Notes under the pieces: model-generated
Database searches by the model: none
The model's input: the letters and a program-made list of their open reading frames with translations, nothing else
What the model was told of the DNA's origin: nothing
In this document: positions 1 through 64,000 of the stretch, piece by piece
Layout of the letters: each line of letters begins with the position of its first letter
Numbering within the stretch: the first letter of the stretch is position 1
Translations under genes and position numbers: made by a program
Assembly (NCBI GenBank): GCA_964474355.1
Contig: CAYYSY010000105.1
Span: 7,649 to 71,648, forward strand
Source: an uncultured Spirochaetaceae bacterium
GTDB lineage: Bacteria > Myxococcota_A > UBA9160 > UBA4427
Reading direction: 5' to 3'
DNA: 64,000 nucleotides

Positions 1-4
1 TCGC

Positions 5-574
5 GTGAAGGACGCCGCCGCCGATCTCTCCCCCGACGGCGCCAACCGCGCGCAGCAGCTCGGCTGGCGCTGGCAGGAGCTGCCGGTGCCCGTCATCGCG
101 GCCGTGCAGGGCGCGGCCTATGGCGGGGGGTTCCACGTCGCCCTCGGCGCCGACATCCGCTTCATCGCTCCCGACGCGCGCATCGCATTCGTCGAGATCA
201 CGTGGGGGCTCGTGCCCGATCTCTCGGGCACCCAGGCGCTGCGCCGGCTCGTCCCACTCGACGTCGCGAAGAAGCTGATCTTCAGCGGTGAGCCGATCTC
301 GGGCGCGGAGGCAGTCGCGCTGCATCTCGGCACCGAGCTCTCGGACGATCCCCTCGCGTCGGCGTTCGAGCTCGCGCGCACGATCGCGAAGCGCAGCCCC
401 GACGCGATTCGCGAGGCGAAGCGGCTGCTGAATGCTTCGGGTCTGGTCTCGGTGCGTGAGGGCCTCGCCAACGAGTTCGCTGCCTCGGCGCGCCTCATGG
501 GCGGCGCGAACCAGATCGAGGCGGTGGTGGCGAAGATGCAGAAGCGCGAGCCGAGCTTCGGCCCCGCAGCGTGA
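5..574 (+). CDS. Enoyl-CoA hydratase/isomerase (crotonase) family protein, 5'-truncated by the window edge
   Basis: VIAAVQGAAYGGGFHVALGADIR and EITWGLVPD crotonase motifs; reading frame is open to the window start. Confidence 0.9.
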   Translation: MKDAAADLSPDGANRAQQLGWRWQELPVPVIAAVQGAAYGGGFHVALGADIRFIAPDARIAFVEITWGLVPDLSGTQALRRLVPLDVAKKLIFSGEPISGAEAVALHLGTELSDDPLASAFELARTIAKRSPDAIREAKRLLNASGLVSVREGLANEFAASARLMGGANQIEAVVAKMQKREPSFGPAA

Positions 575-646
575 AGAATGCACCATGCACGCCGATCGGG
601 AGGAACGGTGCCCCCCGATCGCACCATCCGATCGGGAGGGCCCGCG

Positions 647-2278
647 ATGTCTCGCCAGAACACGCTCCTCACATCGCTGGTCTTCGCCGCCGCCATCGCA
701 TCGATCTTCGCTGCGCCGGCCTTCGCTGCACCGAAGCGCCCCAACATCGTCATCTTCGTCGCCGACGACCTCGGCTGGGCCGACGTCGGCTACCACGGTG
801 AAGAGACGATCGAGACGCCCTCGCTCGACCGGCTGGCGAGAGAGGGCGTACAGCTCGACCGCTTCTACACGACGCCGATCTGCTCGCCCACGCGCGCAGC
901 ACTCATGACGGGCCGCGACCCGATCCGTCTCGGCGTCGTCTACGGCGTCATCATGCCCTGGCACACGAACGGCATCCATCCGGCCGAGCGCTTCATGCCC
1001 GAGAGCTTCCGCGACGCCGGTTATCAGACGGCGATGGTCGGCAAGTGGCATCTCGGCCACGCGCAGATGACCTATCACCCGAACCAGCGCGGCTTCGAGC
1101 ACTTCTACGGCCATCTCCATACCGAGGTCGGCTACTTCCCGCCCTTCGCGAACCAGGGCGGCAAGGACTTCCAGCGAAACGGCGAGTCGATCGACGACGA
1201 GGGCTATGAGACGTTCCTGCTCGCCGACGAGGCGTCGAGGGTCATTCGCGAGCGCGACCCCGACAAGCCCTTCTTCCTCTACGTCCCGTTCATCGCGCCG
1301 CACACGCCCCTCGATGCGCCCGACGACCTCAAGGCGAAGTACGCCGACATGGGAGACGACCGCAAGCCCGCGCGCAGCCGCAACACCGACACGACTCGGC
1401 GAATGTCCAAGCTGATGCTGCAGCCGAGCGCGCGGCCGATGTACGCGGCGGTCGTCGACGCCATGGATCAGGCCGTTGGCCGCGTGCTCGACACGCTCGA
1501 CGAGCAGGGCCTCGCCGAGAACACGATCGTGCTCTTCTTCAGTGATAACGGCGGTGCAGCCTACGCCATGGGCGGCGCCGACAACGTGCCGCTCCGTGGC
1601 GGCAAGGGCGAGGCGTTCGAGGGCGGCGTCCGCGTCGTGTCGGTGATGCGCTGGCCCGCCGCGATCGAGGCCGGCACCAAGTTCGAGAGCATCATGTCGG
1701 TGATGGACGTGTTCCCCACACTCGCCGCCGCGGCCGGCGTCGACCCCAGGCCGAACTTCGAGCTCGACGGCCACGACCTGTGGCCCGCGATCCGCGACGG
1801 CAAGCCCGCCCCGCGCGACGAGTACCTGTTCTTCGCGTCGGAGACGCCGATCCGCAACCGCTTCAGCATCACCGCCTTCGACGACGAGTGGAAGCTCGTG
1901 CAGCAGATCGATCAGGGCCTGCTGTCGGCGGCCGTCGAGAACCATCTCTTCCGCATCGCCGACGACCCGAACGAGCACAACAATCTGGCCGAGAAGCACG
2001 CGAAGGTCGTGCAGAAGATGGCGGACGCGATCCACCACTGGCGCACGATGTATCCGGTGCAGGGCACGCGAAACGGGCTGATTCCGCCGCCGGGCTGGCG
2101 CGCGCCGAAGGACTGGGTGGACTACCCGATTCCGCTCGAGGACCTGCAGGACGAGCCCGCACGGGGCATGCCGCCGCCGTTCGCGATCCGCCCCCTCGAC
2201 TGGCAGCACGGCGAAGCCGGCCGGCTGATCTACGATTGCGATCCCGTCGAGTGGCTCGGCGGTGGGCTCTGCAAGTAG
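647..2278 (+). CDS. Secreted arylsulfatase (formylglycine-dependent sulfatase)
   Basis: Signal-peptide-like N-terminus from ATG 647 (MSRQNTLL..AFA); PNIVIFVADDLG; CSPTRAALMTG (CxPxR); GKWHLG; SDNGG. Confidence 0.95.
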   Translation: MSRQNTLLTSLVFAAAIASIFAAPAFAAPKRPNIVIFVADDLGWADVGYHGEETIETPSLDRLAREGVQLDRFYTTPICSPTRAALMTGRDPIRLGVVYGVIMPWHTNGIHPAERFMPESFRDAGYQTAMVGKWHLGHAQMTYHPNQRGFEHFYGHLHTEVGYFPPFANQGGKDFQRNGESIDDEGYETFLLADEASRVIRERDPDKPFFLYVPFIAPHTPLDAPDDLKAKYADMGDDRKPARSRNTDTTRRMSKLMLQPSARPMYAAVVDAMDQAVGRVLDTLDEQGLAENTIVLFFSDNGGAAYAMGGADNVPLRGGKGEAFEGGVRVVSVMRWPAAIEAGTKFESIMSVMDVFPTLAAAAGVDPRPNFELDGHDLWPAIRDGKPAPRDEYLFFASETPIRNRFSITAFDDEWKLVQQIDQGLLSAAVENHLFRIADDPNEHNNLAEKHAKVVQKMADAIHHWRTMYPVQGTRNGLIPPPGWRAPKDWVDYPIPLEDLQDEPARGMPPPFAIRPLDWQHGEAGRLIYDCDPVEWLGGGLCK

Positions 2279-2323
2279 ACCGCGGAGCCCGAATCGAGCG
2301 GGCCACGCACGGAGCACGAGCCC

Positions 2324-3094
2324 ATGGCGTCCTTGCAGCAGTCGACCAGTGAAGACGGCGTTCGCACCCTCACCCTCGATCGGCCCGAGCGAAAGAACGC
2401 GATCGACCTGCAGCTCGCCGCGGAGCTGACCGACGCGCTGCGCGCCGCCGAGGCCGACGACGCCGTGCGCGCGTTGGTGGTGACGGGCGCCGGTCGGACC
2501 TTCAGCGCTGGCGGCGACCTCGGCGGCGGAGGCGACCGGGGCCACATGATGTCGATCATGCGCCGCATCACCGCGCCCGCGCTCACCCTGCACCACTTCT
2601 CGAAGCCGACGATCGCGAAGGTCGACGGCACCGCCGCCGGCGCGGGCTGGAACCTCGCGCTCGGCTGCGACCTCGTCGTGGCCAGCGACCGCGCGCGCTT
2701 CTGTCAGATCTTCGCGCGCCGCGCCCTGTCGGTGGACTACGGCGGCACCTGGCTGCTGCCTCGGCTCGTCGGGCTGCACAAGGCGAAGGAGCTCGCGCTA
2801 CTCGCAGACTTCGTCCCGGCCGCTGAAGCCGAGCGCCTCGGCCTCGTGAATCACGTCGTGCCCGCCGCCGAGCTCGACGCATTCGTCGACGACTGGGCCA
2901 GCCGCCTCGCGGCCGGGCCACCCATTGCCCTCGCGCTCACGAAGCGCATGCTCACCGACGCATCGACCCGCACCTTCGACGAGGCGCTCGAGAGCGAGGC
3001 CGTGTCGCAATCGGTCAACATCGGCACCGAGGACACGCGCGAGGGCCTGAAGGCCTTCTTCCAGAAGCGCCCGCCGGTCTTCAAGGGGCGCTGA
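2324..3094 (+). CDS. Enoyl-CoA hydratase/isomerase family protein
   Basis: LTLDRPERKNA, FSAGGDL, IAKVDGTAAGAGWNLALGCD, C-terminal FFQKRPPVFKGR. Confidence 0.92.
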   Translation: MASLQQSTSEDGVRTLTLDRPERKNAIDLQLAAELTDALRAAEADDAVRALVVTGAGRTFSAGGDLGGGGDRGHMMSIMRRITAPALTLHHFSKPTIAKVDGTAAGAGWNLALGCDLVVASDRARFCQIFARRALSVDYGGTWLLPRLVGLHKAKELALLADFVPAAEAERLGLVNHVVPAAELDAFVDDWASRLAAGPPIALALTKRMLTDASTRTFDEALESEAVSQSVNIGTEDTREGLKAFFQKRPPVFKGR

Positions 3095-3100
3095 CGCCGG

Positions 3101-3168
3101 GGCTCAGCCCATGCTCACCGGGTTGCTCAGCCGGTTGCTCAGCCGTCTACTCAGCCGTCTACTCAGCC
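3101..3168. repeat. Degenerate 12-bp tandem repeat containing the stop codon of the OmpA/MotB gene
   Basis: ggttgctcagcc x2 (3121-3144) then gtctactcagcc x2 (3145-3168); looser copies at 3101 and 3111; minus-strand TGA at 3163, 3151, 3139, 3127, 3115 and 3104. Confidence 0.85.
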
Positions 3169-3819
3169 CCGCGGCACGACCCGCAGGATGATCTCGGTCC
3201 GTCTGTTCCGCGCGCGATTCTCGGGCGAGTCATTGGGCACGAGCGGCGCGAAGGGCCCGCGCGAGACGGCGCGCAGCCGCGCCGAATCGACACCGTGCTC
3301 TGACAGCACGCGCACGACCAGCGCCGCCCGGGCGCCCGCCAGCTCCCAGTTCGTCGGGTAGCGGGCCCTGAGACTCGGACCGACTCGCACGTCGTCGGTG
3401 TGGCCCTCGACGAAGATGATCGCGTCTTCGTCCGCGATCTGCTTGGCCACCCGCGCGATCAGGGCCGTTCCATCATCGCCGAGTGAGGTGGCGCCCGACG
3501 AGAAGAGCAGCTCGTCCGACACGCCGAGCCGGATGCCGTCGACGACCTCCTGGATCGTGATCTGGCCAGCCTCGACCTCCGACTGAAGCTCGCGCACGAG
3601 CTCGCCATAGGTGTTCTTCATCTTCTCGTTCTCGGCGCGCACGCTGTCGAGCTCGTTCGTGAGAACGGCCTGCTCCTCGGCGAGCGCGTCGCGCTCTACG
3701 GCCAAGGCATCGCGCTCCTTCTCGAGCTCTCCGTACTTGCCCGACGAGACGCAGCCAGTCAGGGCGAGCACGCCCGCGATTGCGGCGATGAGAGATGTAG
3801 TGATGTTCCGAGCGTTCAT
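3163..3819 (-). CDS. OmpA/MotB-family peptidoglycan-binding lipoprotein with coiled-coil linker
   Basis: Lipobox LTGC, heptad-like EKERDALAVERDALAEEQ segment, VEGHTDD, NWELAGARA, RNRRTEI. Confidence 0.85.
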   Translation of the reverse strand: MNARNITTSLIAAIAGVLALTGCVSSGKYGELEKERDALAVERDALAEEQAVLTNELDSVRAENEKMKNTYGELVRELQSEVEAGQITIQEVVDGIRLGVSDELLFSSGATSLGDDGTALIARVAKQIADEDAIIFVEGHTDDVRVGPSLRARYPTNWELAGARAALVVRVLSEHGVDSARLRAVSRGPFAPLVPNDSPENRARNRRTEIILRVVPRG

Positions 3820-4089
3820 GAGGACCTCCTGATCGATGCGACTTCGCGGTCACCCGTAGGCGCCGCGCCAACGGGGACGATGCCAGCCGATGGCCATAAC
3901 GCAATGCCCATCCTGCGGTGCAACGACGAGAGGCGCCTTCGGGTGGCTGACACGCGCCGAGTGTCGGGTGGATCGGCATCTGCCCCTGTGACGGCGGCCA
4001 CCACCTTCTCGAGTGAGGGAATTTTGCGGCGGTGAGCCGCCCCGGGGTCGCGGCCCCCCGCGCTAGACTCGCCTGCCTCCGGAGGCCCC

Positions 4090-5295
4090 ATGAACGATCC
4101 CGTCCAGCACTGCTTCTCCGAGGCCCGGATCCGCGGGCTGACCCTGCGCAACCGGCTCATCAAGGCCGCCACGTCGATGGGCATGAGCGAGAACGGCATT
4201 CCGAGCCCGCAGCTCATGCGGGTCCACGAGCGCATGGGCGAAGGCGGTGTCGGCATGACGACACTCGCGTACTGCGCCGCCGAAAACGATGGCCGCCTGC
4301 ACGAGCACATGCTCTACATGCACGAGGGCATCCGCCGCGAGCTCGAAGAGCTGATCGGCCGCGTACACGCGACCGGCGCCGCCGTCGCCGGGCAGCTGGG
4401 TCATGCAGGCGCGTTCTCGAAGAACAAGAAGCTCGAGGGGCGGCGGCCCCTGGGTCCGAGCCGCGGCATCAACAGCCTCGGCATTGCCGCCGGCATGCCC
4501 TTCGCGGGCGCGCTGACGATCCCGCAGATTCGCGACCGCGTGCGGGTCTTCGCCGACGCCGCGGGCTTCATGAAGAGCGTCGGCTTCGACGCGATCGAGA
4601 TCCACTTCGGACACGGCTACGGCATCAGCCAGTTCATCAGCCCGCGCACCAACAAGCGCAAGGACGCCTACGGCGGCACACTCGAGAATCGCATGCGCTT
4701 CCCCCTCGAGATCCTCGAGGCCGTGCGCGCCGCAGTCGGCGACGACTATCCGCTGCTCGGCAAGATCAGCATGCACGACGGCGTCAGCGGTGGCGTCGGG
4801 TGGGACGACTCGGTCGAGATCGCAGCGATGCTCGAGAAGGGCTCGCTCGACGTCGTGATCTGCAGCGGTGGCACGAGCAGCATGAACCCGATGATGCTCT
4901 TCCGCGGTGACTCGATGCTCGACGGCATGCTCGAGAACGAGAAGAGCCCGTTCATGCGGATGGGGCTCAAGCTCGCGGGCCCCAGGCTCTTCCGCGACTA
5001 CCCGTACGAGGAGATGTTCTTCCTCGACCAGGCGCGCCGCATCCGCGAACGCGTGCAGTGCGGCGTCTGCTACATCGGCGGAGTCTGCACGACCGAGAGC
5101 ATCCGAACCGTGATGGGAGAAGGCTTCGACTTCATCCAGCTCGGGCGAAGCCTGATCTACGACCCCGACTTCCCGAAGCACGCTCAGGCCGACCCGGGTC
5201 ACGCAAGCGGCTGCAACCACTGCAATCGCTGCGCGACGCTGATCGAGGTGCCCGGCGGCGTGCACTGCGTCGAGCGGCCCGACAGCCTGACGTAG
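4090..5295 (+). CDS. NADH:flavin oxidoreductase (old yellow enzyme family)
   Basis: LRNRLIKAAT, QLGHAG, GFDAIEIHFGHGYGISQFISP, YGGTLENRMRF, C-terminal CNHCNRC. Confidence 0.9.
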   Translation: MNDPVQHCFSEARIRGLTLRNRLIKAATSMGMSENGIPSPQLMRVHERMGEGGVGMTTLAYCAAENDGRLHEHMLYMHEGIRRELEELIGRVHATGAAVAGQLGHAGAFSKNKKLEGRRPLGPSRGINSLGIAAGMPFAGALTIPQIRDRVRVFADAAGFMKSVGFDAIEIHFGHGYGISQFISPRTNKRKDAYGGTLENRMRFPLEILEAVRAAVGDDYPLLGKISMHDGVSGGVGWDDSVEIAAMLEKGSLDVVICSGGTSSMNPMMLFRGDSMLDGMLENEKSPFMRMGLKLAGPRLFRDYPYEEMFFLDQARRIRERVQCGVCYIGGVCTTESIRTVMGEGFDFIQLGRSLIYDPDFPKHAQADPGHASGCNHCNRCATLIEVPGGVHCVERPDSLT

Positions 5296-5313
5296 AGGCC
5301 CGCCCGGGCTCTC

Positions 5314-6198
5314 TCAAGCGTCCTCGGCCACGCGTCGGAGCGTGCGCTCACCGATCTCGGCGTGGGCCGGGTGATCGACGATCCCGGTGTCGACGAGCAC
5401 GGTGCCGAAGAACACGGCCCATCCTCGCGCCCGCGCGAGCGTCGCCTCGCTCGTCGGCCCGCAGGCCGCGATCACCCGCTCCCGGGCCGGGCGCTCATCG
5501 AAGAGCATCCAGATCGACGCGAGATCGGTCGCGCGGTCGCCGGCCGCGACATCGCCCCAGTCGATGATCGCGCTGAGCCGCCCCGCGTCGACGAGGATGT
5601 TGCGCGGGTGCAGATCGCCGTGCAGCCACGTGTCGCCGACGTCCATGGGCGCGGCGAGCGCATCGGCCCAGACCCGTCGAATGCGGACGTCGACGCAATC
5701 GGTCATGACCTCGAGGCGATCGAGGCGCTCTTCGACGGCGTCGCGCCTCACCTCGAGCGGCACGCCGCGCACCGGGTTCCTCGGCGCGCTCGCAGGTGCC
5801 GCGACGTGGAGCGCCGCGAGGAACGCACCGAGCCGGTCGGCCTCGGCCTCCACCGGTGGCTCGACGTTCGCGGTCGCCCCCTCGAACCACGGGACCACGC
5901 TCCATGCGTACGGATAGTCGAGGTCGGCCGAGCCGACTCGCACGGGCGCGGGGACGTCGATCGGAAGCCCCGGCGCGAGCTCGGGCAGCCAGCGCTGCTC
6001 GTGCAGGATCAGCTGTGCGGCGGCATCGCGGCGGGGCAGGCGCAGCGCGAGCGACCCGCCCAGCCTGAAGGTGGCGTTGTCCCAGCCCTCGCCAGCGAGC
6101 GTGAGAGGCTCGCCGGCCAGGTCCGGGTGCTGGCGCTCGAGCAGCGACCGGACGAGCTCCGGCTCGATTGCGACCTCCGCAGACGGCGTCCCGCTCAT
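5314..6198 (-). CDS. Aminoglycoside phosphotransferase/kinase-like protein
   Basis: GEGWDNATFRLG, WLHGDLHPRN (Brenner motif), IIDWGD. Confidence 0.85.
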   Translation of the reverse strand: MSGTPSAEVAIEPELVRSLLERQHPDLAGEPLTLAGEGWDNATFRLGGSLALRLPRRDAAAQLILHEQRWLPELAPGLPIDVPAPVRVGSADLDYPYAWSVVPWFEGATANVEPPVEAEADRLGAFLAALHVAAPASAPRNPVRGVPLEVRRDAVEERLDRLEVMTDCVDVRIRRVWADALAAPMDVGDTWLHGDLHPRNILVDAGRLSAIIDWGDVAAGDRATDLASIWMLFDERPARERVIAACGPTSEATLARARGWAVFFGTVLVDTGIVDHPAHAEIGERTLRRVAEDA

Positions 6199-6252
6199 CG
6201 TGTCCTGCCTCCCGTCGAGTCCCCGGCCCTCCGCGACCGAGACGAGCCGTCA

Positions 6253-7044
6253 TCAGCGGCCGGTGTAGCGCGGCGGCCGCTTCTCCATGAACGATCGGAC
6301 GCCCTCGACGAAGTCCTCGGAGCGCTGAGCCAGCAGGAACTGGTCGCGATCGAGGGCCGAGACCGCCTGATTGAGCGCCTTCGCGGCGACGTCGACACCC
6401 GCCTTGCACATGCGGAGCTGCACGGGCGGGAGCGACGCCGCACGATCGGCGAAGGCGCGCGCCACCTCGAGCGCGTGGCCCGACTCGGCCACGGCGTCGG
6501 CGAGCCCCCAGCCCTCGGCCGTCGCCGCGTCGATCTTCTCGGCAAGCGCGACGACCCGCTTCGTGCGCGAGGGACCGATCAGGTTCACGAAGCGCGGGAT
6601 CGATCCCCAGCTCATGTTCATGCCCCGCTCGATCTCGGGCACGTAGAGCCGCGCGTCCTGCGCCATCACCCGCAGATCGCAGCTCACGGCGAGCGCCGCG
6701 CCACCGCCCACGCACCAGCCTTCGATCGCGACGATGGTCATCGGCTCGATGGCCTCCCACGCATTGCAGAGCCGCGGCCCCCGGCTCTGCAGCATGCGCT
6801 GCGCGGCGAGGCCCGACTCGAGCAGATCGGCGTTGCTTCGATCGCGCAGGTCGAAGCCGAGCGAGAAGACCGAGTCGGTGCCTGTCAGCACGACGGCGCT
6901 CGTCTCGACGTCGTCCTCGAAGCTGCGAGCGACGTCGGTCAGCTCGCGCATGAGCGCGTCGGAGAGTGCGTTCACGCCATCGCCACGATCGATGCGCACG
7001 GTGACGACGCGACCCTCGCGCTCGACGGTCACTGATTCGGACAT
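6253..7044 (-). CDS. Enoyl-CoA hydratase/isomerase family protein
   Basis: FSLGFDL, IVAIEGWCVGGGAALAVSCDLR, FMEKRPPRYTGR. Confidence 0.9.
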   Translation of the reverse strand: MSESVTVEREGRVVTVRIDRGDGVNALSDALMRELTDVARSFEDDVETSAVVLTGTDSVFSLGFDLRDRSNADLLESGLAAQRMLQSRGPRLCNAWEAIEPMTIVAIEGWCVGGGAALAVSCDLRVMAQDARLYVPEIERGMNMSWGSIPRFVNLIGPSRTKRVVALAEKIDAATAEGWGLADAVAESGHALEVARAFADRAASLPPVQLRMCKAGVDVAAKALNQAVSALDRDQFLLAQRSEDFVEGVRSFMEKRPPRYTGR

Positions 7045-7058
7045 GGGACTCCTTCCGA

Positions 7059-7223
7059 GTGGGTGCGCGGCGTCAATCGGCCGCGAGCGATCTCGCGAGA
7101 TGGATGCGCGGCGTCCAGTCGGCCACGATCGGTCTCACGAGGTGGGTGCGCGGCGTCAGTCGGCCGCGAGCGATCTCACGAGGTGGGTGCGCGGCATCAG
7201 TCGGCCGCGAGCGATCTCACGAG
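7059..7223. repeat. Four tandem 41/42-bp repeats, each containing the last 27 nt of the NSS transporter gene
   Basis: Units 7059-7099, 7100-7141, 7142-7182, 7183-7223; consensus gtgggtgcgcggcgtcagtcggccgcgagcgatctcacgag; the reverse complement of the last 27 nt encodes LVRSLAAD-stop. Confidence 0.95.
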
Positions 7224-8555
7224 ATCGAGCGTATCGCCGATCGTGAACCACAGGATCGCCACGAGGATCAGCGGCACGACGAAGCGCAGCAGCACCTGCC
7301 AGCCGAAGAGCAGGGGTCCGAGCTTCGAGCCAGCCTCGGCCTCGTCGAGCGCACCCGGCATGAACCAGCCGACGAAGACCGAGAGCAGCAGTCCGCCGAG
7401 GATCAGCAGCAGGTTCCCACCGATCTGGTCCATCAGGCCGAGCACGTCGAGGGAGAACGCAGCGGGCACGCCGAGCAGGGCGATGGCCGAGCCACAGACG
7501 AGCGCGGCGGTGCGCCGGCTGGTGCCGAACGAGTCGATCGTGGACGCGACGACGACCTCGAGCAGCGAGATCGCGCTCGTGAGGCCACCGACGAGCAGCG
7601 CGAAGAAGAAGGCGGTGCCGACGAAGGTGCCGACGCCGCCCATCTCGGCGAACGCCTTGGGCAGCGTGATGAAGAGCGCGCCCAGCGTGCTCGCGCCGAC
7701 GTCCTCTTGCAGACCGAGCGCGAAGAGCAGCGGAAAGACCACGAGCCCGGCGATGAACGCCACGCCGAAGTCCGAGATCGCGATCGTGATCGACTCGGCT
7801 GGCAGGTCGGTGTTGCGGTCGAGATAGCTCGCGTAGGTGAGGATCGCGCCCATGCCGAGGCTCAGGCTGAAGAAGGCCTGGCCGGCCGCGTCCCGCAGCA
7901 CGTCCCTGTTCCAGATCGCACCGAAGTCGGGCTCGAAGTAGTAGGCATAGCCCTGGCTCGCGCCTGCGAGGGTCGCTGCGTAGAGCGCGAGGCCGATGAC
8001 GATCAGCGCCAGCAGCGGCATGAGCACGATCGACGCGCGCTCGATCCCCGAGCGGATGCCACCCGAGACGACGACCATCGTCACCGCCATGAAGGCGAGG
8101 TGCCAGCCGAGGGCCGGCCAGCCACTCGCGATGTGCTCGAAGTGCCCGCCGGCGTCGGCGGGGAAGCCTGAGACGAGTGACTCGAGCGCGTAGCGGAACG
8201 TCCAGCCCGCGATCACGCTGTAGTAGGCGAGGATCACGAAGCCCGCGAGCACGAAGAGCCCACCGAGCGGACGCCAGGCCGAGCCGCCGTAGTGGGCGAG
8301 GGCCTGCACCGGACTGCGCCCCGCGCCTCGTCCGAGCGTCAGCTCGGCGAGCATCACCGGCAGGCCGACCACCAGGGTCATGACGACGTAGAGCACGACG
8401 AAGGCGGCGCCACCGTTCTCGGCGGCCATGTACGAGAAGCGCCACATGTTGCCGAGCCCGACCGCCGAGCCGACGGCAGCAAGGGTGAAGCCGAGTCGGC
8501 CGGACCAGTGCTCGCGTGAGTTCTCCAATCCCGAATCCCCCTGGAGCGCGAGCAT
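7197..8555 (-). CDS. Sodium-dependent transporter, NSS/SNF family
   Basis: REHWSGRLGFTLAAVGSAVGLGNMWRF, GGAAF, GQAFFSLSLGMG; many hydrophobic segments. Confidence 0.92.
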   Translation of the reverse strand: MLALQGDSGLENSREHWSGRLGFTLAAVGSAVGLGNMWRFSYMAAENGGAAFVVLYVVMTLVVGLPVMLAELTLGRGAGRSPVQALAHYGGSAWRPLGGLFVLAGFVILAYYSVIAGWTFRYALESLVSGFPADAGGHFEHIASGWPALGWHLAFMAVTMVVVSGGIRSGIERASIVLMPLLALIVIGLALYAATLAGASQGYAYYFEPDFGAIWNRDVLRDAAGQAFFSLSLGMGAILTYASYLDRNTDLPAESITIAISDFGVAFIAGLVVFPLLFALGLQEDVGASTLGALFITLPKAFAEMGGVGTFVGTAFFFALLVGGLTSAISLLEVVVASTIDSFGTSRRTAALVCGSAIALLGVPAAFSLDVLGLMDQIGGNLLLILGGLLLSVFVGWFMPGALDEAEAGSKLGPLLFGWQVLLRFVVPLILVAILWFTIGDTLDLVRSLAAD

Positions 8556-8655
8556 ACCCTCCGGATGAAGACGCAGAAACGGTCGTCATCACTTCCACGG
8601 GGCTAGACTCGGGCCTCTCTCCCCCCGGCGAGACGGGCGGACCGAAGGAGCCTCG

Positions 8656-9525
8656 ATGAAGGACTTCCACGACGAGGTCGCCGTCGTCACCGGTGCTGCG
8701 AGCGGGATCGGGCTCGGCGTGACCGAGCGACTTCTCGCCGAGGGCATGAAGGTCGTGATGGCGGACCTCGAGCAGGAGACGCTCGAAGGCGAGATCGCGC
8801 GCCTCTCTGCGGCGGGGGGCGATGTCCTCGGGGTTCGCTGCGACGTGCGCGATGCCGGCGAGGTCACGGGCCTCGCCGAGAAGACCCTCTCACACTACGG
8901 CGGCGTACACGTCGTGATGAACAATGCCGGCGTGGCGCCGATCGGCCCGATGCTCGAGACCACCGCCGAGGACTGGCGCTGGGTAGTCGACGTGAACCTG
9001 ATGGGGGTGGTGCACGGCGTACTGGCCTTCGGCCCGATCCTGAAGGAGGCCGGGACGGGGCACATCGTCAACACGGCTTCCGAGGCGGGGCTCGTGACGA
9101 ACCCGATCCTCGGCATGTACTGCGCGTCGAAGCACGCCGTCGTCGGACTGAGCGAGTCGCTCTACCGCGAGCTCGAGGGCAGCGGCGTCGGCGTGCACAT
9201 CCTCTGCCCGAACCTCGTCAAGACGAAGATCTTCCACTCGGAGCGAAACCGCGAGGACGCCCCGGACATGACGCCTTCGCAGACGGCCTTCACCGGATCT
9301 CTCCGCGAGACCCTCGACGCCATGGGCATCACCACCGAGAAGGTCGCCGGCGACGTGGTCGACGCCATGCGGCACGACCGCTTCTGGATCTTCACCCACG
9401 AGTTCACCGTGAGCTGCGCCAGCAAGCGCTACGCCGACATCAACAAGGGCGAGAACCCGAGCGACCCCTACGCTCAGGTCGAAGCGTTCGGAGAGCTCGA
9501 AGGCAGCTTCGGTCCCGCCGACTGA
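8656..9525 (+). CDS. Short-chain dehydrogenase/reductase
   Basis: TGAASGIG, NNAGV, NTAS, YCASK (YxxxK). Confidence 0.92.
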   Translation: MKDFHDEVAVVTGAASGIGLGVTERLLAEGMKVVMADLEQETLEGEIARLSAAGGDVLGVRCDVRDAGEVTGLAEKTLSHYGGVHVVMNNAGVAPIGPMLETTAEDWRWVVDVNLMGVVHGVLAFGPILKEAGTGHIVNTASEAGLVTNPILGMYCASKHAVVGLSESLYRELEGSGVGVHILCPNLVKTKIFHSERNREDAPDMTPSQTAFTGSLRETLDAMGITTEKVAGDVVDAMRHDRFWIFTHEFTVSCASKRYADINKGENPSDPYAQVEAFGELEGSFGPAD

Positions 9526-9534
9526 CGCGAAGAC

Positions 9535-11151
9535 CTACGGGCTCACCCCGGCATACTCGATGCCCGTCAGGTGGTGCATCTCGCGATCGAAGGTCGCGAG
9601 GTCGTCGGGCGCGAACTGATTCAGGTGATCGTGCCCGCACGCGCGCGCCATGACGCGCATGAGCTCTGCGGACGAGCCGAGGAAGCGCTCGAGCCGCTTC
9701 GCCGCCAGGTCGACCTTCAGCCGCGCGCGCAGGTGCTCCTGCTGGGTCGCGATGCCGACCGGACAGTTGTCGGTGTGACAGGCGCGCATGGCGATGCACC
9801 CGATCGCCTGCATGGCCGAGTTCGAGAGCGCGATGGCGTCGGCGCCCAGCGCGAGCGCCTTCACGAAGTCGGAGGGCACCCGCAGCCCGCCCGTGATGAC
9901 GAGCGTGATGTCGCTGCGGCCCGTCCGATCGAGGTGCCGCCGCGCGCGGGCGAGCGCCGGAATCGTCGGCACGCTGATGTTGTTGCGGAAGATGAGCGGC
10001 GCCGCCCCGGTGCCCCCGCCGCGTCCGTCGAGGATCACGTAGTCGGCGCCCGCGCGAATCGCGGCCTCGACGTCGCGCTCGACGTGCTGCGCCGAGAGCT
10101 TGAAGCCGATCGGGATGCCGCCGGTGGCCTCGCGCACGGCGTCGCCAAAGCGTCGGTAGTCGTCGAGATTGTCCCAGTCGGGGAAGCGAGGCGGTGAGAT
10201 CGCCGACGTGCCCTCGGCGATGCCGCGCACCTCGGCGATCTTCCCCTTCACCTTGTGCCCCGGCAGATGGCCGCCGGTGCCCGTCTTCGCGCCCTGCCCG
10301 CACTTGAAGTGAAAGGCCTGCACGCGCTCGAGCTTCTCCATCGAGAAGCCGAAGCGCCCCGATGCGAGCTCGTAGAGGTAGCGACCGTTCTCGCGCTGCT
10401 CCTCGGGGAGCATGCCGCCCTCCCCCGAGCAGATGCCCGTGCCCGCGGCCTCGGCGCCCTTCGCGAGCGCCACCTTCGCCTCCTCGGACAGCGCGCCATA
10501 GCTCATGTCCGACACGAAGAGCGGAATCTCGAGCTCGAGGGGACGCTTCGCGTTCGGGCCGATCACGACGTTGGAGCCGACCGGGTGATCGTCGAGCAGC
10601 GGCGGCCGGTGCAGCTGCGCCGTCATGATCTGGATGTCTTCCCAGCGCGGCAGCTCACCCCGCGGCACGCCCATGGCAATGACGCGGCCATGGTGGCCGG
10701 CGCGCTCGAGGCCGTGCTCGGACATCTCGCGGATCCAGTGATTGAAGGGCTCGTCGGGCGTACCGTGGGGATCGGCGTAGGTACCCAGGTCTGCGCTTCG
10801 ATCGTAGGGCTGGGGGTGGCAGCGCTCCCACTCGCGGATCTCGTCCGCGTCGACGAAGACGCCGTCGTCCTCGATCCAGTGGGTGAACTTCTCGAGCCGC
10901 TCGGCGTTGGTGTACGCGCTGACGCCGCTGCGGAATCGGTAGTCCCAGTCGTGCAGGCCGCAGATCAGGTCCTCGCCCTCGATCCGGCCATCGGAGAGCA
11001 GCGCGCCGCGATGCAGGCAGCGGCCGTAGAGCACCGACACGGCGTCGGTGTCGGGCCAGCGCACGATGACGAGGTCGACGTCGGCGACGAGCGCATGCGC
11101 CGGCCTGGCGGGGTCGAGCTCACTGAAGGTGGCGATGCGGACGCGATCCAT
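9535..11151 (-). CDS. Rieske [2Fe-2S] domain fused to an FMN-binding glutamate-synthase-like domain
   Basis: Rieske CLH..CGLH; SDMSYGALS, SGEGGM, GQGAKTGTGGHLP, DGRGGGTGA; [3Fe-4S]-type CIAMRACHTDNCPVGIATQ. Confidence 0.88.
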   Translation of the reverse strand: MDRVRIATFSELDPARPAHALVADVDLVIVRWPDTDAVSVLYGRCLHRGALLSDGRIEGEDLICGLHDWDYRFRSGVSAYTNAERLEKFTHWIEDDGVFVDADEIREWERCHPQPYDRSADLGTYADPHGTPDEPFNHWIREMSEHGLERAGHHGRVIAMGVPRGELPRWEDIQIMTAQLHRPPLLDDHPVGSNVVIGPNAKRPLELEIPLFVSDMSYGALSEEAKVALAKGAEAAGTGICSGEGGMLPEEQRENGRYLYELASGRFGFSMEKLERVQAFHFKCGQGAKTGTGGHLPGHKVKGKIAEVRGIAEGTSAISPPRFPDWDNLDDYRRFGDAVREATGGIPIGFKLSAQHVERDVEAAIRAGADYVILDGRGGGTGAAPLIFRNNISVPTIPALARARRHLDRTGRSDITLVITGGLRVPSDFVKALALGADAIALSNSAMQAIGCIAMRACHTDNCPVGIATQQEHLRARLKVDLAAKRLERFLGSSAELMRVMARACGHDHLNQFAPDDLATFDREMHHLTGIEYAGVSP

Positions 11152-11199
11152 GTCGGGCCCCTCCCGGCGATGACCCGGCTTCGATGCAGCGCGACGCCG

Positions 11200-12051
11200 T
11201 CAGTTACGGCGCTTCTTCTCGCTCCGGTCGGCGCGATCCCACACCGACTCGAGCTCGCCCTCGCCACCGAGCAGGTACTCGGGGCTTCGCTTCTCGATGT
11301 GACCGACGAGGTGCTGGTACACGCTGTAGCCGACGAGCTCGCGCAGCCGCTTCGGGAATCGCATCGTGACCTCCCGCGGAATGCCGAGCTGCTGATTTTC
11401 CTGCTGGCGGATGAAGCCGGCGCAGTAGTTCATCGCGATGCCGACGCGGCGCTCGTCGGTCTCGTTCGCACCACCGCCGTGCCAGAGGCTGCCGTTCCAG
11501 ACGAGCACGCTGCCGCGCCTCATCTCGCCGGGAATGCTGTCGTAGGACTTCGCCGGGTCGGGCGAGTGGTCGGCGGTGTGGCTGCCCTTGACCATGCGCG
11601 TCGCGCCATTCGGCTCGGTGAAATCGGTGAGCGCCCACATCGTGTTGCAGACGAGCGCGCGATGCGGCCGCCGGATCGGCAGCAGCTGATCGTCGGCGTG
11701 AATCATCTGTGCCTTCTCGCCCGGACCGATGTCGATCGACGAGAGCGACGAAATGAGGCAACCGCGATCGAGCACGCCCTCGACGATCGGCAGGATCTCC
11801 TCGTGCACCGGGATCTCCTCGAAGACCCGGTCGTGCGCGAGCAGGTTGTAGACGCGCGTCGTCGAGAAGCCCTCGAAGGCGTTCGGCCCCTTGCCGACGT
11901 CGAGATCGTCGACGAGCCGGTCGAGCGCGGCGAGATAGGCCGCCGCGCGGTCGGCGTCGAATACGTCCTCGACCAGCGTGTAGCCGTCGGTCCGGATACG
12001 TTCGAGGTGGGCGTCGAGCTCTTCGGGCGTCATGGAACGGTGGGCCTCCAT
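11200..12051 (-). CDS. Phytanoyl-CoA dioxygenase (PhyH) family Fe(II)/2OG oxygenase
   Basis: QMIHADD (HxD), WALTDFTEPNGAT, LWHGGGAN; start at ATG 12051 or 12033. Confidence 0.85.
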   Translation of the reverse strand: MEAHRSMTPEELDAHLERIRTDGYTLVEDVFDADRAAAYLAALDRLVDDLDVGKGPNAFEGFSTTRVYNLLAHDRVFEEIPVHEEILPIVEGVLDRGCLISSLSSIDIGPGEKAQMIHADDQLLPIRRPHRALVCNTMWALTDFTEPNGATRMVKGSHTADHSPDPAKSYDSIPGEMRRGSVLVWNGSLWHGGGANETDERRVGIAMNYCAGFIRQQENQQLGIPREVTMRFPKRLRELVGYSVYQHLVGHIEKRSPEYLLGGEGELESVWDRADRSEKKRRN

Positions 12052-12165
12052 GTCGGCGTCCGGGGTTGCGAATGCCGCTCTGGAGGCTCGCAGACGGCGT
12101 GCCCCGCTGCCAGCACGAGACGCTGCGCGCAGATGGGGCACGCTGCCCCGCCACTGGCGCCTCCT

Positions 12166-13476
12166 TCAAAAATCGATCACCCCGCGCAACCCGACCGCCA
12201 CCGCATTGCGCCGGCTGAAGTGTGGATCGAGGACGACCTGCAGATCGGGCTGCAGAGAGAGCCACCCCACGACCTGAGCGTAGTAGGTGATCTCGAGGAT
12301 CGACTCGCGGGTCGACACGTCGTTACCGAACGTCGCCTGCAGTGCAACGTAGTCGTCGCTGAATCTTTGCACCGTGAAGCCGAAGCCGAGCGCGTCGGAC
12401 TCGCGGCCAGGAAAGGGGCGCGAGATCGCGAAGCCACCGCTCGCGTACCAGTCGGTCAGGACGACGCCCGTATTCGGTGTGCCGAAGATCCGCAGGAAGA
12501 CGCTCACACCCGGCCAAGCATCGCTCGGCTCGAGGACATGCCAATCGGCGATGCCGTAGAGCGTGACACGTCCGTCGACGCTCTCGCCGGTCGAGAGATC
12601 GAAGACCTCCGACTTCACGCCCAGGAAGCCGAACGAGAGTGCAGCCCTCCGTCCCAGGATCTTCGGCCGCGCGATGCCTTCTCCGAAGACGGTGAAGCCG
12701 TCGCCGAAGGCCCAGTCGAAGCCGATGTTGCTCCGCTCGTCCTCCCCCGGCGCCGCAGTGTAGATCGCCGCCCGCAGCTCCCACGCCGCGTCCCGGGTGC
12801 GCAGGGACACGAGCGCACCCGGCGCCGCCAGGGGATAGAAGGGCGTGACCTGACGCGCGAAGCCGAGGAAGCCGAAGCTGGCGTTGAGCAGCAGCGACGA
12901 CGTCTCCGATTGGAAGAACTCTCCATCGGAGCTCAGCTGTCCGATCTCGATCCGCACGCGCTGCTTCCACAGACGCTGGCTGTATGCGATCTCGAAGAAG
13001 CGGACACCCGTCGACGCCTCCCAGCCGGAGAGCGCCTGGGTCGGATACTGCCCGATGAGCTCCTCCGAGGGCTGCCCGCCGTGGTACGAGTTCCAGTTCA
13101 TGCGAAACGAGCCGCCGGGCCAGCGGACGAGCCGCTCGAGGTCGACGGAGAAGCCCCAGGTCGCGAAGCCCTCGTAGCGCGTGCCGGTCTCGAAGCCACC
13201 CCGGGTGTTCGACCAGAACCCGGTGGTGTACTGCGCGAAGACGTCGAGGCCGCGCTCGTCGAGTCGGGTCCGGAGCCCGCCCCAGTCGCCGGTGGCGCCC
13301 CTCCACTCGGTCCAGGATTGCGCTTCGACCGGCGCCGGCGCGGCCGTGCCGGGCTCGTCCGTGGCGGCCCACGAGAGGCTTGGCCAGAGCAGCCCCGCGA
13401 TGCCGACGATCAGCACCAGTCTCGGGCGTGCGAATCGCCCCACGCCCCGATCGCGGACAAATGCCTCCTGAATCAC
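12166..13476 (-). CDS. Carbohydrate-selective porin, OprB family
   Basis: Signal-like LVLIVGIAGLLWPSLSWA, ATGDWGGLRTRLDERG, ILEITYYAQVVGWLSLQPDLQVV, terminal Phe; GTG 13476 overlaps the upstream stop (alternative GTG 13443). Confidence 0.8.
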   Translation of the reverse strand: MIQEAFVRDRGVGRFARPRLVLIVGIAGLLWPSLSWAATDEPGTAAPAPVEAQSWTEWRGATGDWGGLRTRLDERGLDVFAQYTTGFWSNTRGGFETGTRYEGFATWGFSVDLERLVRWPGGSFRMNWNSYHGGQPSEELIGQYPTQALSGWEASTGVRFFEIAYSQRLWKQRVRIEIGQLSSDGEFFQSETSSLLLNASFGFLGFARQVTPFYPLAAPGALVSLRTRDAAWELRAAIYTAAPGEDERSNIGFDWAFGDGFTVFGEGIARPKILGRRAALSFGFLGVKSEVFDLSTGESVDGRVTLYGIADWHVLEPSDAWPGVSVFLRIFGTPNTGVVLTDWYASGGFAISRPFPGRESDALGFGFTVQRFSDDYVALQATFGNDVSTRESILEITYYAQVVGWLSLQPDLQVVLDPHFSRRNAVAVGLRGVIDF

Positions 13477-15446
13477 GAGCCCGAGGCGCAGCTGCTCTCC
13501 TGCTCGTGCAGCAGCAGAATCCGGCGCACCTCCTCGATCGTCCTGGGCCTGCCCTGCGAGGAGTGGCTCGAGCGCACCACGAGCTCGGACTGCGCCTCCT
13601 CGATGTGTGCGCTCTGGTACCTCACCACGCCGTCGTTGCCCGTCGCGATGTCCATCCCCGGCCTCACGGAGATGATCGAGTGGGCGGGGATCGTCGGCGC
13701 CACGGGAATCGACGCCAGCACCTGGATCGAATGGTGGCTCGGCGACATGTTGTCGACCGCCGTGCTGACCCTGATCGGCCGGTACGTCTCTTCGCCGCTG
13801 TCCGCGATGCCCGCCGCATCGACCGCGACCGCTGCGAGATCGGCGGGGAAACGGATCGCCCACGCGGAGAGCCGGCGCAGCAGGTCCGAAGACGCGACGT
13901 AGCTGCCACGATGCGGCGTCGAGATGAAGATCACACGGCCCACCGCGGGCATCGGCTCGATGAAGATCGCTTCCTGGAGGAGCGCCTTCGTCGATGGACT
14001 GAAGCGCGTCTCCTCGAGTGGAACGTCGAACAAGGAGTCCCAGATCGCCGTCCCCGGGTCGATCGACACGCCCTTCGCGAGCAGACCGCCCTGGCTGTGC
14101 CCGACGAGTACCATGTCGCGGAGACACGCGTCCTCGCCCGCCGGATCGAGCACCTGGACGGCGCGCGTCATCGAGCGGCGCAGCGTCATCGCCGAGTAGA
14201 AGATCGGGTTTCCGGACTCGTAGGCGAAGAAGAGGAACTGGTAGCGGTCGCGCAGAACGGGATCGTGCTGAAGGTCGTTCACCATGTCGGTCCAGACGAC
14301 CGGCGTCGACATCGTGCCGTGGATGAAGACGACGGGGATCTGGCCCCTTCGCCTCGGCTCCCAGCCGAAGAACCGATTGTCCTCGTTGAGTCGCCGGAGC
14401 CGGCCGAAGAAGACGCCCAGGCGTCCCTCCCACACGTCGGACTCCTCGAGCGACTTCGCCAGCGCAACCGACGGCTGGAGCTCGAGCGGCACCGGGATGC
14501 CCTCCATGTCGACGCTCTGGGCCTCGTTGGCCGGCGTGATCCACAGCCTCGCCTTCACGTCGCCCGCACGGACCTGTGCGCGGGGATCGTCGATCTTCAA
14601 GAAGGCATTCGTGGCAATGGCGGCCTTTCTCGCCACCAGGTAGCCGGCCGGATCGTTCGGGTCGAGGGGCACGGTCCGCGCCGCGAGCGGCGCGCCCACA
14701 CCGGGGCGCCGGTAGCGATTGCGCAGCCCCGTGATCTCGAACTCGTCCGACGGGAGGAAGTCGATCAGCAGCCGGTTCTGCCAACGAAGCTCCATCTCAT
14801 CGAACTCGACCTCGAGCGTGCCGAAGGACGTCTCGAAGGTACCCGCCGTGAAGTCCTGATACTGCCCGAGGTCTCGAAACGACTCGACGATGCCACGATT
14901 GTAGAGATCGGCCGCGATGCGCATCCGCGGATCGATCGGCGTCAGCGTCGATACCTCGTCCTCGCTGAAGAGGAAGGTGTACGCGTAGATCGTCGCGGCG
15001 CGGTAGCTGCGGTTCGCAGCCTCGAGGATCGGTGTCTCGTCGCTCGTGTAGTACGGGGCCTTCCGGACCATGCCGCGGTTCTTGCGCTGCTCGCGCCGGC
15101 GCGCGCGCCGCCAGGCATCGTGCTCCAGGCGCTCGGCCAGCCAGAACGAGAGCTCCGTGAGCGCGAAGTACTCGTCCGAGCCGCCGCGCCCCTCCACCAC
15201 GTCGGTGTGCAACGCGGCGATCGCCTTCTCGGGATCGTCGCGGTACAAATCCATCAGATCGTGGTTGCGGAGAACGATCTTCGTCGAGTCGCTCAGCTGC
15301 CCCGTCGCCGCCACGTTCGCTCGGATCGCCGCGCGCGCCTGCTCCTTGGAGGCGTGTCGCACGCGGAGCGGCGCGCCACCACCACAGGCAGCGACGAGCA
15401 GCAGCACGAGGCAGGCCCCGAGTGTCGCCACGGCGCCCCGCTTCAC
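13473..15446 (-). CDS. Lipoprotein with C-terminal alpha/beta-hydrolase (lipase/esterase) domain
   Basis: Lipobox LVAA-C after GTG 15446; PVVFIHG, LVGHSQGG nucleophile elbow, NDGVV, C-terminal His. Confidence 0.75.
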   Translation of the reverse strand: MKRGAVATLGACLVLLLVAACGGGAPLRVRHASKEQARAAIRANVAATGQLSDSTKIVLRNHDLMDLYRDDPEKAIAALHTDVVEGRGGSDEYFALTELSFWLAERLEHDAWRRARRREQRKNRGMVRKAPYYTSDETPILEAANRSYRAATIYAYTFLFSEDEVSTLTPIDPRMRIAADLYNRGIVESFRDLGQYQDFTAGTFETSFGTLEVEFDEMELRWQNRLLIDFLPSDEFEITGLRNRYRRPGVGAPLAARTVPLDPNDPAGYLVARKAAIATNAFLKIDDPRAQVRAGDVKARLWITPANEAQSVDMEGIPVPLELQPSVALAKSLEESDVWEGRLGVFFGRLRRLNEDNRFFGWEPRRRGQIPVVFIHGTMSTPVVWTDMVNDLQHDPVLRDRYQFLFFAYESGNPIFYSAMTLRRSMTRAVQVLDPAGEDACLRDMVLVGHSQGGLLAKGVSIDPGTAIWDSLFDVPLEETRFSPSTKALLQEAIFIEPMPAVGRVIFISTPHRGSYVASSDLLRRLSAWAIRFPADLAAVAVDAAGIADSGEETYRPIRVSTAVDNMSPSHHSIQVLASIPVAPTIPAHSIISVRPGMDIATGNDGVVRYQSAHIEEAQSELVVRSSHSSQGRPRTIEEVRRILLLHEQESSCASGS

Positions 15447-15477
15447 GCGCCTCGACCCGCCCAATCGCGCAGCGCCG

Positions 15478-16443
15478 TCAGCTCCCAATCGCCCAGCCCA
15501 CCTTCCTGGTGAAGCGCTCGAAGAACTCCTTCTCGTACGCATTCTCGGGCTCGGCGCGCACCATCTCGTCGAGGACGTGCGCGTCGTCGCCGACGAGGAT
15601 CCGCCAGCGCCCCTCGCGCACGCCGCGCAGGATCACCTCGGCCGCCTCCGCGGCGGTCATCGGCGCCTCCGTCTCGAACGCCTCGATGCGAGCGATCATC
15701 GCCTGCCGGATCTGGTCGTCGGTCCACGAAGAGGCATCGATCCCGAAATCGGTGATGCGCTCGCGCGCCTGCTCGATCCCCGCCTCGTCGAGCTCCTTCG
15801 GGTCGAACCCGAGGATCTTGCCCGAGTTCTTGACGATCTCGGTGCCGATGTGTCCGGGCATGACGACCGACGCCTTCACGTGGGGCGCGTTGTTGCGGAG
15901 GTCGTTGACCAGCGCCTCGGTGAACCCCTTCACGGCGAACTTCGCGGCCGAGTACGCGGTATGACCGGTCGACGGACCGATCGACGCCCAGAACCCGTTC
16001 ACGCTGCTCGTGTTGATGAGGTGTCCCTCTTCGGCGGCGATCAACATCGGCAGGAACGCGCGCGTCGAGTAGTAGACGCCCCCCCAGCACACGTCGAACG
16101 TCTTGTCCCACTGCTCGCGGTCGTCGACGATCATGCTGCCGCCACCGCCGATGCCCGCGTTGTTGAACACGAGGTGCACGTGATCTGTCTGGTGGGCCTC
16201 GGCCACCGCCGCCTGGAACGACACGATGTCGGCCTCGCTCGACACGTCGGCCACGTGCGTCGACACGCGCGTGCCCGCCGGCGCGCCCTCTTCACACAGC
16301 GCCTTCGTCTGCGCCATGTTCTCCTCCGATACGTCGCACATCGCGACGTGGCAGCCCTCGGCGGTGAGCTGCCTGCAGAGCTGGCGTCCCATCCCGGTGC
16401 CGCCGCCCGTCACGACGGCGATCTTCCCCTCGAATCGTTCCAT
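15478..16443 (-). CDS. Short-chain dehydrogenase/reductase
   Basis: MERFEGKIAVVTGGGTGMG, NNAGI, NTSS, YSAAK. Confidence 0.9.
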   Translation of the reverse strand: MERFEGKIAVVTGGGTGMGRQLCRQLTAEGCHVAMCDVSEENMAQTKALCEEGAPAGTRVSTHVADVSSEADIVSFQAAVAEAHQTDHVHLVFNNAGIGGGGSMIVDDREQWDKTFDVCWGGVYYSTRAFLPMLIAAEEGHLINTSSVNGFWASIGPSTGHTAYSAAKFAVKGFTEALVNDLRNNAPHVKASVVMPGHIGTEIVKNSGKILGFDPKELDEAGIEQARERITDFGIDASSWTDDQIRQAMIARIEAFETEAPMTAAEAAEVILRGVREGRWRILVGDDAHVLDEMVRAEPENAYEKEFFERFTRKVGWAIGS

Positions 16444-16542
16444 CCTGCCCTCCAATGCGAGCCGCGAGGGTACCGCGAACGCGACGCGACGCGATTCGAG
16501 GTCGCGGCCGGGGGCGCTTGACCCGCCCACGCCGCATCGCGG

Positions 16543-17277
16543 ATGATGGGCCGGAAGGGGATCCGCATGCTCCTGCTCCACGAGATCCACGAGGTGGCCG
16601 GGCGCCACGAAGACGACTTCGAGGCCGCCTACCGGGAGGGCTGGGCGCCGACGCTTGCGGAGACCGGCGACGCCCGGCTGCTCCATTTCCTCCACCACGC
16701 CCACGGCACGGGCGTCTCGTACAACGTCGTGACGATCACCTGGCTGCGCGACGCGGCGGCCTGGGCGAGCCTCGCCGAGCGCGTCCAGACCGGTGATCTC
16801 GCGAGGTGGGCGCGGAGCGTCGACGCGCTGCGCCACGAGGTGACGTCGAAGATGCTCGTGCCGCTGCCGTGGTCGCCGGTAGAGCAGCTCTCCGCAAGCG
16901 ACATCCCCGCCGCTGCGGATGACCACGACCCCGTGATCTACATGGAGGACACGGTCTGGCCCTACGAAGGCGCGCTCGACGACTACATCGAGCGCTCCGG
17001 TGCGCACTACGCGCGTGAGATGAGCGAGCACGCCGACGAAGGCACCGCGATCTTGAAGGTCGAGTCGAGCTACCGCACGGCCTTCGGCACGGGGCGCAGG
17101 CGCGAGGTCGTGCTGTGGCAGCGGGTCATGAAGCCCCGGGCGCTCTCACCGCTCATCGGTCGAGAGGTGCCGGCCCGGTACAAGCAGCCGGGCACGTGGA
17201 TGCACGACGCCCTGGAGCTGCGAGACCGCTGGGAGAGCAAGCTGCTGAGAAGCGCCCGCTGGTCGCCAGGCGACTGA
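16543..17277 (+). CDS. Hypothetical protein, probably two NIPSNAP/dimeric alpha-beta barrel repeats
   Basis: Two similar ~110-aa halves (LLLHEIHEV.. / VIYMEDTV..) each ending in a W..W.....S..L motif; host-like codon usage. Confidence 0.55.
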   Translation: MMGRKGIRMLLLHEIHEVAGRHEDDFEAAYREGWAPTLAETGDARLLHFLHHAHGTGVSYNVVTITWLRDAAAWASLAERVQTGDLARWARSVDALRHEVTSKMLVPLPWSPVEQLSASDIPAAADDHDPVIYMEDTVWPYEGALDDYIERSGAHYAREMSEHADEGTAILKVESSYRTAFGTGRRREVVLWQRVMKPRALSPLIGREVPARYKQPGTWMHDALELRDRWESKLLRSARWSPGD

Positions 17278-17295
17278 AGGGGCGGCGGCGCGCTG

Positions 17296-17838
17296 TCAGA
17301 AGAAGGAACCCGCCGAGCTCTCGTACACGTGCTCGATCGTGCGCTTCACCGAGTCCTGCTCCTCGCCGCCCCAGTAGAGCTCGGCATGGAGCCACAGCGT
17401 GTCCGGCGCGTTCTCGATGGTCTCCCTCGCAGGCAGGGTGAACTTCGCCTTGAAGGCCATGCCGGTGGGCGGCGGCTGCGACGGCGTCGACGCCTCGTTG
17501 CGCTGGTGGCCCGACCCGAACGCCTGATTGCCCTGGGGCACGAGCACGTCGTGCGTCGAGATGTACTGCCAGTCGAACTCGACGGGCCGCTCGAGCGCGA
17601 CGCTCGTGAAGCGGACGACCACGTCGCGGTGGTCGATGCCCTCGGGCAGCTGGTCGAACTCCATCGTGAGCCAGCACTGGAGATCGCCGCCGAGCACGCT
17701 CTGGCCGGGCACCATGTCCGACAGGTGGGCATGATGGCCGAGGGCGGCGTCGATCATGTTGCAGGCGACGGTGCCCATCGCAATCGAAGCCAGGGCAGCG
17801 GTCACGACAGCGAGCCGGAGAGAACGATGCAGGGTCAC
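17296..17838 (-). CDS. Hypothetical lipoprotein
   Basis: Hydrophobic signal with TVA-C lipobox after GTG 17838; typical coding bias; no family recognised. Confidence 0.6.
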   Translation of the reverse strand: MTLHRSLRLAVVTAALASIAMGTVACNMIDAALGHHAHLSDMVPGQSVLGGDLQCWLTMEFDQLPEGIDHRDVVVRFTSVALERPVEFDWQYISTHDVLVPQGNQAFGSGHQRNEASTPSQPPPTGMAFKAKFTLPARETIENAPDTLWLHAELYWGGEEQDSVKRTIEHVYESSAGSFF

Positions 17839-17954
17839 GGAGATCTCCTCGTGAAACGGGACTGCGAGGAGACCATCGTCCGAGCGACTCGGCGGCTGTA
17901 GGGGCGGATCCCCCCGGCCCTGCAGCGGGCCCCGGGGCGGAACGGAACGCGTGC

Positions 17955-20603
17955 TCAGGCGCCTTCGGGCTCGGCGACGCCCCGCACGAGCGCGAAGAAG
18001 CCCAGCGCGTAGATCGCCGCCGCCAGTGCGATCACCGCCGAGATGCCGATGGCCATGGCGAGCAGGATGCAGAGCGTCGAGGCGAGCACCGAGAGGAAGC
18101 CGTTGATCGCCCACGCCCACGGGATCAGCGCCGGCGCGGCCCGCTCGAGGAGCCGCAGCCCGAGCGGGAAGGGCATGCCGAGCACGAAGCCGAGCGGCGC
18201 GACCACCGCCACGGTCAGCGCCCCGCGGACGACGATCGGCGCGCCGAGCGCGAGCGGCAGCAGCAACGACGTCGCGAGCCACTCGAAGAGGAAGACCACG
18301 AGGATCGCCGCGCCGAGGCGCCGCAGCAGCCTGGCATCGACGTCCTCGAAGCGGCCCGCGAAGAGTGAGCCGAGCCCCGCGAAGCCGAGCAGCGACGTCA
18401 GCACCACCGAGAGCGAGTACGTCGGGTGCCCGAGAAAGAGCACCATCTTCTGCATCAGCACGATCTCCATGAACATGAAGCCCGTGCCGAGCGCCGCGAA
18501 GTAGACGAAGACCGGCCAGCGGTGCGGCGACGCGAGCCCCCTGCGGTCGAGCGAACGCAGCGGCCACAGGATCGCGATCGCAGCGAAGAGCGCGATCTGC
18601 ACGAGCGAGGCCAGCAGCACCATGTGGCCGACCGGGAAGTCGGGGTGGTACGGATCGGTCGCGAGCAGGGCGAGCAGCTGCGCAGGCTCGTGCGCCTCGA
18701 ACTCGGCCGGGTCGAGCTCGGGCTGGCCGCCGGGCAGAAGCCCCGAGTACTTGTAGTAATTGAAGAAGAAGGGCGAGTCGTCGGACGGCACGCTCACGTC
18801 GTACTCGTAGCGAGCCTCGAAGTCGCTCTGCTCCTCGGGCGTGCCGCGAAGCAGCGCGGCGAAGACGACCTGCGCCTCGCGCACACCCGGGCCCGGCTGC
18901 GCCGCCGCATCGGACGTCGGCGCCGGCAGCGGCGTCCCCGGCTCCCACAACGGATCGAAGACGAGCCCGTGGAAGCCCTGCAATGCGGCGAAGGCGCGCA
19001 GCCCCTCGACCTCGACCTCGGTGAACGGCCCCTTGCGGATCAGCGTCGACGCCCAGTTCTTGCCCTTGAAGACGACTACGTGCGACGCCGGGTCCTCGAC
19101 CCCCGCGGCGCGCAACGCGTCGACCGCCACGTAGGCGAGCCGCAGGGTCTCACGCGGCCGCTTCGGGTGGTGCATGAAGAAGCGCGAGTAGTTGATGATG
19201 CCCCCCTCGTTCAGGTGGGCATGGAAGTCCTGGATCGCTTCGCGCGTATAGAGGTAGCTCTCGGCCAGGGTGTAGGCGCCGGTCGAGAGCGCCGTGAACG
19301 AGTCGACGCCCGACATCTGGATCACGTCGTAGCGATCGTCGTGGCTGCGCACCCAGGCGCGCCCCTCGGCGTTCACCAGGTCGATGCGATCCGAGAGCGC
19401 GTGCGCACCGGGGCGGAAGAGCCCGCCGAGATAGTCGTCGAAGCGCTCGGTGACCATCTCGACCATCGCGGGGTTGAACTCGACGGCGGTCACGTGCTTC
19501 GCACCGTTATAGAGCGCGACCATCACGTCGACGCCGCCACCGACGCCGATCACGAGCACCTCGGGCGGCGGCGCCCCGCGCGCCTCGCGTGCGACGTAGG
19601 CGGTCGCGGCCTGGGTGTCGTCGAGGAACGCGAACGAGCCGACGTCGGCCGCGTCGCGGTAGAGCATGGTCGGCGCCGTGCCGTCCTGGCCGACCTCGCG
19701 TGCCTCGATGCGGCGGCGGTCGACGTTGCCGAAGTTGCCGCCGATGCCCGGCAGCTTTTTCCCGGTCGGCCCGACCTCGACCTCGGCAGCGGCCGACGCG
19801 ATGCGCACGATCTCGGCGCCCTCGGGCATGCGCGCGAGCTCCTTGCCGGGCGCGAAGGGGATCTGCCACTCGACAGTCCCGGATCCGAGCAGGATCGAGA
19901 GCGCGAGCGTCCCGCACCCGAGGGCGAGCGGGAGGCGCAGCGTGCGTGGATCGACCGCCCATGCGAGCGCCGACGCGCCGGCGAGCCCCATGGTGGCGGC
20001 GCCGAGCGCGGCCGAGCCCGGGCCACCGACCGCGAGCCAGACGACGCAGATGACGCCGCCGAGCGCCGAGCCTGCGAGATCGGCGAAATAGAGCGCGTTC
20101 ACGTGATGCACCGCGTGGGTCAGGAGCCGGCCGATCACGAGCCCGCCGAGCCCGAACGGCACGATCACCACGAGGTAGATCACCGCGAGCCAGACCAGAT
20201 TGATCTTCTCCCGCCACAGCGAGAGCGTGTCGATGGGGATGCGCGTCACGATGAAGAAGACGACGACCACCGACAGACCGAACGCGGTCGACCACACGAC
20301 GAGGCTGCGGTCGAGGGCGTCGTCGCCGGCGGCGGCGCCCTCCCCTCTCGCGGTGAGCCAGCTGCCCGCTGCGCCGAAGCCGAGCATCGCGACCGACACG
20401 GCCATGTAGGTCAGGTGATGCCACATCATGATCGCGAAGACGCGCGTCAGCGCGATCTGCAGCACGAGCACCGCTGCAGCGACGAGGCCGATGCCGAGAT
20501 AGACGCCGACGTGCAGACGACCACCGTGCGCAGCGGCGGCCGGGGCGGGGCGATCGCCGCCGTCGGGAGACGACGGGGCGGGCGTGGTCGAGGGCGCGTC
20601 CAT
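17955..20603 (-). CDS. Polytopic membrane protein with central spermidine-synthase-like SAM-binding domain
   Basis: N- and C-terminal TM bundles (LYFADLAGSALG; WAWAINGFLSV) around VLVIGVGGGVDV, AVEFNP, AEGR, YDVIQMSG; start ATG 20603 (alternative 20678). Confidence 0.75.
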   Translation of the reverse strand: MDAPSTTPAPSSPDGGDRPAPAAAAHGGRLHVGVYLGIGLVAAAVLVLQIALTRVFAIMMWHHLTYMAVSVAMLGFGAAGSWLTARGEGAAAGDDALDRSLVVWSTAFGLSVVVVFFIVTRIPIDTLSLWREKINLVWLAVIYLVVIVPFGLGGLVIGRLLTHAVHHVNALYFADLAGSALGGVICVVWLAVGGPGSAALGAATMGLAGASALAWAVDPRTLRLPLALGCGTLALSILLGSGTVEWQIPFAPGKELARMPEGAEIVRIASAAAEVEVGPTGKKLPGIGGNFGNVDRRRIEAREVGQDGTAPTMLYRDAADVGSFAFLDDTQAATAYVAREARGAPPPEVLVIGVGGGVDVMVALYNGAKHVTAVEFNPAMVEMVTERFDDYLGGLFRPGAHALSDRIDLVNAEGRAWVRSHDDRYDVIQMSGVDSFTALSTGAYTLAESYLYTREAIQDFHAHLNEGGIINYSRFFMHHPKRPRETLRLAYVAVDALRAAGVEDPASHVVVFKGKNWASTLIRKGPFTEVEVEGLRAFAALQGFHGLVFDPLWEPGTPLPAPTSDAAAQPGPGVREAQVVFAALLRGTPEEQSDFEARYEYDVSVPSDDSPFFFNYYKYSGLLPGGQPELDPAEFEAHEPAQLLALLATDPYHPDFPVGHMVLLASLVQIALFAAIAILWPLRSLDRRGLASPHRWPVFVYFAALGTGFMFMEIVLMQKMVLFLGHPTYSLSVVLTSLLGFAGLGSLFAGRFEDVDARLLRRLGAAILVVFLFEWLATSLLLPLALGAPIVVRGALTVAVVAPLGFVLGMPFPLGLRLLERAAPALIPWAWAINGFLSVLASTLCILLAMAIGISAVIALAAAIYALGFFALVRGVAEPEGA

Positions 20604-20769
20604 CGAAGCGGGCAACGCTAGCACCCCATGACAGCGACAGAGCCATGACAGACAGACGCGATCGCGATCGGCCGACATGCATGCGACCCGACGCGCCCGG
20701 CATCACGCCCGCGCAACTCCGGCGTCAAGTCAGGCGACAGCCGAAGGTCCCGGTCGGCGCGGCGCGTCG

Positions 20770-22023
20770 TCAACGCGTCCAGCCCGAGCTCCCCCGTCCG
20801 GTCGATGCGGCTCCGCGCTCGAGCAGCGCGTCGATGTCTTTCGCCGAGTAGTCGAGCTCGCGCAGCACGTCGAGCGTGTGCGCGCCCGGGTCGGGCTGCG
20901 CGCACGTGACGCCGGTCGGCGTGTCGGTGAGCGTCGTGGGATGTCGCAGGAGCTCGATCGGCTCGCCGCCTTCGGGCGTGACGCTGCGCGTGAGGTTCAG
21001 CGCCTGGACCTGGGCGTCGGCGAACACCTCGTCCATGCCGCGCACGGCGCCACACGGCAGGTCGGCCGCCTGGAAGCGCTCGATCCAGTGCGCCGTGTCG
21101 CGCGTCGCGAGCTGCGCCTCGATCGCATCGCGGAGCACGACGCGATTCTGGATGCGCGAGACGGGGTCGGCGAAACGCGGATCGGCCTCGAAGCCCGAGC
21201 GATCGTCGAGCGCACCCAGGAACGCGTCCCAGTCCATCACCGCTGCCACGTTCACGTGACCGTCGGCGGTCGCGAACGTGCCCATGGGCGTGAGGGTCGG
21301 ATGGTCGTTGCCCGCCTGGGGTGGCACGACGCCTTCGGCGAGCCAGCGCATCGCCTGGAAGTCCATGAAGTTGATCAGCGACTCGAGCAGAGACGTGTGC
21401 ACCCACTGCCCGCGCCCGCTGCGCTCGCGCGCGAACAGCGCCGCGAGGATGCCCTGCGTGAGAAAGGTGCCCGCAGCCGTGTCCGAGATCGCGATGCCCG
21501 CCCGCCACGGTCCGCCGCCGGGCGGACCGGTCACGCTCATCAGGCCCGCGAGCCCCTGCACGATCGGATCGAGCCCGGGCCGGTCCGCATCGGGCCCCGC
21601 CTGCCCGAAGCCGGAGATGCTCGCGTAGACGAGGCGCGGGTTGCGCCGGCTGAGCGTCTCGTAGTCGATGCCCAGCCTATGCTTCACGCCGGCGCGGAAG
21701 TTCTCGACGAGCACGTCGGCCCGATCGACGAGGCGCAGCAGCACGTCGCGCCCTTCGGCCTGCTTCAGATCGAGCACGATCGAGCGCTTGCCCCGATGCA
21801 GGTTCGCGGCGTCGGAGCCGCCGAGATCGCCGCGACTCGGGTGCGCCACCTGCACCACGTCGGCGCCGAGATCGGAGAGCTGACGCACGCACGTCGGGCC
21901 CGCGCGCGCCACCGTCAGGTCGACGACGCGAATGCCCGCGAGCGCGCCGGGCTCGCCGTCCCGAGCCGCGTAGACGGTCTCGGCCGCGCCCCTCGTCGCG
22001 TCGTCCCTCGAATCGCCGGACAC
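20770..22023 (-). CDS. Family III CoA-transferase (CaiB/BaiF)
   Basis: LAGIRVVDL, AGP, LSDLGADV, RGKRSIVLDLK, ADVLVENFR, SISGFGQAGP. Confidence 0.92.
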   Translation of the reverse strand: MSGDSRDDATRGAAETVYAARDGEPGALAGIRVVDLTVARAGPTCVRQLSDLGADVVQVAHPSRGDLGGSDAANLHRGKRSIVLDLKQAEGRDVLLRLVDRADVLVENFRAGVKHRLGIDYETLSRRNPRLVYASISGFGQAGPDADRPGLDPIVQGLAGLMSVTGPPGGGPWRAGIAISDTAAGTFLTQGILAALFARERSGRGQWVHTSLLESLINFMDFQAMRWLAEGVVPPQAGNDHPTLTPMGTFATADGHVNVAAVMDWDAFLGALDDRSGFEADPRFADPVSRIQNRVVLRDAIEAQLATRDTAHWIERFQAADLPCGAVRGMDEVFADAQVQALNLTRSVTPEGGEPIELLRHPTTLTDTPTGVTCAQPDPGAHTLDVLRELDYSAKDIDALLERGAASTGRGSSGWTR

Positions 22024-22044
22024 GGCGCCCGCCCTCCTCGCGCC

Positions 22045-22851
22045 TCAGCGCCCTTCGAAGCGGGGCGCCCGCTTCTCCATGAACGCCTTCACGCCCTCGG
22101 CGAAGTCGCTGCTCTCGAAGCAGGCCGCGATCGCCGCATCGGTCTCCGCGAGATCGGCGGCGCGCTTGCCTCCCCGCAGCGCCCGCGCTGCGAGCTTCAC
22201 CGCCCGCACGGTGAGCGGCGCATTCGCAGCGATGCCCCCCACGAGATCGGCCACTCGGTCGTCGAGCTCGGCCTTCGGGTGCACGCGATTCACCAGCCCC
22301 ATGTGAAGCGCCTCTTTCGCGTCGTAGCGGCGCGCGGTCATGAGCACTTCCTGAGCGCTCGAAGGTCCGACGAGCCGCGCGAGCTGCTCGAGTGCGCCGA
22401 AGCCGTAGCCCACGCCGAGCCGGGCCGCGGGGATCGCGAACGCCGCATCGTCCGCCGCGTAACGCATGTCGGCGCAGAGCGCGATCGCGAGCCCGCCCCC
22501 GATGCAGTAGCCGTGGATGAGCGCGATGAGCGGCTTGTCGAGCCCCTCGAGCACCTCGAACACGTTGCCCCGGCTGGGATCGATGCGGGCGTCGCTCTCC
22601 CCCGCCCCCTCCCCGGCCGCGTTCGCGTCGGCCGCGGGCTGGAACTGCGAGATGTCGGCGCCCGACACGAAGGCGGTCTCGCCGGCGCCGCGCATGACGA
22701 TGACCCGCACGTCGGCGTCGCTGTCGAGCGCACGGGCGCCGGCGACGAGCTCCGCCCACATGCCCGCCGTCATGGCGTTGCGGCGCTCGGGGTGGTCGAA
22801 GACGATCTGGCCGACGCCGTCGCTTCGCTCGATGTGGACCCGGCCTGCCAT
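22045..22851 (-). CDS. Enoyl-CoA hydratase/isomerase family protein
   Basis: PERRNAM, FVSGADI, IALIHGYCIGGG, FMEKRAPRFEGR; start may be up to 22887. Confidence 0.9.
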   Translation of the reverse strand: MAGRVHIERSDGVGQIVFDHPERRNAMTAGMWAELVAGARALDSDADVRVIVMRGAGETAFVSGADISQFQPAADANAAGEGAGESDARIDPSRGNVFEVLEGLDKPLIALIHGYCIGGGLAIALCADMRYAADDAAFAIPAARLGVGYGFGALEQLARLVGPSSAQEVLMTARRYDAKEALHMGLVNRVHPKAELDDRVADLVGGIAANAPLTVRAVKLAARALRGGKRAADLAETDAAIAACFESSDFAEGVKAFMEKRAPRFEGR

Positions 22852-22948
22852 GCGATCCCGTTCCATGGGCCGAGCTTCGGCCCGCACGTCCCCTTGGCTG
22901 CGCCTCTGCGCGCGAAGCCTAGATCATGAGGCTTCGGGTCGAGTCGAA

Positions 22949-23503
22949 TCAAGCACCCTCGAGCGGCAGCGCCTCCACGAGGTCGAAGAGCCGCGCGCGC
23001 CGGTCGACCGACCAGGTATAGAGCGCGATGCGATCGAGCCGCACCGCGGGCGCGCCGAGATCGACCGCCTCGGCCCAGGCGAGCGCTGCCCTGCGTTGGC
23101 CGGCATCGGCGCGGCGGGCGATGCGCGCCAGGGTCACGTGGGGCAGGGGCGGCCGGCGATCGGGCCGCGCGCCGGCCGTGGTCAGCATCTCGTCGCGCAC
23201 CGCCGAGATGCCGTCGGCGACCGCCTCGGCACCGTCACCGAGCATCACCGAGAGCGCCGAGGGCTTCCTTCGATTGCCGAGGGCACGCAGCCCGGCGAGC
23301 TGCACGTCGAGGGGCCCAGTCGGCCACGTCACGGCGAGGGCGAAGGCCCGCCGAGCGGCGCTCTCTTCGACCGCGCCCAGAAACGCGACGGTGGCGTGCA
23401 GATCGGTGGCCGCGAAGAGCCGCACCTCCGCCGGTGGCGGTGGCAACGCATCGAACCACGCGCCGGCCGCGACGGGCAGGCCCACGAACCAGTTGGGACG
23501 CAT
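22949..23503 (-). CDS. thpR: 2H phosphoesterase; RNA 2',3'-cyclic phosphodiesterase (ThpR/LigT-like)
   Basis: Two HxT motifs (LHATVAFLG, PHVTLAR), ~184 aa. Confidence 0.75.
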   Translation of the reverse strand: MRPNWFVGLPVAAGAWFDALPPPPAEVRLFAATDLHATVAFLGAVEESAARRAFALAVTWPTGPLDVQLAGLRALGNRRKPSALSVMLGDGAEAVADGISAVRDEMLTTAGARPDRRPPLPHVTLARIARRADAGQRRAALAWAEAVDLGAPAVRLDRIALYTWSVDRRARLFDLVEALPLEGA

Positions 23504-23602
23504 CGGGGACACGGCGGGAAGATTGCCACGGTGGGGGCCGACTTTCCGCAGGCCTCGGGCAACGGGGCTGCGCTCGACGCGCGAATCGCTCATGATCGAG
23601 CC

Positions 23603-24352
23603 ATGTCCAGCGAGCCTGCCCCGCCTTCCACCCGCGCCCTCGACTTCGATCTCGACCGCTACGCGGCGGACGGCTTCGCCCTGCTCGGCCGCATCGCCGA
23701 CGACGACGAGGTCGCCGGGCTCCGCGCCGAGGAGGAGCGCTTCCGCCTCGACGTCGGCTACGGCGCGGCCGACAACCAGACCCTGCGCGTGAACGTCCAG
23801 CTCTGTCATCGAAGCCGGCCGATCCGCCGCTTCTGCACCGACGGCAGACACCTCGACGCCGTCACGCGGATCCTCGGCAAGGACGTCTGCCTGCTGCACC
23901 AGCAACTCGTGACGAAGCTGCCCGACGGCGACGACCAGCACAGCGACATCCCCTATCACCAGGACGCCGGCTACGGCCTGCTCGAGCCGCTCGTCGATTG
24001 CACGATCTGGATGCCGCTGGTCGATACCGACGAAGAGAACGGCGGGCTCTGGGTCGTGCCGGGGAGTCATCGGCACGGGCTGCTCGATCACGGCTCGGCG
24101 AAGGTCAACCCGGTGCTGCGCGAGGCGGCGCTCGAGGACGAAGCGGTGTTCGTGCCGCTGGCCGCTGGCTGCGCGGTCGCGTTCACCGGGCTCACCCTGC
24201 ACGGCTCGGGGCCGAACCACTCGGGTAGGCCACGCCCGGCGATGTTCGTGCGCTACGGCCCGCCGGAGCTGATCCTCGACCCCGACGACCCCGATGCCCG
24301 TCGCCTCGCCCTCGAAGACCCGCACACCTGGATGGTCCGCGGCGAGGCCTGA
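23603..24352 (+). CDS. Phytanoyl-CoA dioxygenase (PhyH) family protein
   Basis: YAADGF, PYHQD, IWMPL..TDEENGGLWVVPGSH, TLHGSGPN. Confidence 0.82.
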   Translation: MSSEPAPPSTRALDFDLDRYAADGFALLGRIADDDEVAGLRAEEERFRLDVGYGAADNQTLRVNVQLCHRSRPIRRFCTDGRHLDAVTRILGKDVCLLHQQLVTKLPDGDDQHSDIPYHQDAGYGLLEPLVDCTIWMPLVDTDEENGGLWVVPGSHRHGLLDHGSAKVNPVLREAALEDEAVFVPLAAGCAVAFTGLTLHGSGPNHSGRPRPAMFVRYGPPELILDPDDPDARRLALEDPHTWMVRGEA

Positions 24353-24517
24353 GCCCGCTTCCCGGCCGTCCGCGGTGAACGCCCCCCGGCGGGCCGCGGG
24401 CCGAGCTGGCGCGGCCGAGGTTTCCCCACACCGACGGGTGTTCCACGGGTAGGATGGCAGGACACCTCGCGGCCACCGCAGGCCGCCGCTGCCGCTGATT
24501 CGCTGCTGGAGAAGCCC

Positions 24518-27500
24518 TTGCCGCCCCCCCATCAGGCGCCCCGCGCGCCGCTGTGCCTCGTCCGCTTCATGCTCGCGTTCTGCCTCGTGCTCGCCACGCC
24601 GTTCACGGAGGCTCGAGCCCAGAGCTTCGGCGCGAGCAACCTCGACTTCTCAACCGTCGCGTCGATCTCCAACGGCACGTCGCTCGCGTTCGGTCCAGAC
24701 GGCCGGCTCTACGTCATCCAGCTCGATGGCACGATCGACGTGCTCTCGATCGTACGCAACGGCGTCGACGACTACGAAGTCATCGCCGCCGAAGAGTTGA
24801 GTGTCGTGAAGAACATCCCGAACCACGACGACGACGGAACGGCCGACATCAGCACGACTCGCGAGGCGACGGGCATCGCCGTCGCGGGCACCGCCACCAA
24901 CCCCGTGATCTACGCCACCTCGAGTGACTCCCGAATCGGCGGGCCGTCGGGCGACAAGGACCTCGACACGAACTCGGGCGTCATCACGCGGATCGCCTGG
25001 GTCGGGACCGACTTGAACGACCCGAACGGGGACTGGCAAGTGGTCGATCTCGTGCGCGGCCTGCCCCGCTCCGAGGAGAACCACGCGAGCAACGGTCTCG
25101 AGCTCGTGACCGTGGGTGGCGACGACTACCTGATCGTCGCCCAGGGCGGCCATACCAACGCGGGCTCGCCGTCGACGAACTTCGCGTGGACCACCGAGTA
25201 CGCGCTCTCGGCCGCGGTGCTCGCCGTGAACCTGACGGAGCTCGAGGCGATGCCGATCTCGAACGACGGCGTCCGCGACTACGTGTACGACCTGCCCACG
25301 GTGGACGACCCGACGCGCGCGAACGCGAACGGCATCACCGACCCGAACGCCCCCGGCTACGACGGCGTGGACGTGAACGATCCGTGGGGCGGCAACGACG
25401 GCCTGAACCAGGCAAAGGTCGTGCCCGGCGGGCCCGTGCAGATCTTCTCGCCTGGCTACCGGAACGCCTACGACCTCGTGGTGACGGACGGCGGCGCCGT
25501 CTACGTGACCGACAATGGCGCCAACGGCGGCTGGGGCGGCTTCCCCGACCAGGAGGGCGGCGGCTCTGCGACGAACGACTACCGCGTGGGCGAGCCGGGC
25601 TCCAACGGCGCGGACCCCGTCGACGGCGAGGCGCAGGTCAACAACCAGGATCACCTGACCCTCATCACGACCGACATCCAGACCTACGCCTTCGGCAGCT
25701 TCTACGGAGGGCACCCGGCTCCGACCCGCGCCAACCCGATCGGCGCGGGTCTCTTCGCGCGGGGCACGCACTCGAGCGATCCCGGCGACGCCAACGGCAA
25801 CACCTACACGGACGACTGGTTTCGCACGCAGCCCTACGACCCGAACGGCTCGGGCGAGGCGACGAGCGCGGCCACGGCGCTGCCCGCCGACTGGCCCCCG
25901 GTGCCGTTCGGCCTCGCCAACCCCGTCGAGGGTGACTTCCGCAACCCGGGCGGTGCGAACCCCGACGGCGCCGTCGACGCCATCGTGACCACCTGGGGCA
26001 ACAACACCAACGGCATCGACGAGTACACCGCGTCGAACTTCGCTGGCGCGATGCAGGGCGACCTCATCGCGGGCAAGAGCGGCGGCGCCCTGCACCGCGT
26101 TCAGCTGCTGCCCGACGGCAGCCTCGACACGCTGACCCAGAACTGGGTCTCGAACCTCGGTGGCAATCCCCTCGGCATCACCGCCAACGGCGACGACGAT
26201 CCCTTCCCGGGCACGATCTGGGTCGCCACGTTCAACGCCGACATCGTCGTGCTCGAGCCTCAGGACTTCGTGATCTGCATCCCGCCGACCGACCCCGCGT
26301 ACGATCCGCTGGGCGACGACGACAGCGACGGCTACACGAACGAGGACGAAGAGCAGAACGGCACCGACGCCTGCAACGGGGGCTCCCAGCCGAACGACTT
26401 CGACAAGGCGGCGGGTGCTCCCTTCGTCTCGGACTTGAACGACGAGGACGACGACGCGGACGGCATCCTCGACGCGAACGACCCCATCCAGATCGGCGAT
26501 CCGCTCGACGCGGGGAGTGACGCCTTCGCCCTGCCCGTCGTGAACGAGCTCTTCTCCGACAACGCCCTGCTCGGCGGCTACCTCGGCCTGGGCTTCCCGG
26601 GGCTGATCAACAACGGCGCGCCGAACCCGAACTGGCTCGACTGGATCGACGTGCCGGGCGATGGGCCCAACCCGAACGACGTGCTCGGAGGCGCGGTCGG
26701 GGCCATGACCATGCAGATGACCGACGGCACCGCCGTCGGCTCCGCGAACGATCAGGACAAGGGCTTCCAGTACGCGGCGCTGGTCGACCTGTCGACCGGC
26801 GGCTTCCGGGTCGAGTCGCGCATGTTGAACTTCGGCTCGGGCGAGCAGCTCTACCCCTTCGTCGGCAGCGCGCAGCTCGGCATCCAGATGGGCGACGGCA
26901 CGCAGTCGAACTTCATGCAGCTCGTCGTCACGCACGCCGGTGTCGAGTTCATGCAAGAGCTCTTCGACGTGCCGGACACGCCGCAGGCGGCGTCGATCGC
27001 CGTCGGCGAGAGACCGGTCACCAGCATGGGGCTGCGCCTCGACGTGGACAGCGCAACGGGTGACGTCGAGGCGTCGTACTCCATCGACGACGGCCCCTTC
27101 GCGACGATCGGCACCTTGACCGCGAGCGGCGCGGTCCTCCAGGCCATCCAGCAGGCCAGCGATCCGATCCACGTCGGGCTCATCGGCACGTCGAACGTCC
27201 CGGGCGACGAGGTCGAGGGCACCTGGGACTACCTGAACGTCATCGGGCGCAAGCCGACGGTGGAGGCGCCGATCGAGGACATCGAGGTGGATCTCGGCGC
27301 CACGAGCCAGGACGTCGACCTCGCTGCCCACTTCGACGATGACGACGGCGACGGGAACCTGACGTACCAGGTGATGTCGAACAGCAACGTGTCGTTCGGC
27401 CTCGCCATCGTCGGCGGCACGCTCACGATCACGTTCCCCGCCGCGCTCGCCACGACCACCATCGTCGTCCGCGCGACCGACGCGAACGGGCTCTGGGTCG

Positions 27501-29650
27501 AGCAGAGCTTCGACGTCTCGGTGACGAACCCGGTGGCCATCTACCGCGTGAACGCGGGCGGACCCGGGATCGCGGCCATCGACGGCGGCATTCCGTGGGA
27601 GGAGGACACCGCCAGCACGAACTCGGCGTATCTCGCCGATCCGGGCTCGAACGACACGGCTGGCTTCGGCATGACGTCGTACGTGCCCGGGATCGATCTC
27701 GCGACGACCCCCACTGCGATCTTCGACACCGAGCGCTGGGACGGCGGAATCGGGCTGCCGCGCGTGACGTACTCGTTCCCCGTGAGCGCGGGGAGCTACG
27801 AGGTCCGCCTGTACATGGGCAACGGCTGGTCCGGCGCCTCGAGTCCCGGGCAGCGCATCTTCAGCGTCGAGCTCGAAGGCGTCGCGCACCTCGACCTGAC
27901 CGACCTCGACCTGACCGACACGTTCGGCCATCAGGTCGGCGGTCTCGTGACCCACGTGGTCGACGTGAGCGACGGCGCGCTCGACATCGAGTTCTTCCAC
28001 GGCGCAGCCAACAACCCGATGCTGAACGGTATCGAGATCATCGGCAGCGCCGCGCCCGGCGAGACGCCGATCGGGGTCGCTGCCATCGGCACCCAGACCG
28101 ACGACGAGGGCACCACGGTGAATCTCCCGGTGATCGCATCGGGTGGCGACACGGGCACGTTCTCGTATTCGGCGACGGGCCTGCCGAGTGGCGTGCAGAT
28201 CGAGCCCACCACCGGGCTCATCTTCGGCACGATCGACGTCGGAGCCTCGGCCGGCAGTCCCTACGCGGTGCAGGTCACGGTCGACGACAACGACGGCAAC
28301 GCCCTCGACGTCGCCACCGAGGGCTTCACCTGGAACGTGATCGATCCGAACGCCCCGGTGTGGATCGACCTCGCCGAGGACGAGTCGTACACGGGGCGGC
28401 ACGAGTGCTCGTTCGTGCAGGCGGGCAATCGCTTCTATCTCTTCGGCGGGCGCGAGAGCCCGACTCAGCTCGATACCTACGACTTCGCGACCGACACGTG
28501 GACGATCAGCGCAGCGCCGCCGGCCGAGTTCAACCACTTCCAGGCAACGGAGCACGAGGGTCTCGTCTGGGTGATCGGCGCGTTCGAGACGAACACGTTC
28601 CCCACCGAAGATCCCGCCGATCACGTCTTCGTCTACGACCCGGCGAACGACGTCTGGATGCAGGGACCGGAGATCCCGGTGGGCAGGCGCCGCGGCGGCG
28701 CCGGGCTCGCCGTGTACGACGACAAGTTCTACGTCGTCGGCGGTAACACGATCGGGCACGACGGCGGCTACGTGGCCTGGCTCGACGAGTTCGACCCGGT
28801 GACGGGCACGTGGACGCCGCTCGCGGACGCGCCCCATCAGCGCGATCACTTCCATGCCGTCGTGGTCGACGACGCGCTCTACGCCATCGGCGGCCGCCTC
28901 TCGGGCGGCGCCGGCGGCACGTTCGGGCCGCTGATCCCCGAGGTCGACGTCTACGACTTCACGAGCGGCACCTGGTCGACCCTGCCCCCGGCGAGCAACA
29001 TCCCCACACCGCGCGCCGCGAGCGGCATGGCCTTCTTCGATGGTCTCATCATGGTGATGGGCGGCGAAGACACCAGCCAGGCATGGGACGTCGTCGAAGG
29101 CTTCGATCCGCTGACGGGTCTCTGGCAGACGCTGGCGCCCATGAACCACACACGACATGGCACGCAGGCCATCGTGTCGGGCCAGGGGGTCTACATCCTG
29201 GCCGGCTCGCCCAACCAGGGCGGCGGCAGCCAGAAGAACATGGAGGTCTACGACGCCGACGCGCCGACCGGCATCGCGAGCGCGGCCGGCATCCTCTCGG
29301 CGCCCGTCGAGGCCACGGCCACGCCCGAAATGGCGGCGGCGATCGTGCTCGATCACGCCGGCGGCAACGAGGGCGTCGCGATCACCGACGTCGCGCTGAG
29401 CGGTGCGGATGCGGCCGACTTCCAGATCACCGCCGGCGCCGGGTTCGGTGTCGTCGGCGTCGGCGGGAGCCGCACCGTCGAGGTCGCATACGCGGGCTCG
29501 GCGAGCTCCGCTGCGGCATCGCTCGATGTCACGCACAGCGGGGGCAGCGTGACGAGCGTGCAGCTCGTGCCCGAGCCCGGTGCCGCGCCAGGCTTCGCGG
29601 CGGGGATCGTCCTGCTGGCTACGCTCGCACGGAGGCGGCACGCGCTCTGA
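24518..29650 (+). CDS. Large secreted multidomain PEP-CTERM protein (beta-propeller, Asp-rich Ca-binding repeats, lectin/Ig-like, malectin-like, He_PIG-like, Kelch repeats)
   Basis: Signal peptide (start TTG 24518 or ATG 24569); SLAFGPDGRLYV; DDDSDGYTNEDE and DDDADGILDAND; YRVNAGG..FDTERW; YSATGLPSGVQI; Kelch GG..Y..W repeats; terminal VPEP-TM-RRRH. Confidence 0.85.
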   Translation: MPPPHQAPRAPLCLVRFMLAFCLVLATPFTEARAQSFGASNLDFSTVASISNGTSLAFGPDGRLYVIQLDGTIDVLSIVRNGVDDYEVIAAEELSVVKNIPNHDDDGTADISTTREATGIAVAGTATNPVIYATSSDSRIGGPSGDKDLDTNSGVITRIAWVGTDLNDPNGDWQVVDLVRGLPRSEENHASNGLELVTVGGDDYLIVAQGGHTNAGSPSTNFAWTTEYALSAAVLAVNLTELEAMPISNDGVRDYVYDLPTVDDPTRANANGITDPNAPGYDGVDVNDPWGGNDGLNQAKVVPGGPVQIFSPGYRNAYDLVVTDGGAVYVTDNGANGGWGGFPDQEGGGSATNDYRVGEPGSNGADPVDGEAQVNNQDHLTLITTDIQTYAFGSFYGGHPAPTRANPIGAGLFARGTHSSDPGDANGNTYTDDWFRTQPYDPNGSGEATSAATALPADWPPVPFGLANPVEGDFRNPGGANPDGAVDAIVTTWGNNTNGIDEYTASNFAGAMQGDLIAGKSGGALHRVQLLPDGSLDTLTQNWVSNLGGNPLGITANGDDDPFPGTIWVATFNADIVVLEPQDFVICIPPTDPAYDPLGDDDSDGYTNEDEEQNGTDACNGGSQPNDFDKAAGAPFVSDLNDEDDDADGILDANDPIQIGDPLDAGSDAFALPVVNELFSDNALLGGYLGLGFPGLINNGAPNPNWLDWIDVPGDGPNPNDVLGGAVGAMTMQMTDGTAVGSANDQDKGFQYAALVDLSTGGFRVESRMLNFGSGEQLYPFVGSAQLGIQMGDGTQSNFMQLVVTHAGVEFMQELFDVPDTPQAASIAVGERPVTSMGLRLDVDSATGDVEASYSIDDGPFATIGTLTASGAVLQAIQQASDPIHVGLIGTSNVPGDEVEGTWDYLNVIGRKPTVEAPIEDIEVDLGATSQDVDLAAHFDDDDGDGNLTYQVMSNSNVSFGLAIVGGTLTITFPAALATTTIVVRATDANGLWVEQSFDVSVTNPVAIYRVNAGGPGIAAIDGGIPWEEDTASTNSAYLADPGSNDTAGFGMTSYVPGIDLATTPTAIFDTERWDGGIGLPRVTYSFPVSAGSYEVRLYMGNGWSGASSPGQRIFSVELEGVAHLDLTDLDLTDTFGHQVGGLVTHVVDVSDGALDIEFFHGAANNPMLNGIEIIGSAAPGETPIGVAAIGTQTDDEGTTVNLPVIASGGDTGTFSYSATGLPSGVQIEPTTGLIFGTIDVGASAGSPYAVQVTVDDNDGNALDVATEGFTWNVIDPNAPVWIDLAEDESYTGRHECSFVQAGNRFYLFGGRESPTQLDTYDFATDTWTISAAPPAEFNHFQATEHEGLVWVIGAFETNTFPTEDPADHVFVYDPANDVWMQGPEIPVGRRRGGAGLAVYDDKFYVVGGNTIGHDGGYVAWLDEFDPVTGTWTPLADAPHQRDHFHAVVVDDALYAIGGRLSGGAGGTFGPLIPEVDVYDFTSGTWSTLPPASNIPTPRAASGMAFFDGLIMVMGGEDTSQAWDVVEGFDPLTGLWQTLAPMNHTRHGTQAIVSGQGVYILAGSPNQGGGSQKNMEVYDADAPTGIASAAGILSAPVEATATPEMAAAIVLDHAGGNEGVAITDVALSGADAADFQITAGAGFGVVGVGGSRTVEVAYAGSASSAAASLDVTHSGGSVTSVQLVPEPGAAPGFAAGIVLLATLARRRHAL

Positions 29651-29720
29651 TCACACGGCCGGCGCCCGTTGGAAGGAGCGCGCCCATGACCGTCGTCGCC
29701 ACGAACCAGGAGCACAGCCG

Positions 29721-30452
29721 ATGATCGAAACCCAGAGCGACCCCTCCGGCAGCGTGATCGAGTTTCGCTTGACCGGCCAGGTTGCCGGTCGTGACTACGA
29801 CGAGGTGCTGATCCCCGCCCTCGAGACGGCGATCGAGAAGCACTCCAAGCTGCGGCTGCTCTTCCTCTTCGACACCGACTTCGAGCACTTCGACCTCGAG
29901 GCGGCATGGGACGACGCGAAGATCGGCCTCCGCCACTGGAACGTGTTCGAGCGCGTCGCCGTGGTCTCCGACGTCGGCTGGGTGCGGCAGTCGATCCGCG
30001 CCGCGGGCTTCATGGTGAGCTGTCCGGTTCAGCTCTTCGACGTCGATCAGGCCGAGGCCGCGCGCCGCTGGCTGCGCGAGTCGCTGGGCAGCATCCACCT
30101 CGACTTCGATGACGACGCCCGCATGCTGACCGTCACCCTGCTCGGCAAGCTCGAACCGAGCGCGTACGACGGTGTCTCGGACGAGATCGACGGCTTCATG
30201 GCGCCGCACGACGACATCCGCCTGCTGCTCGATCTGCGAGAGTTCGACGGCTGGCAGGGGCTCGGCGCACTCGGCGAGCACCTGACCCTCGTGCGCGACC
30301 ACCGCCACATCCCGAAGCGGGTCGCCCTCGTCGGGCACGCCGCCTGGCAGAAGCTCGCGGTGCGCGTGATCTCGCGCTTCGTGCACGCGGATGGGAAGTT
30401 CTTCGACGGCGACATCGAAGCCGCAAGAGCCTGGCTCACGCGCGAGGCCTGA
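29721..30452 (+). CDS. Tandem SpoIIAA-like (STAS/SEC14) domain protein
   Basis: Two repeats of G....DY..RLL..DF.G/H..AWDD..H....ERVAVV. Confidence 0.8.
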   Translation: MIETQSDPSGSVIEFRLTGQVAGRDYDEVLIPALETAIEKHSKLRLLFLFDTDFEHFDLEAAWDDAKIGLRHWNVFERVAVVSDVGWVRQSIRAAGFMVSCPVQLFDVDQAEAARRWLRESLGSIHLDFDDDARMLTVTLLGKLEPSAYDGVSDEIDGFMAPHDDIRLLLDLREFDGWQGLGALGEHLTLVRDHRHIPKRVALVGHAAWQKLAVRVISRFVHADGKFFDGDIEAARAWLTREA

Positions 30453-30463
30453 ACCACGCGCGC

Positions 30464-30577
30464 TCAGCGCTGCAACACCGTCACCACGCTGACGCCGGGG
30501 CCCGTCACGAGATCGGCCACGCCGACGCGCAATGTCCGGATCAGCGCTGCAACACCGTCACCGCGCTGACGCCGGGG
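30464..30577. repeat. 37-bp direct repeat duplicating the thiolase 3' end, separated by 40 bp
   Basis: 30464-30500 tcagcgctgcaacaccgtcaccacgctgacgccgggg versus 30541-30577 with one mismatch (a/g). Confidence 0.95.
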
Positions 30578-31689
30578 AAGCCGTAGACGTGGGTGAAGCC
30601 GGTCTTCGGATCGCCCGGCACCTGGCGCTCGCCGGCCTCACCGCGCAGCTGGGTGCAGACCTCGTAGACCTGCCGCAGGCCCGACGCGCCGATGGGCTCG
30701 CCGTTCGCGAGCAGGCCGCCATCGGTGTTCACCGGCAGGCGGCCACCGATCTCCGTCTCGCCCGCCGCGATCCAGGCTTCCTGCTCGCCGTCCTTGCAGA
30801 AGCCGCACTCGGCCATGTGCATGATCTCGTGCCCGACCTCGGTGTCCTGCAGCTGGGCGACGTCGACGTCCTCGGGGCCGATGCCGGCCTTCTCGAACGC
30901 GGCCTGGGCCGCGAGGACCGACGGGCTCGGCTTCATGTTCACCGGCGTCGACGGCGAGAGCGTCTCGAACGAGCCGTATTGCCGGGTCTTGAATACCGCC
31001 GACTTGATGTAGATCGGCTTGTCGTTGTAGCGCTTCGCATCCTCGGCGCGACAGAGCACGAGCGCCGCGGCGCCCTCCGACGGCGAGCAGAAGTGGTACT
31101 TGCGAAGCGGATCGCAGACGAAATCGGATTGCGCGATCTCGTCATACGACAGCGCCTTGCGCCGCCACGCCTGCGGGTTGCGCGCACCGTTTGCGAAGGC
31201 CTTCACCGCCACGCGGTTCAGGCAATCCTCCGTGATGCCGTGGTCGTGCATGTAGCGCTTCGTCTTCATCGAGAAGTACTGCGGGTTGAGCGCGAGGCCC
31301 GTCTCGCCGTACCACTGCCCGAGGCCGATCGACTCGAGGGTGTCGCCCACCGAGAACGCACCGCGCGGATGCTTGTCGAGCCCGACGGCGATGGCGAGAT
31401 CGCCGACGCCGGCGGTGATCGCGTTCGCGGCCGAGATCATGAGATTGCCGCCGGTCGCGCAGCCGTTGTAGAGCGTCGTGAACGGGATGCCCGTCAGCCC
31501 GAGCCACTTGTTCATCGTGTCGGGCTGCAACACCTCGAGGCTGCCCGCGTACGCGGTGTCGATGTCCTCCCAGCGCACCCCGGCATCGTTCATCGCCTGG
31601 CGCGCCGCGGCGGCGCCCATCTCGAGGGCCGTGACGCCATCGTGACGCCCGAAGGGGTAGAGCCCGATGCCAACGATTGCGACGTCCAT
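30541..31689 (-). CDS. Thiolase-fold protein, SCP2/SCP-x-like type
   Basis: VAIVGIG, NGCATG, CSPSEGAAALVL, DIDVAQLQD-like DVDVAQLQD, VNTDGGLLANGEPIGASG. Confidence 0.9.
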   Translation of the reverse strand: MDVAIVGIGLYPFGRHDGVTALEMGAAAARQAMNDAGVRWEDIDTAYAGSLEVLQPDTMNKWLGLTGIPFTTLYNGCATGGNLMISAANAITAGVGDLAIAVGLDKHPRGAFSVGDTLESIGLGQWYGETGLALNPQYFSMKTKRYMHDHGITEDCLNRVAVKAFANGARNPQAWRRKALSYDEIAQSDFVCDPLRKYHFCSPSEGAAALVLCRAEDAKRYNDKPIYIKSAVFKTRQYGSFETLSPSTPVNMKPSPSVLAAQAAFEKAGIGPEDVDVAQLQDTEVGHEIMHMAECGFCKDGEQEAWIAAGETEIGGRLPVNTDGGLLANGEPIGASGLRQVYEVCTQLRGEAGERQVPGDPKTGFTHVYGFPGVSAVTVLQR

Positions 31690-31702
31690 GGTCGAACGGC
31701 TC

Positions 31703-32131
31703 CTATTGCGACACGGGCTTGAACGCGAACGTCATGAGCGACTCGCCCTGCTCGCCCTCGGCGAACTTCTCGATGACGAGCTCCATCGGCTGTCCGATCT
31801 CGAGCTCGTCGGGATCGGCCGTCGTGAGCCGCGCCTCGACGCGCACGTCCTCGGGCAGCTCGACGTAGCCGACGCCGAAGGGCGTGAACGCCTTCGGGTC
31901 GCCGATGTACGGGTGAGGCGGAGGGAATCGCTGGATCGTCCACGTCCAGAGCTCACCGCGCTGCGAGAGCAGGATCTCGTCCACCGACTCGCTGGTGCAG
32001 GCGGGGCAGCTCTTCTGCGCGGGAAACGCGACCTCGCCGCAGCGCTCGCACTTGCTGCCGATCAGCCGGGGCGAGTCGCTCGGCCAGGTGTAGAGGCCTT
32101 CGGCGATGGGCCTCTCGGTGTGCTCGGACAT
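31703..32131 (-). CDS. DUF35 Zn-ribbon/OB-fold protein, thiolase partner
   Basis: CERCGEVAFPAQKSCPAC, GELWTWT, PFGVGYVEL; immediately upstream of the thiolase. Confidence 0.88.
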   Translation of the reverse strand: MSEHTERPIAEGLYTWPSDSPRLIGSKCERCGEVAFPAQKSCPACTSESVDEILLSQRGELWTWTIQRFPPPHPYIGDPKAFTPFGVGYVELPEDVRVEARLTTADPDELEIGQPMELVIEKFAEGEQGESLMTFAFKPVSQ

Positions 32132-32303
32132 TTCTTGACGCTCCGTCAGATTCGCCAGACTAGCACGCAATCGCACGCCTGAGGCGGATTCCGGCCGCGC
32201 TCGCGCGGGGCGCTCGGGTTGCTCGCCGCCCTCGGCCGCGCGACGTTCGCGCGGGCGCCGCGACGCGGATCGTGCGTCGACCTCTTCGACCTCGGGCGAA
32301 CGG

Positions 32304-34232
32304 ATGAGAGTGAGGCGCAGGGACAGGCTCCGCTTCTCGATCGAGCGCTTCCTGCTCGGCGGCGTCGGCAATCGGCTGATGATCGCCGCCGCCATCGTGC
32401 TCACGGTGGCGGTCGTCGCCGGTGGGCTGCTCTCGCTCACCGAGGGTGAGTTCGCGCCCGACGAAGCCGTGTGGTGGGCGTTCCTGCGGCTCACCGACCC
32501 GGGCTACCTCGGCGACGACGAGGGCGTGGCGCGACGAATCATCTCCACCGTGGTGACCGTGCTCGGTTACCTGCTCTTCCTCGGCCTCCTCATCGCGATC
32601 CTCACACAGTGGCTGAACGACACGATCCGGCGGCTCGAATCGGGCGTCACGCCCGTCGGCGTGCGCGATCACGTGCTCGTCCTCGGCTCGACCGATCGCA
32701 CGCCCGCCGTATTGAGACAGCTGCTCCAGACCCGGAACCGTGTGGCGCGCTTCCTCGCGCGCCACGGCGCGAGCCAGCTGCGGATCGTCGTGCTCTCCGA
32801 AGAAGTCGACGCGACGGTCGCGCGCGAGCTGCGCGAGCGCGTCGGCGACGCGTACGACGATCGCCAGGTGATCCTGCGCGCCGGCAGCCCGCTCCGCCTC
32901 GAGCACCTCGAGCGCGTCGCCTTCGCCGACGCTGCGGTCATCATCGTGCCCGGCGGCGACCACGCTGGTCCGAGCGCGCACATCGTCGACGCAGAGACGG
33001 TGAAGACCCTGCGAGCGCTCTCCGTCCACGGCAGCCGCGGCGGCCGTACGCTGCCGACCGTGGTGGCCGAGCTCGGCTCGGGCCAGAGCGCGACCGTGGC
33101 ACACAGCGCCTACGAGGGAGCATGCGAGACGATCGCGGGCGACGAGATCGTGGGATATCTGATCGCGCAGAGCCTGATCCAGCGGGGCATCTTCGAAGTG
33201 CTGCGCGAGATCCTGACGCTCAACGACGGAAACTCCGTGTTCCTCCGCGCGTTCGAGGCAGAGAGCGCGGCGACCCTCGACGAGATCCGTCGCGACGCCA
33301 GGGGAGCCATCCCGATCGGCTTCATCCGCGCGGGTGAGCGCAGGCCGCAGCTGAACCCCGGCCCCGACGTGCGCGTCGAGCCGGGCGACCTCGTCGTGTT
33401 CCTCGCCCGCCGCCACCACGACTGCGAGCTTTCGCCGAGCGATCGCCCACTCGCGCCGCGCGCGACCATGAGCCTGCCGATCCCCGAGCCCGGGCGTCGA
33501 CGCAGGGTGCTCGTCCTCGGCTGGAGCCGAAAGGTGCCGGCGATGCTCAGCGAGCTCGCGCGCTACGGCGCCGATGCATTCGACGTCCACCTCGTCTCGT
33601 CGAAGCCGGTGCCGGAGCGCATCGACGCGATCGCGAGCCATGGCGTTCCGCTCGCGGTCGACTGCGTGACGCACACGGCGTACAGCTCGATCGCGACCGG
33701 TGTGATCGATGGCCTCGAGCCCGAGCACTACGACCACATCGTCATGGTCGCCAGTGAGCAGCTCGCGAATGCCGAGCAGGCCGATGCCGCCACCGTGTTC
33801 GCACACGAGTTGCTGAGGGCGCGGCTCCCCCGCGACGGGACGGGGCCGAAGGTCTTCGTCGAGCTCTTGAGCGACGACGACCTCTTCCTCTTCGATCGTG
33901 CGATCGAGGACGTCATCGTGAGCCCGACCGTCGCGAGCTTTCTCGTGTCGCAGGTCGCGCTGCGCCCCCAGCTCGTCGGCGTCTTCCACGAGCTCACGAA
34001 GCCGTGGGGCGCGCAGATCGTGCTGCACCCCGCCAGCGAGTGGCTGCGCGGCGACGCGACGCCCATCCGCTTCGAAGACCTCGAGCATCTCGCGGCGGAA
34101 CGCGGACAGATCGCGCTCGGTGTGCAGATCGCGAACGGGGAGCTCCAGCTGAACCCCGGCCGCGAGGTCGAGTGGGCGCTCGGTCCCGCCGATCGGATCG
34201 TCACGCTCGCGACGTTCGAGGAGCCGGCTTGA
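32304..34232 (+). CDS. CASTOR/POLLUX (DMI1)-like ion channel with two RCK-like domains
   Basis: TM-pore-TM WWAFLRLTDPGYLGDD, DHVLVLG, second VLVLGWSRK domain, two LNP motifs. Confidence 0.75.
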   Translation: MRVRRRDRLRFSIERFLLGGVGNRLMIAAAIVLTVAVVAGGLLSLTEGEFAPDEAVWWAFLRLTDPGYLGDDEGVARRIISTVVTVLGYLLFLGLLIAILTQWLNDTIRRLESGVTPVGVRDHVLVLGSTDRTPAVLRQLLQTRNRVARFLARHGASQLRIVVLSEEVDATVARELRERVGDAYDDRQVILRAGSPLRLEHLERVAFADAAVIIVPGGDHAGPSAHIVDAETVKTLRALSVHGSRGGRTLPTVVAELGSGQSATVAHSAYEGACETIAGDEIVGYLIAQSLIQRGIFEVLREILTLNDGNSVFLRAFEAESAATLDEIRRDARGAIPIGFIRAGERRPQLNPGPDVRVEPGDLVVFLARRHHDCELSPSDRPLAPRATMSLPIPEPGRRRRVLVLGWSRKVPAMLSELARYGADAFDVHLVSSKPVPERIDAIASHGVPLAVDCVTHTAYSSIATGVIDGLEPEHYDHIVMVASEQLANAEQADAATVFAHELLRARLPRDGTGPKVFVELLSDDDLFLFDRAIEDVIVSPTVASFLVSQVALRPQLVGVFHELTKPWGAQIVLHPASEWLRGDATPIRFEDLEHLAAERGQIALGVQIANGELQLNPGREVEWALGPADRIVTLATFEEPA

Positions 34233-34357
34233 CCGAGCCCCGTACCGCAGCCTCTCGCGCCGGTGCTCATCTCAGTCCTCGACCGACTCCGTGCGCGGGA
34301 CGCACTAGAGTCGGGGGCGACTGCAGCGCCCCACTCACCACGACAGGAGCCCCCCAA

Positions 34358-34870
34358 ATGCCCACGCCCATCGAGCAGGAAGCCCTCGACACCTACGACC
34401 GCTTCGTCGCCCTGCGCGACCGGATCGACGTCGGCGAGGCTTCATGGGCCGACCTCGCCGACTTCTTCACCGAGGACGCCGCGTACATCGATCCGGCATG
34501 GGGCCGCATCGAGGGCCGCGAAGGCATCCGCGAGTTCTTCGTCACGTCGATGGAGGGTCTCACGGGTCACGGCTGGGAGACCCCCGAGAACTGGACGATG
34601 GTCGACGGCCATCGGCTGGTCAGCCAATGGGACCAGATCCTCGGACGCAAGGACGACGGCTCGCCCTGGATCGTGCCGGGCCTCTCGATCCTCTACTACG
34701 CCGGCGACGGCCTCTTCTGTTACAGCCACGACATGCTGAACATGACCCACGTCGGGCAGACGATGCGCGACATGAACTGGCGGCCCACACAGAAAATCAA
34801 CATCCCACCGAAGGTCGTGAACCGGGATGTATCGTTGCCTCCGGCGTGGGCGCATCTCGCGAAGTCGTAG
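34358..34870 (+). CDS. SnoaL/NTF2-like (nuclear transport factor 2 family) protein
   Basis: LADFFTEDAAYIDPAWGRIEGREGIREF; SD-like aggag upstream of ATG 34358. Confidence 0.8.
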   Translation: MPTPIEQEALDTYDRFVALRDRIDVGEASWADLADFFTEDAAYIDPAWGRIEGREGIREFFVTSMEGLTGHGWETPENWTMVDGHRLVSQWDQILGRKDDGSPWIVPGLSILYYAGDGLFCYSHDMLNMTHVGQTMRDMNWRPTQKINIPPKVVNRDVSLPPAWAHLAKS

Positions 34871-34896
34871 CTTCGCATCCGCGTAGCTCCCAAGCA

Positions 34897-35088
34897 GCGC
34901 ACGGGCGGGGGCGGGCGTCGGCGCAGCGAAGTAGAGCGCAGCGCCGCCCCGCACCCTCGCCGTGCCCACAAACGCGCGGCGTCAGGCGCGCGGAGCGCGC
35001 CCGGCGCCGCGGGCCCCGCAGCCACTACGCGGAGAAGAAGCCGGCAGCGAGCCATTCGCAGCGCCGACGCCCGCCCCCGCCCGTGCGC
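34897..35088. repeat. 192-bp non-coding element bounded by 34-bp inverted repeats (MITE/REP-like)
   Basis: 34897-34930 gcgcacgggcgggggcgggcgtcggcgcagcgaa is the reverse complement of 35055-35088 with one mismatch. Confidence 0.85.
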
Positions 35089-35177
35089 GCCCCCGGCTGC
35101 CATGCAGGCGCGAAGCTCAGCAGAATCGCGCAGTGGGGGAGTGACGTGCTAACCACCCGGGCTCACCGAGGTCCACC

Positions 35178-36527
35178 ATGAGCCCCCCTTCCGACCCCTC
35201 ACAGGACGAACACAAGACTGCGCCGAAGATCGGCTTCGCGAGCCTCGGGTGTCCGAAGGCGCTCGTCGACAGCGAGCGGATCCTCACGCAGCTGCGCGCC
35301 GAGGGGTACGAGACCGTCGGTGGCTTCGAGGAGGCGGACCTCGTCGTCGTCAACACGTGCGGCTTCATCACGAGCGCGGTCGAGGAGAGCCTCGAGACCA
35401 TCGGCGAGGCCATCGCCGAGAACGGGCGCGTGGTGGTGACCGGGTGTCTGGGTGCCAACCCCGAGAAGATCGAGGCGATCCATCCGAGCGTGCTGTCGAT
35501 CAGCGGACCGGCCGACTACGAGTCGGTGGTCGGCGCGATCCACGAGCACCTGCCGCCGGCGCACGACCCGTACCTCGACCTGCTGCCGCCCCAGGGTGTG
35601 AAGCTCACGCCGCGGCACTACGCGTATCTGAAGATCTCCGAAGGCTGCAATCACCGCTGCCGCTTCTGCATCATCCCGTCGATGCGCGGCGATCTGGTGA
35701 GCCGCCCCATCGACGACGTCCTGCGCGAGGCCGAGCGGCTCGCCTCCAGCGGCGTGCGCGAGCTGCTCGTCATCTCCCAGGACACGAGCGCGTACGGCGT
35801 CGACTCGAAGCACGCCGAGCACGAGTGGGGCGGGCGGGCGCGGCGCACGCACGTCGTCGATCTAGCCGAGGCGCTCGGCGAGCTCGGGGTGTGGGTGCGG
35901 CTCCACTACGTCTACCCATACCCGCACGTAGACCGCTTGATTCCGCTGATGGCCGAGCATCGGATCCTCCCCTACCTCGATATCCCCTTTCAGCACGCGA
36001 GCCCCGCCGTGCTCGAGCGCATGCGGCGCCCAGCGCACGCGGCGAAGACACTCGACCGGATCCACGCGTGGCGGGCCGAGGTCCCCGAGCTCACGATCCG
36101 CAGCACGTTCATCGTGGGCTTCCCGGGCGAGACCGACGATGACTTCGAGACCCTGCTCGAGTGGCTGGACGAGGCGCAGCTCGACCGCATCGGCTGCTTC
36201 TCCTATTCACCAGTCGAAGGTGCGAGCGCCAACGAGCTCGACGGCCCCGTGCCCGAAGAGCTGAAGCAGGAGCGCTGGGAGCGCTTCATGGAGCGCGCGT
36301 CGGCGATCAGCGAGGCGCGCCTCGCCGCGAAGGTGGGCACCGAGATGCAGGTGCTCGTCGACGGACGCGAGGGCGACGTCGTGATCGCACGCACGCCGGG
36401 CGACGCACCGGAGGTCGACGGCATCGTCCGCATCGAGGGCGACGACGATCTCGCTCCGGGCGACTTCGTCGACGTCGAGATCACGGGCTCCGACACGTAC
36501 GATCTCGATGCGCGGGTCGTCGACTGA
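35178..36527 (+). CDS. rimO: Ribosomal protein S12 methylthiotransferase RimO
   Basis: [39 protein letters not shown] (radical SAM CxxxCxxC), C-terminal TRAM with APEVDG. Confidence 0.95.
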
Positions 36528-36573
36528 TCTCCTGCTCGACCGTTCACCCGCTCGACTGTGGAAAGGGCAGCCC

Positions 36574-36939
36574 ATGCGCGTGCGCCCGACCCTCGTCCTG
36601 CTGATCGCGTCGCTCTGCACCGGCGCTGCCTTCGCCGAGGACGACCTGCCCGAGATCGACGCCACGGTCGAGGAGACGAGCCCCACCTGCACCGGCGACC
36701 CGCTTCGCTTCGTCAGCCAGCACGGCTACACCCACGAAGGCGACTGGCAGGTCTTCACGCTCCGCAACATGGCGCCCGGCCCGGGCTGCCGGATCAAGGT
36801 CTGGTTCGACGTCTACCGGCGCGACGCCAAGCACGCGCAGGGCACGGTCTTGCTCGAGGTGCCGAAGACCAACACGGTCTGGGTCGACCGCAAGACGAGC
36901 TTCCCGAAGGTCTGGGTGCGCTACGCGCGCTTCGAGTGA
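36574..36939 (+). CDS. Hypothetical secreted protein with two Cys
   Basis: Signal peptide MRVRPTLVLLIASLCTGAAFA; host-like codon usage. Confidence 0.6.
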   Translation: MRVRPTLVLLIASLCTGAAFAEDDLPEIDATVEETSPTCTGDPLRFVSQHGYTHEGDWQVFTLRNMAPGPGCRIKVWFDVYRRDAKHAQGTVLLEVPKTNTVWVDRKTSFPKVWVRYARFE

Positions 36940-36997
36940 CCGGCGGGCCGCACCGCCCGCGTCCGAACGGCGGCGGGCCCGGGGCAGCGTCGCATCG

Positions 36998-37366
36998 TTA
37001 CGAGAGCACTCCGCACGTATCAGAGAGCGCCATGCGCACGAGCGGGATGCAGACGAACGAGGTTGCCCACACGAGCACGATGCGCGCAACATGGAAGTAT
37101 CGCAGCGCACGAGCTGCGTCGGCGTCGTGCGTGCTCGAGCCGCTGCGAAGCCGAAGCTCGGCGTAGCGGCACACGATGAGCCCGACGGTCAGACTGGCAG
37201 GAAGCCCGAGGAAGGCAAGCCAGAACGTCGGCTGAATGTCCACCAGTGAGCAGCGCACGTCTCGCTCCGTCAGCGCAACCAGGAATGCGAGCGCATTGAC
37301 GACCATGAAGGCGACGATCGCGTCGCTGTAGTTGACGAGTCGATCGGCGATTGCGTCTCTCGTCAC
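36998..37366 (-). CDS. Hypothetical membrane protein (3 TM)
   Basis: Three hydrophobic segments; follows the cytochrome c gene on the same strand. Confidence 0.55.
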   Translation of the reverse strand: MTRDAIADRLVNYSDAIVAFMVVNALAFLVALTERDVRCSLVDIQPTFWLAFLGLPASLTVGLIVCRYAELRLRSGSSTHDADAARALRYFHVARIVLVWATSFVCIPLVRMALSDTCGVLS

Positions 37367-37404
37367 GACTTCCTCCGATCGTCTGCCTCGGTGCCGCCGC
37401 CCGA

Positions 37405-37839
37405 TCAGGGCCCCGGCTGTGGATCGTCCAGCAGCGCCCGCCGCGCTGATCCTGGATCGCGAAGCGGCGCCCGTCTCGCTCGCCCCACCTCGTGCTCCGT
37501 CAACGGCGACTCGAGCTCGACCCCTCCGAACTCCTCGATCACCCAGTTGAGCAGACGCGCGAGTCGAGCGTCGTCGACCGGTGACTGGGCCGCACCGGGA
37601 ACGCGCATCAGGTAGTCACGCCCCCCCGGCCGAAGCGCCACCTCGCCGACGCCACCGAGCCCGGGCACCACGTCGTTCGCACCTGCTCCATCGAGCCCAT
37701 GACACGCGGAGCAGTGCAGGACGTAGTCCTCTTCGACGGGGGGCATGGACGCCGCATCGCCTGCCACGGCCGGCACCGCCATGAACGCACACGACACGAT
37801 CGCGAGGCCACGTGCCAGCTGCGGCCGCCGACCGTTCAC
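37405..37839 (-). CDS. Periplasmic monoheme cytochrome c
   Basis: GTG start overlaps the mauA stop; signal-like N-terminus; HCSACHG (CxxCH). Confidence 0.8.
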   Translation of the reverse strand: MNGRRPQLARGLAIVSCAFMAVPAVAGDAASMPPVEEDYVLHCSACHGLDGAGANDVVPGLGGVGEVALRPGGRDYLMRVPGAAQSPVDDARLARLLNWVIEEFGGVELESPLTEHEVGRARRAPLRDPGSARRALLDDPQPGP

Positions 37840-38387
37840 TTCTCGGGCTGCCGCTCGGTCGCGACCCCCAGCACGATGGCCGTCGAGCAGTGGTAGGTCT
37901 GCACCTCGGCGCCCGCGCACCAGTTGATGTCGTTGTTGCGGAACCAGTGGTAGTCGGGGCGCTCGCCCTCGTTGCGATTGCACATGCAGCGGCCGCAGAA
38001 GGCCTTGCCGCAGCAGTCGTTGTAAGAGATGAGGTAGTCGCGGCCGTCCGCGGGGTTGCGGCAGGTGCCGACCCAGGTGACCGGGCTCATCTCGGTGCCC
38101 GGCGGACACTTCGACGCGCTGCCGCCGCAGCAGGCGCAGGCGAAGCCGTCGATCCCGCAGTGGCGCCAGTACTCGCACTTCGTGGGGTCGCCCCGGTCGC
38201 CGTCGGGCTCGGGGGCGTTCACGTCGGATGGCGACGGCCCGCCCGCCCGCGCCACCGGCAGCAGCGGCATGACTGCGCCGCCGACGAGCACACCGCCCAG
38301 ACGCGCGAGGAAGCTGCGGCGGCCGAAGCCACGAGCGAGCGAGCGGGCGGAGCGCTCGGCCCAGACGTCGAGGCGACTTCGCATCAT
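37836..38387 (-). CDS. mauA: TTQ amine dehydrogenase small subunit (MauA/AauA family)
   Basis: Tat motif GRRSFL; CEYWRHC, CPPG, VTWVGTC and NDINWC (the two TTQ Trp positions); 14 Cys. Confidence 0.95.
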   Translation of the reverse strand: MMRSRLDVWAERSARSLARGFGRRSFLARLGGVLVGGAVMPLLPVARAGGPSPSDVNAPEPDGDRGDPTKCEYWRHCGIDGFACACCGGSASKCPPGTEMSPVTWVGTCRNPADGRDYLISYNDCCGKAFCGRCMCNRNEGERPDYHWFRNNDINWCAGAEVQTYHCSTAIVLGVATERQPEK

Positions 38388-39052
38388 TCGGGCTTCTCCT
38401 TGCGGAGCGAGATGTTCTGCAGCGCGATCACGGTGCCCTTCACGTCCACGTCGTCCTTCTTCGGGCGCTTCGCTGCGAGGTGATCCTGGATCGTGGCGAA
38501 GTCCATCACGTCCGCGAGGAAGAGGCTCTCGAGATGCTCACGCGAGTTGACCAGACCGCGGGAGCGCACGATGCCCCGCTCGTCGATCAGCACCGCTGTC
38601 GGCAGCTTCGCGACCTCGTACGCGAGCCCCAGCTCGGTCGAGATCAGATACGGCACCTCGTCGAGCCCGCGCGTCTCGACGAACTCACGGTGGATCTCCG
38701 GCGTGTCACCGTCGCTGGCGAGCAGGAGCTGCACGTTGTTCGACTCGTCTCGCACCACCTTCTGCAGCGTCGGCAGCAAGGTGTCGCAGACGGGGCACGT
38801 GGGCGAGAGAAAGAAGAGGAGCGTGCGCGGCCCGGCACCGCCGACCTTCACGCGAAAGCCGTCGAGGTCGGTCGCCTCGATCACCGGCGCGGGCTCGCCG
38901 ATCTTCGGCCCCTGTTGCGAGACCATCGCCCCGACGGGCGCGATGCGTTCGTGCAGCAGACCGATCTGCCGCGTGAGCGCAACGATCACCGCGCCGAGCA
39001 CCAGCACGAGCACCCAGAGCAGGACGTTCGAGACGACGAGCGCATCGTTCAT
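38384..39052 (-). CDS. mauD: Methylamine utilization protein MauD (thioredoxin-like)
   Basis: N-terminal TM, RQIGLLHERIAPVGA, FLSPTCPVC, KGLVN-type RGLVNSREHLESL; ATG overlaps the mauE stop. Confidence 0.92.
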   Translation of the reverse strand: MNDALVVSNVLLWVLVLVLGAVIVALTRQIGLLHERIAPVGAMVSQQGPKIGEPAPVIEATDLDGFRVKVGGAGPRTLLFFLSPTCPVCDTLLPTLQKVVRDESNNVQLLLASDGDTPEIHREFVETRGLDEVPYLISTELGLAYEVAKLPTAVLIDERGIVRSRGLVNSREHLESLFLADVMDFATIQDHLAAKRPKKDDVDVKGTVIALQNISLRKEKPE

Positions 39053-39639
39053 GTCGATGTCTCCCGCGAGCGAACGAGAGGCGCCGTCGCGGCCATGACG
39101 TGCACCGCCACCCAGACGAGTGTGAGCGCAAGGAGCCCGCCGGCCAACGAGAGGAAGTCGATCCAGTACAGCGGCCGCGATGAAGCCGGCATCAGGACGA
39201 GGGCTCCCGCGCAGCTGGCCAGCACGCCATTGCGGACCAGCAGCCAGGGGCCGATGCGCGGCGACTTGCCGGCAGGGCCGAGACAGCCACAGTCGATGTC
39301 GCGGCGGCCGCGCGCGAGGTTGACGCCGATGCCCGCCGAGTAGAGCACGAGCAGCGCGATGGCGCCGAGTGCGGCGAGCGAGCCGACCGTCGCCAGGGCG
39401 CCGGGGCCCGGTCCACTGAAGCCCGACACGACGAGCCCCACCGCGACGGCGGCCTCGGCCAGCGTCGCCGCCACCGCATGGAAGTGCGCCCACTCGACCG
39501 GCGTCACCTTGTAGTCCGCGATGATCTGCGTCGCCGCGTCGAGATCGCGGGCCTTGTGCACCGCAGCCTGTATGAAGACTCCGGCGAGGGCCAGCCGAAG
39601 CAGCCAGGCGATCATCGGATCGACCGAGAGCCCCATCAT
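39049..39639 (-). CDS. mauE: Methylamine utilization protein MauE (DoxX-like membrane protein)
   Basis: AAVHKARD, RGRRDIDCGC, LLVRN; several TMs; ATG overlaps the mauB stop. Confidence 0.9.
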   Translation of the reverse strand: MMGLSVDPMIAWLLRLALAGVFIQAAVHKARDLDAATQIIADYKVTPVEWAHFHAVAATLAEAAVAVGLVVSGFSGPGPGALATVGSLAALGAIALLVLYSAGIGVNLARGRRDIDCGCLGPAGKSPRIGPWLLVRNGVLASCAGALVLMPASSRPLYWIDFLSLAGGLLALTLVWVAVHVMAATAPLVRSRETST

Positions 39640-40958
39640 CACGGCACCTCGAGCCGCATGCCGCCGAGCCCGACCTGCGAGAGGTTGCGCAGATGCTCGC
39701 CGGTCCGGCCGTCGAGGATCGCCACCGCACCACGCTCGCCGTGCCGCACGAAGACGACCGGCTTCGCGTCCTTCGACACGGTCACGGTGTCGGCCCCCTC
39801 GCGCGGGATCAACGTCTCGAGCAGCCAGGGCACGAACCCGTCGGGCCCGATCTCCATCATGTCGACGAGGAAGGCAGCGGTGAAGTTCGGCAGCGCGACG
39901 CGAGCGACGCGCTCGCGGGCTGCGGCGTCGAAGATCCAGAGCTCGGGGCCCGGGTCCTTGTGCGAGCCGGGGCCCCCCTGATGGAAGAGCACGTAGAGCC
40001 GCCCCGTCGGCGCGTTTGCGGCCATGAGCTGCCGGCCCCCCGGCCGCCAGCCCGCTTTGCGATCGGCGGCGTCGACCATCGACCACGTCTCGACGCTCGG
40101 CGTCTCGCCCGAGAAGTCGACGGCGTGCAGCTGGCCCGAGAACGTCGGGAAGTGCCACGTGTCACCGATGCGACCCGCCGCGAGCATCGCCGGGTCTTCG
40201 ATGGGATCGAAGAACCGCTCGCTCGCGACGTCGCCGGCGAGCTGACCCGACTCGTCGAGGCGGAACACGTGCACGGTGCCGCTGCCGCAGAGCATCGCCC
40301 ACGCGCGGGGACCGATCGGATAGATGCCCGCGCAGCCCGCCGTCGGCACCTCGGCGACGAAGGCCCGCGTCTCGAGGTCGATGATCGAGACCGAGGTCAA
40401 CGGAAACTGGTTGTAGACGGCGAGGAAGCGCTCGCCGTCGAGCAGCGCCGTGTACGCGAGCGAAGCCGCGCTCTCGGCGGCGCGCGTCGGAAAGACGATG
40501 TCGCCCTTCACGTCGAGCGTGTGGTCGTCGTAGATGGTGACGAAGTCGGTGCGCTTGCCGCGCCGGCCGCGGTCATAGTCGATCTCGACCGAGTAGAACT
40601 CGCCCCGGCGAGCCGAGTAGAGCGGTGGCTTCGGCGAGATCGTCGTCCCGCTGTCGATCGTGGCGTGCATGGCGCCGGTGTCGCCGTCGAAGAGCTGGGC
40701 ATGGAGGAAGACGGCGTCGACGACCCAGACGAAATGGGGACCGATCGGGGGCACGGTGGCGGAGTCGAGCCGGCCGACGGACGCGGCCGCTTCGCGATCT
40801 CCCCCTTCTTCTCTGGCGGCGGCTTCGTGGAGGCCGGTCGACAGCGCGAGTCCTGCAGCCAGCACCGCCGTGCCGAGGCGAAGTGCAGCCGACGTCGCGG
40901 GCGTGGACCGTCGAAGCCAGCTCTCACGCCGGGGGCGCAGGCGGTCGCGCACGGGCAC
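39639..40958 (-). CDS. mauB: TTQ amine dehydrogenase large subunit (MauB/AauB family beta-propeller)
   Basis: RGKRTDFVTIYD, VYNQFPLTSVSIIDL, PTAGCAGIYP, LCGSG, HKDPG; first gene of the mauBEDA operon; start may be GTG 40952. Confidence 0.88.
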   Translation of the reverse strand: MPVRDRLRPRRESWLRRSTPATSAALRLGTAVLAAGLALSTGLHEAAAREEGGDREAAASVGRLDSATVPPIGPHFVWVVDAVFLHAQLFDGDTGAMHATIDSGTTISPKPPLYSARRGEFYSVEIDYDRGRRGKRTDFVTIYDDHTLDVKGDIVFPTRAAESAASLAYTALLDGERFLAVYNQFPLTSVSIIDLETRAFVAEVPTAGCAGIYPIGPRAWAMLCGSGTVHVFRLDESGQLAGDVASERFFDPIEDPAMLAAGRIGDTWHFPTFSGQLHAVDFSGETPSVETWSMVDAADRKAGWRPGGRQLMAANAPTGRLYVLFHQGGPGSHKDPGPELWIFDAAARERVARVALPNFTAAFLVDMMEIGPDGFVPWLLETLIPREGADTVTVSKDAKPVVFVRHGERGAVAILDGRTGEHLRNLSQVGLGGMRLEVP

Positions 40959-41148
40959 GTCTCCTTCGAAGCCAGGAGGCGGCCTGACGCCGCCACTCCG
41001 CGATTCTACTGCCCTGGAGAGACACTGTGCATGCGAAGTGCCGCAGAGCGCCCCAGCCGGGGCTCAACACCCTGCCAGAGCGCAGAACCCCGATCGAGCT
41101 CGAGCCCGACCGGGGTCCCTCGTCTCCGGATGCGGTCTGGAGATGCTT

Positions 41149-41904
41149 CTAGGTGCGGCGCCGTCCGGCGTAGCCCAGGCCGATGAGCCCCACGCCCATG
41201 AGCACGGCGGTGGCCGGCTCGGGCGCGACGCCGTACTCGACGTTGTCGATGGCGCCGGAGCCGCCCATCAGGAGCTCGGCGCTCACGATGTCCTCGAGGC
41301 CGTGCCGAGCGGCGAAGATCGGTTCGATGCGGTTTGCGGTGTTGTCGCCGATGTCGAAGCCCGACAGCACGCTCGCGAAGTCGATGGTCGCCGTGGCCCC
41401 CTCGCCATCGGTGAGCGTGATCGCACCGTTCTCGGCCATCGTGCTGTCGACGTCGATCAGGTCGAAGCCGATGAACGGCGTCGCGACGCCGAACTCGAAG
41501 GTGAGCGTGCCGGCCGGGCGGCTCCCTTCGTCGTCGGGGCGCGTGCACCTGCCGGTCGAGCAGCCGGCGGTGTTCTCCTGGACGATGAGAATCCGCCCGA
41601 GCGGCACGCCGACGAGATTTCCGCCGTCCCAGGCGTACTCGAGGTCGGGATCCTCGGTCTGCCCATCGAAGTCACTGTCGAAGGCCACCGCGTAGTCGTC
41701 GGCGGGATCGTGGAAGCGCGGGTTGTCGGCGCTGATCGTGATTCCGTCGAAGCCCGTGACCACGTCGCCGTGGTCGAGCCCGTCGAAGGTGATCGTCAGC
41801 GCGGCGGCGGTCGAGGGGGTCGTCGCGAGCGCGAAGAGACCGACTGCGAGAGCAGCGAAGAGCGTGCTGAAGGCGCGTCCGGCTCGGGTCTGGGTGAAGG
41901 GCAT
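41149..41904 (-). CDS. Small secreted PEP-CTERM protein
   Basis: Signal peptide ending AAA; ends APEPATAVLMGVGLIGLGYAGRRRT (PEP-TM-basic). Confidence 0.85.
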   Translation of the reverse strand: MPFTQTRAGRAFSTLFAALAVGLFALATTPSTAAALTITFDGLDHGDVVTGFDGITISADNPRFHDPADDYAVAFDSDFDGQTEDPDLEYAWDGGNLVGVPLGRILIVQENTAGCSTGRCTRPDDEGSRPAGTLTFEFGVATPFIGFDLIDVDSTMAENGAITLTDGEGATATIDFASVLSGFDIGDNTANRIEPIFAARHGLEDIVSAELLMGGSGAIDNVEYGVAPEPATAVLMGVGLIGLGYAGRRRT

Positions 41905-42240
41905 CGGTCTGCATCCGCCTGGAGAGCGTCGGGTTCCAGCCTGCGAGCGGTCTTCGCGGACCACCTCGTCCGGCTGCATGTGGTGTGGTCCGGGCGTTTG
42001 TGTCAGGGAAGTTCGGGGCGACGCCGGAGGCACGGCCCCGCGGGAGCGCACCTGGATCCACGCGACTCATCCGGCAAGAAAACTTGCAGTGACAGGGGTT
42101 TGCCGCTCCATGACTCTCGCTTCGTGGGACTGCCGGGCCCTCGTCATGCACGCAGGGCGCCGGCGCCGAAGCCCCGCGGAGTCGGCGGGTGCGTCAGCCA
42201 GTCGGCCAGTCGGGTTGAAGGCGAGACCGCGAAGACACGG

Positions 42241-42301
42241 GTGGATCTTCGAGTGGATCGTCGAGTGGATCGTCGAGTGGGTCATCGAGTGAACGATCGA
42301 G
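42241..42301. repeat. Five 12-bp tandem repeats in the intergenic region upstream of the response regulator
   Basis: gtggatcttcga gtggatcgtcga gtggatcgtcga gtgggtcatcga gtgaacgatcga. Confidence 0.9.
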
Positions 42302-42733
42302 CGAGCGAGCAGGGATCGATCAGCCGCGAACGAGTACGGGGGGCATGCCCCGCGACTCACGTCGGCGTCGTTCGGAGTCACCAAGGTGCGAGTGGCTCCG
42401 GACCCCGGATCGGAGCAATCCGGTTCCGAGGAAGGCGGCCATCGGCCGCTGGTGCCGACAGCGCCCCTCCGAGTAAGCCGCCGCAGTCTCGGAGGGGCGC
42501 GCACCCGTCACACACGTCACATGTGTGCGTTGTCCCTCACGCATCCCGTTCGCGAGCACGCCGCTCACCCGTCGGTCATGGGGAGCACCGATCGCCGCGA
42601 AGACCCTCCCTCGATTTCCACTGGGCGCGCATTCCGTTCACGCAACGGCGTGCGACTCTGGCATGATCGAGTGTCGGAAGCTCTCGTAGACATGGCGCCC
42701 CCCACGCCGCCGCGAACCGGAGCGATTCCTTCG

Positions 42734-43303
42734 ATGCGAATCCTCATCGTTGAAGACGACGACGAGCTCCGCGAGGCCATCGCGATCGACGCGCAGGGCT
42801 GGCCCATGCGCCACCGCGGCGGCGAAGGCGAGATCCTCACCGCACCGACTGCCGAAGAGGGCATCGCCCTGCTCGAGCTCGACCCCGAGTTCGTGCTCGT
42901 CGACGTGCGCCTCGGCGAAGACTCGGGCATTCGCGTCGTGAAGGCGGCGAGCCAGCGCCTGCAGCCGCCGAGCTGTCTCGCGATGAGCGGACAGGCGTCA
43001 GCCGAAGAGGCGTTCGAGCTCGCGCGGCTCGGCGTGCGCGGCTACCTCGCCAAGCCCTTCACCCTCGGCGAGCTGCGCGACATCGTCGAGCAGGCGGTCA
43101 ACGCTGCACCGCAGCTCGAGTCGGTGGCCCAGCAGGAGGTCGGCCACACCCCCATCCTCACCGTCCAGGACCGCGTCAAGAAGGCCATGCTCTTGCAGGC
43201 CCTCGAGCTCTGGGACGGCAACTACGTCAAGACCGCGAGCTCCCTCGGCGTGACCCGCCAGGCCGTCCAACAGATGGTCAAGCGCTACGAGATCGAGCGC
43301 TGA
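42734..43303 (+). CDS. Response regulator, receiver domain plus Fis-type HTH (RegA/PrrA-like architecture)
   Basis: ILIVEDD, VLVDVRL (phospho-Asp), MSG, YLAKPF; C-terminal ALELWDGNYVKTASSLGVTRQAV. Confidence 0.9.
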   Translation: MRILIVEDDDELREAIAIDAQGWPMRHRGGEGEILTAPTAEEGIALLELDPEFVLVDVRLGEDSGIRVVKAASQRLQPPSCLAMSGQASAEEAFELARLGVRGYLAKPFTLGELRDIVEQAVNAAPQLESVAQQEVGHTPILTVQDRVKKAMLLQALELWDGNYVKTASSLGVTRQAVQQMVKRYEIER

Positions 43304-43348
43304 AGGGCGAGCACCCCCCAATCGCACCGCATCCAAGGAGATCCGGAC

Positions 43349-44932
43349 ATGCCGAACCCCGCGAGCCAGACCGCTCTCTTCTCCGGTCCCGGGCGCTTCC
43401 CCGCCCTCGCGCTCTATCGATCCCGCGGCTCGCGACCGAAGCACGTTCGCGCGCGTGCAGCGGCGCTTCTCGACGAGATCCAGCAGCTGGGCCTGTCGAC
43501 CGAGCACATCCTGGTGGCTCTCTCGCCTGGCTCGCTGCGCGGACACCCCGACTCGCTGCCCGGCCACGACATCAGGCCGCAGGATCCGGGCAACGGCTTC
43601 GAGTTCGAGTTGGATGCGGCACTCGACGTAGCGGTCATGGTCCAGATTTCGGCGGCGACGGCGGAGGATCGCGTTCATGCGCTGCGCCTGGTGAAGCACG
43701 TACTCGAGGACGGCAACCACCTGCAGATCATCGAGGAGCTGCTCGGAGACGTGCGCACCAGCTACCGCGAGCCCTTCGGCTACCCGGACGGCAGGAAGCC
43801 CAGCGACGCAGCCGACATCCGCGGTGCGGCGCTCATCTCGAGCGGCGACCTGTCCGGCGGAAGCTGGATCTTCTATCAGCGCTTCGTCCACGATCTGGTC
43901 GAGTTCTTCAAGCAGGGTGAGAACGAGCGTCACGCGATCATGGGCATCGACTTCGAGGGCGACACCGTCCCCACCCCGCCGTCGGATCCGGCAACCCAGG
44001 GGCACGTCACGCTGGCGCGGCGTGTGAACCGCGACGCAGCGGGGCGCCCGCAGATCATCCGCCGCGGCTTCCCGTTCCGCGCGGCGAACGGCGAAGAGGG
44101 GCTCGTCTTCATCGGCGTGACGAATGAGCCGCTGAATTTCAAGGTCATCCTTCAGGCGATGTTGGGTGGCGCATCCAGCGCGACCCACGACGCGATGCTC
44201 GCGTTCGTCGACGCCGTGAGCGGGGGGCTCTTCTTCGCGCCTCCCAACGCGGCGTGGCTCGCCAAGGGACAGTCCGTACCGAGTGTCAGCGTCCCGTTGG
44301 ACGTCACGTCGATCGAGCGGCCGGTCGACGAAGCCGTGGTCCTCTACCCGTTTACGCCGAAGGGCCTCGACTACATGGAGCGGATGCGAAACGAGCTGAT
44401 CTTCGGCAACCCGGTCGGCTGGATCGATCCGGTCCCGAACCCCGACGACGAGATCGGCTCGAGCGTGGCGCAGTTCGCGCTGACCAAGAGCGAAGAGATC
44501 CACGAGGCCATTGCCGGCGGGGTCCCTGCCGACCCCCAGGTGCTCCGGGATCTCGAGGGGTGGCTGACCGACTTCGCCAACCTCCCCGCGCACTTGAAGG
44601 ACGAAATCCCGGCTGACGTCGACACCCTCGTCCAGGAGCTGATCATCGCGGCGAACAATGGACCGCTCACGGAGGCCAGCGTGACCGCGGCCGCAGCCAG
44701 CAATCGGCTGCTGAATGCGACGGCGGGTGCGAATCGCGCCATCGCATCGGGCGTCGACACGGTGCCGCCGCCGGTGCGTGACCTCGTGAACGGCACGGCC
44801 CGGGTCGTCGCGGGCACGGTGAACGCCGACCCCGTCATCAAGAACGCGCTCGACACCCTGCGCAACGAGGCGATGGCCGCGTCGGTGAAGGTCAACCAGG
44901 GTCAGGGCTTCTACATTACGCTGAACGTGTGA
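43349..44932 (+). CDS. DyP-type heme peroxidase with ~200 aa C-terminal extension of unknown family
   Basis: EPFGYPDG (GxxDG), GSWIFYQRFVHDL, proximal GHV, distal IIRRGFPF, GLVFIG, GGLFFAP; then non-DyP sequence ending GQGFYITLNV. Confidence 0.85.
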   Translation: MPNPASQTALFSGPGRFPALALYRSRGSRPKHVRARAAALLDEIQQLGLSTEHILVALSPGSLRGHPDSLPGHDIRPQDPGNGFEFELDAALDVAVMVQISAATAEDRVHALRLVKHVLEDGNHLQIIEELLGDVRTSYREPFGYPDGRKPSDAADIRGAALISSGDLSGGSWIFYQRFVHDLVEFFKQGENERHAIMGIDFEGDTVPTPPSDPATQGHVTLARRVNRDAAGRPQIIRRGFPFRAANGEEGLVFIGVTNEPLNFKVILQAMLGGASSATHDAMLAFVDAVSGGLFFAPPNAAWLAKGQSVPSVSVPLDVTSIERPVDEAVVLYPFTPKGLDYMERMRNELIFGNPVGWIDPVPNPDDEIGSSVAQFALTKSEEIHEAIAGGVPADPQVLRDLEGWLTDFANLPAHLKDEIPADVDTLVQELIIAANNGPLTEASVTAAAASNRLLNATAGANRAIASGVDTVPPPVRDLVNGTARVVAGTVNADPVIKNALDTLRNEAMAASVKVNQGQGFYITLNV

Positions 44933-46260
44933 ATCGACGATTTCGCAGCTGGCTCTCGGTTCTCGCCCCCGAGCGCAAGGACGCCAGCGACCCGGGCGCC
45001 TGGGTGGGAACCTTCGCGCTCGGCTCGATCGTCCTCGCGACGGCGAGCTTCGCCCCCGGCGTCTCCGATCTCTTCGAGCTGCCCTTCTGGCCGGCGTTCG
45101 GGATCTTCACCGTGGCGTGTGCCTTCGGCTGGGCGTGTGGCTGGCTCGAGCACGCCGATCGGCTGACGCTCGACCAGTACGGGATCATCGCGCTCGTCGG
45201 AGCGGCGCTCTTCCAGACGTCGACGACCGCGAGCGTCGCCCTCTCCGTACTGCCCGGAGCGGCGATCATGGCCGCGCTGTCGCTGATCGTCGTGTCGTTC
45301 CACGCGTTCCACCACAAGGTCTCGTTCGAGTTCCCGTTCGGCGCAATCCCGACGATCATCGCCGTGATCGTCGGCGTGGCCCTCGACCCGACTCCCGAGA
45401 ACCTCTCGATCTGGGCGGTGCTCGCCCCCGTGATGCTCGGCTTCAGCTTCATCCTCGGCACCCTGGGACTGCGCGGTCACCGCGAGCGGCTCCAACAGCG
45501 CGCGCTCACCGATGCCGTGCACGCCCAGGTCCTGCAGGAGCGCACCCGCGACCGCGATGCCGTTTCGAGCCAGCTGCTCAAGCTGCTCGAACACAACCAC
45601 GACGCGAGCAACGCGCTCTCGAGCGTCATGCTGAAGTCACAGCTCCTCGCAGAGAAGGTCGATGCCGAAGGCGTCGACGACGCACGGCTCGCCGAGCTCA
45701 AGAGCCTGGCCGCATCGGTGACGAGCGGGCTGTCGCGCCTACGAAGCCTGCTCGACGACGCACGAGAGGTCCGGCTCGGAAGCCAGCCCAAGGTGCAAGC
45801 GGTGTCTACGGGGCGCGTTCTCGACGGCATCGTCGGCGAGGTCCGCGTCCGCTACCCGCGAGTGCACGTCGAGGTACAAGCCGATCTCTCGGCGGACGAC
45901 GCCCCGCTCGTCACGCTGGTCGGGGGCTCCTCGAGTCTCGCTCGCATCCTCGAAAACCTGCTGCTGAATGCGTGCCAGGGAGATGGAGTCCGCGGTGCCC
46001 ACGAGGTGCGTGTAGAGGTCCGCCCGTTGCCAGAGGCCGGACGCCTGTCGATCGAGGTGGCCGACGACGGGCCCGGCTTCCCACCAGAGCAGCTCGCCTC
46101 GGAGACCTTTGCCTTCCAGACCTCGAAGCCCGGCGGCCTGGGACTCGGCCTCTACACCGTCTCGAATCTGGTCCGCGCGAGTGGCGGCGAGATCGTCAGG
46201 GAGAACCGCAGCACGGGGGGCGCACGGGTCTCGATCCAGCTGCCGGTGGTCCGGATGTGA
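44929..46260 (+). CDS. Polytopic membrane sensor histidine kinase
   Basis: About six TM segments without a large periplasmic loop; H-box HNHDASNAL, N-box ENLLLNA, G1 DDGPGF, G2 GLGLGL; GTG overlaps the DyP stop. Confidence 0.92.
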   Translation: MNRRFRSWLSVLAPERKDASDPGAWVGTFALGSIVLATASFAPGVSDLFELPFWPAFGIFTVACAFGWACGWLEHADRLTLDQYGIIALVGAALFQTSTTASVALSVLPGAAIMAALSLIVVSFHAFHHKVSFEFPFGAIPTIIAVIVGVALDPTPENLSIWAVLAPVMLGFSFILGTLGLRGHRERLQQRALTDAVHAQVLQERTRDRDAVSSQLLKLLEHNHDASNALSSVMLKSQLLAEKVDAEGVDDARLAELKSLAASVTSGLSRLRSLLDDAREVRLGSQPKVQAVSTGRVLDGIVGEVRVRYPRVHVEVQADLSADDAPLVTLVGGSSSLARILENLLLNACQGDGVRGAHEVRVEVRPLPEAGRLSIEVADDGPGFPPEQLASETFAFQTSKPGGLGLGLYTVSNLVRASGGEIVRENRSTGGARVSIQLPVVRM

Positions 46261-46294
46261 CCCTCCCCACCGAAGGGCGCAGCCAGGTGCGGGC

Positions 46295-47017
46295 TTGATC
46301 TCGGGGCCCGGATGGTACGGCCGGGTGCTCGCGGACGTCGCGCAGCGCCACTACCCGACGGAGACCCGCGTCGACCTGTCTGCGTCGATCCGCTCCATGC
46401 AGACGGGTCTGCTCGACTTCGCCTACGGCCTCTCCGTCGAAGCGGGCGTCCCGCCGGCCATCGCCGAGGCGCGCTGCGTCGCGGTCTTCTACTCGGCCTC
46501 GGCGGTCAACCTCGCCGACGACCTCGCCGACGGGGACTGCGACTACCTCGCCGAGCCCTACCGCTCGGGGCCCGCGACGCAGTACCTGCTCCAGAGCCTC
46601 TTCTTCCAGAAGGTCTGCGAGCTCGGCTTGCCCGTGGAGGTGATCTTCGCCGTGACACGCGACTTCGAGCAGGTCGCAGCCCTGCAGCACGTGGAGCTCG
46701 TGACCGACACCTGGACCTTCGACGTGGCTCGCCGCGTCGCTGAGGGCATCACGGGCCGGCAGATCGCGGCCTATCTCCGAATCTCACTCTTCGGCACGGA
46801 CCTCGCTCGGCACGCAGAGCAGATCGGCGTAGACGTGGGTCTGGCCACCCATGTCGCCCTGGACGCCGAGTCCCGCGATCCGCGGTTCACGAGCCTCGAC
46901 GACACCGACCGCGAGCAGCTCCGACAGCTCGCCCTCGAGGCGATCGGCCGGGCCACTGCTCTCGAATTAGAAGCAATCGTGCCCGTAGCGACACAGGTGC
47001 ACCGAGCCCTCGGCTGA
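46295..47017 (+). CDS. Class I isoprenoid-synthase-fold protein, ComQ-like prenyltransferase candidate
   Basis: NLADDLADGD Asp-rich motif (DDLAD at 46517-46531), GITGRQ where polyprenyl synthases have KT/G motifs, degenerate second motif THVALDAES; start uncertain (TTG 46295, GTG 46325, ATG 46397). Confidence 0.62.
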   Translation: MISGPGWYGRVLADVAQRHYPTETRVDLSASIRSMQTGLLDFAYGLSVEAGVPPAIAEARCVAVFYSASAVNLADDLADGDCDYLAEPYRSGPATQYLLQSLFFQKVCELGLPVEVIFAVTRDFEQVAALQHVELVTDTWTFDVARRVAEGITGRQIAAYLRISLFGTDLARHAEQIGVDVGLATHVALDAESRDPRFTSLDDTDREQLRQLALEAIGRATALELEAIVPVATQVHRALG

Positions 47018-47070
47018 CCGCAGCCGGTGGCGGCACGGATGCGCCGAGCCCTCGATCGACCGCACCGGTG
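46997..47070. repeat. Degenerate 42-bp-period duplication of the 3' end of the ComQ-like gene
   Basis: 46997-47029 gtgcaccgagccctcggctgaccgcagccggtg versus 47039-47070 atgcgccgagccctcgatcgaccgcaccggtg (about 27 of 33 positions match). Confidence 0.7.
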
Positions 47071-49128
47071 CCGATAGACTCACCGCCGATGTCCTCCCCC
47101 CCTCCCCCCGGACGGCTACTGAATCGCGAGCTCTCGTGGCTGGACTTCGACCGCCGCGTGCTCGACCTCGCGTCGGATCTGCGCCGCCCGCTGCTCGAGC
47201 GCCTCAAGTTCATCGCGATCTACGCCCAGAACCTCGACGAGTTCTTCCAGGTGCGCGTCGCCGGTCTGCAGGATCGGCTCGAGGCCGAGCCCACACGCAC
47301 GTCGGCCGACGGCCTCACCCCGGGTGAGCAGCTCGCCGAGATCCAGGCGCGGGTCTCCGCCTTCGCGAGCGAGGCCCAGGCGCTCTTCGAGCACGAGCTC
47401 CGGCCGGCGCTCGCGGTCGAGGGCATCTCGCTCGTCGGCTGGGACGAGCTCGACGCCCGCGAGCGGCGCGAGGCCCAGCGCCGGTTCGACAGCGAGGTCC
47501 ACCCGCTGCTGATCCCGCTCGCAGTCGACTCCGCGCACCCATTCCCGTACCTCTCGGGCCTCTCGCTCTCGGTCGGCGCGGTGGTCGCGCACACGCCCAC
47601 GGGCGAGGAGCGCTTCGCGCGCATCAAGGTGCCTTCATTCGTGAAGCGCTTCTTCGACGTCGGCAATGGTCGCTACGTGCCGATCGAAGAGATGATCCAA
47701 GCGCTCTTCCAACGCTTCTTCCCCGAGGACGAGATCCTCGAAGTCGGCTGCTTCCGCGTGACCCGTGACGCGGACCTCGACGTCGACGACCGAGACACCG
47801 TCGATCTCGCGAGCGAGATCGAGCACGAGCTGCGCCGGCGAAACCGCCAGAGCGATGCAGTGCGGCTGGAGGTCGATCGCAGCGTCGGCCCGCTCATGCG
47901 CTCGTACCTGATGCACGAGCTCGACCTCGATGACGCCGACGTGTACCGGACAGAGGGCATGCTCGACCTCGGCGCGCTCTTCGAGCTCGTGAAGCTCGAC
48001 CGGCCCGAGCTGAAGGATCCGCCCTGGACGCCGCGGCGGATCAGGGCGCTCAATGCCGATCGCCCCGCCGAGTTCTTCCAGACGGTGCGCGAGCGCGACT
48101 TCCTCGTCCATCACCCGTACCAGAGCTTCGAGGGCTCGGTCGAGGAGCTGCTGCGCGCGGCCTCCCAGGATCCCCAGGTCCTGGTGATCATGTCGACCCT
48201 CTACCGCACGGGCGGGCCCGAGAGCGGCATCGTCCAGGCGCTCGAGCAGGCGGCGGCCTTCGGCAAGCAGGTGCTGGTGCTCGTCGAGCTGAAGGCGCGC
48301 TTCGAGGAGGCGGCGAACCTCGAGCGGGCGCGCTCACTCGAGCGAGCGGGTGCGCACGTCGTGTACGGCGTCATGGGGCTCAAGACGCACGCGAAGCTCG
48401 CGCTGGTGATCCGCGCCGAAGAGGATGGACTTCGCCGCTACTGCCACGTCGGTACGGGCAACTACAACCCCGTGACCGCGCGGCTCTACGAGGACATCGG
48501 GCTGCTGACCTCGTCGCCCGAGATCACGCTCGACGCGGCCGAGGTGTTCCAGCGACTGACCAGCGGCAGTGGCGCCCGCGACTACGCGCGCCTGCTCGTG
48601 GCGCCCGAGCGCCTGCGCGACGGCCTGCTGGCGCGCATTCGAGAGCAGACGCACCGGCACGGACGCATCGTGTTCAAGATGAACAGCCTCGCCGATCCGC
48701 CGATCATCGAGGCACTGTATGCCGCGTCGCAGGCCGGGGCGAAGATCGACCTCGTCGTGCGCGGCATCTGCTGCCTGCGGCCCGGCGTGTCGGGACTCTC
48801 CGAGAACATCCGCGTGCGCTCGATCGTCGGCCGCTTCCTGGAGCACTCGCGGATCTTCCGCTTCGGCGATCCGGTCGACGGCGCCGAGCACTGGCTCGGA
48901 TCGGCGGATCTCATGCCGCGCAACCTCGACCTGCGCGTCGAGACACTGGTGCCCGTCGACGATCCGGCCCTGCGCTCGCGCCTCGACCGCGTGCTCGCGG
49001 TCTACCTGCAGCCGGACATCCGGGCGTGGGAGCTCGGCCCCGACGGCCGCTGGAAGCAGAGCGCCGGACGCCTCGACGCCCAGGAAATCTTCATCCGGGC
49101 GATCGAGCGCCACGACGACGCGCGCTGA
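47068..49128 (+). CDS. ppk1: Polyphosphate kinase 1
   Basis: LLNRELSWLDF, NLDEFFQVRV, HPFPYLS, FLVHHPYQSF, ELKARFEE, LKTHAK, HVGTGNYN, GRFLEHSR, SADLMPRNL. Confidence 0.96.
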   Translation: MPIDSPPMSSPPPPGRLLNRELSWLDFDRRVLDLASDLRRPLLERLKFIAIYAQNLDEFFQVRVAGLQDRLEAEPTRTSADGLTPGEQLAEIQARVSAFASEAQALFEHELRPALAVEGISLVGWDELDARERREAQRRFDSEVHPLLIPLAVDSAHPFPYLSGLSLSVGAVVAHTPTGEERFARIKVPSFVKRFFDVGNGRYVPIEEMIQALFQRFFPEDEILEVGCFRVTRDADLDVDDRDTVDLASEIEHELRRRNRQSDAVRLEVDRSVGPLMRSYLMHELDLDDADVYRTEGMLDLGALFELVKLDRPELKDPPWTPRRIRALNADRPAEFFQTVRERDFLVHHPYQSFEGSVEELLRAASQDPQVLVIMSTLYRTGGPESGIVQALEQAAAFGKQVLVLVELKARFEEAANLERARSLERAGAHVVYGVMGLKTHAKLALVIRAEEDGLRRYCHVGTGNYNPVTARLYEDIGLLTSSPEITLDAAEVFQRLTSGSGARDYARLLVAPERLRDGLLARIREQTHRHGRIVFKMNSLADPPIIEALYAASQAGAKIDLVVRGICCLRPGVSGLSENIRVRSIVGRFLEHSRIFRFGDPVDGAEHWLGSADLMPRNLDLRVETLVPVDDPALRSRLDRVLAVYLQPDIRAWELGPDGRWKQSAGRLDAQEIFIRAIERHDDAR

Positions 49129-49212
49129 GCCGATCCGGGCGATCGAGCGCCGCGACGGCGCGCGCTGAGCAGATTCGGGCGATCGAGCGCCACGACGACG
49201 CGCGCTGAGCCG
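49093..49212. repeat. Three tandem 40-bp copies of the ppk1 3' end
   Basis: atccgggcgatcgagcgccacgacgacgcgcgctgagccg at 49093, 49133 (3 substitutions) and 49173 (1 substitution); TGA ends at 49128, 49168, 49208. Confidence 0.95.
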
Positions 49213-49445
49213 CCCCCGAGCGCCCCGCGTCCCCAAGCCCCCTCTCCACCCACCAGCGCCGAACGATTGAGCAGCGACTGACCGGACCGTGCGCAATCGC
49301 GCCGGAACGACGCACAGCGCGTGGCCTCCGGTGCGTCTCGCATTGGCACGAATGTTGGAATGGAACGAGGCGTGCGCTGATGAGGCGCCCATGAGAGCGG
49401 CCCCCGCACCCTCCCGGCGCGGGGCCCTCTCGGGAGGTGATTCCG

Positions 49446-50723
49446 ATGCAGATCGTCGCCGCGAGTGAGCCGGTACCGGCACGCCTCGACGTCGCGCCCC
49501 CGCTCTTCCGCCGCCTGCCCGAGGATCTCGATCTGCGCGACGAGGTCCAGCTCGAGTGCCTCCTCGCCGCCGCGGACGAGCTGCTCGCCCGGGCCGACGA
49601 CCCCGCGACCCTCGACCAGCTCGACTGGCTGGCCCACGCCTCGCCCGAACGCTGGAGCATCGCCGCGCGCATCGTCGTGAAGCTCGCGCGGTCGAAGCAG
49701 GCCGTTCAGCGCCGTACAGGCCCGCTCCACCTCTCGGTGGTCGTGCCCCTCTACGGCGAGCACGAGCGCATGCAGCGCCCTGAGACGCATCCGAACGGCG
49801 AAGCGTTCCTCGACCGCAAGATCCGCCAGCTCGACTGGCTGCTCGGTGCGAAGGACGGGGCGAGCTGGGATCTCTGCCTCGTCGACGACGGCTGTCCGCA
49901 CGACAGCGGGCACCTCGCACGTCGCTGGCTCGACGAGCGGCATCCGCGGGCGGACGCGAACGTGATCTTCCTCCGAGACGCAATCGCCGCGGGCGTCGCG
50001 CCGGTGAGCGACCTCGAGCACGTCGACCAGAGCCGCAAGGGCGGCTCGATCCATCTCGGACTCTTCGAGGTGACGCGCGCGCAGCGCCCCGGACACGTCG
50101 TCATCTACACCGACGCCGATCTCTCGACGCACCTCGGTCAGTCGGGCCTGCTGATCGAGGCCCTCGGCGAGCCGGGCACCCTCATGGCGGCGGGCTCACG
50201 GCGGCATCCGCTCTCGGTCGTCGCGAAGAGCGCCGCGCGCAGCGCACGCGGCCGCCTCTTCATCTATCTCTGGAAGAAGCTGCTGCCCGAGCTCGCGTAT
50301 CTCGACGACACCCAGTGCGGGTTCAAGGCGATCTCCGCGGGCACGGCGAGGCGCCTCGTCGAGAAGCCGCTGCGCGAGCGGGGCTTCGCCTTCGACATCG
50401 AGCTGCTGCTCCGCAACGAGCAGAGCCTCGGACGCTCGATCGCGGCCGTGCCGATCGCCTGGATCGACAGCGAGGCGGCATCGACCACGACCGCCCTCGA
50501 GCCCTATCTGCCCATGCTGCAGAGCGTGGTCTCGCTCTACCGCGATCTCTGCCCCCGGCGCGAGAGCTCGGAGTGCTTCGCCCTGGCGATCGAATCCATG
50601 GACGACGATGCCTGGAAGCACGCGGTGACGGATCTCGCGCCGCCGCTCGAGTCGATCGACCCGGCGCTCGACCTGGCGAGCACGCCGCTGCCGGCGTCGG
50701 CGCTCACGCAAGCGGCGGCCTGA
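49446..50723 (+). CDS. GT2-family (Dpm1/ALG5-like) glycosyltransferase with N-terminal extension
   Basis: LSVVVPLYGE, LVDDG, RKGGSI, YTDADLS (DxD), DTQCGFKA, FAFDIELL; GGAGG SD before ATG 49446. Confidence 0.78.
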   Translation: MQIVAASEPVPARLDVAPPLFRRLPEDLDLRDEVQLECLLAAADELLARADDPATLDQLDWLAHASPERWSIAARIVVKLARSKQAVQRRTGPLHLSVVVPLYGEHERMQRPETHPNGEAFLDRKIRQLDWLLGAKDGASWDLCLVDDGCPHDSGHLARRWLDERHPRADANVIFLRDAIAAGVAPVSDLEHVDQSRKGGSIHLGLFEVTRAQRPGHVVIYTDADLSTHLGQSGLLIEALGEPGTLMAAGSRRHPLSVVAKSAARSARGRLFIYLWKKLLPELAYLDDTQCGFKAISAGTARRLVEKPLRERGFAFDIELLLRNEQSLGRSIAAVPIAWIDSEAASTTTALEPYLPMLQSVVSLYRDLCPRRESSECFALAIESMDDDAWKHAVTDLAPPLESIDPALDLASTPLPASALTQAAA

Positions 50724-50808
50724 GCACCGACCCAAGCGGGCATTGCGGCGAAGCTCCAGCGATTGACATCGGATCGGTGGGTGTCATCGTCGGCCCGGGA
50801 GGCCGGAC

Positions 50809-51678
50809 ATGGGGGCGCCGCGAGCTGCGGTCCAGGCGATTCGGGGGAGCACCAGCCGCGGTGCATCGCCCGCACCGTTTCGTGTCATCGCCCATCGCGG
50901 CGCGTCGGCCCATGCGCCCGAGAACACGCTGCCCTCGTTCGAGGCCGCGATCGAGCTCGGCGCCCGAGAGGTCGAGCTCGACGTGCGCTTCTCGGCCGAC
51001 GAGCAGATCGTCGTGTTCCACGATGACGCGCTCGACCGCAAGACGGACGCCAGCGGGCGCGTCCGACACCACACCGCTGCGGCGCTCCGGCGCGTCGACA
51101 TCGGCAGCTGGTTCGACGCGACGCATCCCGACGCGGCGCGCCCCTTCGCCGGCACGCGCATCGCCGTGCTCGACGAGGTGCTCGAGCTGACCGCCCACCG
51201 CGTGCACCACCACATCGAGATCAAGGGCTTCGACGACTGGCTCCCGCTGCGGCTGCTTCAGGCGATCGACGCGCACCGGCTTCGCGATCGCGTCACCGTC
51301 ACCTCCTTCTCGCTGCGCCCGCTCCTTCAGATGCGGCGGCTCGCGCCGGATCTACCGGTCTGCTTCCTGCTCCGAGACGCCCACGACGCGCTGCGCAGCG
51401 CCGAGTTCCGACCGCAGCTCGAGGGCCGAAGCGCCGAGGACGTCCACGACTACTGGATCGATACGGCGGCCGAGGCGGGGATCGGCCAGGTCGGCGTCCG
51501 CGCGGCTGACACGCTGCCGCGCACGGTCGCGCGCGCCGCCGATCGCGGCCTGGAGGTACGCGGCTGGGGCGTTCGCGATGAGGACGATCTGCGCCACCTG
51601 GTGCGACTCGGCGCGGTGGGCGCGACGGTCGACTGGCCGGGGCGCGCGCTCGAGATCGTGCGCGAGCTGGGAGCTTGA
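50809..51678 (+). CDS. Glycerophosphodiester phosphodiesterase (GDPD/GlpQ-like)
   Basis: VIAHRGAS, PENTL, VELDV, VVFHD, IEIK; start uncertain. Confidence 0.88.
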   Translation: MGAPRAAVQAIRGSTSRGASPAPFRVIAHRGASAHAPENTLPSFEAAIELGAREVELDVRFSADEQIVVFHDDALDRKTDASGRVRHHTAAALRRVDIGSWFDATHPDAARPFAGTRIAVLDEVLELTAHRVHHHIEIKGFDDWLPLRLLQAIDAHRLRDRVTVTSFSLRPLLQMRRLAPDLPVCFLLRDAHDALRSAEFRPQLEGRSAEDVHDYWIDTAAEAGIGQVGVRAADTLPRTVARAADRGLEVRGWGVRDEDDLRHLVRLGAVGATVDWPGRALEIVRELGA

Positions 51679-51679
51679 T

Positions 51680-52066
51680 CTACGGCGGGCTGCTCGAGAT
51701 GAAGAGCACGTAGACGTAGGCGACGGCGAAGAAGACGTAGAACGAGAGCGAGACCCAGAACGCCAGCGCCCAGCCGCCGCCCGACGGGAACGTGAAGCAG
51801 AGCACGATCCCGCAGAGCTCCACGATCAGCAGCAGGATCGCGACGGATCGGCGCACCAGCGGATCGACGAAGCTGCGCGCGCGCCAGGGCAGCATGCCGA
51901 TCAGCAGCACGCCGAGGCCGTAGAGACGCGCGTACACGACGCCTGCCTCGGTGAACGGCGCGCCCCCCGTCAGCTTGTCGGTGAGCCACTCCGGGTAGAA
52001 CCAGAGGAGCGGCACGAAGACGAACGAAGACAGCGCATGGAGCAGGAAGACGAGGTTCAGGCTCAC
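51680..52066 (-). CDS. Hypothetical 4-TM membrane protein
   Basis: Four hydrophobic segments; directly downstream of the StyC-like/lactone oxidase fusion gene. Confidence 0.6.
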   Translation of the reverse strand: MSLNLVFLLHALSSFVFVPLLWFYPEWLTDKLTGGAPFTEAGVVYARLYGLGVLLIGMLPWRARSFVDPLVRRSVAILLLIVELCGIVLCFTFPSGGGWALAFWVSLSFYVFFAVAYVYVLFISSSPP

Positions 52067-52115
52067 GGCCGGACTCCTCTCAGCGCATTCGCCGGGGACC
52101 GGCGCCGCGCACGTC

Positions 52116-53942
52116 TCACAGGTCGACGAGCTCCCGGGCCCAGTCGTTCACGAAGACCCGGTCGGGATCCATCTGGTCGCGCACCATGGCGAACTCGGCC
52201 ATCTGCGCGCCGTAGGCGCGGGTGCGCACGTGGTCGGTGTCGAAGATCAGCTTGCCCCAGTGCGGGCGGCCGCCGAGCTCGATCCACTCGCGCTCGACGT
52301 CCTCGAAGTAGTCCTCGAAGCGGGGCGTGTTCTTGTACGTGAGGATCTCGATGTAGCAGCTCCGATCGTTGCCCGTCGAAGGCGAGAGCAGGCCGCGGCC
52401 GGGCCCGACGAAGCGCAGATGCATCACGAGGTTCTGGGGATAGATGTGCTCGGCGCGGAGCCCGCGAAGCCGGCGCACGACGCCCCACCACGCGGTCCTC
52501 ACGTTGTCGAAGCTCGCACCCACCGGGATCGCGTAGCCGAGATCGACGCTGTCCATGAAGCTAGTCTGATACTGGAGCGCCTCGGGCAGCGGCACGACAC
52601 GGTTGCCCTCACCCACCATGCTGCCGAAGAGCCGCATCACCGGCGGTGTGATGAAGGGGAAGAGCGACGTGAGGGTGAGCAGGACCGGCCCGAGGATCTT
52701 GTTCTGGAACCACTGGCGAACGGAGCGCAGCCAGTCCTGCCACTGCCAGTCCGAGGGCGGCTCCACGGGCTCCTTGTCCCACGTCTTGACCCAACAGTCG
52801 TCGTTGTAGGGGAACCAGAAGACCTCGGCGTAGTCGTGACTCGTGACCAGTGTCTCGACGTTCTCGAGCGTGGTCTCCATGTCCTGGTGCACGTCGACCT
52901 CCCGCACGTTGTAGATCGGCACGCAGTCGAAGGTGAGGCTGTAGACGACACCGAGCAGGCCGAGGTTGCAGACCAGCGCGTCCCATCGCCGCTGCACGTC
53001 GACCGGCACGGGCATGCTGAAGTCGGGACGATCGAAGGTCTGCAGGGCGCCGCTTGCGTCGACGAGCTGGATACGGGAGACGAGATCGGTGAAGTGCGGG
53101 TGCCCGAGACCCGTACCGTGGCAGCCGTTCGCGAACGCGCCGCCGACCTGCACGTAGGGGATCACCGTCGTCGTCTCGAGCGTGAGCCCCGACGAGGCGG
53201 CGTGATCGACGAGCTCTTTCATCGTCACTCCGGCTTCGACCGTGATCGACTCGGCGCCGGGCGTGGTCGAGACGTCGAGCACCTGGTTCAGCCGCCCGAG
53301 CTGGATCATCACGCCATTGCATGCGGGGCCGGGATTCCACGAGAAGCCCCCGCCGACGGCGCGGATCGACAGGTGCGCCGCGCGGGCCTGCAGCACGGCG
53401 TCCTGCAGCTCCCCGAGCGTCGCGGGGCGCACGCGGCGACGAGGGCGGACCGATACGGTGCGCGCCCAGTTGTGCCAGCGGTTGCTCGTCAGCAGGACGC
53501 GGACGCGGTCCCACCCCGCACGCAATGACACGACGAGGAACGAGAGCACGAGACCGACCACGCCGGCCGCGAAGAGCACGAATGCGATCTGATTCGCGAG
53601 CGGCGGCCCCCAGACCCGCCCATCGACCTCATAGATCGCGGCGATGGCCGACCCGACCACCGCGGCCCAGGCACCGATCACCGCGGTCCACGTGACGAAG
53701 CCGAGCAGCGGGGGCGAGAAGTAGATGAACGCGAGCCCGGCAGCCATGGCGATGAGCAGGACCCCGTGGACGAGGCCCTGCATGTGCGCCACCTCCCAGC
53801 GGTGCACGTAGTCGGGCGGTTGACCCTGGCATTGCGAGACACCGAAACCGATGCCGAGCAGCATCCCGAACGCGAAGATCAGGCCACCGTGGGCGGCGAG
53901 CCGGGCTCGTTGTCTGGTGAGCAGGAGCAGGAGGAAGTTCAT
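52116..53942 (-). CDS. FAD-linked sugar-1,4-lactone oxidoreductase (ALO/GULO family) with N-terminal 4-TM StyC-like domain
   Basis: WHNWART, IRAVGGGFSW, VEAG, QVGGAFANGCHGTG, LGLLGVVYSLTF, GRPHWGK; aa 1-145 hydrophobic with LAAHG and WEVAH motifs. Confidence 0.85.
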   Translation of the reverse strand: MNFLLLLLTRQRARLAAHGGLIFAFGMLLGIGFGVSQCQGQPPDYVHRWEVAHMQGLVHGVLLIAMAAGLAFIYFSPPLLGFVTWTAVIGAWAAVVGSAIAAIYEVDGRVWGPPLANQIAFVLFAAGVVGLVLSFLVVSLRAGWDRVRVLLTSNRWHNWARTVSVRPRRRVRPATLGELQDAVLQARAAHLSIRAVGGGFSWNPGPACNGVMIQLGRLNQVLDVSTTPGAESITVEAGVTMKELVDHAASSGLTLETTTVIPYVQVGGAFANGCHGTGLGHPHFTDLVSRIQLVDASGALQTFDRPDFSMPVPVDVQRRWDALVCNLGLLGVVYSLTFDCVPIYNVREVDVHQDMETTLENVETLVTSHDYAEVFWFPYNDDCWVKTWDKEPVEPPSDWQWQDWLRSVRQWFQNKILGPVLLTLTSLFPFITPPVMRLFGSMVGEGNRVVPLPEALQYQTSFMDSVDLGYAIPVGASFDNVRTAWWGVVRRLRGLRAEHIYPQNLVMHLRFVGPGRGLLSPSTGNDRSCYIEILTYKNTPRFEDYFEDVEREWIELGGRPHWGKLIFDTDHVRTRAYGAQMAEFAMVRDQMDPDRVFVNDWARELVDL

Positions 53943-54006
53943 GTCGGCACCTCACTCGACCGGGCGTCATCCGCCTGCGGGCGGCGTCGCGCGCGGGCTC
54001 TTCATG

Positions 54007-54501
54007 TCATGCGTGACTCACGAGCTGCTCTGGCTCCCCCGCGCGTTCCTTTGCGAGGAGATCCTCGACCTCGTCCCTGAACTGCGGGCGGTAGTTCTGC
54101 CTCATCGCCTCCCACCAGGCGGTGCCGCCCGTCGTCGCGATGAACATGATCATGTTGTTGACGTGCTGATCGGCGTGATCTTCGCTCACGCCGTCGAGCT
54201 TCTCGAAGAACGCGAGCTGCGCGCCGGCCACGAGCCGCCCCATCATCATCGAGAAGCGCACGCGGTCGACGGGCGCGAGGCCCTTGAAGTCGGCCAGACC
54301 CGAGATGAAGATCTTCGCCACGGCCTCATCGGCGACGATCGGCGCCAGCGCGAGCGATACGCCGCTGTAGTTGTTGCGGCGTGACTCGGCCTTGGTGATG
54401 CGCGTGTTGTCCTTGATCTGGATGGCGAGGTACGCGAGCGTGGCCACGGTGGCCACGGCGCCGATCAGCTCACCAATGCTGCCGAAGTCCTGGATCGTCA
54501 T
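54007..54501 (-). CDS. Conserved hypothetical protein with N-terminal TM
   Basis: GSIGELIGAVATVATLAYLAIQIKDNT matches a recurrent marine hypothetical family pattern (from memory); ends ..GG..WW. Confidence 0.7.
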   Translation of the reverse strand: MTIQDFGSIGELIGAVATVATLAYLAIQIKDNTRITKAESRRNNYSGVSLALAPIVADEAVAKIFISGLADFKGLAPVDRVRFSMMMGRLVAGAQLAFFEKLDGVSEDHADQHVNNMIMFIATTGGTAWWEAMRQNYRPQFRDEVEDLLAKERAGEPEQLVSHA

Positions 54502-54646
54502 GGTGCGGTCCTGACACGACCAGGTGTTGAGGTCCGTCTCGTTGCTCCGTCGCCGGGTCGCCGCCTTCACCCTATCCGATGATCCGAAGCAATGTCTCCA
54601 AGAATCGACGGGCCGGGTGCGGGTGCGGGCGCTCCCATCACACCAT

Positions 54647-55192
54647 TCAAGCGCACGGCGACTCGAATTGGAATGCAATTCTGCTTGTCGAATCAACACT
54701 CCCCGGTGTGATGCGGAACGCCCCCTCTCTGCACCAGCGCGAGCTGAGCGCACCTACACCGACCGGCAACGGCCGTGCGTGCCCGGAGGGCCACGAAATC
54801 GGAGTGTGGAAGCAGCGACAGGGGGCGCTCGCCCTCAGGAGGAGCTCGGCGCGGCGCCCCGATCGCGCGGTGCCCCGTGGCCCGGACGGCGCCGCCGGTG
54901 CGAGCCCACGATGGCGATTGGGGCTCGACGCGACGAAGCGTTGCCGATAGAGGCGCTGCTTGGCGCGCTCGGGCAGATCGAAGACGGATCGCAGCGTGGC
55001 GCGCCTCTGCGCGTCGAGCCTCGCGTCGCCGGGCGGTCGCGCCACGACCATGAAGCCCGACTCGTGACAGGCCAGGCCGACCTGCTCGTCGGCGCGGTCA
55101 CGCGCCTCGCCCGGCTCGCCCGGCAATGACTCGCCGTCGAAGATGGGGATGTCGCTGCCGCCGTTCATCGGGCGCGCCATCACACGGCTCAT
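54647..55192 (-). pseudogene. Truncated isopenicillin-N-synthase-like 2OG-Fe(II) dioxygenase (N-terminal DIOX_N remnant)
   Basis: DIPIFD..ACHESGFMVV..FDLPERAKQRL..NRHRG, then sequence loses coding character; no HxD..H catalytic domain in any frame that I could see. Confidence 0.55.
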
Positions 55193-55288
55193 GGCCGTTC
55201 GGCCGGCTCTCCTATCCTGTCCAGGCATGCATCCGAATGCTCGCGCCGACACCGCGTCGTGGTGGAATGAAGGGCGGGAAGGAAGAGC

Positions 55289-56203
55289 TTGAAGGCCGAG
55301 CGTCTCTCGAACGATCCGATCATCCGCGTCGATCCCGAAGACCCGGGCATCGGCGACAACGTGAATGGCCCCTCGCTGATCCGCGTGCCCGACTGGGTCG
55401 AGGCCCCGCTCGCCCGCTACTACCTCTACTTCGCACACCACCGCCACGACTTCATCCGACTCGCATACGCCGACACGCCCGAAGGTCCGTGGCGGGTGCA
55501 CCGGCCCGGCACGCTGCGGCTCGAGGACTCGGCCTGCATCGACCACATCGCGTCGCCCGACGTCCTGGTGCTCGACGACGAGCGGCAGATCCGCCTCTAC
55601 TACCATGGCGTCGTCCACCATCCCGACGAAGAGCCCGACCCTCATGCGAATGCCATCGACGTGACACGGCCCTTCGTGCAGCGCACGTTCTGGGCGACGT
55701 CGAGTGACGGACTCCGTTTCGAGTCGGGCCACGAGCTCTGCGGCCCCTCCTACTTCCGCGTCGTCCGCATCCACGACGTCTTCTTCGCGCTCGCGATGCC
55801 CGGGCTGCTCTACCGATCACCCGACGGCCTGACCGGCTGGGAGCGTGGCCCCCAGGTGCTGCCCGACGTCACCCGGCATCACGCGCTCCTGCTCCGCGGT
55901 GACACGCTCCACGTCCTCTTCACGCGGGCGGGCGACCGGCCCGAGCGCATCCTGCACACGCGGATCGACACGCGCGGCGACTGGCGCGGCTGGCACACCG
56001 AGGGCGAGACGACCGTGCTCGAGCCCGAGACCGCATGGGAGGGCGCCGAGCTGCCGCTGCACGCCTCCGAGCGGGGCCAGGTGATGGAGCCGGTGCGCCA
56101 GCTGCGCGACCCGTGCGTCTTCGAGGACGGTGAAGTGCTCCGCCTCGTGTATGCGATCGCCGGCGAGCAGGGGCTCGCCATTGCGCGCCTCGATCTCGAG
56201 TGA
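55289..56203 (+). CDS. Hypothetical protein, probable five-bladed beta-propeller glycoside-hydrolase-like fold
   Basis: NGPSLI, YYLYF, AYADTPEGPW, HIASPDV, IRLYYHG, SSDGLRF, QLRDPCVFED..LVY. Confidence 0.6.
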   Translation: MKAERLSNDPIIRVDPEDPGIGDNVNGPSLIRVPDWVEAPLARYYLYFAHHRHDFIRLAYADTPEGPWRVHRPGTLRLEDSACIDHIASPDVLVLDDERQIRLYYHGVVHHPDEEPDPHANAIDVTRPFVQRTFWATSSDGLRFESGHELCGPSYFRVVRIHDVFFALAMPGLLYRSPDGLTGWERGPQVLPDVTRHHALLLRGDTLHVLFTRAGDRPERILHTRIDTRGDWRGWHTEGETTVLEPETAWEGAELPLHASERGQVMEPVRQLRDPCVFEDGEVLRLVYAIAGEQGLAIARLDLE

Positions 56204-56228
56204 GGCATTCGGCCCCGTTGCGCGCCGC

Positions 56229-56262
56229 GGTGGCGCCGGCCATCGCTGGCCGACGCGCCACC
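56229..56262 (+). terminator. GC-rich stem-loop downstream of the propeller gene (possible terminator/stabiliser)
   Basis: ggtggcgc-cggcca-tcgc-tggccg-ac-gcgccacc; no U-tract follows. Confidence 0.3.
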
Positions 56263-56469
56263 GGGCCCGATCGCGACGCCTGAATCGGGCGCGAAGGGCC
56301 TGCGGCGGAATCGACACGAATCGGGCGAAAGTTTTTCTCGGTCGCGGGCGGGCGCGGGGCGCGCACTCGCTTAGTCTCGGGCATCGCCGCCGGCACCCTG
56401 GCCCGCCGTGTCCCGAACGGATGCGCGCGCCGGGAGCCGCCGTCCTCCAGTGGACAGAGGGAGAGCGCC

Positions 56470-57678
56470 ATGAAGCCCGTCGATGATTACAACCTCTACG
56501 ACCCCGACACCGTCGAGCGCCCGTGGGAGTACTACGCCGCGCTGCGCAAGCAGGCGCCGGTGCACACGATCCAGGGCGGCATGGTCATGGTCTCGACCCA
56601 CGATCTCTGCCTCGAGGCGCTGCGAGACCCCGAGACGTTCTCGAGCAAGTTCATCCAGAAGATGTCCGGTGGTGCCGCGGGCGCCGACGGCAACTACATG
56701 GGTCCCGAGACGCTGCTCTCCAACGACCCGCCCGAGCACACGTACTTCCGCAAGCTCGTGAACAAGACCTTCTCGCCGACGCGCGTGAAGAAGATGCTTC
56801 CCTCGATCGAGAAGATCACGGGCGATCTGATCGACGCGATCCTCGCGGGCCCGAACCGCTTCGACGCGATGACGGAGTTCGCGATCCCCCTGCCCCTCAC
56901 GGTGATCGCCGATCAGCTCGGCGTGCCGCGAGCCGACATGGCGAACTTCAAGACGTGGTCCGACGCGACCGTGGTTCCGATCGGTGGCATGGCGACGCCC
57001 GAGCAGCTGATCGAGTCGCTCCAGCTCGTCGAGCAGCTCAAGGTCTATCTCGCCGAGCGCTGCCGGGAGGCCAAGGCGGCGCCGCGCGACGACATGATCT
57101 CCGACCTCATCACCTCCGACGTCGATGGCGAGCGCCCGATCGAGGAGAAGGAGGTCATCAGCCTGCTGCAGCAGTTCCTCGTGGCGGGCAACGAGACGAC
57201 GACGAACCTCATCGGGGCGACGCTCATGTTCCTCTTCCAGAACCCGGAGGAGTTCGAGAAGCTGAAGGCGAACCCGATGCTGCTGCCCAACGCGATCGAG
57301 GAGGCGTTGCGCCTCGAGACGCCGACCGCCGGCATGTGGCGGGTGGCGACACGCGACACCGAGCTCGGCGGCGTCGCGATTCCCGAAGGCAGCATGATCA
57401 TGCTGCGCTACGCCGCGGCGAACCGCGACGAGGCGCTCTTCGACGATCCCGACACGTTCGTAATCGACCGCCCGAACGCCAAGGACCACATCGCGTTCGG
57501 CATGGGCATCCACTTCTGCCCCGGCGCGGCTTTGGCCCGGGAGGAGACGCGCATCGGGCTCGAGCAGATCTTCGAGCGGCTGCCGAACCTGCGGCTCGCC
57601 CCCGGCAACGACTTCAAGCACCACCCGAGCGTGCTGCTGCGCGGCCTCGTGCGGCTCGATCTCGAGTACGACGGCTGA
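56470..57678 (+). CDS. Cytochrome P450
   Basis: NDPPEHTYFRK, AGNETT, EEALR (ExxR), HIAFGMGIHFCPG. Confidence 0.95.
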   Translation: MKPVDDYNLYDPDTVERPWEYYAALRKQAPVHTIQGGMVMVSTHDLCLEALRDPETFSSKFIQKMSGGAAGADGNYMGPETLLSNDPPEHTYFRKLVNKTFSPTRVKKMLPSIEKITGDLIDAILAGPNRFDAMTEFAIPLPLTVIADQLGVPRADMANFKTWSDATVVPIGGMATPEQLIESLQLVEQLKVYLAERCREAKAAPRDDMISDLITSDVDGERPIEEKEVISLLQQFLVAGNETTTNLIGATLMFLFQNPEEFEKLKANPMLLPNAIEEALRLETPTAGMWRVATRDTELGGVAIPEGSMIMLRYAAANRDEALFDDPDTFVIDRPNAKDHIAFGMGIHFCPGAALAREETRIGLEQIFERLPNLRLAPGNDFKHHPSVLLRGLVRLDLEYDG

Positions 57679-57763
57679 CGGCGGCTGCGCGCCGGCCAGA
57701 CACCTCGCTAGTCTTCGAAGGGCCCGTCGTCACGGCGGGCCCTTCTGCTTTCGAGGCGCCGGC

Positions 57764-60118
57764 ATGCCGCACCCCTACCAGGACCCCACGCTCCCGATCG
57801 ACGCGCGGGTGGACGATCTCGTCGCCCGCATGACCCTCGACGAGAAGCTCGCGCAGATCGGCTGCGTCTGGTCGACGCAGCTCGTCGACGACGAGGCGTT
57901 CTCACCGGACAAGGCGGCGTCGCTGATGCCTCACGGCACGGGGCACGTGACACGGATCGCCGCGTCGACGGGGCTGCGCCCGCGCGAGAACGCGGCGTTC
58001 ATGAACGACATCCAGCGCTGGCTCGTCGAGCACACCCGGCTCGGCATTCCGGCGCTCGTGCACGAAGAGTCGGCGGCCGGCTTCTGCGCGCGCGACGCGA
58101 CGCAGTTTCCCCAGGCGATCGGGCTGGCGGCGACGTGGGATCCCGATGCGGCGCTTCGCGTCGGCGAGGTGATCCGCGCGCAGATGCTGTCTGTCGGCGC
58201 GCGGCAGACGCTCGCACCGGTGCTCGACGTGACCCGCGACCCGCGGTGGGGGCGCACCGAGGAGACCTTCGGCGAGTGCCCCTATCTCACGTCACGCATG
58301 GGCGTCGCCTACGTGCGTGGCGTGCAGGGGGACGACCTCGCGCGCGGCGTGGTCGCGACGGGCAAGCACTTCCTCGGCTATGGCATGCCCGAGGGTGGGC
58401 TCAACCACGCGTCGGCGCGCATCGGTCCGCGCGAGCTGCGCGAGGTGTACGCGCGTCCCTTCGAGGCCGCGATTCGCGAGGCCGGGCTCGCGTCGGTGAT
58501 GAACGCGTACAACGACGTCGACGGGCTGCCGTGCGGCGGCTCACGGGTGATCCTCGACGACCTGCTGCGCGGTGAGCTCGGGTTCGAGGGTGTGGTCGTC
58601 GCCGACTACTTCACGACGGGGCTGCTCGTGCACTGGCACAAGGTCGCCGCAGACAAGGGCGAAGCCGGCCAGCGCGCGCTCGAGGCGGGGCTCGACGTCG
58701 AGCTGCCCGCGCTCGACTGCTACGGCGCGCCGCTCAAGGAGCGCGTCGAGTCGGGCGCCCTCGACGAGTCGTTCGTCGACCGCGCGACGAAGCGGCTGCT
58801 TCGCATGAAGCTCGAGCTCGGGCTCTTCGAAGCCCCCTATGTCGACGTCGATGCGGCGGAGGTGCCCTACGCCGACGAAGCGCCCGTCGCGCTCGCCCGC
58901 GAGCTCGCGGCGCGATCGGTGGTGCTGCTGAAGAACGACGGCGTGCTGCCGATCGGGGCCGGCACCGGCTCCATCGCCGTCATCGGACCGTGCGCCGACG
59001 ACGTCCGCCTGCAGCTCGGTGACTACCACTACCCGTCGCACCTCGAGATGATCTACAAGCGCACGGCCGAGGGGGAGCAGGGGATCCTGCCCTCGAGCGA
59101 CGTCGTCGCGTTCGCGCCCGGCCCCTACTACCGGCCGTCGGTGTCGCTGCTCGAGGGCATCCGCACCGCAGCGGGGGACGCGTGTGAGATCCACACGGCG
59201 GCGGGCTGCGCTCTCGACGACGACGATCGCAGCGGCTTCGACGCCGCCGTCGCCGCGGCGGAGGCCAGCGACGTCGCCGTCGTCTGCGTCGGCGGCAAGT
59301 CGGGCCTCCTGCCCGAGGACACGAGCGGCGAGTTCCGCGACGCGTCCGACCTCGGGCTGACGGGCGTGCAGCACGCGCTCGTCGAGGCGATCGTCGCCAC
59401 CGGCACGCCCACGGTGGTCGTGCTTGTCGGTGGCCGGATCTTCTCGGTGCCGTGGATCGCCGAGCACGCCTCGGCCCTCGCCTTCGCATTCTGCCCTGGC
59501 GAGCAGGGCGGTCATGGCGTGGCCGACGTGCTCTTCGGCCGCGTCAATCCCGCAGCGCGGCTCCCGATCTCGATGCCGCACTCGGTGGGCCAGGTGCCCG
59601 TCTACTACAACCATCGCTCGGGCAGCGGCCGATCACAGATGCTCGGCGAGTACATCGACGGTCCGACCCGGCCTCTCTTTGCGTTCGGGCACGGCCTCTC
59701 GTACACGCGCTTCGAATACGGCGACGTCTCGCTCTCGACCGCGACGCCCGACGCGACGGACAGCGTCACGGTCTCGCTCGACGTCGCGAACGTGGGCGAC
59801 GTCGACGGAGACGAGGTCGTGCAGCTCTACGTGCGCGACGAGGTCGCGCGCTGCAGTCGGCCGAACAAGCAGCTGGCCGGGTTCGTGCGCACCCACATCC
59901 GGGCGGGCGAGAGCCGGCGCGTCTCGTTCGAGCTCGACCTCTCGCAGCTCGGCTTCCATGACGAGGACATGCGCTTCATCGTCGAGCCCGGCTTCGTGTG
60001 GCTCGAGGTCGGCGCGAGCGCCACCGATGCGCGCAGCCACGCGAGATTCGAGATCCAGGGGAAGCTCCGCGAGCTGTCGACCGCGGACATCGTCCCGACG
60101 AAGGTCAGCGTCGACTGA
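57764..60118 (+). CDS. GH3 beta-glucosidase/xylosidase with C-terminal fibronectin-III-like domain
   Basis: RDPRWGRTEETFGE, KHF, VVVADY (nucleophile Asp), VLLKN, FGHGLSYT, EVVQLYV. Confidence 0.93.
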   Translation: MPHPYQDPTLPIDARVDDLVARMTLDEKLAQIGCVWSTQLVDDEAFSPDKAASLMPHGTGHVTRIAASTGLRPRENAAFMNDIQRWLVEHTRLGIPALVHEESAAGFCARDATQFPQAIGLAATWDPDAALRVGEVIRAQMLSVGARQTLAPVLDVTRDPRWGRTEETFGECPYLTSRMGVAYVRGVQGDDLARGVVATGKHFLGYGMPEGGLNHASARIGPRELREVYARPFEAAIREAGLASVMNAYNDVDGLPCGGSRVILDDLLRGELGFEGVVVADYFTTGLLVHWHKVAADKGEAGQRALEAGLDVELPALDCYGAPLKERVESGALDESFVDRATKRLLRMKLELGLFEAPYVDVDAAEVPYADEAPVALARELAARSVVLLKNDGVLPIGAGTGSIAVIGPCADDVRLQLGDYHYPSHLEMIYKRTAEGEQGILPSSDVVAFAPGPYYRPSVSLLEGIRTAAGDACEIHTAAGCALDDDDRSGFDAAVAAAEASDVAVVCVGGKSGLLPEDTSGEFRDASDLGLTGVQHALVEAIVATGTPTVVVLVGGRIFSVPWIAEHASALAFAFCPGEQGGHGVADVLFGRVNPAARLPISMPHSVGQVPVYYNHRSGSGRSQMLGEYIDGPTRPLFAFGHGLSYTRFEYGDVSLSTATPDATDSVTVSLDVANVGDVDGDEVVQLYVRDEVARCSRPNKQLAGFVRTHIRAGESRRVSFELDLSQLGFHDEDMRFIVEPGFVWLEVGASATDARSHARFEIQGKLRELSTADIVPTKVSVD

Positions 60119-60127
60119 AGCCGGCGA

Positions 60128-60787
60128 TCAATCGGCCTCGAAGCCGATCTGGGCGTGCTGACCGTCGCAGAAGGGCTTGTTCTTCGACGCGCCGCAGCGA
60201 CACAGCGCAGCCCGGTCGCCCTGCCAGGCGACGCGGCCGCCGGCCGAGACGATGCTGAAGTTGCCGCGCAGCAGGATCGGGCCGTTCGGGATGCGTTTCA
60301 CCGCCAACGTCCCGCCCTCACCATCGATCCCGTCACCCTTCTCGCCCACCGCGCCGTAGTCGACGAAGCCCGCCTTCTCGTGGGCGCCGTCGCAGAAGGG
60401 CTTGTTCTTCGACGCGCCGCAACGACAGAGCGCGGCGCGGTGCGCGACCGCCGGCTGGTCATCGCCGACACCGTCGACGTCCAGGTCGCCCTGCACGTAC
60501 AGCGGGCCATTGTTCGCGACGTGCACCGTGTTGCGCCCGGCCGCCGACTCGGTGGCGCCGCCGCCGTCCTTGCGCTCGATCGACAGCGCACCGGTCGGGC
60601 ATCGCGACACCACGTCGATCACCTCGTCGATCCCGACCAGATCGGGCTGGCACCAGGGCTGGCGGCCCCCGACGAAGAGCTCGTTCGCGGCCCGGCCGCA
60701 CTCGCCGACGTGGATGCAGAGGCTGCCATCCCACACCACATCGGCGTCCTTGCCCTCGTAACGGAACTTCTGATCGTCGTCGCTCAT
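60128..60787 (-). CDS. Divergent 4Fe-4S domain plus two CDGSH [2Fe-2S] domains
   Basis: CIHVGEC..CPTGAL; two copies of LCRCGASKNKPFCDGxH. Confidence 0.9.
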   Translation of the reverse strand: MSDDDQKFRYEGKDADVVWDGSLCIHVGECGRAANELFVGGRQPWCQPDLVGIDEVIDVVSRCPTGALSIERKDGGGATESAAGRNTVHVANNGPLYVQGDLDVDGVGDDQPAVAHRAALCRCGASKNKPFCDGAHEKAGFVDYGAVGEKGDGIDGEGGTLAVKRIPNGPILLRGNFSIVSAGGRVAWQGDRAALCRCGASKNKPFCDGQHAQIGFEAD

Positions 60788-60837
60788 GTCCGGCTCCTTC
60801 TGCGCACGGCCTCGAGTCGGCCTCGGGGTCCCGGTAG

Positions 60838-60852
60838 GATGCCGTAGGCATC
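60838..60852. promoter_or_regulatory. Palindrome between divergent genes, possible operator
   Basis: gatgcc-gta-ggcatc perfect 6-bp inverted repeat in the intergenic region. Confidence 0.25.
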
Positions 60853-60968
60853 AGCGACGATCCGGCGAGAATGCGCTGGCGTGCCGCCTCGGCCGCGCTG
60901 GTCCCCGTCCCCCGAAGCCGCTACCCGTCCGATGGGGCCCGGAGCCCCCTAGCCAGGAGCGCCCGCCC

Positions 60969-62192
60969 ATGATCGTCGAGCCCGAGTCCGTCGGCCTGTC
61001 CAAGTCCCGCCTGCAGCGCATCGTCCAGCACATGGACCGCCGCTACGTCACGCCGGGCAAGATCCCCGGCTGCCTCACCCTCGTGTCACGTCGCGGCGAG
61101 GTGGCGTTCCTCGAGGCCCAGGGCCTCATGGATCGCGAGCGCGGCAAGCCGATGACCGACGACACGCTCTTTCGCATCTACTCGATGTCGAAGCCCGTGA
61201 CGTCGGTCGCGCTCATGATGCTGATGGAAGAGGCGAACTTCGATCTGTCCACGCCGGTGTCGAAGTTCATCCCCGAGTTCAAGAACCTCGGCGTCTACGG
61301 CCAGGGCACGTACCCGACGTTCGTGACCACGAAGCCCGAGCGCGAGATGAACGTGAAGGACATCCTCACGCACACGTCCGGGCTGACCTACGGGTTCATG
61401 TACCGGACGAACGTCGACGCCGCGTATCGACGCGCAGGCCTCGGCGACCTCGAGCACCGGGATGGTCAGACCCTCGAGAACTTCGTCACGACGCTCGCCA
61501 CCCTGCCCCTCGAGTTCTCTCCCGGGACGGCCTGGAACTACTCCGTCTCGACCGACGTGTGCGGGCGCGTCGTCGAGGTCGTGTCGGGCCAGCCCCTCGA
61601 CGTGTTCATGCGCGAGCGCATCTTCGAGCCCCTCCGCATGACCGACACCTTCTTCGAGGTGCCCGACGACAAGCTCGATCGCTTCGCTGCCTGCTACGAG
61701 CGCACCCGCAAGAAGGAGGTCCGCCTGCAGGACGACCCGCAGGAGAGCCCCTACCGCAACGTCACGTACTTCTCCGGTGGTGGCGGGCTCGTGTCGACGA
61801 TCCACGACTACCACCGCTTCTGCCAGATGCTGCTGCGCGGCGGCGAGCTCGACGGCGAGCGGCTGCTGGGACGAAAGACGATCGAGCTGATGACGACGAA
61901 TCATTTGCCGGGCGGCGGCGACCTCGTCGAGCACTCGGTCGGCATGTTCGCCGAGGTGGCATTCGATGGAACGGGCTTCGGCCTCGGATTCTCGGTGAAT
62001 GGCGGCCCGCAGTCGTCGAGCCAGATCGGCACGGCCGGCGAGTTCGCGTGGGGCGGCGCCGCGAGCACCATCTTCTGGATCGACCCGGCCGAAGAGCTCG
62101 TGGTCGTGTTCATGACCCAGCTGATGCCATCGCGCACCTTCGATTTCCGCGGACAGCTGAAGAACCTGATCTACTCGTCGATCCTCGACTGA
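60969..62192 (+). CDS. Serine hydrolase, beta-lactamase-like (class C/EstB) family
   Basis: FRIYSMSK (SxxK), LTHTSGL, PGTAWNYS, GGGGLVST, WGGAAST. Confidence 0.9.
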   Translation: MIVEPESVGLSKSRLQRIVQHMDRRYVTPGKIPGCLTLVSRRGEVAFLEAQGLMDRERGKPMTDDTLFRIYSMSKPVTSVALMMLMEEANFDLSTPVSKFIPEFKNLGVYGQGTYPTFVTTKPEREMNVKDILTHTSGLTYGFMYRTNVDAAYRRAGLGDLEHRDGQTLENFVTTLATLPLEFSPGTAWNYSVSTDVCGRVVEVVSGQPLDVFMRERIFEPLRMTDTFFEVPDDKLDRFAACYERTRKKEVRLQDDPQESPYRNVTYFSGGGGLVSTIHDYHRFCQMLLRGGELDGERLLGRKTIELMTTNHLPGGGDLVEHSVGMFAEVAFDGTGFGLGFSVNGGPQSSSQIGTAGEFAWGGAASTIFWIDPAEELVVVFMTQLMPSRTFDFRGQLKNLIYSSILD

Positions 62193-62218
62193 GCGGCTCG
62201 TCTGGTCTCAGCCCGGGC

Positions 62219-62842
62219 TCAGAAGCGCAGCGTCACGTAGGCGCCGAAGGTGAGAAAGCGCATGTCGGAGAGATCGCCCGTCGGCATGACGTAGGCGAGC
62301 TCACCCGACACGGCGAGATGCCGCGTGATGTAGACGTCGAGGCCGCCCCCGAAGCGACCGGCGAAGGCGACCTCGGTGTCATCGAATCCCGCCCCCCCGC
62401 AATCCATCGCCACCCCGTTCGTGTCGGTGCAGTCGAGACTCGCCCACAAGAAGCCGGCGCCGCCGAGCGCGAAGGGCTGGAAGCGGCCGCCGAACGGATA
62501 GAGCTTGAGGTTGGTGAAGCCGAGCAGGGTCGAAGCGTCGATCGACTGGGCGTCGTCGTTCGACAGCTCGAAGCCGGTGACCGTGTAGTCGAAGCCCAGG
62601 TCGAGGGAGGCGAAGCGGTTCATCCGCGACCCGACGCGCCCGCCCACCAGGAACGCGTTGCTCACATCGTGGCCGCGCGGATCGAGCTCGCCGTGGAACG
62701 TCTCGAACGCGCCGCCGATCCCGGCCGAGACGTAGCCGCCCGGGCGTGCGAACGCCGAGTCGGCACGTGAGACTGCGGCCGCTCCGACCACGAGCACGAC
62801 GAGCAGAAGGACGAAACGCACACGCGAAAGCCAGTCGGACAT
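62219..62842 (-). CDS. Outer-membrane beta-barrel protein (OmpA-like 8-strand porin family)
   Basis: Signal peptide, PFALGGAGF, GGGLDVYIT, terminal beta-signal YVTLRF. Confidence 0.8.
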   Translation of the reverse strand: MSDWLSRVRFVLLLVVLVVGAAAVSRADSAFARPGGYVSAGIGGAFETFHGELDPRGHDVSNAFLVGGRVGSRMNRFASLDLGFDYTVTGFELSNDDAQSIDASTLLGFTNLKLYPFGGRFQPFALGGAGFLWASLDCTDTNGVAMDCGGAGFDDTEVAFAGRFGGGLDVYITRHLAVSGELAYVMPTGDLSDMRFLTFGAYVTLRF

Positions 62843-62972
62843 GAGCCCCCCTCGGCATCCGACGCGCGTCGGGCGACTCCGAGGAGGAGCCCGGGACGAG
62901 CGCGCGGGACGCACCGCTGAGTGCGGCTGGGAGCCGGCAGCAGGCGGCGGGGTTCCGCGAACCTGTGTGGAT

Positions 62973-63860
62973 TCAGTTGCTGGGCTTGCGAGGGGCGATC
63001 AGATCGCGTTTCAGGCTGATCAGGTCCGATACGCGCTCGACGAGCGCCGTGTCGGCGTCGCGCCGCATGAGGACCAGCGCCGACGTGCAGATCGTCTCGA
63101 CCTTCTTCGGGCGGAAGCCCCCCGTCAGCGCGACCTTCTGCTTCTTGTAGATGACCGTGCCGTCGGCGAGGGGCTCGAGCAGCGCGGCATCGGTGACCGG
63201 CATGATGGCCAGGGCGTCGTTTCGAGTCACCGCGCGCAGCATCTTGTGATCGAGGTTGAGGGGATCGGTCACCCACACGACGGCGTCGAAGCGTCCGACA
63301 CCGAGCTGGTTCAGCGCGAGCGTGCCGCCCTGGGCGTCCACCTCGTTGCCGGCGAGCTCTGGGTCACGCTCGGAGAGCCAGCGCCAGGATCCCGCCGGTC
63401 CGCCATCGGGCGGGCCCACGGCGACCGATGCGGGCTGACCGTCGGGCGGCGCCTTCAGGTCCGCGAACTGTTCGATCCGTCCCCCGATGCGATGGGCGAC
63501 GTAGAGGCACTCGTCCGAGAGGCGCCCGATCACCTGCAGATCGGCCGTCTCGCCCGCCGCGAACGCGACCGCGAACACGTCCGCCTGCACGAAGGCGATG
63601 TCGGCCCTGCCCTCCCGCAGCAGCTCGATGTTCTCGGCCGATCCCGCCGTGTCGCGATAGAAGACCTTCGTGCCGCGCATCTGCGACTCGAGGTTCGCGC
63701 CGTAGATCGAGCGGTAGGTGCCACCTTCGGGGCCCGTCGCCAGCCAGACGGCCGACTCGCCAGCAGCCAATGACGCGAGCGGAAGGCAGACGAGCCCGGC
63801 GAGGAGCAGCAGCGCGCCGGGAACAAGGGATGACGTCGAGCGAGGACGGGATGCGATCAT
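62973..63860 (-). CDS. TAXI-family TRAP solute-binding protein
   Basis: Signal peptide, LATGPEGGTY, TAGSAENIELLREGRADIAFVQAD. Confidence 0.8.
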   Translation of the reverse strand: MIASRPRSTSSLVPGALLLLAGLVCLPLASLAAGESAVWLATGPEGGTYRSIYGANLESQMRGTKVFYRDTAGSAENIELLREGRADIAFVQADVFAVAFAAGETADLQVIGRLSDECLYVAHRIGGRIEQFADLKAPPDGQPASVAVGPPDGGPAGSWRWLSERDPELAGNEVDAQGGTLALNQLGVGRFDAVVWVTDPLNLDHKMLRAVTRNDALAIMPVTDAALLEPLADGTVIYKKQKVALTGGFRPKKVETICTSALVLMRRDADTALVERVSDLISLKRDLIAPRKPSN

Positions 63861-63935
63861 GGCGGGATGATATCCCGCGCGCCGATCCCGGTCAGGGCGA
63901 CCTCCAGGGCGTGTCGTCGCGGGGACGCCCCCGAC

Positions 63936-64000
63936 TCAGTTCAGGCGGCCCCGCCAGATGCGGGCCACCTCGCGGACGGCGTCGGCCGCCGACGCACAGG
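63936..64000 (-). CDS. Probable 3' end of a gene that starts beyond the window
   Basis: Open minus-strand frame ..ASAADAVREVARIWRGRLN-stop with host-like codons; too short to classify. Confidence 0.3.
   Translation of the reverse strand, partial: CASAADAVREVARIWRGRLN

Follow-up and report, generated by a model that had tools for sequence, protein, structure and literature searches.

Several unrelated genes in the DNA analysed here, a stretch of 64,000 nucleotides (the window), have their last codons and stop repeated directly downstream, and we asked what produces these echoes and whether they serve the genes that carry them. Five tandem repeats are all present where the original prediction had placed them, each with the stop codon of its own gene inside, and their periods are 12, 41/42, 77, 42 and 40 bp.

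3101–3168, minus strand: 12-bp array, about 5.5 units, each with GGCTGA at its end
7059–7223, minus strand: transporter array, four copies, 41/42/41 bp, mean column identity 92%
30464–30577, minus strand: thiolase array, 37-nt copies at 30464–30500 and 30541–30577, 97% identical and 77 bp apart
46981–47064, plus strand: 42-bp array, two copies (46981–47022 and 47023–47064), 79% identical
49093–49212, plus strand: ppk1 array, 40-bp unit in three copies, 93–98% identical

Five gene ends and their counterparts in a sister species

The first TGA of the 12-bp array (3165–3163) terminates an OmpA-family gene (3163..3819), and every TGA of the array is therefore in frame. The array takes up the whole 68-nt spacer to a convergent enoyl-CoA hydratase gene (2324..3094, stop at 3092–3094); the sister species has no array at this gene end, its spacer being 47 nt long and containing an inverted repeat. 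Copy 1 of the transporter array (7223–7183) encodes ...LVRSLAAD*, the last eight codons and stop (7199–7197) of a SNF-family transporter gene (7197..8555), and further TGAs at 7178, 7158, 7137 and 7075 bring the codon into all three frames. This array stops 15 nt short of the next gene, another enoyl-CoA hydratase (6253..7044, with its ATG at 7044), and the sister species carries an independent duplication of 56 bp in two copies at the same transporter gene end. By eye, a GTGA lies within each unit of the transporter array.

The stop of the thiolase gene (30541..31689) lies at 30543–30541 in the second, proximal copy. The 40 nt separating the two copies are themselves a decayed copy, the locus reading 37 + 40 + 37 nt, and the array occupies the convergent spacer to a gene at 29721..30452; the thiolase gene end of the sister species has no duplication. 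Copy 1 of the 42-bp array contains the last 12 codons and TGA (47015–47017) of a hypothetical gene (46109/46295..47017), while copy 2 has CGA at the stop position and lies 4–25 nt before the start of ppk1. The upstream cassette is missing from the sister species, and the leader of its ppk1 gene matches copy 2. Copy 1 of the ppk1 array holds the last 11 codons and TGA (49126–49128) of ppk1 (47089..49128), and the stop at 49126 and the echo TGAs at 49166 and 49206 fall one in each frame; in the sister species the ppk1 stop is spanned by an independent 22-bp duplication (2.3 copies). Pfam backs the OmpA, SNF, thiolase and ppk1 names and gives no support to the name "ComQ-like" originally attached to the hypothetical gene. 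The remark that periods not divisible by three place TGA in all frames is correct but trivial.

Genome-wide distribution and turnover of the arrays

The source genome, that of an uncultured myxobacterium, is represented by a 5.76-Mb assembly that is 84% complete, in which repeats were detected with TRF and direct-repeat searches, using gene calls made for this analysis with approximate start codons. Good arrays of period 28 bp or longer number 114 in this assembly, and 61 of these span a stop. The comparison of stop codons with a positional null, which the original prediction had proposed as its test, gave an enrichment genome-wide: among 189 arrays whose period is 28 bp or more, 74 cover a stop, compared with 17.9 expected under random placement. 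Array periods group at 18–23, 33–44 (mode 38) and 76–80 bp, and the 40–42 bp periods singled out in the window belong to a real mode of the genome-wide distribution. With head-to-tail copies of a unit of 10–100 bp, the arrays have the general form of bacterial minisatellites (VNTRs). Spacers, divergent ones with no stop among them, also harbour arrays of this period mode, as do genes, where the arrays keep the frame; convergent gene pairs carry them as well. The pattern was not found described for bacteria in the literature searched.

All-against-all BLAST of 148 units showed the units to be locus-specific, with only one 8-member family and duplicates at contig ends finding matches; a single dispersed mobile family is contradicted by this result, the one small family excepted. 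Contig ends are touched by 12 good arrays compared with 3 expected, an excess indicating that the arrays disturb assembly.

In the proposed comparison with a sister genome, the complete, single-contig genome of the sister species shows the same class of array at different genes. Stop-spanning arrays number 10.4 per Mb in the source genome and 13.8 per Mb in the sister species; in nine further genera from the same family or order, 1.6 Mb contained one such array, and 565 kb of unrelated high-GC DNA yielded two good arrays of any kind. At 428 orthologous gene ends, 15 arrays were present in the sister only, 12 in the source only, and two gene ends carried arrays with different units in both; none was shared by descent. 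The arrays are young and species-specific. Recurrent hotspots at the same genes were considered and rejected, the two shared loci (0.56 expected, not significant) both lying in the ascertained window. Array-free loci in the sister species are plain junctions, e.g., an ATGA overlap where the source genome has four copies of 38 bp, and among 22 arrays at syntenic junctions, 7 appeared between genes that overlap in the sister (−4 or −1), leaving a spacer of 70–150 nt in place of the overlap. Overlapping junctions were not significantly favoured (32% versus 17%), and we found no dependence on ancestral spacer length, arrays arising at junctions with spacers of any length.

Reading frame and the excess over stop codons

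Inside genes the arrays have passed a frame sieve, with a period divisible by three in 78 of 79 cases. Stop-spanning arrays are uniform modulo 3 (23/18/28). Per kb of available positions, stop-containing units reach a density of 0.50–0.54, compared with 0.05–0.13 for spacer-only and 0.04–0.08 for start-only units; stop-spanning units are thus 3 to 10 times denser than other non-coding or start-codon units, a result replicated in the sister species. Unit starts number 34 in the 160 kb lying within 40 nt before a stop versus 11 in the 157 kb of the first 120 nt after it. Convergent spacers, which have no promoters, contain 14 stop-spanning arrays and a single spacer-only array where 6.7 would be expected (p = 0.002). 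TGA is over-represented among array-bearing gene ends (82% versus 62%, p = 0.002, with ATGA/GTGA overlaps removed), and the in-frame intragenic arrays lean to the 3′ end, with no such lean to the 5′ end. The position of the stop within the unit ranges from 4 to 35 nt, and no special sequence context or motif was found at array-bearing stops. The supply of microhomology or GC, equal in both kinds of position, was rejected as the source of the stop excess.

Echo stops decay like their neighbours, with a mismatch of 8.9% versus 11.4% elsewhere (p = 0.18), and the units showed no hairpin excess, their mean folding z-score being −0.31 versus −0.07 for control gene ends (p = 0.11). Slippage driven by hairpins or terminators was rejected on the same grounds, unit folding being no better than at control gene ends. 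Altogether, the echoes are young, locus-specific minisatellites whose extra copies look like harmless by-products and not like a termination device.

Possible origins and related systems

The explanation that we favour, and to which we give about an even chance, is a genus-specific, slippage-type duplication in which selection on the reading frame decides which copies survive and the extra stops are unselected by-products. A process unusually active in this genus would copy short local stretches head to tail, mostly of about 38 bp and less often of about 20 or 77 bp, most likely through replication slippage or template switching, with no need of Ku; copies could afterwards be gained or lost through further slippage or unequal exchange. 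Duplication would not be confined to gene ends. Frame-breaking copies would be purged, and the survivors would be stop-containing units, which leave the protein end unchanged while the copies trail behind it, spacer units, and in-frame intragenic units. We infer that selection, rather than targeting, lies behind the excess at stops, and the lack of an anchor or motif (variable stop position, plain context and locus-specific units) counts for this explanation. A precedent exists in the microhomology-mediated tandem duplications of yeast, for which the same frame sieve is documented (PMC8639346), and intergenic sites are widely constrained in bacteria (10.1101/069708). Against it, the higher density of stop-containing units than of other non-coding units is not something that a frame sieve by itself would lead one to expect, and the crowding of unit starts just before stops, the shortage of spacer-only arrays in convergent spacers, the equal microhomology and GC, the TGA bias and the 3′ lean of in-frame arrays also weigh on the other side. 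The preference for 38 bp and the genus-specific rate go beyond what slippage and a frame sieve account for. The earlier proposal of a shared mechanism at gene ends survives in part: a single process that shows up at gene ends genome-wide fits the data, and the versions invoking back-up stops or element scars do not.

The observations that weigh against the sieve favour an alternative that we regard as possible, if somewhat unlikely, namely that duplication itself is stimulated at the ends of translated regions, e.g., by replication forks meeting RNA polymerase/ribosome complexes paused around stop codons, and that stop-containing units arise, and not merely survive, more often. The 3- to 10-fold excess in both species would follow directly, microhomology supply and GC being equal between the kinds of position, and the narrow unit size of about 38 bp suggests a physical ruler. 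However, divergent spacers and gene interiors contain arrays of these periods too, the position of the stop within the unit varies, there is neither hairpin nor motif, and a 3-fold difference could come from selection on regulatory spacing. The search for a candidate factor gave none, MutS, the Pol I 5′ nuclease and RNase HI being present in all relatives searched; loss of any of the three was rejected accordingly. A sharper form, in which the place where translation ends sets off tandem duplication of some 38 bp in this genus, at TGA more than at TAG, can be put forward only tentatively and is slightly the more doubtful of the two; a replication fork meeting a stalled transcription–translation complex is one possible trigger. 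It is improbable that the arrays are kept as useful, whether as back-up stops in all frames, gene-separating spacers or new downstream leaders. The conversion of overlaps into spacers, the TGA bias and the fact that an array makes up almost the whole spacer in four of the five window cases speak for usefulness, but no array is common by descent to both species, echo stops decay neutrally, multiples of three are not over-represented among the periods (among the five window arrays only the 12-bp one is in frame), overlapping junctions are not significantly favoured, and convergent pairs also carry arrays. Together with the missing hairpin excess, these results disagree with the suggestion of selected back-up stops or termination elements.

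Mobile or integrating elements are a very improbable source of the arrays, whether through target-site duplications, leftover att sites or off-target integration of CRISPR spacers, and for the source genome this reading is largely refuted. Periods of 37–38 and 73–77 bp do resemble the lengths of a CRISPR repeat and a repeat plus spacer, the 37 + 40 + 37 nt of the thiolase locus has the same look, and the sister species has a solo Cas1 on a 4.2-kb island. However, this island is absent from the syntenic site in the source genome, the sister species has no array closer to it than 25 kb, and neither Cas1 (Pfam search and tblastn) nor a CRISPR array was found in the 84%-complete source assembly. 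The copies abut head to tail with nothing foreign between them, the thiolase "spacer" being a decayed copy, and the units are locus-specific. Synteny breaks carry no excess of arrays (3.9% versus 7.8%), a result that also rejects rearrangement scars and lends no support to scars of elements targeting 3′ ends. The window was said to lack reverse transcriptase and integrase, and indeed no reverse transcriptase was found in the whole assembly, with four tyrosine recombinase matches on other contigs; those near two arrays belong to an xerC-hslVU operon and a neighbouring gene and are coincidental. Hardly credible is an assembly artefact, in which a short-read assembler would have duplicated sequence at these places. 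The excess at contig ends speaks for it, but substitutions distinguish the copies, as already argued from the window loci and borne out there, the same class of array lies at other genes in the single-contig genome of the sister species, and the distribution follows reading-frame rules, unlike an artefact.

Ku-dependent end joining was rejected, there being no Ku in either species. A build-up by successive doubling (19, 38 and 77 bp) was likewise rejected, half-period similarity being seen in 20 of the 99 units near 38 bp and in 1 of the 10 near 77 bp (not significant). Partial-copy lengths at array borders spread broadly and are uninformative on microhomology borders.

The arrays indicate that intergenic spacers in bacteria can be made from the genes' own ends, with about one-third of traceable cases turning an overlapping gene pair into a separated one. 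A unit of about 38 bp in one genus is a lineage-specific mutational signature and could point to an unrecognised property of a replication or nucleoid protein. If the stop excess is mutational and not selective, it would link the termination of translation or transcription to local genome instability; if duplication is triggered at stops, stop codons would be mutational hotspots creating new intergenic DNA, and it is tempting to speculate that the unit length reflects the footprint of a blocking complex. In practice, the arrays break short-read assemblies and can mislead the annotation of gene ends and small ORFs.

Known repeat systems resemble the echo arrays in part. The REP/BIME elements of enterobacteria (30–37 bp, PMC2884548) have a similar unit size and lie after stops and between convergent genes, but REPs are a palindromic, dispersed family, whereas echo units are locus-specific and without hairpin excess. 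Mycobacterial MIRUs (MIRU-VNTR, PMC12548453) are likewise units of tens of bases repeated in tandem where genes meet, again in a high-GC genome; they often bridge the stop of one gene and the start of the next, and vary in copy number between lineages. In contrast to the echo arrays, each of which derives from a local gene end, MIRUs form one dispersed, apparently mobile family with a consensus; the 148 echo units share none, and echo arrays also sit at convergent gene pairs. The microhomology-mediated tandem duplications seen in fission and budding yeast and less commonly in E. coli (PMC8639346) are also local and head to tail, pass a haploid sieve that keeps frame-preserving ones in genes, and have a preferred spacing (150 nt in fission yeast). 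They are mostly subclonal and reversible, whereas echo arrays are fixed, have expanded to 2–4 copies of a unit most often near 38 bp, and are concentrated over stops. The tandem repeats of Borg elements (PMC9879509) are similar in forming many local, fast-evolving arrays that arose independently and are flanked by partial repeats, with intragenic units all divisible by three and spacer units mostly not. Borg repeats are perfect, A-rich and carried by an archaeal extrachromosomal element, whereas the echo arrays are GC-rich, already diverging, located on a bacterial chromosome and confined to a narrow size mode.

Five tandem repeats at gene ends

The original prediction held that five genes of the window have their last codons and stop repeated directly downstream. 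We searched the window with Tandem Repeats Finder (TRF) and a direct-repeat search, followed by direct reading of the sequence, and took gene ends from our own GC3/codon-usage gene caller and Pfam, start codons being approximate. All five repeats are present, with a real gene stop inside each, while the name "ComQ-like" for one of the genes finds no support in Pfam.

Tandem repeats at gene ends (window coordinates)
3101-3168, minus strand: OmpA-family gene; 12 bp, ~5.5 units, every TGA in frame
7059-7223, minus strand: SNF-family transporter; periods 41/42/41 bp, four copies, column identity 92%
30464-30577, minus strand: thiolase; two 37-nt copies, 97% identical, 77 bp apart, with a decayed copy between
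46981-47064: hypothetical gene; 42 bp x2, 79% identical, CGA at the echo stop
49093-49212: ppk1; 40 bp x3, 93-98% identical

TGA codons do fall in all three frames of the transporter and ppk1 arrays, as had been noted, but because of the periods alone. High-quality arrays genome-wide peak at periods of 18-23, 33-44 (mode 38) and 76-80 bp, with 27-32 and 45-70 bp almost empty; the main mode takes in three of the window's five periods (40, 41/42 and 42), and the third peak takes in 77. Most ~38 bp units lack an internal half-period, so simple doubling fails to explain the series.

For comparison, a ppk1-based search yielded the complete, single-contig genome of a sister species in the same genus (G001, OZ252299.1; 86% protein identity). 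The 42-bp repeat before ppk1 has an unusual polarity: its ppk1-adjacent copy matches the ppk1 leader of the sister species, so it is the other, duplicate copy that holds the final 12 codons of the gene upstream. The ppk1 start (47089-47115) carries two C-runs, ATGTCCTCCCCCCCTCCCCCC, and a similar C-run is kept in the sister species, ATGGCCCCTCCCCCCTCCCCC, indicating conservation of the proline-rich N-terminus even though its sequence is prone to slippage. Another 12/24-bp array of ~4-5 units, gtggatcgtcga, lies at 42241-42301, at no called gene end.

Enrichment at stop codons across the genome

The window occupies G000:C105:7649-71648 of the source assembly G000 (5.76 Mb, 458 contigs, 69.4% GC). 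This assembly, whose closest relatives carry Myxococcota in their database titles, is 84% complete, and genome-wide counts and absences apply to that portion. Our caller returned 4,956 genes (88% coding) and TRF 2,111 non-overlapping arrays. Among the 189 arrays with periods of at least 28 bp, 74 cover a stop codon, versus 17.9 expected under random placement. The 114 high-quality arrays include 61 that span a stop, 5 that cover only a start, 26 wholly in spacers and 20 inside genes.

Array density per kb of possible unit positions, extra copies taken out before position counting
Stop-spanning: G000, 0.50-0.54; G001 (800 kb sample), 0.40
Spacer-only: G000, 0.05-0.13; G001 (800 kb sample), 0.03
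Start-only: G000, 0.04-0.08; G001 (800 kb sample), 0.07

Convergent spacers, which are without promoters, hold 14 stop-spanning arrays and 1 spacer-only array against 6.7 spacer-only expected (p = 0.002); array numbers in divergent spacers agree with a uniform expectation. For periods not divisible by 3, units start 40 to 1 nt before a stop in 34 arrays (160 kb) and in the first 120 nt past it in 11 (157 kb). Stops are genuinely enriched genome-wide, ~3-fold relative to the sequence immediately downstream and 4- to 10-fold relative to non-coding DNA in general. Periods of spacer-only arrays in G000 are in excess at multiples of three (29/13/12 modulo 3), which suggests that some "spacers" hold unannotated small ORFs; the true stop excess would then be larger, not smaller. 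Contig ends of G000 carry 12 good arrays versus 3 expected, so the repeats fragment the assembly.

Turnover between sister species

Stops are covered by 11 of 17 good arrays in 800 kb of the sister genome (13.8 per Mb versus 10.4 per Mb in G000), and by 1 of 15 in nine other genera of the family or order (1.6 Mb, 60-400 kb per relative), where periods are mostly divisible by three. Unrelated high-GC DNA (565 kb) gave 2 good arrays. Comparison of 428 orthologous gene ends found arrays confined to the sister species at 15, confined to G000 at 12 and present in both at 2, namely ppk1 (40 bp in G000 vs 22 bp) and the transporter (41 vs 56 bp), whose differing units point to independent events; none of the 428 has an array inherited from the common ancestor. 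Array-free sister sequence makes the earlier state visible: at one junction that now holds 4 x 38 bp in G000, the sister genes meet in an ATGA overlap. Overlaps of -4 or -1 were the starting point for seven of the 22 arrays that could be traced; arrays arise whatever the spacer length, and no link to synteny breaks was found.

Two parts of the window are missing from the corresponding position in the sister species. One is the block at 23500-30452, which includes a 1,710-aa gene (24518-29650) and has the thiolase echo at its right edge. The other is a cassette downstream of the 12/24-bp array, with the 42-bp repeat (46981-47064) at its right edge; the sister species has just 358 nt here.

Cassette genes, 41930-47050
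42734-43303: response regulator
43349-44932: DyP-type peroxidase
44929-46260: histidine kinase
to 47017: hypothetical gene

Origin of the arrays and the stop excess

Selection removing copies that break the reading frame acts inside genes, where the period is a multiple of three in 78 of 79 arrays; these in-frame arrays skew 3' (deciles 8 6 7 8 6 6 2 3 18 10). Among stop-spanning arrays the three period classes modulo 3 are evenly filled (23/18/28), evidence against selection for in-frame back-up stops. The three stop-matching positions of later copies mismatch in 8.9% versus 11.4% at other positions (p = 0.18); echo stops are neither preserved nor removed preferentially. Hairpin folding of the units is no better than that of control gene ends, and the sequence around array-bearing stops is unremarkable apart from an excess of TGA over TAG (TGA share 88% vs 72% overall; 82% vs 62% without ATGA/GTGA overlaps, p = 0.002).

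A single mobile family was rejected as the source, the units being locus-specific, as was loss of MutS, Pol I 5' nuclease or RNase HI, each present in all relatives searched. Neither a CRISPR array nor Cas1 nor a reverse transcriptase was found in the 84% complete G000, and Ku was found in neither genome. Stop-spanning and spacer-only positions do not differ in GC content or in the frequency of microhomology pairs (6-10 nt, spaced 33-44 nt), so substrate supply fails to explain the stop excess.

The best-supported account is a genus-specific, Ku-independent tandem-duplication process of the slippage or template-switch kind that favours units of ~38 bp. Its arrays would then grow to 2-4 copies and be sorted by the reading-frame sieve; echoes of last codons and stop would be the appearance of neutral survivors. 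As to the stop excess, we give selection roughly even chances. A duplication hotspot linked to termination is a serious rival, if a distinctly less probable one: intergenic sites are widely constrained (10.1101/069708), and constraint on regulatory spacing in spacers could yield a several-fold difference, for which reason selection is rated higher.

Mycobacterial MIRU-VNTR loci match in place and size, but the MIRU repeats form a dispersed family (PMC12548453). In yeast, tandem duplications mediated by microhomology pass the same frame sieve and have 150 nt as their preferred spacing (PMC8639346). Borg-element repeats are made locally, evolve fast and in some cases start in ORF ends (PMC9879509). 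In the literature searched, no bacterial chromosome was described as carrying >100 locally made ~38 bp minisatellites concentrated on stop codons.

The sister genome has a solo Cas1 gene (423 aa; L215:5573-6844 = G001:C1:3245573-3246844) on a 4.2-kb island absent from the syntenic G000 site; a Pfam scan of nine neighbouring ORFs recognised no other cas gene, and no CRISPR array lies within 25 kb.

Outside the window, G000 holds a small dispersed tandem-repeat family in which a constant 12-mer, GCTGA[AG]GGCTCT, plus a locus-specific 7-11 nt forms units of 19-23 nt (for example G000:C206:3832-3972, locus L217:3832-3972; C172:25269-25330; C355:4463-4540; C38:5719-5830). There are 51 motif matches at 22 loci, 13 of them tandem, and the start often coincides with the TGA of a gene; hslV-hslU has the motif on the other strand. 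In the sister species its frequency is close to chance, and the window's 12-bp OmpA array has only the GCTGAG core in common with it. The family resembles the "small dispersed repeats" of cyanobacteria that PMC2884548 mentions.

What the first reader, a model, noticed from the sequence alone, without database searches (positions are those of the whole stretch)
44255..44932. Unexplained ~200-aa C-terminal extension on the DyP, in the ComX position upstream of the kinase
Seen: the DyP fold ends near GGLFFAPP (about aa 298). It is followed by a linker and a helical-looking domain (VLYPFTPKGLDYMERMR..NALDTLRNEAMAASVKVNQGQGFYITLNV) whose stop overlaps the kinase start. It lacks a signal peptide and the usual encapsulin-targeting tail. 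The segment PPPVRDLVNGTARVVAG resembles, by my recollection only, the P..L..h..G.A.hhG pattern of ComX leaders, and the tail has aromatic residues (F, Y) near the C-terminus but no Trp. Inference: it may be a fused precursor whose tail is cleaved, prenylated and/or peroxidase-crosslinked.
Basis: partly seen in the sequence, partly recalled or inferred. Interest (0 to 1): 0.68.

Follow-up and report, generated by a model that had tools for sequence, protein, structure and literature searches.

The report
Peroxidase fused to kinase partner protein
The unexplained tail on this haem peroxidase is a fused, enlarged copy of a small unnamed protein that related bacteria encode on its own just upstream of the same membrane sensor kinase, and the peroxidase-tail gene, the kinase gene and a third gene are swapped as one block between near-identical strains.

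Summary
A 527-aa ORF (43349-44932) has a DyP domain (aa 1-300) and a 227-aa in-frame tail whose stop overlaps the kinase start (GTGA).

The tail matches no Pfam, NCBIfam or PDB family and no solved fold. Its two conserved ends (aa 330-374 and 460-527) are homologous to a stand-alone 85-104-aa protein, here called S. In distant relatives S lies just upstream of the orthologous six-TM kinase, which is followed by a 240-aa protein, X. Other lineages carry short DyP-S fusions (405-421 aa). The window's lineage adds a fast-evolving helical insert of about 100 aa.

X has no Pfam hit. It shows a weak, collinear profile similarity to polyprenyl synthases, the superfamily of ComQ.

DyP-S evolves much faster than its neighbours (omega 0.34-0.94 against 0.06-0.25). 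In strains about 96-98% identical on both flanks, exactly DyP-S+HK+X (43310-47070) is replaced by a divergent allele.

Best reading: S couples the haem domain to the kinase. A ComQXPA-like modified-tail signal remains a live rival. ComX homology, a variable tail and cleavage are not supported.

The parts
42734..43303 (+). Response regulator, 189 aa, with REC and a Fis-type HTH. It forms the conserved left flank of the variable block.
   Evidence: Pfam Response_reg. The NCBIfam ActR/PrrA-type hit spans the whole length but scores below its cut-off. It is 98.7% aa identical to L004 with dS 0.065.
43310..47070 (.). Island of divergence, an allelic block made of DyP-S, HK and X. The flanks are 95-98% identical in related strains. 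Inside the block, identity is about 81-82% for HK and X and below 80% for DyP-S.
   Evidence: L004 breaks within a few bases after the RR stop. Contigs from four runs all stop fitting at 43309 and start fitting again at 47071. One contig links X at 82% to PPK at 95%.
43349..44248 (+). DyP-type haem peroxidase domain, aa 1-300, B-class-like and cytoplasmic.
   Evidence: Pfam and NCBIfam hits. PDB 5de0 matches at E 8.7e-22. D147 (of GYPDG), H219 and R238/R239 are invariant in the 5 alleles.
44249..44335 (+). Poorly conserved linker, aa 301-329.
   Evidence: Mean pairwise identity 0.30-0.47. Omega 0.86. Low pLDDT.
44336..44470 (+). S-N, the N-terminal half of the S domain, aa 330-374 (LYPFTP..YM.RMR...FG.PVG.ID.VPNPDDE).
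   Evidence: Best conserved part of the tail, identity 0.63-0.69 and omega 0.44. BLASTP to the short DyP-S of L011 and L012 runs unbroken through aa 357. hhalign against stand-alone S gives E 4e-4.
44471..44725 (+). Lineage-specific helical insert, aa 375-459. It is absent from stand-alone S and from the short DyP-S fusions.
   Evidence: Identity 0.23-0.38. Omega 0.99, with 5 of 10 pairs above 1. AF2 predicts helices with pLDDT of about 80-93 over protein aa 398-458. The gap in the BLASTP alignment to L011 is roughly aa 358-463. Similarity of the insert to S repeats is only weak, E 0.005-0.01.
44726..44932 (+). S-C, the C-terminal half of the S domain, aa 460-527, including the terminal motif N.G.G[FY]Y[IV]T[LI]xx and the stop codon.
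   Evidence: hhalign of stand-alone S against the tail gives E 1.4e-8, probability 95.5%. Identity 0.57-0.65 at aa 460-489.
44929..46260 (+). Sensor histidine kinase, 443 aa. It has six TM helices (aa 24-182, nt 44998-45474) joined by very short loops, an NHDxxNxL H-box and HATPase_c.
   Evidence: Pfam HATPase_c. Hydropathy profile. It aligns end to end with the kinases of all related modules.
46295..47017 (+). X, a 240-aa protein with a TTG start, the invariant motif NLADDLADGDCDYL and an invariant D..R further on.
   Evidence: No Pfam, NCBIfam or PDB sequence hit. A family of 75 proteins was found. hhalign against 10 polyprenyl synthases scores 32.2, E 1.2e-3, with 148 collinear columns. All 44 controls score 19.9 or less.
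47068..49128 (+). Polyphosphate kinase 1. It forms the conserved right flank of the block and is not proposed as part of the system.
   Evidence: Pfam PP_kinase domains. Related strains are 96-98% identical from 47071 onward.

Best explanation
**What is shown.** The 227-aa tail is a fused and enlarged copy of a small, so far unnamed protein, which I call S (85-104 aa when it stands alone). S always accompanies one family of six-TM histidine kinases and a 240-aa protein, X. Together with a RegA-like response regulator they form a conserved four-gene module, RR - S - HK - X. In several lineages a cytoplasmic DyP haem domain has been fused to the N-terminus of S. In the window's lineage S also acquired a fast-evolving helical insert of about 100 aa.

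**Proposed mechanism (inferred).** S is the part that docks onto the kinase. The two genes are translationally coupled, which favours a stoichiometric complex. The DyP domain supplies a haem-based input such as peroxide, redox state or haem status, and S passes that input to the membrane-embedded kinase. The kinase then sets the phosphorylation of the regulator. The terminal G[FY]Y[IV]T[LI]xx tail is always left free at the extreme C-terminus, so I propose it as the docking site or as a site that X modifies.

This is a multi-component sensor of the 'two-component system plus accessory haem protein' type.
For: **Shown.**
- The tail is coding and conserved in 5 alleles.
- Exhaustive HMMER against 1.84e9 representative proteins finds it only on these DyPs.
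- Its ends are homologous to stand-alone S proteins encoded directly upstream of orthologous kinases. hhalign gives E 1.4e-8 for S-C and 4e-4 for S-N. The terminal motifs match visibly: AN.IN..AGYYVTI against AS..VN.GQGYYITL.
- Short DyP-S fusions of 405-421 aa occur in L011-L014 with the same RR/HK/X neighbours. BLASTP runs unbroken across the DyP/S junction.
- HK, RR and X are orthologous across loci whose GC content ranges from 49 to 73%.
- S or DyP-S stops 0-25 nt before the kinase start, or overlaps it, in every locus.
- The proximal His is kept in every DyP-S. Asp and Arg are kept in the window's family.
- DyP-S has no TM segment or signal sequence, and the kinase has no periplasmic domain.
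- Metatranscriptome contigs span the DyP/HK and HK/X junctions.

**Inferred.** Physical docking of S on the kinase and haem-dependent control are inferences. They rest on the logic of gene fusion (a fusion implies the two parts work together) and on the precedent of HbpS-SenS-SenR (PMC4991794).
Against: - No interaction, haem-binding or phosphorylation data exist.
- The model gives X no role.
- It does not by itself explain why DyP-S evolves at omega 0.34-0.94 while its neighbours sit at 0.06-0.25.
- It does not explain why exactly DyP-S+HK+X is exchanged between strains that are 96-98% identical elsewhere. That pattern is better known from signal-receptor specificity loci.
- In L011, L012 and L014 the distal Asp is replaced by His, so peroxidase catalysis may not be the conserved property.
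- The structure models are weak: pLDDT 43 for the full length and 61 for the tail.
Confidence: 0.45

Rival explanations
1. ComQXPA/agr-like signalling. S, here carried on the DyP, would be the precursor of a signal. X, an isoprenoid-synthase-like enzyme, would modify its conserved C-terminal Tyr-containing tail. The tail would be released and sensed by the cognate six-TM kinase. S+HK+X would form a specificity (pherotype) block that signals to a shared regulator.
For: - S occupies the gene position just upstream of the kinase.
- X aligns collinearly with polyprenyl synthases, with its DDLxD on the first Asp-rich motif. The score is 32.2 against 19.9 or less in 44 controls.
- Exactly DyP-S+HK+X is replaced by a divergent allele, with sharp borders, in strains 96-98% identical on both flanks.
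- Evolutionary rates fall in the order S > kinase TM domain > kinase catalytic domain, RR. ComX, ComQ and the ComP N-terminus show the same pattern (PMC4008528).
- The tail is always at the free C-terminus.
Against: - There is no ComX or ComQ Pfam membership, and the hhalign probability is only 19.5%.
- The tail is conserved, not hypervariable, and has Tyr rather than Trp.
- S has no export or cleavage motif, and no transporter or peptidase is conserved nearby.
- A cytoplasmic haem enzyme of 300-400 aa would be an odd leader sequence.
- The kinase's outer loops are at most about 8 aa.
- Gene order and RR type (Fis HTH) differ from com.
Confidence: 0.2
2. C-terminal lipid anchor. X would attach an isoprenyl (or other) group to the terminal G[FY]Y[IV]T[LI]xx tail. 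S, with or without DyP, would then be tethered to the inner face of the membrane next to the membrane-embedded kinase. This would be a bacterial counterpart of protein prenylation that serves an intracellular sensor.
For: - The conserved motif lies at the extreme C-terminus in all 13 S and DyP-S sequences, and DyP is always fused at the N-terminus.
- X always co-occurs and looks weakly like a polyprenyl synthase, with the first Asp-rich motif kept and the second degenerate.
- S is cytoplasmic, and the kinase sensor region is purely membrane-embedded.
Against: - This is entirely inferential. No Cys-type prenylation box is present.
- The fold and activity of X are unknown.
- The model does not explain the block polymorphism any better than the main explanation does.
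Confidence: 0.12
3. The tail is only an oligomerisation or stability domain of the peroxidase, or a decaying appendage under relaxed constraint. Its position beside the kinase would then have no functional meaning.
For: - The tail has a high omega, and the insert is close to neutral at 0.99.
- The fold is helical and matches nothing specific.
Against: - The homologous S exists without any DyP, but always with the kinase and X.
- S-N and S-C are as conserved as the catalytic motifs.
- The ORFs are intact in all alleles even though dS is about 0.6-0.9.
Confidence: 0.06

Closest known systems
ComQXPA quorum-sensing locus of Bacillus (PMC4008528)
   Same: - Four adjacent genes on the same strand.
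- A small protein is encoded just upstream of a multi-TM histidine kinase.
- The enzyme-like partner has an Asp-rich motif and a weak profile similarity to the polyprenyl synthase superfamily.
- The small protein, the kinase and the enzyme-like gene are polymorphic, while the regulator is conserved.
   Different: - The gene order is RR-S-HK-X, not Q-X-P-A.
- S is 85-104 aa, or fused to a DyP, against 50-75 aa for ComX.
- S has a conserved Tyr tail where ComX has a variable Trp peptide.
- Neither PF00348 nor the ComX family is hit.
- The kinase has six TM helices against 8-10 in ComP.
- The regulator has a Fis-type HTH, not a LuxR-type one.
- The loci come from high-GC marine-sediment metagenomes, whereas the census found com loci only in Firmicutes.
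HbpS-SenS-SenR three-component redox/haem sensing system of Streptomyces (PMC4991794, PMC3754957)
   Same: - A haem-binding accessory protein is encoded beside a membrane-embedded sensor kinase and a regulator.
- The accessory protein is the sensory component.
   Different: - HbpS is secreted, octameric and unrelated in sequence.
- Here the haem protein is a cytoplasmic DyP joined to the kinase through the S domain.
- A fourth protein, X, is present.
B-class DyP peroxidases (for example Vibrio cholerae DyP, PDB 5de0, and YfeX)
   Same: - The N-terminal 300 aa align end to end.
- The GxxDG Asp, the proximal His and the distal Arg are kept.
- There is no signal peptide.
   Different: - Known B-class DyPs end at about 300-320 aa, or carry a short encapsulin-targeting peptide.
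- None of the PDB hits covers aa 320-527.
RegB/RegA (PrrB/PrrA, ActS/ActR) redox two-component systems
   Same: - The kinase has six TM helices and no periplasmic domain.
- The regulator is small, with REC and a Fis-type HTH.
- The NCBIfam ActR_PrrA model aligns over the whole regulator.
   Different: - Scores are far below the family cut-offs: 41.7 against 250 for the regulator and 41.7 against 350 for the kinase.
- I saw no GGxxNPF quinone motif in the kinase by eye.

Membership tests
DyP-type peroxidase (N-terminal domain) | Sequence match to the DyP family models | tested here: met
   Pfam PF20628 at E 2.3e-19, above its cut-off. 37 PDB DyPs match, and 5de0 aligns over aa 6-300. The NCBIfam TIGR01413 score is below its cut-off, 75 against 100.
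DyP-type peroxidase (N-terminal domain) | Proximal His, Asp of the GxxDG motif, and distal Arg | tested here: met
   D147, H219 and R238/R239 are invariant in 5 alleles and align to the corresponding motifs of 5de0. Which residue plays which role comes from general knowledge of DyPs.
DyP-type peroxidase (N-terminal domain) | Binds haem and shows peroxidase activity | not testable with these tools
   Needs the expressed protein.
ComX pheromone precursor | Match to the ComX family; a small precursor of about 50-75 aa | tested here: not met
   The tail and the stand-alone S proteins hit no Pfam family at E<=1-10. S is 85-104 aa, or forms part of a 405-539-aa protein.
ComX pheromone precursor | Trp near the C-terminus as the isoprenylation site (PMC4008528) | tested here: not met
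   No Trp occurs in the last 68 residues. The conserved aromatic residues are Tyr or Phe.
ComX pheromone precursor | Hypervariable C-terminal mature region | tested here: not met
   The tail motif N.G.G[FY]Y[IV]T[LI] is conserved from the window to loci with about 30% identical kinases.
ComX pheromone precursor | Encoded immediately upstream of the cognate multi-TM kinase | tested here: met
   True in all 13 loci examined.
ComQ / trans-isoprenyl diphosphate synthase superfamily (protein X) | Match to Pfam PF00348 (PMC4008528 gives this family for ComQ) | tested here: not met
   None of 47 X-family members hits it at E<=1. A profile search of the PDB found no synthase.
ComQ / trans-isoprenyl diphosphate synthase superfamily (protein X) | Remote profile similarity with Asp-rich motifs in register | tested here: inconclusive
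   hhalign score 32.2, E 1.2e-3, probability 19.5%, 148 collinear columns. DDLxD lies on the first Asp-rich motif. The position of the second motif reads HVAxD. All 44 controls score 19.9 or less.
ComQ / trans-isoprenyl diphosphate synthase superfamily (protein X) | All-helical isoprenoid synthase fold | not tested
ComQXPA-type polymorphic locus | Signal, enzyme and receptor genes variable between close strains, with the regulator conserved | tested here: met
   RR has dS 0.065 while DyP-S has dS 0.76-0.94 in the same pair. The block borders lie at 43309/43310 and 47070/47071, and the flanks are 95-98% identical.
Encapsulin cargo DyP | Short C-terminal targeting peptide and an adjacent shell gene | tested here: not met
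   The neighbours are the RR and the HK. None of 10 shell-sized ORFs of the window is an encapsulin. The tail is 227 aa long and homologous to S.
HbpS-type accessory haem protein | Homology to HbpS; a secreted protein | tested here: not met
   No such Pfam hit was found, and there is no signal sequence. The analogy is functional only.

The most novel reading that the evidence does not exclude
S, the six-TM kinase and X would be a previously unrecognised, widespread signalling block outside Firmicutes. X would be a very divergent isoprenoid-synthase-like enzyme that modifies the free C-terminal Tyr tail of S. The modified tail would act either as a released ComX-like signal or as a lipid anchor. 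Different alleles of the block would define strain-specific communication or sensing groups. In some lineages the precursor or adaptor would be welded to a haem peroxidase.
Probability: 0.25. Interest if true: 0.9.

Novelty: new variant of a known kind. Interest (0 to 1): 0.68.

Why it matters
- **A new signalling module.** The work defines a four-gene module (RR - S - HK - X) in which two components, S and X, belong to no curated family. It shows that a haem peroxidase has been recruited into the module by gene fusion.
- **A concrete hypothesis for how the kinase senses.** Sensor kinases that have only membrane segments are hard to assign a stimulus. A fused partner gives a testable hypothesis, namely haem, peroxide or redox state.
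- **A possible signalling parallel outside Bacillus.** The block-wise allelic replacement beside a conserved regulator is the population pattern of pherotype loci. If X proves to be an isoprenyl transferase acting on the tail of S, this would extend ComQXPA-like logic, or protein lipidation, to uncultured marine-sediment bacteria.

Tried and rejected
**Searches for relatives**
- Word-indexed search with the tail alone found nothing. The full-length search found 4 relatives.
- Two scans of GTDB species genomes found no relative. The metagenome-contig scan returned only L001 again.

**Structure**
- The full-length AF2 model is poor (pLDDT 43), so its Foldseek hits mean nothing beyond weak DyP matches.
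- The tail-only model (pLDDT 61) gave no PDB match better than E 0.73.

**Family scans**
- Pfam and NCBIfam scans of the tail, S and X at permissive E-values found nothing.

**Ideas rejected**
- Frameshift or assembly artefact: rejected on GC3 continuity and on five independent intact ORFs.
- Encapsulin cargo: rejected.

**Ideas left unproven**
- Insert formed by tandem duplication of an S hairpin: only weak support, E 0.005-0.01.
- A double-glycine leader at the H.VLAGG motif: considered by eye, but the spacing does not fit the consensus and no C39 transporter lies nearby.
- RegB-type quinone motif: I did not see it by eye.

- The promoter and terminator scan told me nothing.
Full report
**1.
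- ORF 43349-44932 (+) encodes 527 aa.
- Pfam Dyp_perox_C covers aa 142-300. The closest solved DyP, Vibrio cholerae 5de0, aligns from aa 6 to aa 300 and ends at GGLFFAPPN. None of the 37 PDB DyP hits extends beyond about aa 318.
- Third-position GC stays at 0.77-1.0 in this frame across the whole tail and shifts to the kinase frame only at about 44929. The tail is therefore translated sequence, not a frameshift.
- An AGGAG lies 8 nt upstream of the ATG.
- The DyP stop overlaps the kinase GTG as GTGA.
- The protein has no hydrophobic N-terminus or TM segment. The kinase has six TM helices (aa 24-182) joined by loops of about 8 residues or fewer, and no periplasmic domain.

**2. The tail has no known relatives.**
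- It hits no Pfam or NCBIfam model, even at E<=10.
- An exhaustive HMMER search of 1.84 billion representative proteins found only two proteins, both full-length DyPs with the same tail.
- The full protein has four relatives of 527-539 aa at 46-62% identity.
- Species genomes of GTDB hold none.
- The full-length AF2 model, built on a five-sequence alignment, is poor at pLDDT 43.
- The tail-only model reaches pLDDT 61. It has a confident helical stretch (protein aa 398-498, pLDDT about 80-93) and low confidence at both ends.
- Foldseek against the PDB found nothing better than E 0.73.

**3. What the tail is.**
I traced the downstream 240-aa protein X through its 75 relatives. That led to loci in which the orthologous kinase is preceded not by a DyP but by a small protein of 85-104 aa (L006, L008, L009 and L010). 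I call this protein S.
- S ends in ...AN.IN..AGYYV[ST]Ixx and contains an H.VLAGG motif.
- The window's tail ends in ...AS.KVNQGQGFYITLNV.
- A profile-profile comparison aligns S residues 38-100 with the last 56 residues of the tail (E 1.4e-8, probability 95.5%).
- It aligns S residues 10-80 with tail residues 35-110 more weakly (E 4e-4).

Four further loci (L011-L014) carry short DyP-S fusions of 405-421 aa with the same neighbours.
- The window protein aligns with the L011 fusion without a break from aa 7 to aa 357, which crosses the DyP/S junction.
- It aligns again from about aa 464 to aa 525.
- About 105 residues in between have no counterpart.

The tail therefore consists of:
- a linker (aa 301-329);
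- S-N (aa 330-374);
- a lineage-specific helical insert (aa 375-459);
- S-C (aa 460-527).

Within the five alleles the two S parts are as conserved as the catalytic motifs (pairwise identity 0.57-0.69). The insert is the most variable segment (0.23-0.38). Evidence that the insert arose by duplication of an S hairpin is weak.

**4. The module.**
- In all 13 loci examined, S or DyP-S lies directly upstream of the kinase, at a distance of 0-25 nt or overlapping it.
- X lies beside the kinase in every locus. It follows the kinase directly except in L006/L007, where X and a paralogue are transcribed divergently from the S-HK pair.
- A small REC + Fis-HTH regulator precedes S in most loci.
- The kinases align end to end at 27-34% identity, the regulators at 38-46% and the X proteins at 33-43%. 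The loci range from 49 to 73% GC.
- Neither S nor X belongs to any Pfam or NCBIfam family.
- X has invariant residues in NLADDLADGDCDYL and a later D..R.

I built a profile of ten polyprenyl synthases from E. coli and plasmid records and compared it with the X family.
- hhalign gives score 32.2, E 1.2e-3 and probability 19.5% over 148 collinear columns.
- The DDLxD of X falls on the first Asp-rich motif. The position of the second motif is degenerate.
- A reversed template, 40 shuffled templates and three unrelated alignments all score 19.9 or less.
- I read this as suggestive but not established.

**5. Evolution.**
Between the window and L001, amino-acid identity is as follows:

| Segment | Identity |
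|---|---|
| DyP domain | 54% |
| Tail | 48.5% |
| Kinase TM domain | 69.5% |
| Kinase catalytic part | 83.5% |
| X | 75% |
| PPK, putative glycosyltransferase (49437-50723) and GDPD | 81-89% |

Nei-Gojobori omega values are as follows:

| Segment | Omega |
|---|---|
| DyP domain | 0.34-0.74 |
| Tail | 0.48-0.94 |
| Kinase TM domain | 0.31-0.46 |
| Kinase catalytic part, RR, X and flanking genes | 0.06-0.25 |

Within the tail, omega is 0.44 for S-N, 0.99 for the insert and 0.69 for S-C.

The contrast is sharpest against contig L004.
- The regulator is 98.7% identical, with dS 0.065.
- The adjacent DyP-S has dS 0.76-0.94.
- Nucleotide identity falls from about 98% to about 55-60% within a few bases after the regulator's stop codon. 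It rises again at the kinase start.

Contigs from four sediment metagenomes agree with this.
- They match the left flank at 95-98% over at least 9 kb, and all stop fitting at 43309.
- Pieces of the kinase and of X match at only about 81-82%.
- Fitting resumes at 47071, the PPK start, at 96-98% for at least 8 kb.
- One contig physically links X at 82% to PPK at 95%.

So exactly DyP-S+HK+X (43310-47070) is an island of divergence.

**6. Expression.**
A metatranscriptome holds exact contigs spanning the DyP/HK junction (44871-45114), part of the kinase, and the HK/X junction (46135-46529). This is consistent with co-transcription. DNA carry-over cannot be excluded.

**7. Mechanism.**
The homology of the tail to S, the conserved module, the fusions and the block polymorphism are shown. 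The mechanism is inferred. The most economical reading has four parts.
- S is the kinase-coupling subunit.
- The DyP domain fused to it is a haem-based input module.
- S relays that input to a kinase that has no sensing domain of its own.
- The tail is always left free at the C-terminus and would be the contact or modification site.

I give this 0.45. It does not explain the fast evolution, the block exchange or the role of X.

Those three features fit a signal-receptor reading of the ComQXPA kind (0.2). They also fit a variant in which X lipidates the tail to anchor S beside the kinase (0.12). Against the ComX reading:
- the tail is conserved;
- it has Tyr rather than Trp;
- it has no export or cleavage features;
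- it carries a large cytoplasmic enzyme.

**8. Comparison with known systems.**
- The N-terminal domain is a member of the DyP family.
- The tail is not a member of the ComX family.
- X is not a demonstrable member of the ComQ/PF00348 family.
- The locus is not an encapsulin system.
- It resembles HbpS-SenS-SenR only in logic (PMC4991794).
- It shares with ComQXPA the position of the small gene, the possible enzyme class and the polymorphism pattern (PMC4008528). It differs in gene order, sizes, residues, regulator type and apparent habitat (marine-sediment metagenomes; no taxon assigned).

**9. Verdict.**
The feature is real. It is a new variant of multi-component two-component signalling, built from two uncharacterised protein families with a peroxidase recruited by fusion. 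It also carries an unexpected pherotype-like population signature. The organism is an unidentified bacterium of about 69% GC from marine and sediment metagenomes.

Noticed in passing
window 49128-49213: Just after the PPK stop the window carries an extra 84 nt that repeats the 3' end of PPK (a second ...RAIERHDDAR coding copy). Related strains in three runs lack these 84 nt and have CCCCCCGGCC instead. L001 matches both copies.
   Followed up: partly
window 36942-37363: Related strains (runs X9 and X11) lack 420 nt here and have 12 other letters in their place. This is an indel between strains that are otherwise about 96% identical.
   Followed up: no
window 37836-40958 (- strand): The translations look like a methylamine dehydrogenase (mau) cluster. 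There is a Cys-rich light chain (37836-38387), a thioredoxin-like protein, a membrane protein and a beta-propeller-like heavy chain (39639-40958). I judged this by eye only and did not scan them.
   Followed up: no
window 41149-42051 (- strand): A 300-aa protein ends in PEPATAVLMGVGLIGLGYAGRRRT, a PEP-CTERM-type sorting tail. It lies just upstream of the regulator.
   Followed up: no
L008 8711-9550; L009 5744-6592; L010 5761-7014 and 8828-9751: In S-only modules, X is followed by a SAM methyltransferase whose start overlaps the X stop (L008, L009). In L010, X sits beside a squalene-hopene-cyclase-like gene and a UbiE-like methyltransferase. This hints that X acts in isoprenoid chemistry.
   Followed up: no
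L006 7262-7942 and 8001-8729: Two tandem paralogues of X (226 and 242 aa; the first has NLTDDLVDGDCTYL) are transcribed divergently from the S-HK pair. They are followed by a REC-GAF regulator instead of the usual REC-HTH.
   Followed up: no
L011 2457-3674; L012 2435-3673; L014 2390-3655: The short DyP-S fusions have FGFYHG where the window has FGYPDG, so the distal Asp is replaced by His. The proximal His and the Arg are kept. Peroxidase catalysis may therefore not be the conserved property.
   Followed up: partly
L009 3642-4700: The kinase gene of this module is broken into short ORFs. The 105-aa fragment matches the kinase N-terminus. This is either a pseudogene or an assembly error.
   Followed up: no
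window 45298-45318 (kinase aa 124-130): The cytoplasmic loop between TM4 and TM5 carries FHAFHHK. Only the first His (as H-G/A) is semi-conserved across the kinase family. It could be a metal or haem ligand.
   Followed up: partly
window 49437-50723: A 428-aa protein conserved in L001 (85% identity) has no Pfam domain apart from a marginal GT2 hit at E 0.19.
   Followed up: no

What the first reader, a model, noticed from the sequence alone, without database searches (positions are those of the whole stretch)
52116..53942. Styrene-oxide-isomerase-like membrane domain fused to a FAD sugar-lactone oxidoreductase
Seen: aa 1-145 form about four TMs with RARLAAHGGLIFAFGMLLG and RWEVAHMQGLVHGVLLIAMA, which align by eye to Pseudomonas StyC (RKMAGHGILMIF..; GWARAHSGPALNGMMVIAVA, from memory). 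His53 matches the StyC heme-ligating His, while the StyC catalytic Tyr region (here GAWAAVVGS) has no Tyr. The ALO/GULO-type domain has GGGFSW where covalently flavinylated members have GxGHS, suggesting non-covalent FAD as in dehydrogenase-type members. Inference: a self-contained membrane dehydrogenase passing electrons from FAD to a heme-b domain and possibly to quinone. I know of no description of this fusion.
Basis: partly seen in the sequence, partly recalled or inferred. Interest (0 to 1): 0.72.

Follow-up and report, generated by a model that had tools for sequence, protein, structure and literature searches.

The report
SOI-fold haem domain fused to flavoenzyme
A rare but genuine bacterial gene joins a four-helix membrane domain, related to the haem enzyme styrene oxide isomerase but lacking its catalytic residues, to a sugar-lactone-type FAD dehydrogenase, which probably makes a membrane-bound flavo-haem dehydrogenase of a kind not yet described.

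Summary
Window 52116-53942 (-) is a 608-aa ORF. Residues 1-152 are a true homologue of styrene oxide isomerase (SOI): Pfam PF26512 hit, hhalign 98.4%, AF2 pLDDT 96.8, top PDB fold hit 8pnu with TM 0.77. Residues 156-608 are a FAD_binding_4 + ALO domain. The fusion is not an artefact. It occurs in at least 9 full-length, co-diverged homologues (29-55% identity), and contigs from four metagenomes span the ORF without indels. Both domains form single clades, so it arose once.

The haem-ligand His (H53) is invariant. The isomerase residues D95, N99 and Y103 are lost. SOI N64 is His (H59) only in fusion-type sequences. The flavin domain lacks the flavinylation His, has Thr/Pro at the O2 gatekeeper and keeps R510/HWGK, so it is dehydrogenase-type. 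A 128-aa four-TM protein is a conserved neighbour.

By SOI topology the haem lies in the outer leaflet and the flavin domain is cytoplasmic, so direct FAD-to-haem transfer is doubtful. My best reading is a trimeric substrate:quinone dehydrogenase whose remodelled, probably bis-His haem b acts as an SdhCD-like interfacial haem. All function is inferred. The architecture is new and appears undescribed.

The parts
52116..53942 (-). Complete ORF, 608 aa: SOI-like haem membrane domain fused to an ALO/GLDH-type FAD domain
53950..53953 (-). GAGG Shine-Dalgarno-like motif, 7 nt upstream of the ATG at 53942
   Evidence: sequence read directly
53487..53942 (-). SOI-fold four-TM domain, aa 1-152. TM spans are about 15-36, 51-71, 79-102 and 117-139.
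   Evidence: Precomputed Pfam PF26512:SOI; hhalign 98.4% and E 4.7e-15 against SOI; AF2 pLDDT 96.8; Foldseek top hit 8pnu_A, TM 0.77/0.75
53784..53786 (-). H53 codon, equivalent to the SOI H58 axial haem ligand
   Evidence: Invariant in 9/9 full-length fusions and in 102/104 stand-alone relatives
53766..53768 (-). H59 codon, at the position of SOI N64 in the distal substrate-binding network. The His is specific to fusion-type sequences and is a candidate sixth haem ligand.
   Evidence: His in 8/9 full-length fusions. Among 143 SOI-like proteins, His occurs only in fusion-type sequences and fragments; the others have N (66) or G (49).
53457..53489 (-). Inter-domain linker, aa 152-162. It is low-confidence and probably flexible, and it sits in an Arg-rich (cytoplasmic) stretch.
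   Evidence: pLDDT <50 in the full-length AF2 model; 10 K/R against 1 D/E in aa 139-175
53034..53441 (-). FAD_binding_4 domain, aa 168-303. It includes GGGFSW with F200 (53343-53345) in place of the flavinylation His, and T259 (53166-53168) at the O2 gatekeeper column.
52131..52934 (-). ALO (cap/substrate) domain, aa 337-604. H508-L-R510 sits at the alditol oxidase E320-x-R322 position, and H561-W-G-K564 is the HWXK motif.
51680..52066 (-). Conserved partner gene 49 nt downstream: a 128-aa predicted four-TM protein of unknown function with an invariant His10 near the cytoplasmic end of TM1
   Evidence: Adjacent to the fusion in the window, L001, L002/3 and L010 (same strand) and in L004-6 (convergent); absent near ALO-only genes. 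No PDB or Pfam assignment beyond weak DUF8292/DUF4345 hits.

Best explanation
The gene encodes a membrane-integral flavo-haemoprotein dehydrogenase.

Shown by sequence and structure comparison: an N-in/C-in four-helix SOI-fold domain carries the conserved haem-b ligand H53. It is followed on the cytoplasmic side by a non-covalent-FAD aldonolactone/alditol-type oxidoreductase domain with an intact R510/H561/K564 active site.

Inferred: like SOI, the membrane domain trimerises around three interfacial haems. In the fusion lineage the Lewis-acid isomerase site was dismantled (D95, N99 and Y103 lost). The distal Asn became His, and that His comes from the neighbouring protomer, so the haem is probably six-coordinate bis-His, i.e. 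cytochrome-b-like. The flavin domain oxidises a cytoplasmic polyol- or lactone-like substrate that remains unknown. Being dehydrogenase-type, it hands electrons to the membrane quinone pool rather than to O2. The haem sits in the outer leaflet, too far from the flavin for direct tunnelling. It would therefore act as the interfacial bis-His haem b of succinate:quinone reductase anchors (SdhCD) does: as a structural keystone and an electron sink or relay in contact with quinone. The conserved 128-aa four-TM partner possibly completes the membrane module.
For: SOI homology and fold.

Haem ligand is invariant while the isomerase residues are lost.

Distal His is exclusive to fusion-type sequences. 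In SOI, H58 and N64 face the haem from two different protomers, and N64 contacts the Fe-bound oxygen (PMC11374702).

Dehydrogenase-type flavin domain: there is no flavinylation His in 9/9 fusions or in the sister clade, whereas all more distant ALO-only relatives have it. The gatekeeper is Thr/Pro in the fusions and mostly Gly in those relatives. The rule for covalent versus non-covalent members, and the use of cytochrome c by non-covalent dehydrogenases, is in PMC11505616. The nearest solved structure is L-galactonolactone dehydrogenase.

Active-site Arg, Lys and HWXK are retained.

Topology.

The two domains co-diverged and each forms a single clade, so the fusion is old and selected.

The small membrane partner is linked to the fusion and not to ALO-only genes.

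From my own knowledge, not tested here: the relative DprE1 uses membrane quinones, and p-cresol methylhydroxylase is a VAO-family flavocytochrome.
Against: No experiment supports any of this. Haem binding, trimerisation, bis-His ligation, quinone reduction and the substrate are all inferred.

The haem-propionate Arg (SOI R112) is not in register. Some fusions have 'DGR' shifted by two residues, and the actinobacterial clade has no Arg there.

One fusion (P0008) has Arg instead of the distal His. Three fusions have Pro at the gatekeeper, which is an oxidase-like residue.

Stand-alone SOI-like genes lie in catabolic or biosynthetic clusters, which suggests the fold is generally a catalyst rather than a redox carrier.

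AF2 does not fix the domain orientation, because the linker has pLDDT <50. I could not measure any cofactor distance, because coordinates are not exposed. No RNA data were available.
Confidence: 0.4

Rival explanations
1. Direct flavocytochrome b. Electrons pass by tunnelling from FAD straight to the SOI-domain haem b and then to quinone or another acceptor, as in flavocytochrome b2, cellobiose dehydrogenase or p-cresol methylhydroxylase.
For: A dehydrogenase-type FAD domain needs an acceptor. Non-covalent family members use a haem protein, cytochrome c, as acceptor (PMC11505616). The haem ligand is conserved and there is a fusion-specific distal His. The linker is short, so the flavin domain is held on the membrane.
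Against: Topology places the haem in the outer leaflet: H53 is 3-5 residues below periplasmic loop 1. The flavin domain lies beyond the cytoplasmic face. The SOI trimer is 'closed' toward the cytosol. No second haem site was found in the domain: H18 is not conserved among fusions.
Confidence: 0.2
2. Bifunctional enzyme. The SOI-like domain is still a haem Lewis-acid catalyst (an isomerase or related) acting on a lipophilic substrate, and the ALO-like domain oxidises the product or makes the substrate in the same pathway.
For: Stand-alone SOI-like genes sit beside a FAD_binding_3 monooxygenase (a styA-styC-like pair, L017), between aldehyde dehydrogenase/CoA ligase and ADH genes (L019), beside NMO/SDR genes (L022) and in a PKS cluster (L023). 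This suggests catalytic roles even though none of them has Y103. A P450 lies near the fusion in the window and in L005.
Against: The fusions are the most derived members. They lack D95, N99 and Y103, and N99A and Y103A kill SOI. They also replace N64, which half of the stand-alone proteins keep. A distal His would tend to occupy the sixth coordination site. The two active sites would be on opposite sides of the membrane. No epoxidase gene is conserved next to the fusion.
Confidence: 0.15
3. Plain membrane anchor and oligomerisation scaffold. The SOI-fold domain only tethers and trimerises the flavoenzyme at the membrane, with the haem structural or even lost, so that the enzyme can act on a membrane-associated substrate in the way DprE1 or type II cholesterol oxidase do.
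For: In SOI the haem is needed for folding and trimerisation (H58A aggregates), which alone could explain why H53 is conserved. DprE1 and cholesterol oxidase are structural relatives of the flavin domain. The soluble sister clade shows that the enzyme works without the domain.
Against: A derived distal His conserved in 10/11 fusion-type sequences, and a conserved dedicated four-TM partner gene, are not expected for a passive anchor. The two domains have co-diverged over long distances.
Confidence: 0.15

Closest known systems
Styrene oxide isomerase (StyC/SOI; PDB 8pnu/8pnv, 30tw; Pfam PF26512)
   Same: Same four-TM fold (TM 0.77). Homologous sequence (hhalign 98.4%). Same axial haem His (H58 = H53), the conserved W54 = W49, G65 = G60 and W97 = W92, and the same predicted N-in/C-in topology.
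   Different: D95, N99, Y103 and T20 are absent. N64 is replaced by His. The periplasmic loops are shorter (152 aa against 169 aa). There is no sty gene context. It is fused to a 450-aa flavin domain.
L-galactono-1,4-lactone dehydrogenase (GLDH) and other aldonolactone/alditol oxidoreductases of the VAO family (PDB 8qmy, 7sml, 2vfr, 8ot8)
   Same: FAD_binding_4 + ALO architecture, HWXK motif, and the active-site Arg and Lys. It lacks the flavinylation His and has no Gly at the gatekeeper, as in GLDH, which is an obligate dehydrogenase using cytochrome c.
   Different: Identity is only about 20-25%. It scores below the NCBIfam cut-offs for the known subfamilies (TIGR01679: 179 against 292 bits; TIGR01678: 169 against 397 bits). 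It has His in place of the substrate-binding Glu (H508). It carries an N-terminal haem membrane domain. The substrate is unknown.
Succinate:quinone reductase membrane anchor (SdhC/SdhD with interfacial bis-His haem b). This is an analogy of working principle, from my own knowledge.
   Same: A flavoprotein dehydrogenase on the cytoplasmic face is anchored by small helical membrane subunits that hold a haem b between two chains. Electrons go to quinone, and the haem is not necessarily on the main path.
   Different: There is no sequence or fold relationship. There is no iron-sulfur subunit to bridge the flavin to the membrane. The assembly is trimeric rather than heterodimeric. Nothing has been tested experimentally.
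Flavocytochromes (flavocytochrome b2, cellobiose dehydrogenase, and p-cresol methylhydroxylase of the VAO/PCMH family), from my own knowledge
   Same: A flavin dehydrogenase is combined with a dedicated haem module in one protein or complex. PCMH shows that this occurs within the VAO superfamily.
   Different: Those haem modules are soluble cytochrome b5, CDH-type or c-type domains positioned within tunnelling distance. Here the haem module is an integral-membrane SOI fold, predicted to hold the haem across the bilayer from the flavin.

Membership tests
Styrene oxide isomerase (enzyme, EC 5.3.99.7) | Four-TM SOI fold | tested here: met
   AF2 pLDDT 96.8. Foldseek top PDB hit is 8pnu_A with TM 0.77/0.75 over 149 columns and rmsd 3.1 A; the next hit has TM 0.56.
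Styrene oxide isomerase (enzyme, EC 5.3.99.7) | Sequence homology to the SOI family (Pfam PF26512) | tested here: met
   Precomputed PF26512:SOI hit, unmarked (E <= 1e-5), on P0001 and P0002. hhalign of the family profile against SOI gives 98.4% and E 4.7e-15. The local Pfam copy lacks this model, so one search showed nothing.
Styrene oxide isomerase (enzyme, EC 5.3.99.7) | Axial haem ligand His (H58) | tested here: met
   H53 aligns with H58. It is invariant in 9/9 fusions and in 102/104 stand-alone relatives.
Styrene oxide isomerase (enzyme, EC 5.3.99.7) | Catalytic/substrate network N64, D95, N99 and Y103 (the N99A and Y103A mutants are inactive) | tested here: not met
   The query has H59, G90, A94 and S98 at these positions. 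No fusion has D95, N99 or Y103.
Styrene oxide isomerase (enzyme, EC 5.3.99.7) | Haem b bound at the interfaces of a homotrimer | not testable with these tools
   Only monomer models without cofactors can be made here, and coordinates are not exposed.
Styrene oxide isomerase (enzyme, EC 5.3.99.7) | Styrene-catabolic gene context (styA/B epoxidase and styD aldehyde dehydrogenase) | tested here: not met
   The neighbours are Ppk1, GDPD, a small four-TM protein, a P450 and a GH3. No epoxidase or aldehyde dehydrogenase is conserved in the other fusion loci.
Aldonolactone oxidoreductases (ALO/GULO/GLDH; VAO superfamily) | N-terminal FAD_binding_4 domain plus C-terminal ALO domain | tested here: met
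   PF01565 E 6.5e-23 and PF04030 E 1.8e-39. Foldseek to GLDH gives E 1.5e-28, and to AldO TMt 0.82.
Aldonolactone oxidoreductases (ALO/GULO/GLDH; VAO superfamily) | C-terminal HWXK motif and active-site Arg | tested here: met
   H561-W-G-K564 and R510 are present. K and R are invariant in all 21 sequences compared. The motif's role is described in PMC11505616.
Aldonolactone oxidoreductases (ALO/GULO/GLDH; VAO superfamily) | His for covalent 8-alpha flavinylation (oxidase-type members) | tested here: not met
   F200 in the query and F/Y/A/G in 9/9 fusions. His is present in all the more distant ALO-only relatives. This places the protein with the non-covalent, dehydrogenase-type members.
Aldonolactone oxidoreductases (ALO/GULO/GLDH; VAO superfamily) | Membership of a curated subfamily (TIGR01679 bact_FAD_ox, TIGR01678 FAD_lactone_ox, TIGR01676 GLDHase) | tested here: not met
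   179.3 against a cut-off of 292 bits, 169 against 397 bits, and 68.7 against 458 bits. It is a distinct subfamily and the substrate cannot be transferred.
Flavocytochrome (flavin-to-haem intramolecular electron transfer) | Flavin module and haem module in one polypeptide | tested here: met
   Both modules lie in one ORF, confirmed in at least 9 homologues and in indel-free contigs from four metagenomes. Haem binding itself is inferred.
Flavocytochrome (flavin-to-haem intramolecular electron transfer) | Cofactors within tunnelling distance (about 14 A or less) | tested here: inconclusive
   No coordinates are available. Topology argues against it: the haem His is next to a periplasmic loop, the flavin domain follows TM4 on the Arg-rich cytoplasmic side, and the linker is low-confidence.

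The most novel reading that the evidence does not exclude
The SOI fold has so far been known only as a Lewis-acid isomerase. In this lineage it has been converted, by an Asn-to-His switch at the distal site, into a bis-His cytochrome b. Together with the fused dehydrogenase-type flavin domain and the dedicated four-TM partner, whose invariant His lies near the inner leaflet, it would form a new class of respiratory dehydrogenase or transmembrane electron conduit. This would couple oxidation of a cytoplasmic sugar-like substrate to the quinone pool or to a periplasmic acceptor.
Probability: 0.2. Interest if true: 0.8.

Novelty: new variant of a known kind. Interest (0 to 1): 0.6.

Why it matters
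SOI was described in 2024 as a unique haem-b membrane enzyme in which the iron is a Lewis acid. This fusion suggests that evolution reused the same fold for a different haem chemistry, and it offers a natural experiment on what converts a catalytic five-coordinate haem into a redox or structural one: a single Asn-to-His change contributed by a neighbouring protomer.

It also defines a new membrane-bound branch of the vitamin-C-type (aldonolactone/alditol) flavoenzymes, with an unknown substrate, in uncultured marine and sediment bacteria. It links an uncharacterised four-TM family (DUF8292/DUF4345-like) to a testable function.

For biocatalysis, it is a ready-made scaffold that joins an SOI-type haem site to a flavin domain.

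Tried and rejected
1. Local Pfam, NCBIfam and PDB-phmmer scans of aa 1-152 found nothing. This is because the local Pfam copy predates PF26512, not because homology is absent.

2. The word-indexed homologue search with the N-domain alone returned nothing. The exhaustive profile search was needed.

3. hhalign with only two sequences was weak (E 0.0015). The 109-sequence profile resolved it.

4. I first guessed that 'IEIL' (E532) was the E-x-R substrate motif. Alignment to alditol oxidase showed that the true equivalent is H508-L-R510, so the guess was dropped.

5. I considered a second, inner-leaflet haem site using H18. It was rejected because H18 is Asn or Val in five of nine fusions.

6. I considered the helical hairpin at aa 400-442 as a membrane-dipping element. 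It is hydrophobic only in the query's clade, so it is not a conserved feature.

7. I tested whether the small partner is a divergent SOI paralogue. It is not (hhalign 0.8%), and it has no PDB relative.

8. I looked for separate SOI-like or partner genes next to ALO-only homologues (a Rosetta-stone test). There are none within 6 kb in eight loci.

9. The cyclase-STAND neighbour seen in five MAG loci is absent from the 64-kb window.

11. No RNA-seq runs were found, there were no Rfam hits and no promoter-like sites.

12. The organism name was not recoverable.
Full report
OBSERVATION

Window 52116-53942 (minus strand) is an uninterrupted 608-aa ORF. It has an ATG start and a GAGG motif 7 nt upstream. 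Residues 168-303 match Pfam FAD_binding_4 (E 6.5e-23), and residues 337-604 match ALO (E 1.8e-39). The first 152 residues gave no hit in the local Pfam, NCBIfam or PDB sequence searches. However, the database copies of this protein (P0001) and of a 53%-identical 615-aa homologue (P0002) carry a precomputed strong hit to Pfam PF26512, a family named 'SOI'. The local Pfam copy evidently predates that model.

IS THE N-TERMINAL DOMAIN REALLY SOI-LIKE?

I recovered the authentic SOI sequence from PDB 8pnu/8pnv, using a remembered fragment only as bait.

An exhaustive profile search of 1.84 billion representative proteins found 140 relatives. Almost all are stand-alone proteins of about 140-150 aa, and all that could be checked carry PF26512.

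A 109-sequence family profile, with the query as master, aligns to SOI with hhalign probability 98.4% and E 4.7e-15. AlphaFold2 on an 87-sequence alignment gives a four-helix bundle with pLDDT 96.8. Its best PDB match is SOI itself (8pnu_A: TM 0.77/0.75, 149 columns, rmsd 3.1 A), and the next hit reaches only TM 0.56. Homology and fold are therefore established.

WHICH SOI FEATURES ARE KEPT?

The literature defines these residues. H58 is the axial haem ligand, contributed by one protomer. N64, D95, N99 and Y103 form the substrate network of the neighbouring protomer, and the N99A and Y103A mutants are dead. T20 locks H58 in place. An Arg in periplasmic loop 2 contacts a haem propionate. The periplasmic loops are V32-E52 and F108-I126. 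Both termini are cytosolic (PMC11374702; PMC12502698).

In the alignment:
- H58 corresponds to H53, which is invariant in 9/9 full-length fusions and in 102/104 stand-alone relatives.
- D95, N99 and Y103 correspond to G90, A94 and S98, and no fusion has the SOI residues. Y103 is absent from the entire stand-alone family.
- N64 corresponds to H59. Among 143 SOI-like proteins with a recognisable motif, His at this position occurs only in fusion-type sequences or their fragments. The rest have Asn (66) or Gly (49). One fusion, P0008, has Arg.
- The propionate Arg is out of register ('DGR') in the query's clade and missing in the actinobacterial clade.

So the protein belongs to the SOI superfamily but is not a styrene oxide isomerase.

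IS THE FUSION REAL?

Yes.
- The same architecture occurs in P0002, P0008 and P0011, and in five genome-resolved loci: three Acidimicrobiia/Actinomycetota MAGs and two MAGs labelled Spirochaetales.
- Nine full-length proteins align end to end. N-domain identity to the query is 29-52% and ALO-domain identity is 39-55%, so the two halves have co-diverged.
- Contigs from four marine and sediment metagenomes cover the ORF with substitutions only and no indels or joints. The domain junction itself is crossed by gapless contigs in three of them, including a variant with 40 substitutions in 990 nt.
- In NJ trees the fusion N-domains form one clade among the SOI-like proteins (11/11, plus two fragments).
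- The fusion ALO domains also form one clade, whose sister is a pair of soluble ALO-only proteins from Chloroflexota.

This indicates a single, old fusion event. The fusion is rare: a handful of 50%-identity clusters out of 1.84 billion, and five of 185,579 species representatives.

THE FLAVIN DOMAIN

The closest solved relatives are L-galactono-1,4-lactone dehydrogenase (phmmer E 2e-25, profile E 6e-41, Foldseek E 1.5e-28). Next come alditol oxidase (TMt 0.82), type II cholesterol oxidase and DprE1. Scores fall below the NCBIfam cut-offs for every curated subfamily, so the substrate cannot be transferred.

At the flavinylation position the fusions and their soluble sister clade have F/Y/A/G, whereas all more distant ALO-only relatives have His. 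At the column of GLDH Ala113, the residue changed in the 8qnc A113G variant, the fusions have Thr (6) or Pro (3), and the His-containing relatives mostly have Gly. According to PMC11505616, His marks covalent oxidase-type members, and the non-covalent plant and bacterial members are dehydrogenases that use cytochrome c.

The HWXK motif (H561-W-G-K564) and R510 are invariant. Alignment to alditol oxidase shows that its E320-x-R322 corresponds to H508-L-R510, so the Glu is replaced by His. The domain therefore looks catalytically competent, dehydrogenase-type and of unknown specificity.

TOPOLOGY AND WHAT IT IMPLIES

K/R counts for the query are:
- N-tail: 3
- Periplasmic loop 1: 1
- Cytoplasmic loop: 0
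- Periplasmic loop 2: 1
- Post-TM4 segment: 10

The same pattern holds in all nine fusions. This agrees with the experimentally determined N-in/C-in topology of SOI. The flavin domain is therefore cytoplasmic.

H53 lies 3-5 residues below periplasmic loop 1, so the haem sits in the outer leaflet. The SOI trimer is described as closed toward the cytosol.

The full-length AF2 model (pLDDT 89.5, pTM 0.77) has a low-confidence linker at residues 152-162, so the domain orientation is not defined. I infer that FAD and haem are separated by most of the bilayer. That is beyond the roughly 14 A usually taken as the limit for physiological tunnelling (my own knowledge).

CONTEXT

A 128-aa predicted four-TM protein lies 49 nt downstream. 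It has homologues immediately adjacent to the fusion in the window, L001, L002/3 and L010 (co-directional) and in L004-6 (convergent). It was not detected in L007. Neither it nor an SOI-like gene is found within 6 kb of the eight ALO-only homologues. It has an invariant His10 near the cytoplasmic end of TM1. It has no PDB relative, is unrelated to the SOI family, and shows only weak DUF8292/DUF4345 signals.

In all five MAG loci, a Zn-ribbon + class III nucleotide cyclase + AAA_16 + TPR protein of about 1,050 aa flanks the fusion. The 64-kb window has none. A P450 lies nearby in the window and in L005.

Stand-alone SOI-like genes sit in metabolic clusters. One follows a FAD_binding_3 monooxygenase directly, like styA-styC. 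Others lie among aldehyde dehydrogenase/CoA ligase/ADH genes, beside NMO/SDR genes, or in a PKS cluster.

INTERPRETATION

Best explanation (confidence 0.4): a trimeric, membrane-integral dehydrogenase in which the SOI-fold domain has given up isomerase chemistry. The distal Asn-to-His change comes from the neighbouring protomer, which is exactly the geometry in which SOI presents N64 to the iron-bound oxygen. It plausibly makes the haem six-coordinate bis-His. The cytoplasmic, dehydrogenase-type flavin domain would pass electrons to membrane quinone. The haem would act like the interfacial bis-His haem b of SdhCD, as structural keystone and electron sink or relay, and the small partner may complete the membrane module.

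Rivals:
- Direct flavocytochrome wire (0.2). It is disfavoured by topology.
- Bifunctional isomerase-dehydrogenase (0.15). The contexts of stand-alone relatives favour it. The loss of every catalytic residue, and active sites on opposite membrane faces, count against it.
- Passive anchor (0.15). It does not explain the derived, conserved distal His or the dedicated partner.

Everything beyond homology, residue conservation, topology prediction and gene linkage is inference. No experiment or transcript evidence was available.

NOVELTY

Searches of the held literature found the SOI structure and mutagenesis papers but no description of an SOI-like domain fused to a flavoenzyme. Automated Pfam annotation already marks the three domains on database copies, so the architecture is visible to databases but appears unstudied. 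I class it as a new variant of known kinds: a new domain architecture with a remodelled haem site.

Interest is 0.6. A specialist in haem or flavoenzymes would find the reuse of the 'unique' SOI fold, and the fusion-specific distal His, surprising and easy to test. The function remains conjectural and the lineage is rare.

Noticed in passing
window 51680-52066 (-); also L001 1986-2411, L010 5380-5754, L004 ~7855-8250, L005 7802-8200, L006 7883-8272: A 124-141-aa predicted four-TM protein of unknown function is always adjacent to the SOI-ALO fusion, whether co-directional or convergent, and is absent near ALO-only homologues. Invariant residues are H10, F17, P25, R47, G50, G86, T92 and Y117. 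It gives only weak DUF8292/DUF4345 hits.
   Followed up: partly
L004 8247-11339, L005 8197-11313, L006 8303-11707, L007 2420-5620, L010 6126-9563: A protein of about 1,030-1,145 aa (Zn-ribbon + class III adenylate/guanylate cyclase + AAA_16 STAND ATPase + TPR) flanks the fusion in all five MAG loci across two lineages. No homologue exists in the 64-kb window. It may be a dedicated regulator.
   Followed up: partly
L007 5752-7761 (fusion protein, periplasmic loop 1): This fusion carries an insertion of about 45 residues in periplasmic loop 1 that contains 7 cysteines (…PPCASSGAERWCDVSVTRICHAGDAPGTRCRCAADDPCV…). It could be a disulfide-rich or metal-binding periplasmic element sitting just above the haem site.
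   Followed up: no
window 56470-57678 (+) and L005 11354-12544 (-): A cytochrome P450 (34% identical between the two loci) lies within 2-4 kb of the fusion in two of the loci. The association is weak and its meaning is unknown.
   Followed up: partly
L017 2738-4435; L019 980-5545; L022 595-2952; L023 1552-5914: The broad stand-alone SOI-like family (PF26512, about 140-150 aa) keeps the haem His but none of its members has SOI Tyr103. Its genes sit directly after a FAD_binding_3 monooxygenase (styA-styC-like), within an aldehyde dehydrogenase/CoA ligase/ADH cluster, next to NMO/SDR genes, or in a PKS cluster. These may be undescribed haem-dependent isomerases for other epoxides.
   Followed up: partly
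window 10763-10857 (+): ARAGORN calls a 95-nt tRNA-Arg(TCG), but the Rfam scan of the whole window finds no tRNA at gathering threshold. The call is unusually long and overlaps long ORFs, so it is probably spurious.
   Followed up: partly
window 54007-54753 (-): The ORF upstream of the fusion (listed as 248 aa, with the real start probably internal near 'MTIQDFGSIGELIG…' and one predicted TM helix) has no family assignment. Its 3' part is also present on the short contigs L002/L003, but it was not seen in the other fusion loci.
   Followed up: no
P0057 (144 aa) and P0113 (171 aa): These two database 'proteins' match the fusion-type N-domain for only the first 35-60 residues and then run into unrelated sequence. 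They look like frameshifted or chimeric gene calls on short contigs, not genuine stand-alone forms.
   Followed up: partly
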